DNA from: a virus
Lineage: Duplodnaviria; Caudoviricetes
DNA length: 26,484 nt
Reading direction: 5' to 3' (one strand)
IMG/VR virus record: IMGVR_UViG_3300037309_000133
Span: 1-26,484 of that record
Numbering within the stretch: position 1 is the first letter of the stretch; every line of letters starts with the position of its first letter. Made by a program: the position numbers and the translations under genes. Shown in pieces: positions 1 to 26,484 of this stretch. Under the pieces are notes generated by a model. It was given only the letters and a program-made list of their open reading frames with translations. It was not told where the DNA came from and did no database searches.

Positions 1-11
1 AATGTCTAAAA

Positions 12-354
12 TACTTCATACCTCATACTTCATACTTCATACCTCATACTTCATACCTCATACTTCATACCTCATACTTCATACCTCATACTTCATACCT
101 CATACTTCATACCTCATACTTCATACATCATACTTCATACCTCATACTTCATACCTCATACTTCATACCTCATACTTCATACCTCATACTTCATACCTCA
201 TACTTCATACTTCATACCTCATACTTCATACCTCATACTTCATACTTCATACCTCATACTTCATACTTCATACTTCATACCTCATACTTCATACTTCATA
301 CTTCATACCTCATACTTCATACCTCATACTTCATACCTCATACCTCATACTTCA
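12..354. repeat. Heptamer tandem repeat (TACTTCA/TACCTCA), 49 units
   Basis: 343 bp of 7-mer units, mostly alternating T/C variants, one TACATCA; last unit supplies the TGA stop of the 352-1419 gene. Confidence 0.97.
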
Positions 355-1419
355 CCCCACTTTTAATCCTAATTCCACTTTTCTACGTCCACCGTTTGTT
401 CCAAAAGTAGTGGTCACTTTGTCCACCAAATAATCCCCATCACCCCGTTGCGGATAATGCGGGTCATACAGCTTTACCACATTGCCGACCGCGATAAACG
501 GTTTTAAAAACGTGGTAAAACCACCTTTAAAACTCGTTGCTTTGAACTTGCGAAGTTCCTCCAAAGCCAATTTTTCCAAGTCGGCAAACGTCCGCACATT
601 ATAAAAATGAACCGTCCGCACCTCACCGCCACCCTCTGCCGAAAAATCCCCATTAGAAAGTCCCCCATTGGGGGATTTAGGGGGCTTGCGGCGGCTGTCT
701 TTACGGTCAGGTTTTGCGCCGTCACCGACTTCCGTTTCTAAGCGTGAATTGTCGGGCAGTATCGCAATCGCTTTAACCCGCATTTGCACGTCCGCAGAAT
801 CTTGGCGTTCGAGGTCATTATCAATAGTGTTTACCCCAATTTCGTATTTAACCACCGTCGCGTCGGGTGTGTCGTAGCTCAAGCCAACGAACAGTTTTTT
901 AAAAGAACTAAAATAAATCGTCAAACCAAAGTCGTCTTTCAGCTTTTGCAAAGCCATTGCGCCGTTCACATTCCGTAGATAAAAGCCGTGAAACGTAATC
1001 GAAGGCAAATACTTCGTTTCAAGCGTGATGCCTGTCCCCCTCAGTATTTCCTCCAAAACCGATTTGAGCGTGACCTTTTCCCACGATTTATTAAATCGCT
1101 TACGACGGATTAAAAACGTCGCGTCTTCGCACTCAATACTGAGGGGGGTGTTCGGTAAGATTCGGCGTACATAGCCCCGAAATTCCTCCCGCAATTGCCC
1201 GTTGTAGCCCAAGTTTATGACCACCAAATCCCCCACATTAAATTCATTCGCCGTTGGCACTTCCGAAATATACTGCCCTTTGCGCCGCAAAATCGCGGTC
1301 GTTGGCAGTTTGATAGTGGCGGTGTCTTCCAACACTTTTGCGGATTTGACAATCTCCACCTCATTCACGGCGGTCATTTTTTTGTCGCCTATCGTTATGT
1401 CGGAACTTAAAACAAACAT
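352..1419 (-). CDS. Phage late control D / Mu gpP-like tail-baseplate hub protein
   Basis: 355 aa downstream of tape measure; motifs INLGYNG..EEFRGYV, IECED, C-terminal YLVDKVTTTFG..GGRRKVELG. Confidence 0.8.
   Translation of the reverse strand: MFVLSSDITIGDKKMTAVNEVEIVKSAKVLEDTATIKLPTTAILRRKGQYISEVPTANEFNVGDLVVINLGYNGQLREEFRGYVRRILPNTPLSIECEDATFLIRRKRFNKSWEKVTLKSVLEEILRGTGITLETKYLPSITFHGFYLRNVNGAMALQKLKDDFGLTIYFSSFKKLFVGLSYDTPDATVVKYEIGVNTIDNDLERQDSADVQMRVKAIAILPDNSRLETEVGDGAKPDRKDSRRKPPKSPNGGLSNGDFSAEGGGEVRTVHFYNVRTFADLEKLALEELRKFKATSFKGGFTTFLKPFIAVGNVVKLYDPHYPQRGDGDYLVDKVTTTFGTNGGRRKVELGLKVG
662..689. repeat. Short REP-like G/C-run element, copy 1 (CCCCCATTGGGGGATTTAGGGGGCTTGC)
   Basis: 26/28 identical to 15728-15755; lies inside the gpD-like CDS. 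Confidence 0.75.
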
Positions 1420-1448
1420 CGTCGTATAAAGTCAAAAAACTAAATCTT

Positions 1449-1751
1449 ATGAAATTTTCTCTACCAGACAATTCCGAAAATTGGGAAAAACTGATGTCTT
1501 ACATCTTTCACCAATTGTTTTTAGCCCGTGCAGAGGCGCAATTTTCTTATACCGCTTTACAAACTTTAACGGAGGCAATTCAAACCACCGACCCTACCCA
1601 AGAGGATATTTTGAAAATGCTCAAAGCACTTGACAAAACCAAGAATGAAGCCGTCGCCACCATGTACAATCTCCACGTTGATGCTTTTCAAGACCATTTC
1701 GCCGACTTCGACGTGGATTTGTCAGATTGGCTGAAGCAAGAGCTTGACTAA
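1449..1751 (+). CDS. Hypothetical helical protein, antisense to tail operon (moron-like)
   Basis: 100 aa ATG ORF with AT-rich leader; weak similarity to 14091-14381. Confidence 0.7.
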   Translation: MKFSLPDNSENWEKLMSYIFHQLFLARAEAQFSYTALQTLTEAIQTTDPTQEDILKMLKALDKTKNEAVATMYNLHVDAFQDHFADFDVDLSDWLKQELD

Positions 1752-1848
1752 GCTTTTGGCTCAACAAATCAGAGATTATCTGATGCGCCTGTTTTTCGGC
1801 TTCTGAATAGTCTGTAAATCCAGCTATGGTGATTGTGATACGTTTCAT
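1621..1848 (-). CDS. Small hypothetical protein coupled to the DUF6046-like gene
   Basis: ATGA start/stop overlap at 1845-1848; 3' part overlaps the antisense 1449-1751 gene. Confidence 0.4.
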   Translation of the reverse strand: MKRITITIAGFTDYSEAEKQAHQIISDLLSQKLSQALASANLTNPRRSRRNGLEKHQRGDCTWWRRLHSWFCQVL

Positions 1849-2450
1849 AATTCAAGGATAAATTCATAATCAGATACCAATTCAAGCTGATAGGCTTGGG
1901 CGTGTTGAATCCCTATCATTTCGGGCAATTCAAAATTTTTAATCACCACCCGTTGAATATTGAGCAGTTGCGTCAACCCACACACGATTTCGACGCTTTC
2001 ATTCCGCAAATACAATTTGTGTAACTTGTCTATCCAATCTTCGGGATAGATTTCAGTATCGGTGTCCGTTATGGCAATGCCGCGTAGCGTGATGCGCCAA
2101 TCGTCAATGCTAATCAATTCCTTCACCGTGCCGTGTCGCGTACTCGACACAAGTGGCGTTTCGACAATCGTTTTGCTGCTGCTGAGGCTAATCGTCGGCT
2201 CATTGGGCAGCAAAACCCCACCTAATGCAACGGGCATAAACAACGACTCACCCAAGTACGACCGCGCTTGCAACTGCTGCCGCACATTGATAAGGTTCGG
2301 ATTTTGCCCCCCCTCAGTATCGCCCAAGCCAAAGGCGTTGTAAGTCCGTTCCGTTACTTTGCCCACGCTGGCTTGTTCGCCGTCGTAGTCTTTGCCGCGT
2401 TTAAAACCGAATGCCTTTTCAAATAACTGATTGATGGAAAAATTTGTCAT
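1845..2450 (-). CDS. DUF6046-like phage tail protein (tube initiator-type position)
   Basis: 201 aa directly after tape measure; IVETPL..GTVKELISIDDWRITLRG and C-terminal QAYQLELVSD motifs. Confidence 0.75.
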   Translation of the reverse strand: MTNFSINQLFEKAFGFKRGKDYDGEQASVGKVTERTYNAFGLGDTEGGQNPNLINVRQQLQARSYLGESLFMPVALGGVLLPNEPTISLSSSKTIVETPLVSSTRHGTVKELISIDDWRITLRGIAITDTDTEIYPEDWIDKLHKLYLRNESVEIVCGLTQLLNIQRVVIKNFELPEMIGIQHAQAYQLELVSDYEFILEL

Positions 2451-2451
2451 G

Positions 2452-2510
2452 CGTGTTACGTATGGCGTACCGCGTATGGCGTAGGTCGTTTATCGCAATA
2501 CGCAATACAA
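2452..2510. repeat. Degenerate short repeats (CGTATGG, CGCAATA) in intergenic gap
   Basis: CGTATGGCGTA twice and CGCAATA twice. Confidence 0.5.
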
Positions 2511-2511
2511 T

Positions 2512-4269
2512 TTATTGAATTTGATTTGCCATATTGACTACTTGCGTCAATTCGCGCAGTAAGATTTCACGAATTTGCTCTGCCCCTTCTTTTACGTTGG
2601 TCACTTGCATCGTCAGCGTATCAATCCCAATCTTACCCACTTGTATCGTGATAGTTTTGGAGCCGCCGCCCGTGATGCCCGTTGCCGTCTTTTTGGCAGC
2701 ATCGTTTTTATCCGTCGAACCGCCACCACTTGCGCTTGCGCCGAAGCTCACACCGCCGAGCGCACCTTGTCGGTCGTCCCGTTCTGAATAATATTTGTCT
2801 TGCAAATCGCCATAAGCCCCACTATTCCACCCTTTGTTATAGGCTTCACCAATCGTTTTCCCCGCCGAGTAGTAGTCCGTTGCCATGTTTTTCAAGGCAG
2901 TCGCACCGTCAGCGATGCCTTGCCGAATCAAAGAAAAATCTTGTGTAAATACACCCCACAGTATTTTGCCAAATGCCATTAGCGGCGCAATAGCGAAATC
3001 GTATAGGTATTTACCAAACACTTTCAGCACTTCCCACATACCAATTATGAAGCCTCGAAAACTCTCAAACTTGCCCCAAGCCCATACTACCGCCGCCCCG
3101 ACCGCAATAATCGCGGCAGGAATCCAAAAGATAGGACTCTTTAAAAACGTTAGATTTAAGCGTACCAAAGCCGCATTGAAGCTAAGGGTCGCTTCGGTCG
3201 CCAATATTTTCATGGCAGCGTAAAACCCATAAGCCCCGCCGCCGAAATACAGTTGCAATTGTCGAATGCCCAGCAATTGATTGCCGATGAAAGTCACCGC
3301 ATTCCACGCAATGCCAATCGCTTTGAGGGCATAAAAACCGCCATAAGCAAACAAAGCCGCCCCGCCAACTTTAAAAATCAAATCAATATGCTGCCCCAAC
3401 CAATCCACCGCAGGGATTAAATACCCGTTCAAAAACGCGGTCACGGTCGGCATTATCTTCTCGCCAAACGTCAATTGCAACTGCAATAAACTGTTATCGA
3501 AGCGGTTAAAATTGGCGGTTGCCGAGTCTGTGGATGCCAAAGCGGCTTGTCCGAAGGTTTTGTGCATTTCGGCAGCGAATTTGGGTAAAAAATCCGTTGC
3601 TAAGACTTCGCCGCGTTCCAACATCTTGCCCAAAGCCTGTTGGGTCACGCCCATCGAACGAGCAGCAATCCCAAATGCGCCGGGTAAACGTTCGCCCAAT
3701 TGCCCCCGCAATTCCTCCGCGCTGACCGTGCCTTTTGATGCCATTTGCGACAATGCCATAAAAATACCTTTCGACTCATCAGCACTCAAACCCATCACGG
3801 TTGTCCCTTCGCTGACGGATTTGAAAATGTCCCGGGTTTGCGCCGCCGTGATGCCCGTTCCCATGACCCCGCCCGACAATTTGGCAAAGCCTTCGGTCGC
3901 AGCTTTTTGATTCAGAGCCAACGTGTCAATCGTCGAATTGAGAAAGGATAGATTTTCCGCACCCTTCCCCGCGCTCGAAAAATTGATACTCCGCTCAAAC
4001 CCTTCAAACTTCGCCGTCGCTTGCAAACTACCCATCGTAGTGGCGACGATGCCCAAAGTCCCAATCAATTGCGCCGCGCTCGACCCCATTGAGTTAAACG
4101 CGGACACGCCCGTTGTCCCTGCCGTGCGCGTGCGCCGCCCCAGCGTTTCGACTTTAGCGTTTACTTTATCCAAAGTCGTCTCAAAGCGTTCGGTGGCAGC
4201 AGATAGCTTCGCTACCGCGCTGTCGCCAATCGCTTGGAGTTTGATGAGATATGTAAAATCTTTATTCAA
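2512..4269 (-). CDS. Tape measure protein
   Basis: 585 aa Ala/Gly-rich; ALSQMASKGTVSAEELRGQLGERLPGAF tape-measure motif; hydrophobic C-terminal half; TTG start. Confidence 0.92.
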   Translation of the reverse strand: MNKDFTYLIKLQAIGDSAVAKLSAATERFETTLDKVNAKVETLGRRTRTAGTTGVSAFNSMGSSAAQLIGTLGIVATTMGSLQATAKFEGFERSINFSSAGKGAENLSFLNSTIDTLALNQKAATEGFAKLSGGVMGTGITAAQTRDIFKSVSEGTTVMGLSADESKGIFMALSQMASKGTVSAEELRGQLGERLPGAFGIAARSMGVTQQALGKMLERGEVLATDFLPKFAAEMHKTFGQAALASTDSATANFNRFDNSLLQLQLTFGEKIMPTVTAFLNGYLIPAVDWLGQHIDLIFKVGGAALFAYGGFYALKAIGIAWNAVTFIGNQLLGIRQLQLYFGGGAYGFYAAMKILATEATLSFNAALVRLNLTFLKSPIFWIPAAIIAVGAAVVWAWGKFESFRGFIIGMWEVLKVFGKYLYDFAIAPLMAFGKILWGVFTQDFSLIRQGIADGATALKNMATDYYSAGKTIGEAYNKGWNSGAYGDLQDKYYSERDDRQGALGGVSFGASASGGGSTDKNDAAKKTATGITGGGSKTITIQVGKIGIDTLTMQVTNVKEGAEQIREILLRELTQVVNMANQIQ

Positions 4270-4288
4270 AACGACGTGATTTTTTTTA

Positions 4289-4322
4289 AGTCTTAGGAAG
4301 CCTTTGGAGGCTTCCTAAGACT
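4289..4322. repeat. Palindromic REP-like hairpin, copy 1
   Basis: AGTCTTAGGAAGCCT-TTGG-AGGCTTCCTAAGACT; 4291-4320 is the exact reverse complement of 23407-23436. Confidence 0.85.
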
Positions 4323-4328
4323 GAGTGA

Positions 4329-4505
4329 CTATTTGGCGTTGGCTTCCGATTGCCGTATGTGTTCCAATTGTTTTAGGGTCACACACCACGCCTCATCGTC
4401 CAAACTGTCAATATACTGAGGGGTCAAACCCAAATAATACATCAATAAGGTATCGGAATAACTTATCCAATTGTCGTCGGGCGACCCGTCCGCGTCTTCT
4501 AAGTT
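4329..4505 (-). CDS. -1 frameshift extension of tail assembly chaperone (gpGT-type)
   Basis: After TTA AAA AAA the -1 frame reads NLEDADGSPDDNWISYSDTLLMYYLGLTPQYIDSLDDEAWCVTLKQLEHIRQSEANAK*, ending just upstream of tape measure. Confidence 0.8.
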   Translation of the reverse strand, partial: NLEDADGSPDDNWISYSDTLLMYYLGLTPQYIDSLDDEAWCVTLKQLEHIRQSEANAK

Positions 4506-4762
4506 TTTTTTAACTCGCCCTCTTTTTTACCGTAGATGGTATCAGAATTTTCTGCCACAAACAACACAAAACCCGTATCTTCTTTCAAAGCCGTTTTTTC
4601 AGTTTGAGTCGCATCTGTGAGGCAATTGTCAATCAAAACGTCCACGCTTTTAAGCGGGTCTTTTTTCGATAAGGTGATGCCCATTGACAAAATTTTTCGC
4701 GTCGGTGGCGTGAAAACGTAATCTTTGCCGTCGTAGGTAAGCGTGATATTTTGCTTTTTCAT
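4499..4762 (-). CDS. Tail assembly chaperone (gpG-type)
   Basis: 87 aa between tube and tape measure, ends ELKKT* over an A8 slippery run. Confidence 0.8.
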   Translation of the reverse strand: MKKQNITLTYDGKDYVFTPPTRKILSMGITLSKKDPLKSVDVLIDNCLTDATQTEKTALKEDTGFVLFVAENSDTIYGKKEGELKKT

Positions 4763-4823
4763 TGTCCGTAAACTGTTTTAAAACCGTTTTTAAAAGTATT
4801 TTACTGAGGGGGTTTTTTGAGCC

Positions 4824-4858
4824 AATTATCGGCGTGACGCGCAGTCACGCCGACAATT
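4824..4858. repeat. Intergenic hairpin downstream of tail tube gene
   Basis: TCGGCGTGAC (4829-4838) / GTCACGCCGA (4844-4853), flanked by AATT. Confidence 0.7.
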
Positions 4859-4864
4859 CTCCTA

Positions 4865-5287
4865 CTACACGTTGGTTTGAATATTCAACGCCATGAATTT
4901 CAAGGCGACCTCCATTTCTTTATCGCCCTGAGCGAATCCCTTTTCATATTCCGAAATACGAGCGGATTTAATCACATCGGTCACAAGCAGCGTTCCGTCG
5001 TTGTACTGTACCACGATGTCAAAACTCACATCCGTCAAATCTTTGGTAGGCGATATGGCTTTTATGGCAGCTTCCATGCCCGTCAGCTCGCTTTGCGTCA
5101 CCGTCAATTCGCCTTCGTAGCTCTTATTGCCCGCCTGAATACTGAGGGGCTTGTTGCCACGCCCGTAGAGGGCGTCTTGGTCGGTTTTGATGGTGTATTT
5201 GACCCCTCGAAAGCCCTCCACCGTCCGACCCAACAGCCGAACCGACACGTCGGCAAACTCATAGTTTTTACTATTGAATGTAGGCAT
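4865..5287 (-). CDS. Tail tube protein
   Basis: 140 aa after sheath; FNSKNYEFADV, LYGRGNKPLSIQAGN..YEGELTV, QGDKEMEVALKF motifs. Confidence 0.85.
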   Translation of the reverse strand: MPTFNSKNYEFADVSVRLLGRTVEGFRGVKYTIKTDQDALYGRGNKPLSIQAGNKSYEGELTVTQSELTGMEAAIKAISPTKDLTDVSFDIVVQYNDGTLLVTDVIKSARISEYEKGFAQGDKEMEVALKFMALNIQTNV

Positions 5288-5301
5288 TTTGTAAAGAAAT
5301 T

Positions 5302-5364
5302 ATAGGTGATAGGTGAAAAGTGATAGGTGATAATTACTTATCACTTTTCACCTATCACTTTTCA
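5302..5364. repeat. Heptamer-built imperfect palindrome (TAGGTGA/AAAGTGA units and their inverse)
   Basis: Left arm TAGGTGA TAGGTGA AAAGTGA TAGGTGA; right arm TCACTTT TCACCTA TCACTTT. Confidence 0.85.
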
Positions 5365-5365
5365 A

Positions 5366-6547
5366 TTAAGAATTAGCGGGATTGCGGAAACCCAACTCCA
5401 CGACGATATGCGTTTTGTAGCCAACGGGCGTGATGTTTAGTTGAATTTTGTATTGTCCCGTTGCCAAAATATTCTGGAAAGGGTCAATGAGGCACTGCAC
5501 CGCCGAAATTTCGGCATTGGCTAACATAGTGAGGCTAATTGCCCGTTCCATGTCCGCTTGGTCGGCTTTGGCTTCTACGGGGTCAATTCTGCCTTGCGCG
5601 TCCACTTGAATTTCGTCTTCGACTTTCTCCAAAAATGTATCGTAGGCAATACGAATGGCTTTGTCAATGACCCGCCGATTGACCACCGAACTAAAATCTT
5701 CCGTTTCGACGGTCGCCGTATTGTCGTTGGTGAAAAAATAACCCGCTTTGCGGTTGTGCTTCCGAAGCCCAATAAAACCATTGTCGTTGACAATCGTAGC
5801 GAGGTTGTTATTGACTTGCAAACTGCCGTAGTAAGCATAATCTACGTTTTTAACCGCCCCATCTGCTACTGCGCCGATTTTGCGTTGTACCGAGTTTTTG
5901 CTCAATCGCCCCAACACCAAGCCTACTGCACCCATGCGAGAGGGCATATAATCGCCCAAAAACACCGCCACGCGGTTGTCCGAGCGTTGGGTCAAGTCGG
6001 GCAAAGTCAATTGACTAAATGTCGTGTTGACAAATCGTCCCTGTAAAATAAACAAAATAGGGGCAAATTCTGCCGCCCAAGCCGTTGCCACCGTTTGCGC
6101 CGCCCCAATTGCCGTATAAACGTCCGCGTCCAAGACCGTCGAACCTTGCGCGACGGGTGTGTAGCTGCCCAATGGATTGCGAATGACCCCAATGATTTTG
6201 ACCCGAAAATTCGATTCATTCATCAAAGTTTCCGTGTGGCTCGTGACCATTTGCGCCATCGTAAGCGACTGACTTAGCAATTTGACCCACAATTCTTTGC
6301 CGTTACCACCTTCATCGTAGAAGTCTCTGAGGTGCGACAACACATTCAAATTGTTTATCGTGTCGTATTCTTCGCCAAAATCAGCCAATACGTCGGCATA
6401 GCTGAAATATTGGCGATGGTCGCCTACGGCAATAGCATTACCGTCCACACCTTGTACCAAAAGCCCCATCACACCGTCGTCGGTGGCGGGTGCAATGCCC
6501 AAATTGTTGTTCGTTACAATTACGGTTATTTTTGATAATTCTGCCAT
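5366..6547 (-). CDS. Tail sheath protein (DUF2586-like)
   Basis: 393 aa; GLVLGRL..VQRKIGAV.DG, NRRVIDKAIRIAY, C-terminal ITPVGY..IVVELGF. Confidence 0.87.
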   Translation of the reverse strand: MAELSKITVIVTNNNLGIAPATDDGVMGLLVQGVDGNAIAVGDHRQYFSYADVLADFGEEYDTINNLNVLSHLRDFYDEGGNGKELWVKLLSQSLTMAQMVTSHTETLMNESNFRVKIIGVIRNPLGSYTPVAQGSTVLDADVYTAIGAAQTVATAWAAEFAPILFILQGRFVNTTFSQLTLPDLTQRSDNRVAVFLGDYMPSRMGAVGLVLGRLSKNSVQRKIGAVADGAVKNVDYAYYGSLQVNNNLATIVNDNGFIGLRKHNRKAGYFFTNDNTATVETEDFSSVVNRRVIDKAIRIAYDTFLEKVEDEIQVDAQGRIDPVEAKADQADMERAISLTMLANAEISAVQCLIDPFQNILATGQYKIQLNITPVGYKTHIVVELGFRNPANS

Positions 6548-6548
6548 G

Positions 6549-6633
6549 ATAGTTAGTTAGTTGGTTAGTTAGTTGGGTTGGTTAGTTGGTTAGTGTGTAA
6601 CTAACTAACCAACTAACCCAACTATCTAACTAC
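6549..6633. repeat. Tetramer-built imperfect palindrome (TTAG/TTGG versus CTAA/CCAA)
   Basis: Run of GTTA/GTTG units followed by their reverse complement. Confidence 0.85.
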
Positions 6634-7062
6634 TTAGAAATAGCCGCCCGAAGCTTTTTTGTTTTTAAACAGCGAATCCACAATCCATTTCAACACATTG
6701 AAAACGTTGTTATCCGCTTGCGTTGGCGTCAGATTAACAACGGCTTGTGCCACAAACAACAGCACCGTAATCCAACCAATCCAATTAACGACCGCCCAAT
6801 TCCAAAACGACTGCCCCGCCTTCGGTTGCGTAAACACAACATTCAGGGCAATGATAGAGTCGGGAGCAGTCTGTCGAATCGTCACGGGAACCGCCGACGT
6901 TTGACCGTCTTTGAGCGTTCCAATAAACACATTGGTCGCCGTTGGGCTGTCCAATTGGGCTTGTACTGAGGGGGGGATGTCTTGGGCTTGGATAGTTGTG
7001 CAACTCTGCACTATCAGCAAGGCATCAATGCCCACAATAAAATAAAACAGAAACTTTTTCAT
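6634..7062 (-). CDS. Membrane/exported protein, possibly lysis-related
   Basis: N-terminal hydrophobic signal-like segment, C-terminal TM followed by LTPTQADN. Confidence 0.55.
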   Translation of the reverse strand: MKKFLFYFIVGIDALLIVQSCTTIQAQDIPPSVQAQLDSPTATNVFIGTLKDGQTSAVPVTIRQTAPDSIIALNVVFTQPKAGQSFWNWAVVNWIGWITVLLFVAQAVVNLTPTQADNNVFNVLKWIVDSLFKNKKASGGYF

Positions 7063-7132
7063 GTAGAAAGTAGATTTGAACGTGATTAGAACGGGTATAA
7101 AACCCTGTCAATAAGGCGGCGCACGAAGGCGA

Positions 7133-7366
7133 CTAAGCCTTTTTTTCGGCTTTTGGCACTTTTAATTCTGTCGGTATCTCGGTAGCGTAAACGTCCGATT
7201 TTTTGACTATCAGCATATTGTCGGTAATACCCGCCGCAAAATTGGTCGCGTGTACCTTTTGGCTACCCATGAATACTTGGGTGTCGTGGTGCTTGTTTTT
7301 GACCACATACAGTTCCGATTCGTCGGAGTGTGCCTCAAAATAGGCTTTCAATTCGTCTTTTCCCAT
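7133..7366 (-). CDS. Hypothetical phage protein
   Basis: 77 aa co-oriented in late operon. Confidence 0.65.
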   Translation of the reverse strand: MGKDELKAYFEAHSDESELYVVKNKHHDTQVFMGSQKVHATNFAAGITDNMLIVKKSDVYATEIPTELKVPKAEKKA

Positions 7367-7371
7367 CGTTG

Positions 7372-7623
7372 TTATTTTACGAAATGTTGAATTAAAAAAG
7401 AGGCAATAGACCCCAAAGCAGTGGCAATGGCAGATGCCAGTGTCGTGTAAGTTTTGATACGGGTATTGACTTCGACTTTGAACCGTTCAAAATCAAGCTC
7501 CAATTGCCGAAGCCGTGCTTCGTTCTCGTCGGCTTTCCTTTCGAGCCGTTGCACCGTCTCGTAGGTCAATACACTGATGACTTGTGGACTCATGCCTTTG
7601 TATTCTTCTGTTACTTCTGCCAC
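7372..7623 (-). CDS. Coiled-coil protein with C-terminal TM (holin/XhlA-like)
   Basis: 83 aa; RLERK..EARLRQLE coil followed by a hydrophobic tail; GTG start. Confidence 0.6.
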   Translation of the reverse strand: MAEVTEEYKGMSPQVISVLTYETVQRLERKADENEARLRQLELDFERFKVEVNTRIKTYTTLASAIATALGSIASFLIQHFVK

Positions 7624-7669
7624 TGCTTTGAGATGCTAATTGCTGTTTAAAAAATTGATATTCAGGAAA

Positions 7670-8581
7670 TTACACGCCTTGCGTCAAGAGCAAAACGCCT
7701 TTATTATCACCACGCCGAGCGCGACCGCCTACACGGATAAACATGGACATTTCGTCGCCATAGCTTGCCGCCAAATTGGGCGTGTAAATCAAATTGCGCT
7801 CACCCAAAGCGTATTCCACACAAGACTTGTGAAACGCCACCCCACAGAAATTATCTGTCCCCAAAGTTGCCACACCAGAGTCAGGCAAACGACTGGTTGC
7901 ACCGTCCGCCGTCACGCGATGCACACGGCTGCGTTTCATAATTTTGAAACCCGCATACATGGGCAAATTGCCCGTTGAAAAATCTACGTTTGTGAAAGCG
8001 AACACGTTTTTGATGTCTGCATCTTCCAAAAGGTCTTGGTGCATATCGGGTGTGATGATGAGGTAGCGGTCTTCGTCAGGGATTTCCTGCACGTCCATCA
8101 TGGTTTGCAAAGTCCGCAAATCGGCGGCGGTCGTTTTTTTGCGCGTGCCTGTCAAACCTGCCACCGCTTTTGCCGCGCCTGTCGTTGCCAAACGGAAATT
8201 CGCGTTGTTCGGCACATTGCGACACCAATATTCCAACACCGCATCACCCGCCAATTGGAACATAAACGCACCCGTTTCATCAATCATAGATTGCATTTTC
8301 TGATAATTGATGTCGGCTTGTTCCATTTTCGTCACCCGCAAAGGGTCGGACGTAAAATTGTCCAAAGCGTAGGTGACATCGGTATCAGCGCGGCTGATGA
8401 CCGTTGCCGGAATAACGGTGCGGTTGCGTTGCGCCCCTGCGGGTCCGCCCGACTGCGAAATGTGGACGACCGCACCGCCCAATACTTCGCTCGTCACATC
8501 TGTGCCGAACTTCAAAAAAACATTTTTACGGAATAAAGCATTGACAATGCCTTGTTTCCATAATTCTACTTGAACTGCCAT
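7670..8581 (-). CDS. Major capsid protein
   Basis: 303 aa after protease/scaffold; starts MAVQVELW; IPDEDRYLII.PD...DLL and YAGFKIM motifs. Confidence 0.85.
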   Translation of the reverse strand: MAVQVELWKQGIVNALFRKNVFLKFGTDVTSEVLGGAVVHISQSGGPAGAQRNRTVIPATVISRADTDVTYALDNFTSDPLRVTKMEQADINYQKMQSMIDETGAFMFQLAGDAVLEYWCRNVPNNANFRLATTGAAKAVAGLTGTRKKTTAADLRTLQTMMDVQEIPDEDRYLIITPDMHQDLLEDADIKNVFAFTNVDFSTGNLPMYAGFKIMKRSRVHRVTADGATSRLPDSGVATLGTDNFCGVAFHKSCVEYALGERNLIYTPNLAASYGDEMSMFIRVGGRARRGDNKGVLLLTQGV

Positions 8582-8645
8582 TTGAGTATGTTACTTTTTG
8601 TTGTGATTGCAAAACTTTTTGTTTCAAAATAGGGAAAGGGGTAGT

Positions 8646-9620
8646 TTAATCTATCCAATCCGTCCCTACGTCTGCTTTGTACATCAATTTGAAAAGCTGC
8701 AAATTATCCGCTTTCAATTTCTCTAATTCTTTGGGCTGTTCGCGGCTGAGTTCCAACCATGTTTTGCCGTTGTGCGTCGGCTTGCCGCCTGCCGCCTGTT
8801 GACTGCCGCTTGCTGCATAATCCGCCAAATTGACTGTCTGCCGCGCTTCCAAACCTGCCAACACATTTTTTGTTGTTTCAAAATCATTCTCAAACAATTT
8901 AACAAAGTGCGGACGTTGGGCGGCGGTGATTTTGCCTTTCGCAATCGCCTCTGTGAGCAAAGTGTCGCGTTCAGCATCGGTTCGGGCTTTCAGTTGGTCC
9001 CGCAACTGCACGAGTTCGGCATCTTTGGCTTTAAGCACCTTCAACACCCCATCTTGGTCGGTGTCGTCCGCGAGTTTCAAATACTGCATTACTTTTTCCA
9101 TCGAAATTTTTTCCGTTTTTACTGGTGATTCTATTGTGATGTCGCCCAAAACCGCCACTACTGAGGGGTCATTTGCCGACAAATTGAGCTGTCCTAATTC
9201 GCCATCGTGCAGGGCGACCGCGTTGCGATTTGATGCCAAATTGACGATTGACACTTCGGGCGCAATGCAGCTCACAACGGTTTTGAGTTTTTGACCCGTC
9301 AACAGCAAAGCCTTATCGCCACTCGCTTGTATCGAGCGCACATCAATACCCAACGAAGCCTGCCCCAAATGCCCATCTGCTACCATTTCGGCGATTTCCT
9401 TACCGCGTTGGGTTTTGAGGTTTGGCACAAACTCAGCCGTACAGTCACCATCTTTCAACTCAAAATTTGCCCAATGCCCCACCGGGTCAGCAGTCGTTTT
9501 GTGGTTGTCGAAAGCGGGAACGTGCGCAGGAAACTTTATGCCTGCTGACATCACCCGAAAACCGTAAGTGTTCAATACATTCTCAGAGGATATGATAAAT
9601 CGCTTATTTGCCATTGCCAT
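8646..9620 (-). CDS. Prohead protease/scaffold (Mu gpI-like); start likely ATG 9620 or 9614, not 9752
   Basis: FIISSENVLNTYGFRV, DNH, ASLG, EVSIVNLASN protease motifs; scaffold part AIAKGKITAAQR; C-terminal WLELSREQP. Confidence 0.85.
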   Translation of the reverse strand: MAMANKRFIISSENVLNTYGFRVMSAGIKFPAHVPAFDNHKTTADPVGHWANFELKDGDCTAEFVPNLKTQRGKEIAEMVADGHLGQASLGIDVRSIQASGDKALLLTGQKLKTVVSCIAPEVSIVNLASNRNAVALHDGELGQLNLSANDPSVVAVLGDITIESPVKTEKISMEKVMQYLKLADDTDQDGVLKVLKAKDAELVQLRDQLKARTDAERDTLLTEAIAKGKITAAQRPHFVKLFENDFETTKNVLAGLEARQTVNLADYAASGSQQAAGGKPTHNGKTWLELSREQPKELEKLKADNLQLFKLMYKADVGTDWID

Positions 9621-9830
9621 AAATGCTGTGAAAAGGCTGTTATCGGAAGCCTCAAAACCGATTGACACCACAAAAAGAAGGCACACCACCGACCTTTTCA
9701 AACAGTTGCGACTTCTATTCCCAAGCCTCTGATTTGTATTCCAAACCCGCAAACGGTTCAGTTACTGAGGGGTAGTTTTGCCCCTGTTCGAGAGGGGGTT
9801 ATTACCTTTTTTCACCAAATACCTAAAAAT

Positions 9831-10277
9831 GTGAGTATTGTAAAAACAGAGAAGGACGTAAAAAAGGAGTACGCCTTATTACTATTCAAGCAAGGCGTGA
9901 CGCAAAAGGAAATCGCCCAACGCGTCGGGACGACCGAGCAAACGCTGTCGAAGTGGGCAAAAGATGGGAAGTGGGACGCTTTGCGTAAGTCTTTACTCGT
10001 CACCCGACAGGAGCAATTGGGCAACCTTTATGAGCAATTGTCGGAACTCAACACCAATATCAAATCCAAACCCGAAGGGCAACGGTTTGCCAACTCAAAA
10101 GAGGCTGATGTATTGGTCAAAACGACAGGTGCTATTCGACAGCTCGAAACGGAAACGTCTGTGTCTGACGTGGTAGATGTCAGTATCAAGTGCCTGAATT
10201 GGTTGCGCGGCGTAGAACCCGCCAAAGCCAAAGAACAGGCAGAAATTTTCGATGCCTTTATCAAATCGCTGTTATGA
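9831..10277 (+). CDS. Terminase small subunit-like HTH protein
   Basis: TQKEIAQRVGTTEQTLSKWAKDGKWD helix-turn-helix; stop overlaps terminase large start. Confidence 0.8.
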   Translation: MSIVKTEKDVKKEYALLLFKQGVTQKEIAQRVGTTEQTLSKWAKDGKWDALRKSLLVTRQEQLGNLYEQLSELNTNIKSKPEGQRFANSKEADVLVKTTGAIRQLETETSVSDVVDVSIKCLNWLRGVEPAKAKEQAEIFDAFIKSLL

Positions 10278-11773
10278 AACGCAACCGTGCTACGGATAAA
10301 CAATCGCTGCAACGTTGGGACGATTATCGCAATAATCTGGTCAGAGAAACGCCCATTCCCAACGAAACTGAAGCCGAACAACGGGTGCGCGTAAAACGGC
10401 TATTGGGCGATTTTGAGCAATTCTGTTACTACTATTTTCCCAATTACACCTCCGCGAAGTTCGCCAAATTCCATCTGCGATTCGCTAAAAAAGTCATTGA
10501 CAACGACAATATCTACATCGTAAGGGCTTGGGCAAGGGAACACGCCAAGTCCGTAACGGCGGGTTTGTTTTTGACATTATACCTCAAATTCACGGGTAAA
10601 TCTCACAATATGCTCTATGTGAGCAATTCTTACGAAAAAGCCGAAGAATTGCTGATGCCTGTGATGATTAACTTGGAAAGCAACCAGCGACTTATTCACG
10701 ATTTTGGCGTTCAGAAGTCGTGGCGGGGTTGGGAAGTGGGCAAATTCGTAACGGCTGATGGGTGCAGTTTTCGCGCTTTGGGGGCAGGGCAGTCGCCACG
10801 TGGCTCTCGAAATGAAGAAAAACGCCCCGATTTAGTGCTGATTGACGATATTGATACCGACGAAGAAAGCCGCAATCAAAGCCGTATTGACCGAAAGTTT
10901 CAGTGGATTGAACGGGCTTTGTTCCCTGCGATGTCGGTGTCGGGCAACAAACGGTTTATTTTGGTCGGCAATATCATTTCCAAAGAATCAATCATCGTCA
11001 AAGCATCACGGGTAGCCGACGACTACGAGCAAATCAATATTTTGGACAAAAACGGGCAACCGTCGTGGAACCGCTATTCGTTGGAAGCGGTCAATTATAT
11101 GCTCTCCAAAATATCCTATGCGGCGGGGCAAGCCGAGTATTTCAACAATCCGATTACCGAAGGGACGGTGTTTAAAGACATTGTTTGGGGCAAAATACCC
11201 CCCCTCAGTAAATTTCGGTTTGTCGTCTGTTATACCGACCCCAGTTTTAAAGATTCTAAGAAAAACGACTTTAAGGCAACGGTTGTCGTGGGTGAATTGG
11301 AAGGCAAGTTTTACATCATCAAAGCGTATGTGGAACAAACCACTACCGCCAAAATGATTGATTGGCATTATCAAATTGCCGACGACCTCAAAAATCACAC
11401 GACGGTTTACTTCTACATCGAGGCGAATTTTATGCAGGATACCTTTTTGGAGGAGTTTAGAAAAGCGGGTAAGCTACGCGGCTACCTCAGCATCAATGGC
11501 GACGACCGCGCTAAACCCGACAAATACACCCGCATAGAAGCCACTTTGGAACCCTTGAACCGTCAGAATCGCCTCATTTTCAACGAAGCGGAGCGCGATA
11601 ATCCCCACATGAGACGGCTCGAAGAGCAGTTTAAAGCCATCGAACCGAGTCTTTCTACCCACGATGACGGACCCGACGCAACTGAGGGGGGCGTGTATAT
11701 CATCAATACAAAACTGCGGGAATTGCGCCCCATTAAAGTTGTCAATCAAAAACGCAGTAGTAAAAAATACTAA
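10274..11773 (+). CDS. terL: Terminase large subunit (start at ATG 10274)
   Basis: WAREHAKS Walker-A variant, GQSPRG, RPDLVLIDD Walker B, YTDPS and HDDGPDA nuclease motifs. Confidence 0.93.
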   Translation: MKRNRATDKQSLQRWDDYRNNLVRETPIPNETEAEQRVRVKRLLGDFEQFCYYYFPNYTSAKFAKFHLRFAKKVIDNDNIYIVRAWAREHAKSVTAGLFLTLYLKFTGKSHNMLYVSNSYEKAEELLMPVMINLESNQRLIHDFGVQKSWRGWEVGKFVTADGCSFRALGAGQSPRGSRNEEKRPDLVLIDDIDTDEESRNQSRIDRKFQWIERALFPAMSVSGNKRFILVGNIISKESIIVKASRVADDYEQINILDKNGQPSWNRYSLEAVNYMLSKISYAAGQAEYFNNPITEGTVFKDIVWGKIPPLSKFRFVVCYTDPSFKDSKKNDFKATVVVGELEGKFYIIKAYVEQTTTAKMIDWHYQIADDLKNHTTVYFYIEANFMQDTFLEEFRKAGKLRGYLSINGDDRAKPDKYTRIEATLEPLNRQNRLIFNEAERDNPHMRRLEEQFKAIEPSLSTHDDGPDATEGGVYIINTKLRELRPIKVVNQKRSSKKY

Positions 11774-11776
11774 ATA

Positions 11777-12193
11777 ATGGCATTTATTCAAAAAGCCGAT
11801 TTAATCGCGCACATACTCGAAGACGAATTAGACGAAATAACGCGCTCAAATGCCGCCATCGTCACCGCCGCCCTCGATGCGGCGACCGCCGAAGCGCGGA
11901 TGTATCTGTTTGATACATTCGATGCGGATACCATTTTCAGCGCAACGGACAACGACCGCAACCCGCTATTGGTGCAATTGGTCAGCGATATGGCTATTTG
12001 GAAAATCGTCGCATCGTGTTATGCCGGGCAGGACAGAACCGACCGTTTGGAACGCTACGAGCAGGCAGTCAAGTGGCTCAAAGCCGCCGCCAAAACGGAA
12101 CTCTACACCGATTTGCCCCGACGCACGAATAATGCAACGGCGGAGAAAAAGATGGTCGTCGGGTCGAATCCCAAGCGGGGGAATTACTATTAA
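11777..12193 (+). CDS. Mu gp36-like (DUF1320) head-tail adaptor
   Basis: 138 aa after terL; RNPLLVQLVSDMAIW and RYEQAVKWL motifs; C-terminal GSNPKR. Confidence 0.8.
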   Translation: MAFIQKADLIAHILEDELDEITRSNAAIVTAALDAATAEARMYLFDTFDADTIFSATDNDRNPLLVQLVSDMAIWKIVASCYAGQDRTDRLERYEQAVKWLKAAAKTELYTDLPRRTNNATAEKKMVVGSNPKRGNYY

Positions 12194-12390
12194 GGAAAAC
12201 AGCATTTTCATTCCTTCCATAATAATATAAATTCACTTTTAAACCCCTTTTAAAATCTTTTGAAAATCAAAAGTGGTGTAAGTGGATAGACCCGACAATA
12301 AAACGCCTTAGAATCAAAATGTAAAAAATGAAGCTGAGCCGCTTCGGTGGTGAGATAAAACAAAGATAAAACCCAATTTCCCAACCACCA

Positions 12391-12432
12391 AATAAAAAAA
12401 AACACCCCCTCAGTACCAAAATACTGAGGGGG
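12391..12432 (-). terminator. Rho-independent terminator built from two inverted TACTGAGGGG copies
   Basis: CCCCCTCAGTA (12405-12415), CCAAAA loop, TACTGAGGGGG (12422-12432); A-run on plus gives a U tract on minus; downstream of 12476-12703. Confidence 0.75.
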
Positions 12433-12475
12433 CTAAAAATCAAGTTCATTGAATCACAAGTAAGAAACAAAGGGA

Positions 12476-12703
12476 CTACGCTTCGGTCAGTAGCTTGTCC
12501 ATGACCAGTTGGCTACAAACCAACAAATGGGCAATGGCAGCATTCAGTTCAGGCGTGGCTTCGCGGCGGTTGTTCAGTGCCGCTATCGCACAAGCCTGTA
12601 CACTGGTCGTAAACAGTACCGCCAAATCGCGGTCTTCGATACCTATATATAAGGTGTCGGAAAAGGTCCCTTGTGGTGTGGCGGTGATAGTATTTGACTT
12701 CAT
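12476..12703 (-). CDS. Small hypothetical protein coupled to antirepressor
   Basis: ATGA overlap at 12700-12703. Confidence 0.65.
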   Translation of the reverse strand: MKSNTITATPQGTFSDTLYIGIEDRDLAVLFTTSVQACAIAALNNRREATPELNAAIAHLLVCSQLVMDKLLTEA

Positions 12704-13239
12704 AGCAAGCCGCCTTTTTTGAGTTTACCATACAGTTTCAAACGGGTCTTGCTGTCGTCCATCGCTATGATAATGTCCAGCAGCTCGCGGTCGTACTGCG
12801 GGGTCGGTTTCGCGGCGGGAAGTTTTGACTTGCTTTCGACACGAGCATTTTGTCCGCTTGGAACTGGTACACCTTCCAGTTTTTCGATAAGCGCGTTTTC
12901 TGCCCAAGTACGGACAAGTTCGGCACGTTGACCCGTAAGGAAAAAGCCCATGCGAACAACACCACGTTTGGTAAAATAAAGTCGTTTGACTTTACTAACA
13001 GTCTCACGTCCACGGAGAACTACATTTTGGAGTTCATCGTGAATAAAGAAATGTGTACCCTCTACAAACTCATTCCTTTGCTTCTGACCGCCAATAGCTT
13101 TTACTGAAACACCGTAGGCTTCTGCTACTTGTTTAGTTGACATCAGAAATTCATGCTGAGGAATTGGGTGGAGTTGGACAGAAAGATTGTCCGCGATTTG
13201 AACCAAGATTGGTTCACCTTTTTGCTGACTGAGTTGCAT
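12700..13239 (-). CDS. Antirepressor-like DNA-binding protein (ORF6N/KilA-N-like)
   Basis: FLMSTKQVAEAYGV, EFVEGTHF, FTKRGVVRMGFFL..RAELVRTWAE motifs. Confidence 0.78.
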   Translation of the reverse strand: MQLSQQKGEPILVQIADNLSVQLHPIPQHEFLMSTKQVAEAYGVSVKAIGGQKQRNEFVEGTHFFIHDELQNVVLRGRETVSKVKRLYFTKRGVVRMGFFLTGQRAELVRTWAENALIEKLEGVPVPSGQNARVESKSKLPAAKPTPQYDRELLDIIIAMDDSKTRLKLYGKLKKGGLL

Positions 13240-13341
13240 TTTAATCAGATTTAAAAATTAAAAAAAGCCCGCACGCTGCAACTCAGTCAGACATACCACA
13301 AGGGCAGAAGGAAGGACGCGTTTCTAAAACGCTCGTGCGGG
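13225..13341 (-). promoter_or_regulatory. Structured 5' leader of antirepressor gene
   Basis: 14-bp inverted repeat 13225-13238/13277-13290 covering the first codons; 8-bp stem 13268-13275/13334-13341 ending before a U-run. Confidence 0.6.
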
Positions 13342-13412
13342 TGGCTCTTACAAGTAAATTTTTGAAAGGAGACCGCCGCTTGTGTCTGTATATCTGAAAA
13401 CTGGTTGCGGGA

Positions 13413-13445
13413 CAAATATAGAGGTATGATTTTGATATATACAAA
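13413..13445 (-). promoter_or_regulatory. Bacteroidota sigma70-type promoter for antirepressor
   Basis: TTTG (13445-13442), 21 nt spacer, TATATTTG (13420-13413) matches TTTG-N19-21-TAnnTTTG. Confidence 0.7.
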
Positions 13446-13472
13446 TATTTATTAAACGAAAAGTACAAAAAA

Positions 13473-13649
13473 ATGAAAGAAGTAAAACTGACCATCGAAG
13501 TTGGGGAAAAAGACGGCGAAAAAAAGACCATAGAAATGGCTTGTAAAGCAGACTTGACGGCTTTACAGGATATGTGGTTCGGCGAAACACGCGCTATTAT
13601 GCTGAGAGAATTGACGGCGATAGTGAAAAAATCCAATGAGATAACTTAA
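13473..13649 (+). CDS. Small hypothetical protein (58 aa, MKEVKLTIEVG...), not in ORF track
   Basis: A-rich leader and ATG; TAA overlaps the stop of convergent 13646-13954. Confidence 0.55.
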   Translation: MKEVKLTIEVGEKDGEKKTIEMACKADLTALQDMWFGETRAIMLRELTAIVKKSNEIT

Positions 13650-13954
13650 TCTTCTTGGATAATGTGCTCATAGCGAAACAGATAAGTACCGTCATCAATG
13701 CGTATGCTCAAATTGCGATGTGGATATATTTTTTTCCACAGTGCCATTGTGTCTTTGAGCGTAAAGACGATGGAAGCCCAATCCCATACAGCTTTGGTGA
13801 ACAAAAAATCTTCTGTCCAGTCGGGGTTTTCGGGCATTTTTTCTATAAGCACCTCACAAACCTCTTGTAAGCAGCCTTTGTCAAAATCGCTCAAAGTGTA
13901 ATCAACTTCGGCGCATTGTTTAACAATTGTATTGAATAGCTCAATTGCTGTCAT
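13646..13954 (-). CDS. Hypothetical protein, antisense moron-like
   Basis: 102 aa ATG ORF with AT-rich leader; weak similarity to 19744-20133. Confidence 0.7.
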   Translation of the reverse strand: MTAIELFNTIVKQCAEVDYTLSDFDKGCLQEVCEVLIEKMPENPDWTEDFLFTKAVWDWASIVFTLKDTMALWKKIYPHRNLSIRIDDGTYLFRYEHIIQED

Positions 13955-13981
13955 GTTAAATAGGATTTAAAAAGTTAGAAA

Positions 13982-14140
13982 ATGGAAAATACCTACACTG
14001 ATAAATTACTGGCTGCTTTTTTAGCACAGCCCCTCCCTGCCACTTTGACGGACGCAGAGTGGACAGCAGCCTTAGCCGAGTTAAAGGCACTTAGAGACCC
14101 TCCAACTCAGACCTTAGAAAATCCAGCACATCAGGATTGA
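13982..14140 (+). CDS. Small hypothetical protein (52 aa, MENTYTDKLL...), not in ORF track
   Basis: A-rich leader and ATG; converges on 14091-14381. Confidence 0.4.
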   Translation: MENTYTDKLLAAFLAQPLPATLTDAEWTAALAELKALRDPPTQTLENPAHQD

Positions 14141-14381
14141 TAAGGCGGAGTTCTTCTCGAATGATGTGTTCGTAATTGGCTTTGGCTGAATGCGTCAAAA
14201 TTTTTAACTCTTTTTCAAAATTGGGCGAAACGCGCTCATCATGCACCAACATTTTGACCAATACATCATTTCTAACCCTTTGGTGTAGAAGTTGCACGAA
14301 AAGGTATTTAATCATCGCATCGTGATTTTGGATTTGATTTTCAATACTGTCAATAGGATTTAAAAATTTATAAAATGGCAA
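14091..14381 (-). CDS. Hypothetical helical protein, antisense moron-like; start uncertain
   Basis: 96 aa from a TTG overlapping the portal ATG; weak similarity to 1449-1751. Confidence 0.6.
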   Translation of the reverse strand: MPFYKFLNPIDSIENQIQNHDAMIKYLFVQLLHQRVRNDVLVKMLVHDERVSPNFEKELKILTHSAKANYEHIIREELRLINPDVLDFLRSELEGL

Positions 14382-15700
14382 TAACCTACTATGATAAAAT
14401 ACTGAGGGGTCTGTCTGATGTTTACAACAGTTGGACTATCAATGTTGCACGACAAGGGGAGAAAACCAAGCCCAACATCATCGTCAACAAACTGAACGTG
14501 CAGCCCATCCAACGGCAATCCTTAGATATTCAAAAATGGCGCAATGCCCTCATCATGGCAGAAGGCACGACCCAACAGCGCAACTATCTGTACGAGCTGT
14601 ACGAGGATATTCTTTTAGATGGGTTTTTGTGCGCTTTGATGGACAAGCGGCGCATGGCGATTACGAACTTATCCTTGACGTTTGTAAAAGCCGACAAGCC
14701 CGACGATGCGCTCGTGCAGCTCACACAAACGACCTATTTTGAGACGCTGCTGAACGAAATACTCAACGCCCGTTTTTATGGACACAGCCTTGTGCAATTG
14801 GATTGGGGCAGCCCACAACAGACCGACTTTCCCAACCGAACGATTTTGATACCCCGCAAACACGTCAAACCGCGCTTTGGCATCGTCACCAAGAACGTGT
14901 GGGACGTGGAAGGAATCCCTTATTTGGGTATGCCCGACGTATTGGAAATTGGCGACCGCGAAGACTTGGGTAAACTGCTCCACGCTGCGCCACTTGTAAT
15001 TTACAAACGCGGGGATTGGGGGGATTGGGCAGAGTTTGTGGAAGTGTTCGGTATGCCCATCATTGACGCGTCGTACAATAATGACTCCACCCGCGATGCT
15101 TTGGAGCAAGCCTTCCAAAATATGGGCAGTCGCGGTCGGCTGATTCGCCCGTCCGATGCGCACATCAATATTCAAACCGTCAATGACAATGGCACGGGCG
15201 GCAATTTGTTCGACAATTTCCGCAAAGCCCTGAATGAAGAATTAGCCATCACAATATTGGGCAACACCATGACTACGACCGAAGCCGCCAAGTCGGGTTA
15301 CGCGCAGTCCAAAACCCACGCCGACAGTCAAGAAACCCTCCACCGCGACGACCGCAAATTTGTGTTGCGGGTCTTGAACGAAAAATTGATTCCCTATTTG
15401 CGCCGCATTGGGTACAATACTGAGGGGGGGCATTTTGACTTTGTAGATGCCGAAACCTTGACTTTGACCGAGCGTTTGGACATTGATTTGAAGGTGTCTG
15501 AAAAGGTGATTATTGGTGAATCGTATTGGTACGACAAATACAAAATACCGAAACCAACGGCAGCCGAAGCCAAAGCGGTAGAAGATGCCGAAACGGACGA
15601 GGATTTGGAAATTGAGGAGGAAAATACTGAGGGGAAGAAAAAACCGAACCCCTCAGTAGTGGCGAAAAAAAAAAAGCCGCCAACCAACGACGTGAATTAG
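14375..15700 (+). CDS. Portal protein (DUF935 / Mu gp29-like)
   Basis: LYELYEDILLD, ARFYGHSLVQL, WAEFVEVFGMP, ILGNTMTT..SGYAQSKTH motifs. Confidence 0.92.
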   Translation: MAITYYDKILRGLSDVYNSWTINVARQGEKTKPNIIVNKLNVQPIQRQSLDIQKWRNALIMAEGTTQQRNYLYELYEDILLDGFLCALMDKRRMAITNLSLTFVKADKPDDALVQLTQTTYFETLLNEILNARFYGHSLVQLDWGSPQQTDFPNRTILIPRKHVKPRFGIVTKNVWDVEGIPYLGMPDVLEIGDREDLGKLLHAAPLVIYKRGDWGDWAEFVEVFGMPIIDASYNNDSTRDALEQAFQNMGSRGRLIRPSDAHINIQTVNDNGTGGNLFDNFRKALNEELAITILGNTMTTTEAAKSGYAQSKTHADSQETLHRDDRKFVLRVLNEKLIPYLRRIGYNTEGGHFDFVDAETLTLTERLDIDLKVSEKVIIGESYWYDKYKIPKPTAAEAKAVEDAETDEDLEIEEENTEGKKKPNPSVVAKKKKPPTNDVN

Positions 15701-17061
15701 CCAATTTATACGGCGGTTTAACAACCACCCCCTTTGGGGGATTGAGGGGGCTTGCTGACTTCGACGGGCGTTTTGAACCCGTACCGTCGGCGATTTATAC
15801 GGATTTTTTTGACCACATTTATAAAAACCAAACCACCGACCTACACGAAGGGCTTTACAATGCCTATTACACACGATTGAGTAAAGCGGCGCAAACAGGC
15901 ATTGGTAAACTCTGGACGGAAGCCGACGACTCGGCAGAATTTGCCCGTTTTCAGAAAGTTCAGACCAATCTGAGCCGCTTTGCTGCTTTTCGGGTGCATC
16001 ATTTGGGCGAACAATTGCGAGCTGAGTTGCACGATGTGGCGGGTCAAAAGTTGAGCCGCGATGACTTTATGAAAAAGGCGAACGATTTAAATCGTCGCTA
16101 CAAAGCATGGTTTGAGACCGAAGCGCAAACGGCAGAAGCACGCGCCAACATCATTGCCAAATGGGGCGATTACGAACGGCGGGCGTACCTCTATCCCAAT
16201 TTGCGTTACGTCACGGCAAAAGATGAACGAGTACGGGACAGCCATCGGGTTCTGCACGGCATTGTGCGCCCCTTGAATGATGCGTTTTGGAAAAAGTACA
16301 CGCCGCCTGTTGGGTATCGGTGTCGGTGCATCGTGCAGCAAGTAGATGATGCCGTGACCGATTTGCCCGACAATCTGAACGAGGTACAGATACCCAAAGG
16401 CTTCGACGAAAACCCCTACTTTACGGGCAATCTCTACACCGACCGTCACCCCTATTTTGCGAAAGTGACCGACCCCTCAGTAAAGGAACGGATTGAGCAG
16501 AATGTGCATCAAATTTGGTTGAAAAAAGATGATTATTTCCAAATGCACCGCCGTGAGGTATTGGAAAAAGGAATTGAAGGATTGGGGATTGATGCGGACG
16601 AAGCGGCAAGTTTACGGTTTTACACCGCCGACGTGGAGAAAGTGACCAATTTGTATAAAACGGGCAATATGTTGGCATCAAACCGCGATGTCAATATTTG
16701 GGCAGCTATTGTAGCGACGTTGCACCGCGCCTTAGAGAAAATACAAACGGTGTTTGTGGGAACAGTTAGAAGGGGAGATAAGTTTGACCCTAAAATGATT
16801 GCGGCTATCAGAACCGCCTTTGAACGGGGCGACGTGTGGCGGTCGGGTACTTTCTTGTCGTCGTCAAAAGGAGACGGTTGGCGTAAATTTAATGCGGGGG
16901 TTATTTTTGAAATTTACTCGAAAAAAGGTAAATACATCGAATCGCTATCCCTGTACAAAGACGAAGCCGAAGTGTTATTTAATGATAACAACGCTTTCAA
17001 AGTGTTGGAATTTAAAGAAAACGGCAGCCGCGTCCGTATCAAACTACAAGAAGTGGATTAG
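15631..17061 (+). CDS. MuF head morphogenesis protein with C-terminal ADP-ribosyltransferase domain; probably entered by -1 frameshift from portal
   Basis: LRYVTAKDERVRDSH..LHG..FW...PP.GYRCRC MuF motif; VRRG / FLSSS / EAEVLF R-S-ExE ART motifs; frame open from 15631 with no ATG near its 5' end. Confidence 0.85.
   Translation, partial: GEEKTEPLSSGEKKKAANQRRELANLYGGLTTTPFGGLRGLADFDGRFEPVPSAIYTDFFDHIYKNQTTDLHEGLYNAYYTRLSKAAQTGIGKLWTEADDSAEFARFQKVQTNLSRFAAFRVHHLGEQLRAELHDVAGQKLSRDDFMKKANDLNRRYKAWFETEAQTAEARANIIAKWGDYERRAYLYPNLRYVTAKDERVRDSHRVLHGIVRPLNDAFWKKYTPPVGYRCRCIVQQVDDAVTDLPDNLNEVQIPKGFDENPYFTGNLYTDRHPYFAKVTDPSVKERIEQNVHQIWLKKDDYFQMHRREVLEKGIEGLGIDADEAASLRFYTADVEKVTNLYKTGNMLASNRDVNIWAAIVATLHRALEKIQTVFVGTVRRGDKFDPKMIAAIRTAFERGDVWRSGTFLSSSKGDGWRKFNAGVIFEIYSKKGKYIESLSLYKDEAEVLFNDNNAFKVLEFKENGSRVRIKLQEVD
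15728..15755. repeat. Short REP-like G/C-run element, copy 2
   Basis: CCCCCTTTGGGGGATTGAGGGGGCTTGC, 26/28 identical to 662-689. Confidence 0.75.
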
Positions 17062-17279
17062 GCAAAGACATCGTTTTGCATTTTCTGATAACTTACTGAC
17101 TCTGCCGCGTGAATGTCGGCTTGCTCAGATTCGGGAAGCGTGGCAACGTAAGCGTACCAATTTTCCCGCGTCCAGTCAGATGCCTCGAATAACTTATCGA
17201 AAGGCACTTCGCCGTTGGCATCGTTGTAAGGACAATCGCGGCAGATTTGCGCGTAGGCTTGTTGGTGTTCTAATTTCAT
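17058..17279 (-). CDS. Small acidic protein convergent with MuF-ART; candidate immunity protein (ATG 17279; track start GTG 17306)
   Basis: 73 aa; stop overlaps the MuF stop; TACTTTTG box 4 nt upstream of the ATG. Confidence 0.55.
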   Translation of the reverse strand: MKLEHQQAYAQICRDCPYNDANGEVPFDKLFEASDWTRENWYAYVATLPESEQADIHAAESVSYQKMQNDVFA

Positions 17280-17283
17280 ACCA

Positions 17284-17314
17284 CAAAAGTAAATCAGGTT
17301 TTTCACAATGGCAA
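17284..17314 (-). promoter_or_regulatory. Putative antisense sigma70-type promoter
   Basis: TACTTTTG at 17291-17284 and TTG 20 nt upstream (17314-17312). Confidence 0.5.
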
Positions 17315-17823
17315 GTCAAAACAGTTTGAGCCTTTTTTTACGTGCGCTTCAAAAAGACCTCAAAGGCTTGGAGCGCCAAGTCACCAAAGACGTGATTGAG
17401 GTGGAAGTCGAAAATTTCGTGGTCAAAAACTTTGAAGACCAAGCCTTTGCGGGGCGCGCTTGGCAAGGTCGAGTGCAGGGCGACTCGGCTAAAAATCGGT
17501 CGTTGTTGGTACAAACGGGACGTTTGCGGCGTGATGTGACCAAAGCCAAAACGCGCGGCAATGTGGTAGAAATCAGCTCGCGTTTGCCGTATGCGGCGAT
17601 TCATAATGAAGGGGGCGACATTGACCAAATCGTGACCCCGAAGCAACGGGCGTTTTTCTTTTACAAACATAAAAAGACGGGCGACGTGCGTTGGAAACAC
17701 ATGGCTTTGGCAAAATCCCTGCACATCAAAATTCCCGAACGGCGGTTTATTGGCGAATCGTTGTATCTCGATGCGCGGATTCGCAAGAAAATTGATGCTT
17801 ATATGAATCATTTAATGAGCTAA
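17308..17823 (+). CDS. Virion morphogenesis protein (Mu gpG / tail completion S-like)
   Basis: LVQTGRLRR, LPYAAIHNEGG, IPERRFIG motifs. Confidence 0.88.
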   Translation: MASQNSLSLFLRALQKDLKGLERQVTKDVIEVEVENFVVKNFEDQAFAGRAWQGRVQGDSAKNRSLLVQTGRLRRDVTKAKTRGNVVEISSRLPYAAIHNEGGDIDQIVTPKQRAFFFYKHKKTGDVRWKHMALAKSLHIKIPERRFIGESLYLDARIRKKIDAYMNHLMS

Positions 17824-17868
17824 ACGCGAAACGCCCATTTTATTGAAACTTTATTAAAGTTAAACATT

Positions 17869-18009
17869 ATGACATACACAATTGACGAAAACAATGTGAT
17901 TCACATTGATAAAATACCTTCCAACCAAACTATAATTGTTAAAAACATTGACCCGCAAGATGTGAAAGATAAAGTTCTGAAAATAATCAAAGCGGCTTCA
18001 TCTCATTAA
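17869..18009 (+). CDS. Small hypothetical protein (46 aa, MTYTIDENNV...), not in ORF track
   Basis: AT-rich leader, ATG to TAA. Confidence 0.45.
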   Translation: MTYTIDENNVIHIDKIPSNQTIIVKNIDPQDVKDKVLKIIKAASSH

Positions 18010-18035
18010 AAAATGGGTCGTTGGGGGATAATCTA

Positions 18036-18124
18036 AACGGCTGTGTTTGCGAAAGTGGCAGCGTGTTTGGGTTTGTGCGGTGGCTTACGCTGCCATTTAC
18101 GCAAACACGTTGTTCGCAGCAGTT
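18036..18124 (-). other. attC-like recombination site (imperfect hairpin bounded by AAC...GTT)
   Basis: Minus strand AACTGCTGCGAAC, stem 18043-18065/18086-18108, then GTT; 89 bp, starting 37 nt after the stop of 18162-18650. Confidence 0.6.
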
Positions 18125-18161
18125 TTTTCTTTTTTTTATGTCAAAATACTGAGGGGTATAA

Positions 18162-18650
18162 TTACTGCAACTCTTTTTTGAAAATTAGATACACTCTCTT
18201 CAAAACCATAAGAAAAACTAAGGAAAACTCTGCAAGCAAAAAAAATGACACTATATTTATGGCTCTCTTTATATTTATTGAAAGACCATCAATAAAACCG
18301 AAAAGCATAATAAAAATTGCAATAAAAGAGACAACTATTGCAAATGAAATATTAGCGGTTACTTCTTTTACAATTATTTGTTTGATTTCAGCCGATTCTT
18401 GCTTTCTTGCAATGTCCAATAATATTACAAGAGCATTGAATAATAAACCTACAAAAATAGAAAGGCTACCTACTATTGTTTCGATTGAATCTTTGTTAAT
18501 GTCTAATCCACAACAAAACAATATTAAGGAAATAACAAGAGGTAATACAACAAATGAAAAATAGTCATCGAAGCCGGGTCGGTTCGTGTTTACATCAACC
18601 AATGTTTTGAAATGGTCTTTGAATATTTCTTTAAAACTAATTTTACTCAT
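18162..18650 (-). CDS. Membrane protein with about 4 TM helices, unknown function
   Basis: 162 aa, four hydrophobic segments; start overlaps the upstream gene. Confidence 0.85.
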   Translation of the reverse strand: MSKISFKEIFKDHFKTLVDVNTNRPGFDDYFSFVVLPLVISLILFCCGLDINKDSIETIVGSLSIFVGLLFNALVILLDIARKQESAEIKQIIVKEVTANISFAIVVSFIAIFIMLFGFIDGLSINIKRAINIVSFFLLAEFSLVFLMVLKRVYLIFKKELQ

Positions 18651-19656
18651 TGTTGCGCTTTGGTAATATTTCCTCTTGTAATAATTTATCGAAAAATGCC
18701 AAGCAATATTCTTTTAATGAATCTTTAGTAGGCAGATTGGTTTCTTTATCTCTTTCTATACTACTTTCATCAACATAATAATAAGGCGATAGTGTATAGT
18801 TTTGTGATTTTTTTGCAGTTGCTTTTTTGCCATTAAATTCATATTCTATCAAAACATCATGTGTTCCATCCATTCCTATATCTTCAAGAATAGGGGTCGA
18901 AAAGAATCTATGGTCTGCAAAAGCATTTTCAAAATCCAAAGTTAATATATCTTTGAATTGTTTGGAGTAATTTTTTAGACCACTAATCTTTACTTCAATA
19001 ACAACTTCTGAATGAATAAAATTCAAACCAAGAATAGAATTTGCTTTGTCAGAATTGAGCTTGTGTCTTTTTAGGGTAATTTTATTAATGTCACCTTTAT
19101 CTTTCATTTGTTCGATAGTGTCCTTCGGAATAAATTTGCCCATTTGAAACAATCTATCTTCGATGTTATCAGTAAAAAATTTTTTGATTAAAGAGCAAAA
19201 TGATTCAGAAATTGAATTGGTTGAAAAACCTTGTATTAAGATAACACCCATTTTGCTTTCCATTGGTGCCCAAATCATAAAGAAATAATCAATAGAATCG
19301 ACATGGTCAGCAGTTACTCTAAAAATTTCATCATCTGGTTTGTTTTTATCTACAATAGTTTTAGCAATGCCAGATTTACCGCCTTTTACAAAACCATAAA
19401 TCAATTCTTTTTCAGACGCAAAACTGATTGCACTTTTTGGTGGATATATGACTGTTTCTGATTCCCCTAACCCTGCAAATTTACCATCGAAACTCTGCAT
19501 GAATTTCTCAAAAAATGTACGAAAGTTAAGTATTTGTCTTTGCTGACCGTCATAAAATGAGAGTTCTTTTAAATTGTAATATTCAGGACGGTTGTTTTTA
19601 GTTTGACGACTTCTAACTTGAAAAGTGAAGCAATCTAATCTTACATCATGTGGCAT
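18643..19656 (-). CDS. Soluble protein of unknown function (accessory, candidate anti-phage component)
   Basis: 337 aa AT-rich ORF, overlapping the TM gene by 8 nt. Confidence 0.85.
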   Translation of the reverse strand: MPHDVRLDCFTFQVRSRQTKNNRPEYYNLKELSFYDGQQRQILNFRTFFEKFMQSFDGKFAGLGESETVIYPPKSAISFASEKELIYGFVKGGKSGIAKTIVDKNKPDDEIFRVTADHVDSIDYFFMIWAPMESKMGVILIQGFSTNSISESFCSLIKKFFTDNIEDRLFQMGKFIPKDTIEQMKDKGDINKITLKRHKLNSDKANSILGLNFIHSEVVIEVKISGLKNYSKQFKDILTLDFENAFADHRFFSTPILEDIGMDGTHDVLIEYEFNGKKATAKKSQNYTLSPYYYVDESSIERDKETNLPTKDSLKEYCLAFFDKLLQEEILPKRNNE

Positions 19657-19743
19657 GTAGAATTATTTTTAATGTTTTATCTTTGAGTTTGTTTAATTAC
19701 TATGATTTGTGTGTTCTTTTAATTACCACGAACAGCTCATAAG

Positions 19744-20133
19744 TTATTGAAAATCAATGTCTTTTAAAACTGATTTTTCATTGATTTTTAGCAATTTCTG
19801 TTCGTCAAGTTTTTGTACATATCTTTTATGTCCTCTGATTGCTGCGAACTGCTGATTTCGATAGGTCAGCGTAATCATGTTAGCGTTTTGTGAGGCAAAT
19901 ACACCCTGCAAAGTGCCTTTAAGCGCAGCAACGCTATGGAGCATAGATAGACCAATCAGCGTATTGTTGTCCAGTTCCGTATCATCGTCCGTTTTGACTG
20001 ATAGGGTTCCTGATGCAAGGTTTTCGCAAGTTTCTTCCAATATCGCTTCGTGCAAGGGGTGTAAACCTACATTGTCAAGATGACTGAGAAAAGCAGTTTT
20101 TAAGTCAGCAGCATTTAGATTGTTTGTTATCAT
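19744..20133 (-). CDS. Hypothetical protein, antisense moron-like
   Basis: 129 aa; TATGTTTG box at 20171-20164 upstream; weak similarity to 13646-13954. Confidence 0.7.
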   Translation of the reverse strand: MITNNLNAADLKTAFLSHLDNVGLHPLHEAILEETCENLASGTLSVKTDDDTELDNNTLIGLSMLHSVAALKGTLQGVFASQNANMITLTYRNQQFAAIRGHKRYVQKLDEQKLLKINEKSVLKDIDFQ

Positions 20134-20183
20134 GTCAAAAGGATTTAAAGTTATTTATTGCCACAAACATAATTAAAAAAAAG

Positions 20184-20729
20184 ATGCTTTACGAAAAAAA
20201 CATCTACGTCCACATTCTCACCAAACTATCCGCTCTGCGCGACCAACAAAACCGCGAAGTGGTGCGGTGGGTAGATTTTGACATGGGGCAACTCGAAATG
20301 GAAACACCGCCCGTTTCGTTTCCCTGCGTTTTGGTGAGTTTTCCCAATGCCGACGACTTTACGACCAATCGTGACCAGTCGCAACAAGGCAATCAGACCG
20401 TTACTTTGCGGGTGGCGTTCAAACTATTTGAACGGACGCACTCCAAAGCCACCCCTCAGTATCGCGGCGAAGCCTTGCAGATATTTGAGGTAAAAGAGGC
20501 AATCCACAACGCGCTGCAAGCGACGAGCGGCAACTGCTTTGGCAAACTCAACCGCGTCGGCTCTCGATTAGAACCGCGCATAGATTTGCGGGTGTTTGAA
20601 CTGACCTACGACTGCGCCGTGCAGCAAGCCGCCCCGCGTCCCGATTACCGACCCGTTGGCGACTACACCAACGTACCGATTACGTTGGATTTGGACGTGG
20701 ATTTATTGCGTCCAGATGGTCAACCATAA
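20184..20729 (+). CDS. Mu gp37-like tail terminator/neck protein (start ATG 20184)
   Basis: RWVDFDMGQLE...PPVSFPCVLV and IHNALQ motifs; follows the gpG-like gene in the plus operon. Confidence 0.7.
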   Translation: MLYEKNIYVHILTKLSALRDQQNREVVRWVDFDMGQLEMETPPVSFPCVLVSFPNADDFTTNRDQSQQGNQTVTLRVAFKLFERTHSKATPQYRGEALQIFEVKEAIHNALQATSGNCFGKLNRVGSRLEPRIDLRVFELTYDCAVQQAAPRPDYRPVGDYTNVPITLDLDVDLLRPDGQP

Positions 20730-20889
20730 TTAGGCTGAGAGCGTGAATCGCCGCCGCTTTGTCGGGTGTGATACTGAGGGGGGACTCCGTTGCGGCAGCA
20801 ATGAGGGTGGCAATGTGTTGGACTGTTCTGATACTGGTGGGAATGGTAGCTGTTTTTTCGGTAGGTTGTAAAAGCGTGTCGTTTGTCAT
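20680..20889 (-). CDS. Small hypothetical protein
   Basis: 69 aa; TAAGTTTG box at 20923-20916 upstream; weak similarity to 12476-12703. Confidence 0.5.
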   Translation of the reverse strand: MTNDTLLQPTEKTATIPTSIRTVQHIATLIAAATESPLSITPDKAAAIHALSLIMVDHLDAINPRPNPT

Positions 20890-20967
20890 GTATGCGCTGG
20901 ATTAAATTGTTGCCACAAACTTAACGCTTTTTGTTTTATATTTAAAATTTTGCTTTGTTTTTGAAAC

Positions 20968-21009
20968 AAAAAATTGCCGCAACTCGAAGGAGATGCGGCA
21001 AGTTTGTTT
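20968..21009. terminator. Probable bidirectional terminator
   Basis: TTGCCGCA (20974-20981) / TGCGGCAA (20994-21001), A-run on left, T-rich on right. Confidence 0.65.
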
Positions 21010-21065
21010 ATGAGATGTTAATACAAATTCAACATATTTAAATTTTTGTACTTTTGGTTTTGTAA

Positions 21066-21191
21066 CGAAATAACGGCTGTTCGTATCATGGCAAACCGCT
21101 TTTAGTGGGCAGACGCGGTGGGTGTTATTACATCAATGGAAATGGCAACAAGACTTATGTGGATAGGTCTTATTGTCAAAATTGTTGGTAA
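21066..21191 (+). pseudogene. Remnant ORF with Cys-rich GRRGGCYYINGNGNKTYVDRSYC motif
   Basis: Frame reads RNNGCSYHGKPLLVGRRGGCYYINGNGNKTYVDRSYCQNCW*, preceded by in-frame TAA at 21063-21065. Confidence 0.5.
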
Positions 21192-21238
21192 AATACTGAG
21201 GGGTAGCAAGTCAGACTTGCTACCCCTCAGTATTTTAC
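21188..21238. terminator. Perfect 51-bp palindrome with two TACTGAGGGG copies, joining two convergent stops
   Basis: GTAAAATACTGAGGGGTAGCAAGTC-A-GACTTGCTACCCCTCAGTATTTTAC. Confidence 0.75.
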
Positions 21239-21747
21239 AGTATTGTTGGAATAAAATCCGAACTTTCGGCTGCTTCTAATCGCTGTTTATATTTTTCTAC
21301 TATTTCAACGAACTTTAAGTATTTGGCATCGGTAGAAATATCAAACAACGACGTGTAATTTTTAGCGTATTCCTTCAATTGGTTTTCAGCTATTGTCACT
21401 TTTCTACGCCGTGCTGCAATGATGTCCTTTCGGCGTTTTTTTAAAGCGTCTTCTGATTCTTTTATCTCGTAATCGAAGTAAATAAGTTCCGCGTAAAAAC
21501 GTGGAAACTTTACTTGCAATAAACTTGCACGATAGCGAAAATACCATTTCCATTTGTTAAAAATCTCGAATCTAAACCCTTTGTTATAGTAAGCAAGCTC
21601 TTTTATTGCGCTTGTAGTTTCGGCGTGATGAAGTATGATTTTGACTCCAAACGCCTTATTGACAAGACTTCCAAGCCTCATTGTCTTGTCTATTTCCGCT
21701 TCGATGTCTTCAAACCAATTCATGTTAAAATAGTGATTGTTGCCCAT
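21235..21747 (-). CDS. Hypothetical phage protein
   Basis: 170 aa (start may be the internal MNWF ATG at 21723); last gene of early operon. Confidence 0.75.
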   Translation of the reverse strand: MGNNHYFNMNWFEDIEAEIDKTMRLGSLVNKAFGVKIILHHAETTSAIKELAYYNKGFRFEIFNKWKWYFRYRASLLQVKFPRFYAELIYFDYEIKESEDALKKRRKDIIAARRRKVTIAENQLKEYAKNYTSLFDISTDAKYLKFVEIVEKYKQRLEAAESSDFIPTIL

Positions 21748-22339
21748 TTTTAATTTTCCTATCCCAAATCACAAACTTCTGATTGCCACCAAACCGAGAG
21801 CGCGGGAAGGCAACAAACTCCCGCACGGCTACTTTGATGTCCGCCATAAACTCAATGGCTTTGGCGTGTTCGCCTTTGGGTTTGCCGCACGACTCCCAAC
21901 AGATGATGATAAACGCCTTGCGCGGGTGGGCTTTGACCATGAGTTTGTACTGCTGATGGGTGAGTCCGAGGTAGTCGCGGCTGTCAATAAAGATGATTTG
22001 AGGGGCGTTTTTGCCACCCAAGCGTTCCATCATCATGTCAAAATCTTCTTTGTCGCCAAAGAAGATTTTGCCCTTTACCTCGTGCATCTTATTGCGTTTG
22101 AGGGCATCTTGGAGGGTTTTGGAGATGCCCTGCTCAAAGCTGTTGTAATACACCTTTTTGAAGCGGCTGAGATACTTGGCGAACTGAATGCAAAACTCGG
22201 TTTTGCCGTTCCCGGGCTTGCCATAGACAATCATACGGAAATTGCGTTCGGGTTCGCCGAAGGTGTCGAGCCACGCGCCGTCAAAAGGCAATGTGTCGAA
22301 CGTGCGTTCTAAAAAATCTGTGATACTGATACCGCGCAT
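21725..22339 (-). CDS. P-loop ATPase (RecA/RadA-like) of Mu-like phages
   Basis: GKPGNGKT Walker A, IIFIDS Walker B, SRFGG. Confidence 0.85.
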   Translation of the reverse strand: MRGISITDFLERTFDTLPFDGAWLDTFGEPERNFRMIVYGKPGNGKTEFCIQFAKYLSRFKKVYYNSFEQGISKTLQDALKRNKMHEVKGKIFFGDKEDFDMMMERLGGKNAPQIIFIDSRDYLGLTHQQYKLMVKAHPRKAFIIICWESCGKPKGEHAKAIEFMADIKVAVREFVAFPRSRFGGNQKFVIWDRKIKNGQQSLF

Positions 22340-22401
22340 TTTTGATAGATGTTTAGAGGCGATTGTGTATGAAAATAGCCGTTTTTACTGAGGAGGGTGA
22401 C

Positions 22402-22429
22402 GTGTGCCACACTTGGAAGTGTGGCACAC
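22402..22429. repeat. Intergenic perfect palindrome
   Basis: GTGTGCCACACTT-GG-AAGTGTGGCACAC directly after the stop at 22431. Confidence 0.75.
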
Positions 22430-22430
22430 A

Positions 22431-22862
22431 TTATTTAGGGGCTTCGTACTTTTTTGGCTTAACAATGCGGTAGTAAGTATCTACCCCCGCAATGATATAC
22501 GAGTCGCTTTTGTACACTTCAATTTTGCAGGTGAACGATGGCAGCGACCTTTCGAGCGAAAGCCTGAAAGAATAGGCTTCACCAATCAGTTTGTTAAGCG
22601 CAGAATTTGATAATTCAAGACCACGGGAGTATTTTTTAGAAATCGCTTTCAACCGAAAACCACTATCAGATTTGTACATATAAAATATGCCTTCTTCTGA
22701 CTCCAAAAACATCAATTTATCGCCCTGTTTTAGTCCCGTTTGCCTGATAAATCCTGCCGAAAAAGTCAATTTTCCCGCCTGTCCAAACTTGACTGACCAA
22801 TCATCGCTCATCATTCTTGACGGCAAATCCTCAGGCGCAATGGTGCGTTTTACTTTCATCAT
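22431..22862 (-). CDS. Hypothetical protein, possible AbrB-like N-terminal region
   Basis: GKLTFSAGFIRQTGLKQGDKLMF pattern. Confidence 0.6.
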   Translation of the reverse strand: MMKVKRTIAPEDLPSRMMSDDWSVKFGQAGKLTFSAGFIRQTGLKQGDKLMFLESEEGIFYMYKSDSGFRLKAISKKYSRGLELSNSALNKLIGEAYSFRLSLERSLPSFTCKIEVYKSDSYIIAGVDTYYRIVKPKKYEAPK

Positions 22863-22883
22863 TTTTTACTGATTTTTAAATTG

Positions 22884-23105
22884 TTAAACTACTTTTTGCC
22901 ACCAAGCAACCACTTTTTTATAAGCGTGTTTTGCCTCTGTAGGCGTTTCAAATGCGACGGTGTAAACCTGCGTAGCGGTATAGACGGAATAATACGTGTC
23001 GCTTTCGTAGTGGGCAATGGCTTCGACTTTTCGGAGGTCGAATGCGACTTTGCCCGATAAAAAAATGGGTGTCTGTTCTTCCATTTTAGAAATGGGTTTA
23101 AACAT
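22884..23105 (-). CDS. Hypothetical protein
   Basis: 73 aa co-oriented early gene. Confidence 0.6.
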   Translation of the reverse strand: MFKPISKMEEQTPIFLSGKVAFDLRKVEAIAHYESDTYYSVYTATQVYTVAFETPTEAKHAYKKVVAWWQKVV

Positions 23106-23143
23106 TAATCAAAAAGCGTTTTTTGTTGCTGTTTACGTTGTTG

Positions 23144-23383
23144 TTAGCGGTTTTTTTCGGCAGTTTCGAGGGCTTCCAAACGGTCTATTTCTTGGCGTAG
23201 GAATAGGGGCTTGTAATTGAGATAGCGGTAAAACTGACGCTCTGATTTGATGTAAAATTGCTGTTGTATAAAGGTTTTAAACACATAGGTATTGGTCATT
23301 CCGTCTTTCAACTCTCGTTGAAAAACTGCCTGTACATCGCGTACTTTTTTATAAAAAATCAATTTATCGTGCTTTCGCGCCAT
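23144..23383 (-). CDS. Mor/C-like HTH transcription regulator
   Basis: 79 aa after GemA-like gene; FYIKSERQFYRYLN HTH-like end. Confidence 0.6.
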   Translation of the reverse strand: MARKHDKLIFYKKVRDVQAVFQRELKDGMTNTYVFKTFIQQQFYIKSERQFYRYLNYKPLFLRQEIDRLEALETAEKNR

Positions 23384-23404
23384 GTATGTCGTGATGCTAG
23401 TCCC

Positions 23405-23438
23405 AATCTTAGGAAGCCTCCAAAGGCTTCCTAAGATT
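23405..23438. repeat. Palindromic REP-like hairpin, copy 2
   Basis: AATCTTAGGAAGCCT-CCAA-AGGCTTCCTAAGATT. Confidence 0.85.
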
Positions 23439-23442
23439 AAGG

Positions 23443-23874
23443 TCAGTTCAAAACCGCAATAGTGTTCTCTTTATCGGCTTTACCCTTCTGTTTTTTATTG
23501 ATGATGCAGAGACGTGACACGGTGGTTTTCAGTTCCGCTTCAGTCATTTCGACCATCATTTTACCCGCGATTTTGGGTGATAACAACAGCCCGTTGAGGC
23601 GTTCCCAAGCGGATTTATTGTGCATTTTGACCCCCAAATATTGCTCACATTCTGCAATCAGGCATGAGCGCAAGCGGCGAATTTTTTTCGGCACGTCGGC
23701 TGCTTTGTACTGGTTGAGGTTTTGGAGACGGTCAATGAGCGCATCAATTTGTTCGTCGGTAAGGTCGAGCGTGGACGTTACGCCGTACTGTTCTAACAGC
23801 ACCCCTTTTTGGTCGCGGAGGTGGTTGAGGTGCAGTAGGCTGTTGAAATACTGGTTTTTTTGTTTACGTTCCAT
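23443..23874 (-). CDS. GemA-like (DUF1018-like) protein
   Basis: GVTSTLDLTDEQIDALI, RRLRS, WERLN..L.PKIAGK...MTEAEL motifs. Confidence 0.65.
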   Translation of the reverse strand: MERKQKNQYFNSLLHLNHLRDQKGVLLEQYGVTSTLDLTDEQIDALIDRLQNLNQYKAADVPKKIRRLRSCLIAECEQYLGVKMHNKSAWERLNGLLLSPKIAGKMMVEMTEAELKTTVSRLCIINKKQKGKADKENTIAVLN

Positions 23875-24029
23875 TTTTTTGAAAAAAGGCTACTCACAGA
23901 TTTTGCTTTCGACTAACTTTTTGTAAAATTTCAAATATGATGAAAAATATACTCCGTGAAGTAATCGCGTCGCGTCCGCTTCAAGATGCGATTGTCAAAC
24001 ATTATTGATTGCGCCACGTGTACGGTTTG

Positions 24030-24323
24030 TCATAAGAAATTCGTTTTACGATGAGCTAAAATAATGCGCATTTCTTCGGTTTCGTGGATGATTTGAGACA
24101 TCCAGTCGGCGGGTGGCTCAGGTTCGATTTTGAAAACATTGGTGATGTCGTCGTCCATCAATCTGTTTTCAAATTCGATGTTGTTGAGCAGTTTGCTCAA
24201 TACCCAAATGCGTTGTGTATCTGTCCAGTTGCCGAGCATTTCAAATTGGCAAATAGTACCTTCGGGTGTGTAGCCGACTTTTAGTCGGGTCTGGGTTTTG
24301 TTACCTGTCAAAAGATAGGTCAT
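24030..24323 (-). CDS. Hypothetical protein (start likely ATG 24323)
   Basis: MTYLLTG... with AT-rich leader. Confidence 0.55.
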   Translation of the reverse strand: MTYLLTGNKTQTRLKVGYTPEGTICQFEMLGNWTDTQRIWVLSKLLNNIEFENRLMDDDITNVFKIEPEPPADWMSQIIHETEEMRIILAHRKTNFL

Positions 24324-24755
24324 TTTAAAAATGTTTTTTTGCCTTTTTCCGCTTGCGCTTCGTTGAAAATCGTGATTGCACAAACGACAAACACCGTGAA
24401 AAAAATAATGAGAATGAGCATTTTTGATTGATTTTATCTTAGAAAGATAGATACCTTTTTTTTCTTCGATTTCGAGGATGGCTTGGAAGTGCGCAAAGGC
24501 GACATCTGTGCGTCCTTCGGGACTCAGAACATCTTTTTGCCACCCAATTGCTTAGAAATGGCGTTGGCGCAAACACAAAACAAATAGCCAATTTCGAGGC
24601 TAAAAATGCCCAAAACGAGTATGTAAATAAGTACCACGATTGTTGTTAGATTAGACCGTAAACAATAAAAACAGAGCCGCCATTATCAGCGTAAGACAGT
24701 CAAACAGCGACTCTGAAAATTCATCAAAACCAAATGAAAACAAACTTCCTGTACA

Positions 24756-25235
24756 TTATTTCTTGGCGACCAATTTGAAGACATTGGGCTTGCGGTTGAG
24801 TTGAATACCCAATTTTGTGAGAATGCCAACCAAAGTGTAGTCAGATTGCAAACCCGCATAAATCGCTTTGTTATTCAGTTCGACGGTTTTGTATGTTTCG
24901 TCCACCAAGTTGATAAATTCCGCCAATTTTGCTTTCAACATTTCTCCTTTTGCGCCTGTCCATTCCAAGCCGCCAATGGTCTCCGTGATTTGGTACTGGT
25001 CGGTGGTATTGGTATGAGGATTTTCCGCCATCCATGCTATGAGCGTATCTTTCTGCGCGTCGAGCGCGTCTTTGTCGGCTTTGAGTTTTGTGTCTTTTTC
25101 AGCGATGTCTGCCGCCAATTTTCGCATTTCGTCGGCTTTACTGAGGGGTGCGACACTTTCAGATTTTGCTGCTTTTTTGCCCTTTTTAGGGGGCGCTTCA
25201 AACGCCTGTGTAAAGGCGACTTCTGTTTTTGCCAT
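24756..25235 (-). CDS. Gam-like host-nuclease inhibitor
   Basis: Coiled coil followed by KTVELNNKAI...LTKLGIQL....FKL, resembling the Mu Gam C-terminus; position after MuB-like gene. Confidence 0.5.
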   Translation of the reverse strand: MAKTEVAFTQAFEAPPKKGKKAAKSESVAPLSKADEMRKLAADIAEKDTKLKADKDALDAQKDTLIAWMAENPHTNTTDQYQITETIGGLEWTGAKGEMLKAKLAEFINLVDETYKTVELNNKAIYAGLQSDYTLVGILTKLGIQLNRKPNVFKLVAKK

Positions 25236-25323
25236 GTGTATGCTACTATTTTAAAAAAATTTATAATCAATACTTTAACACCAATTGCCCAAATTTTGGT
25301 CTTTTAGTTTTGTGAGTACCATT

Positions 25324-25554
25324 TTAGGCTTCGTATTTTTTATGAAAAAAATCTTTGACATATTTTTTCTGATTGAGCGAGAGTAAAACTGCGTCTAAAA
25401 TGTCTTTAAATCGTTGGTCTCGTTCCGCCAGTACCACAAAAGCGGTTGCTAAATACTGTCTGTCCATTTCGCCTTTGAATTGAAAGGCGATACTACCTGT
25501 TTGGGGGTCGTGGTGGGCTTCAACCGTGAAAAAACTTAATTCTTGACTGTTCAT
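25324..25554 (-). CDS. Hypothetical protein
   Basis: 76 aa, ATGA overlap with the ATPase gene. Confidence 0.65.
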   Translation of the reverse strand: MNSQELSFFTVEAHHDPQTGSIAFQFKGEMDRQYLATAFVVLAERDQRFKDILDAVLLSLNQKKYVKDFFHKKYEA

Positions 25555-26450
25555 GCGGCGATGCTGATTTTGTAGCCTTCGATTTTCGCCCTAAGTTGGC
25601 GCAAATCGTTGACGGTTTTTTCATAAGCGTTTCCAACTAATCGAGTATTGACCTCACAAGACTCAAAAATCCGCTTGCATACTGAGGGGTCGGTGATGCC
25701 ATTGGCTTTGCAAATGGCTCGGACACTTTGTAGGTCTTCACCGACCAAGTGAACGAAGCTGCGCCCGAAGCGGCTGAATAGCTCGTCAAATCCTTTTTGA
25801 GCGTACTTCACGCCCCGCTTTATTTCCTTTTCTAAGTTGTCCGTTCCGCAAATCACCACCCCCAATTCGCCTTCACACTCGTTGTAGAGTGGAATCAACA
25901 GGCGCAAAGCGGCGGGTTTGAGTTTGTCGGCTTCGTCAATTATGAGTAGCGGTCGTTCCGCACCTTTGCGCTTGAAAAAGCTGGAAATGCTCTCAATAAA
26001 GTCGTCCACGTTGTTGGTAAGCGGCAAACCCAATGCCTTCATCAGAGCCTCCATAAACCGCCCGCGTGACCACTCCCGACATTCGAGCCGAAACACCGCC
26101 GTTGGGTTTTCACGGGCGAATAACTTGGTGGTGGTGGTTTTGCCCGAACCAGCGCGTTCGCTAATGGCTTTGAATTGGGCGTTCTGACGGGCATCGTCTA
26201 AGACCGTCCGCACCATCATATAGTTGCGGGTTTCGACCGTTGCCCAGCCCCCCTCAGTAAATGAGTAGCCAATTGCCGCCGCGATTTTGTAGTACATATC
26301 GTCGCCTTTGGCAGCGTAGGTCCCGTTTAGGATTTGGGTGATAACCGCGTCCGAAACGCCGCATTTACGGGCGGCTGCGCTTTGGCTGCCGAGTGCCGTG
26401 ATGTTTTGTCTGAGGGCTTGAATTAAGCCTATTTTTTGAATGTCGTGCAT
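25551..26450 (-). CDS. MuB-like transposition ATPase (HTH + AAA)
   Basis: SQSAAARKCGVSDAVITQILNGTY HTH; RAGSGKTT Walker A; LLIIDEAD Walker B; ELFSRFG. Confidence 0.9.
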   Translation of the reverse strand: MHDIQKIGLIQALRQNITALGSQSAAARKCGVSDAVITQILNGTYAAKGDDMYYKIAAAIGYSFTEGGWATVETRNYMMVRTVLDDARQNAQFKAISERAGSGKTTTTKLFARENPTAVFRLECREWSRGRFMEALMKALGLPLTNNVDDFIESISSFFKRKGAERPLLIIDEADKLKPAALRLLIPLYNECEGELGVVICGTDNLEKEIKRGVKYAQKGFDELFSRFGRSFVHLVGEDLQSVRAICKANGITDPSVCKRIFESCEVNTRLVGNAYEKTVNDLRQLRAKIEGYKISIAA

Positions 26451-26484
26451 GAGAATTTCGTTAATGATTAATGTTGGAACTTTG

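Follow-up and report, generated by a model that had tools for sequence, protein, structure and literature searches.

A ten-letter word in a Mu-like phage fragment and its genus of Saprospiraceae hosts: a candidate own-DNA uptake tag

The window, by which we mean the whole 26,484-nt stretch of viral DNA analysed here, is almost filled by a fragment of a Mu-like transposable phage whose genes specify a baseplate, tape measure, sheath, major head protein, protease, terminase, portal, MuF-type head protein and transposition ATPase. Scattered through it, from 1037 to 26259, are 25 exact copies of the non-palindromic 10-mer TACTGAGGGG, 16 on the plus strand and 9 on the minus strand. These and the associated features are as follows, the tripeptide being the one that the motif encodes in that frame.

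352..26450, no strand: Mu-like transposable phage fragment, Bacteroidota type, 0.96 motif copies per kb
1037..1046, minus: motif, baseplate hub gene, sense, LRG
1137..1146, plus: motif, baseplate hub gene, antisense, PLS
2310..2319, minus: motif, ORF 1845-2450 (PHROG baseplate hub), sense, TEG
4414..4423, plus: motif, intergenic
4802..4811, plus: motif, intergenic
5140..5149, plus: motif, tail gene 4865-5287, antisense, PLS
6964..6973, plus: motif, ORF 6634-7062, antisense, PSV
9159..9168, plus: motif, head protease gene, antisense, PSV
9763..9772, plus: motif, intergenic, between divergent protease and small-terminase-like genes
11201..11210, minus: motif, terminase large subunit, antisense, PLS; homologues have PYS or PLN and no motif
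12404..12433, minus: inverted pair 12406/12422, 13-pair stem with U tail on the minus strand, predicted terminator
14400..14409, plus: motif, portal gene, sense, LRG
15418..15427, plus: motif, portal gene, sense, TEG; homologues have VEG or VDG and no motif
15625..15658, no strand: inverted pair 15625/15649, acidic portal C-terminus (TEG, PSV), core-dominated pairing
16473..16482, minus: motif, MuF-type head gene, antisense, PSV
18147..18156, plus: motif, intergenic, bordering low-GC cargo genes
18157..20451, no strand: 2.3 kb lacking the motif, GC 0.34, with three ORFs that match no PHROG
20452..20461, minus: motif, ORF 20124-20729, antisense, PQY
20772..20781, plus: motif, intergenic
21188..21238, no strand: inverted pair 21194/21223, 24-pair stem between two ORFs that converge, predicted to terminate in both directions, z about -11
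25139..25148, plus: motif, ORF 24756-25235, antisense, PLS
25680..25689, plus: motif, transposition ATPase gene, antisense, PSV
26250..26259, minus: motif, transposition ATPase gene, sense, TEG

The initial annotation had put the copy number far above chance, and our recount returned the same 25 copies in the same orientations. The enrichment stands against Markov backgrounds of orders 1-5 built with the motif masked, which predict 0.01-0.025 copies in the window (about 0.01-0.03); the 3.4 obtained at order 5 without masking arises because the motif then trains its own model. One-mismatch copies number only 4. By the 38-gene list, 16 of the 25 copies lie inside ORFs and 9 are intergenic, and all five stop-free frames are used, as had been claimed (TEG 4, LRG 2, PLS 4, PSV 5 and PQY 1), with the TGA-containing frame empty. 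The three inverted pairs that had been described are likewise all present, and a terminator scan recovered the one at 12404..12433 and missed the 21194/21223 stem. The low-GC stretch at 18157..20451 is likely to be recent cargo, the lack of motif there being weak evidence alone because only about two copies would be expected. The bases around the copies have preferences of their own, which the initial annotation did not describe: A stands at -1 in 15 of 25 and G or T at +1 in 23 of 25, and the A/T content of the flanks is phased at 10.5 bp (amplitude 0.139, where the null reaches 0.092 at most).

Whether the word belongs to the phage or to a host lineage had been left undecided; it belongs to a host lineage. 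In 21 of 33 genomes of one uncultured Saprospiraceae genus TACTGAGGGG occurs 2,840-6,948 times (0.46-0.95 per kb), the reversed word serving as control occurring 0-8 times, and 398 of 401 genomes sampled across the family have 0-18 copies. The other members of the genus are 11 genomes with neither form and one, G430, that carries 2,769 copies of a dialect word, TACTGGGGGG, in which one letter is changed. This genus likely contains the phage's hosts, although the prophage relatives within it, found in 3 of 33 genomes, are only 34-38% identical, so that none of the matched genomes represents the exact host species. A phage-specific site, a mobile repeat or a compositional artefact is thus scarcely credible as an explanation, for all that the word was first met in a phage and that a second, different phage record has 28 copies in 36.8 kb: the motif is not restricted to the prophage, with thousands of chromosomal copies that include rpoB and comEC, these copies lie mostly in ORFs and have unrelated flanks, and the seven more distant phage relatives, with terminases 48-67% identical, have 0 copies in 7/7 loci. 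Scans for inverted pairs in viral loci gave extra copies in 1 of 19 and then in 0 of 2.

A one-mismatch scan of the 401 family genomes added no carrier, the next highest, G010, standing at 1.6 times its control. The dialect screen of motif-free congeners covered 2.4-40 kb per genome; TTGCGAGGGG in G084 was rejected as a local repeat (10+0), and the candidates in G406, G412 and G428 as clustered or paired repeats. Outside the Saprospiraceae, a fragmented Bacteroidota MAG has 731 copies and two others have 2-3, and a Flavobacterium MAG has 83, of which the 50 listed fall on 10 contigs and are likely to be mis-binned. In G428 the ComEC contig retrieved carries the motif; as this genome has two ComEC genes and only 39 copies genome-wide, that contig is likely a contaminant (the ComEC tree is a quick tree). 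Topic searches of the literature found no Saprospiraceae motif of this kind, and the matches listed for TACTGAGGGG or its 9-mers were unrelated, judged by title and the start of the abstract.

In the bearers the word has left its mark on proteins. The tripeptides TEG, LRG, PLS, PSV and PQY are 2.4-5-fold over expectation, and 61-84% of them are motif-coded against an expected 0.3-6%, a type of coding absent from motif-free genomes. As in the window, the copies in the hosts use the five stop-free frames and never the one with TGA. The dialect word, which is stop-less, does occupy the frame equivalent to the TGA frame, where 4 of its 63 ORF sites lie. Orthologue comparison, which the initial annotation had proposed, shows that sites are conserved: of the 17 motif-positive rows that span the rpoB site, 12 have it exactly, and motif-free genomes differ there; in a comparison between deep lineages, G411 shares 10 of 14 aligned sites with other positives. 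For G430 the dialect sites in comEC (two) and comEA (one) coincide with A-type sites, whereas outside these genes 0 of 7 are shared, and the single best homologue has only 1 of 11 in common, in a test that comprised 10-11 sites.

Chi and KOPS are short, non-palindromic, G-rich and replichore-skewed. TACTGAGGGG has their form and lacks their skew: the copies on a 721-kb contig, taken in 18 stretches, divide 106 plus to 109 minus (heterogeneity p=0.64), those on a 161-kb contig 81 to 81, and those ordered by GC skew 113 to 102 (p=0.50). The polarity comparison suggested at the outset thus gives, on draft contigs, a non-polar word, and it is very improbable that a helicase-nuclease or a translocase reads it as a polar signal.

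The coefficient of variation of the gaps between copies is 0.57-0.76, more even than random, and there is a deficit of short as well as of long gaps; gaps below 100 bp number 8 observed against 49. The 10.5-bp phasing of A/T flanks extends about 85 bp on both sides of the core; it reaches 0.19 compared with 0.02-0.05 at control words, and its phase does not change between the five reading frames. Genome-wide AA/TT periodicity is cleaner in motif-bearing than in motif-free genomes. DUS and USS are under-represented in DNA of recent acquisition; here motif density is 0.33-0.48 in low-GC genes against about 0.7 per kb, a difference confounded with composition. The even spacing, the motif-specific phasing and the cleaner periodicity would all suit an anchor of chromosome architecture, at which a cytoplasmic protein sitting on the core wraps or bends phased A/T-tract DNA over some 80-170 bp, at intervals of about 1 kb. 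We nevertheless consider such an anchor unlikely. No candidate protein was found for it, selection acting site by site would need to have altered proteins at thousands of positions and in the phage besides, both forms are absent from 11 of 33 congeners, and the bearers together are not one clade on RpoB (AU p=0.001), a patchiness that calls for loss or transfer and is hard to reconcile with an essential scaffold.

The match is also very sharp, with 1,071 perfect sites to 157 with one mismatch, and 158 to 6 for the dialect in G430. This, together with the even spacing and the lack of a pilus, would fit a mark acting after uptake in the manner of HIP1, where methylation or binding inside the cell biases recombination, repair or the protection of own DNA and so ratchets the word up. 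To our knowledge, methyltransferase targets do not resemble a contiguous non-palindromic 10-mer flanked by phased sequence, which counts against such a mark, and we regard it as quite improbable. Cyanobacterial HIP1 is similarly highly iterated, conserved, quasi-periodic, present in coding and non-coding DNA and variable between lineages, and it increases transformation, an effect that depends on methylation (PMC13756078). As HIP1 is an 8-bp palindrome with methyltransferase sites and TACTGAGGGG is not palindromic, the word is not HIP1 itself.

Sequence-specific DNA uptake has been described for two proteobacterial families, both users of type IV pili. TACTGAGGGG differs from the DUS word, and the initial annotation was right to call it neither DUS nor USS, as it differs also from the USS printed in PMC3630211. 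It behaves like them in density, frames, conservation and dialects, which supports the likeness first proposed, without being a member of either. Like the Hin and Apl types of USS in Pasteurellaceae, it occurs about once per kb on both strands and in genes (PMC1626085, PMC7811141, PMC6776037), has a conserved core with A/T-rich flanks one helical turn apart (PMC1626085, PMC7811141) and exists in clade-specific variants; temperate Pasteurellaceae phages, too, gather host USS (PMC6776037). Unlike USS, it is another word with two-sided phasing to about 85 bp, its close and inverted pairs are rare, whereas 23% of H. influenzae USS have another within 100 bp (PMC7811141), and searches of the Saprospiraceae genus yielded neither a type IV pilin nor a secretin. 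With the ComP-read DUS of Neisseriaceae it shares the form of a non-palindromic 10-mer, a high ratio of perfect to one-mismatch sites, dialects that differ by one letter, one frame closed by a TGA stop, a spacing of about 1.1-1.5 kb and sites in permissive places (PMC3630211, PMC2397512). It differs in word and phylum, in its phased A/T-rich flanks where DUS has no conserved ones (PMC1626085), in the pilin motif not found here, and in that DUS is rich in terminator pairs. The parallel with terminator stems drawn initially is indeed weak in the hosts, where inverted pairs account for 0.7-3.2% of the copies and in 4 of 5 genomes do not exceed what random placement gives.

The competence genes are consistent with DNA import and do not single out the bearers. 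A comF-comEC-comEA operon and dprA are present. ComEC occurs in 32 of 33 genomes of the genus, DprA in 5 of 5, and both, like ComEA (12 full rows and the C-terminal part from G430 aligned), extend to motif-free relatives; no domain of ComEC, ComEA or DprA is specific to motif-positive genomes, and comF (3 genomes) and dprA (3 motif-bearing genomes) contain no motif copy. The type IV pilin motif (N_methyl) was found in 0 of 5 genomes (controls 8/14) and secretin in 0 of 33 (controls 6/14), all incomplete drafts, so that the readers and the channel of the known systems are missing. Of the competence genes proposed for inspection, then, ComEC was found and no pilin motif turned up in 5 of 5. Matches to DUF5689 and DUF5017 were rejected as uptake genes, being secreted T9SS nucleases, and a 700-aa HHH protein was rejected as ComEA because it is presumably Tex-like. 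No match was found to the outer-membrane gene pair of Riemerella; Riemerella prefers its own DNA, a preference for which no motif has been reported (PMC7965970), and DNA passage over the Bacteroidota outer membrane has been called unclear (PMC11532111).

The initial suggestion of an uptake, recombination, repair or nucleoid signal thus survives as a real host-lineage signal, without pilin or secretin and with a weak stem parallel. We lean towards TACTGAGGGG being an own-DNA uptake tag of this Saprospiraceae genus, imprinted on its resident Mu-like phage. Density, strand balance, frame use, conservation and the dialect match DUS and USS and support an uptake tag; the missing pilin and secretin, the equal ComEC, ComEA and DprA of motif-free relatives, the rarity of close and inverted pairs and a phasing that exceeds USS length weaken it. 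A putative pilus-independent reader would bind the core and its helically phased A/T flanks, and tagged DNA would be favoured for import via ComEA, ComEC, ComF and DprA. Biased uptake and recombination, a molecular drive, may then have written the word into permissive places in genes, an altered reader specificity could have given the G dialect of G430, motif-free relatives would be losers of the word, and the phage would have acquired it through long prophage residence in a tagged host. More tentatively, this may be a third, pilus-independent form of sequence-specific uptake in a Bacteroidota lineage that lacks type IV pili. A putative outer-membrane or periplasmic reader would recognize a 10-bp core and wrap about 80-170 bp of helically phased DNA, with an effect strong enough to reshape the proteomes of the hosts and the phages that reside in them, while dialects switched and the word was lost within the one genus.

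With its 21 bearers, its 11 motif-free members and its single dialect, the genus is a natural experiment, and were the reader intracellular, the word would represent a new chromosome-marking system. TACTGAGGGG can also be used as a host marker for phage contigs and as a detector of mis-binned ones.

The window is the whole 26,484-base record of a Mu-like phage fragment, with genes for baseplate, tape measure, sheath, head, terminase, portal and a transposition ATPase, and it contains 25 copies of TACTGAGGGG (16 plus, 9 minus) together with four one-mismatch copies. The extreme enrichment claimed in the initial annotation is borne out, as Markov models of orders 1–5, trained with the motif masked, predict 0.01–0.025 copies. 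Sixteen copies lie in ORFs, in exactly the five frames originally listed, and nine are intergenic; the three inverted pairs are also present, two of them forming long stems where genes end and the third lying within the portal gene. Other features of the window are:

10–350, at the contig end: a tandem array of 7-base units, TCATACT/TCATACC, open in two plus-strand frames, which read as repeats of the ILHTSYF type; a 20-base pattern from it has one match in the Saprospiraceae genome G001 and none in four others.
15742–17061, plus strand: a MuF-type head gene with a C-terminal extension that, to the eye, resembles an ADP-ribosyltransferase domain in its R...S-S...E-x-E pattern; a small opposite-strand ORF follows.
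18162–20133, minus strand: three low-GC, motif-free ORFs that match no PHROG and run against the phage genes on either side; they may be recently acquired cargo, for instance a defence module.

When 23 of 64 parts of the GTDB contigs were scanned for the inverted pair, 122 loci came up, mostly titled Saprospiraceae MAGs and with many extra single copies close by. In an even sample of 401 Saprospiraceae genomes, three have thousands of copies and 398 have 0–18, and a one-mismatch scan of these 401 yielded no further carrier. Within one uncultured genus, 21 of 33 genomes (the bearers) hold 2,840–6,948 copies (0.46–0.95/kb) and 12 hold 1–39; the 7.3 Mb of G001 contain 3,480 + 3,468 copies, and three of the reversed word. 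A signal restricted to the phage, one of the possibilities first raised, is largely excluded by these thousands of chromosomal copies. Because the word is common to phage and genus, we infer that this genus is the probable host. No close prophage relative was found in the genus genomes. Phage loci with 48–67% identical terminases have no copies (0 of 7); the one with a 100% identical terminase has three. Of the three distant terminase loci of prophages within bearers, two carry the motif (4 and 2 copies), and another, different phage record contains 28 copies in 36.8 kb. In G431 (locus L031), G432 and G428 (contig C73), the motif picks out single contigs in otherwise motif-poor MAGs, and it is therefore likely to flag mis-binning.

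Chi and KOPS are polar signals, and a role of this kind, for which the initial annotation had suggested a replichore test, is largely excluded, since strand use in host contigs is balanced and unconnected to GC skew. Densities within and between ORFs are alike (0.97 and 1.23/kb; 0.63 and 0.52/kb). The A form (TACTGAGGGG) never uses the TGA-containing frame, which its stop-free dialect does use. Across 300 ORFs from two bearers, the five tripeptides that the word encodes are 2.4–5-fold over-represented and 61–84% are motif-coded, versus 2 of 87 in 205 ORFs of motif-free genomes. In the proposed comparison of orthologues, at a conserved TEG in rpoB the exact word stands in 12 of the 17 bearer rows covering the site (five lack it) and is absent from motif-free rows. 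In G411, 10 of 14 aligned sites are common to other bearers. Sites that match perfectly number 1,071 and those with one mismatch 157; positions 2–6 tolerate change least.

An A precedes the core in 414 of 668 sites and G or T follows it in 639. Flanking A+T rises and falls every 10.5 bp, ranging between ~42% and 78% upstream. The oscillation exceeds the null out to ~85 bp on both sides of 1,071 sites, which come from related genomes and are incompletely independent; it is also seen near the core at the 25 window sites and is stronger in the congener G430 (18–92% A+T). As the phase is identical in all five frames and control words are weak (amplitude 0.02–0.05 versus 0.19), this is a feature of DNA shape, not of coding. 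Helically spaced A/T tracts are reported to help USS uptake (PMC7811141, PMC1626085). Gaps are under-dispersed (8 seen versus 49 expected below 100 bp; 30 versus 46 above 3.2 kb). Inverted pairs within 30 bp number 13–74 per genome (0.7–3.2% of copies), at or below random placement in four of five genomes, so the suggested parallel with terminator stems is weak in hosts, although many host pairs have extended stems. The regular gaps, the scarcity of pairs and the far-reaching phasing on both sides would also fit a chromosome-wrapping protein that binds the motif, a rather unlikely reading (PMC1939737, PMC13756078), and are compatible with a HIP1-like mark acting after DNA entry, which we consider improbable.

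G430, one of the 12 A-poor congeners, has 2,769 copies of a one-letter dialect, TACTGGGGGG, found at most 34 times in any other genome; 221 kb of it contain 158 such sites and no A-type copies. Only 63 of the 158 lie inside ORFs of at least 150 aa, and sites at loci L365–L384 have longer G runs. In the RpoB tree (29 of 30 loci used) bearers cluster (3 changes versus 8.5 shuffled), a six-genome motif-free group falls next to the A-type bearers or inside them, and G430 groups with a second motif-free group. One clade of all bearers was rejected (AU p=0.001) and one A-type clade was not (p=0.11), in a test on 16 rows (22 full-length minus 6 near-identical bearers; LG+G4, unrooted) whose groups were defined after the first tree was inspected. 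This topology therefore calls for loss in the relatives or else for a transferred reader, the putative recognising protein. Both comEC sites and the comEA site of G430 coincide with A-type sites, as do none of seven in other genes; against the single best homologue sharing is 1/11. These very small numbers hint at a tie with competence genes; comF and dprA have no copies. The comEC sites resemble slipped, lengthened A-type sites. Other motif-free congeners (G084, L154/L166; G406, L153; G412, L156; G428, L171) have local repeats of other kinds: GTTCGGCA-type arrays, AACCTCGCCG arrays and paired TCCTACGGAA.

In the suggested look for competence genes, ComEC matched 32 of 33 genus genomes (and 10 of 14 controls), and the pilin N-terminal motif was found in none of five. 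In G001, G228 and G415, comF, comEC and comEA form an operon whose ComEA has four HhH motifs, and DprA is present in five of five genomes; none of these separates bearers from non-bearers. No secretin was detected in the 33. For Porphyromonas, PMC11532111 calls the outer-membrane step unclear; Riemerella transformation is reported to require two proteins, one of the outer membrane and one with DUF5689/DUF5017 (PMC8459023). This pair was not recovered in our search, the DUF5689/DUF5017 matches being T9SS-exported nucleases, among them:

P0001, locus L280, 8415–11345, minus strand: T9SS-exported OB-fold (DUF5689) plus EEP nuclease.

Of the 21 A-type bearers, 20 have a P0001-type nuclease, and none of the 12 other congeners does, G430 included; among 151 family genomes the nuclease part matched in G001 and one other only. 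It is a correlate of the motif that depends on few independent events and on larger genome size, and at most a candidate reader.

No description of TACTGAGGGG was found in a literature search limited to open-access main texts, and a k-mer search in Riemerella is reported to give only A/T-rich words (PMC7965970). CTG, within the least tolerant positions 3–6 (the dialect alters the next base), is reported as the essential core of every DUS dialect (PMC3630211); the likeness is probably coincidence. The motif differs from DUS and USS in its word, in pilin and secretin, and in terminator pairing, but would work like them (PMC3630211, PMC2397512, bioRxiv 10.1101/2025.10.24.684340), and USS imprinting on Pasteurellaceae phages is reported (PMC6776037). 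The word is genuine and host-lineage-wide, its reader only putative, and we think it somewhat probable that it is a DNA-uptake tag spread by molecular drive, through which the word would be gained at permissive sites, would change dialect and be lost in relatives, and would become imprinted on temperate phage.
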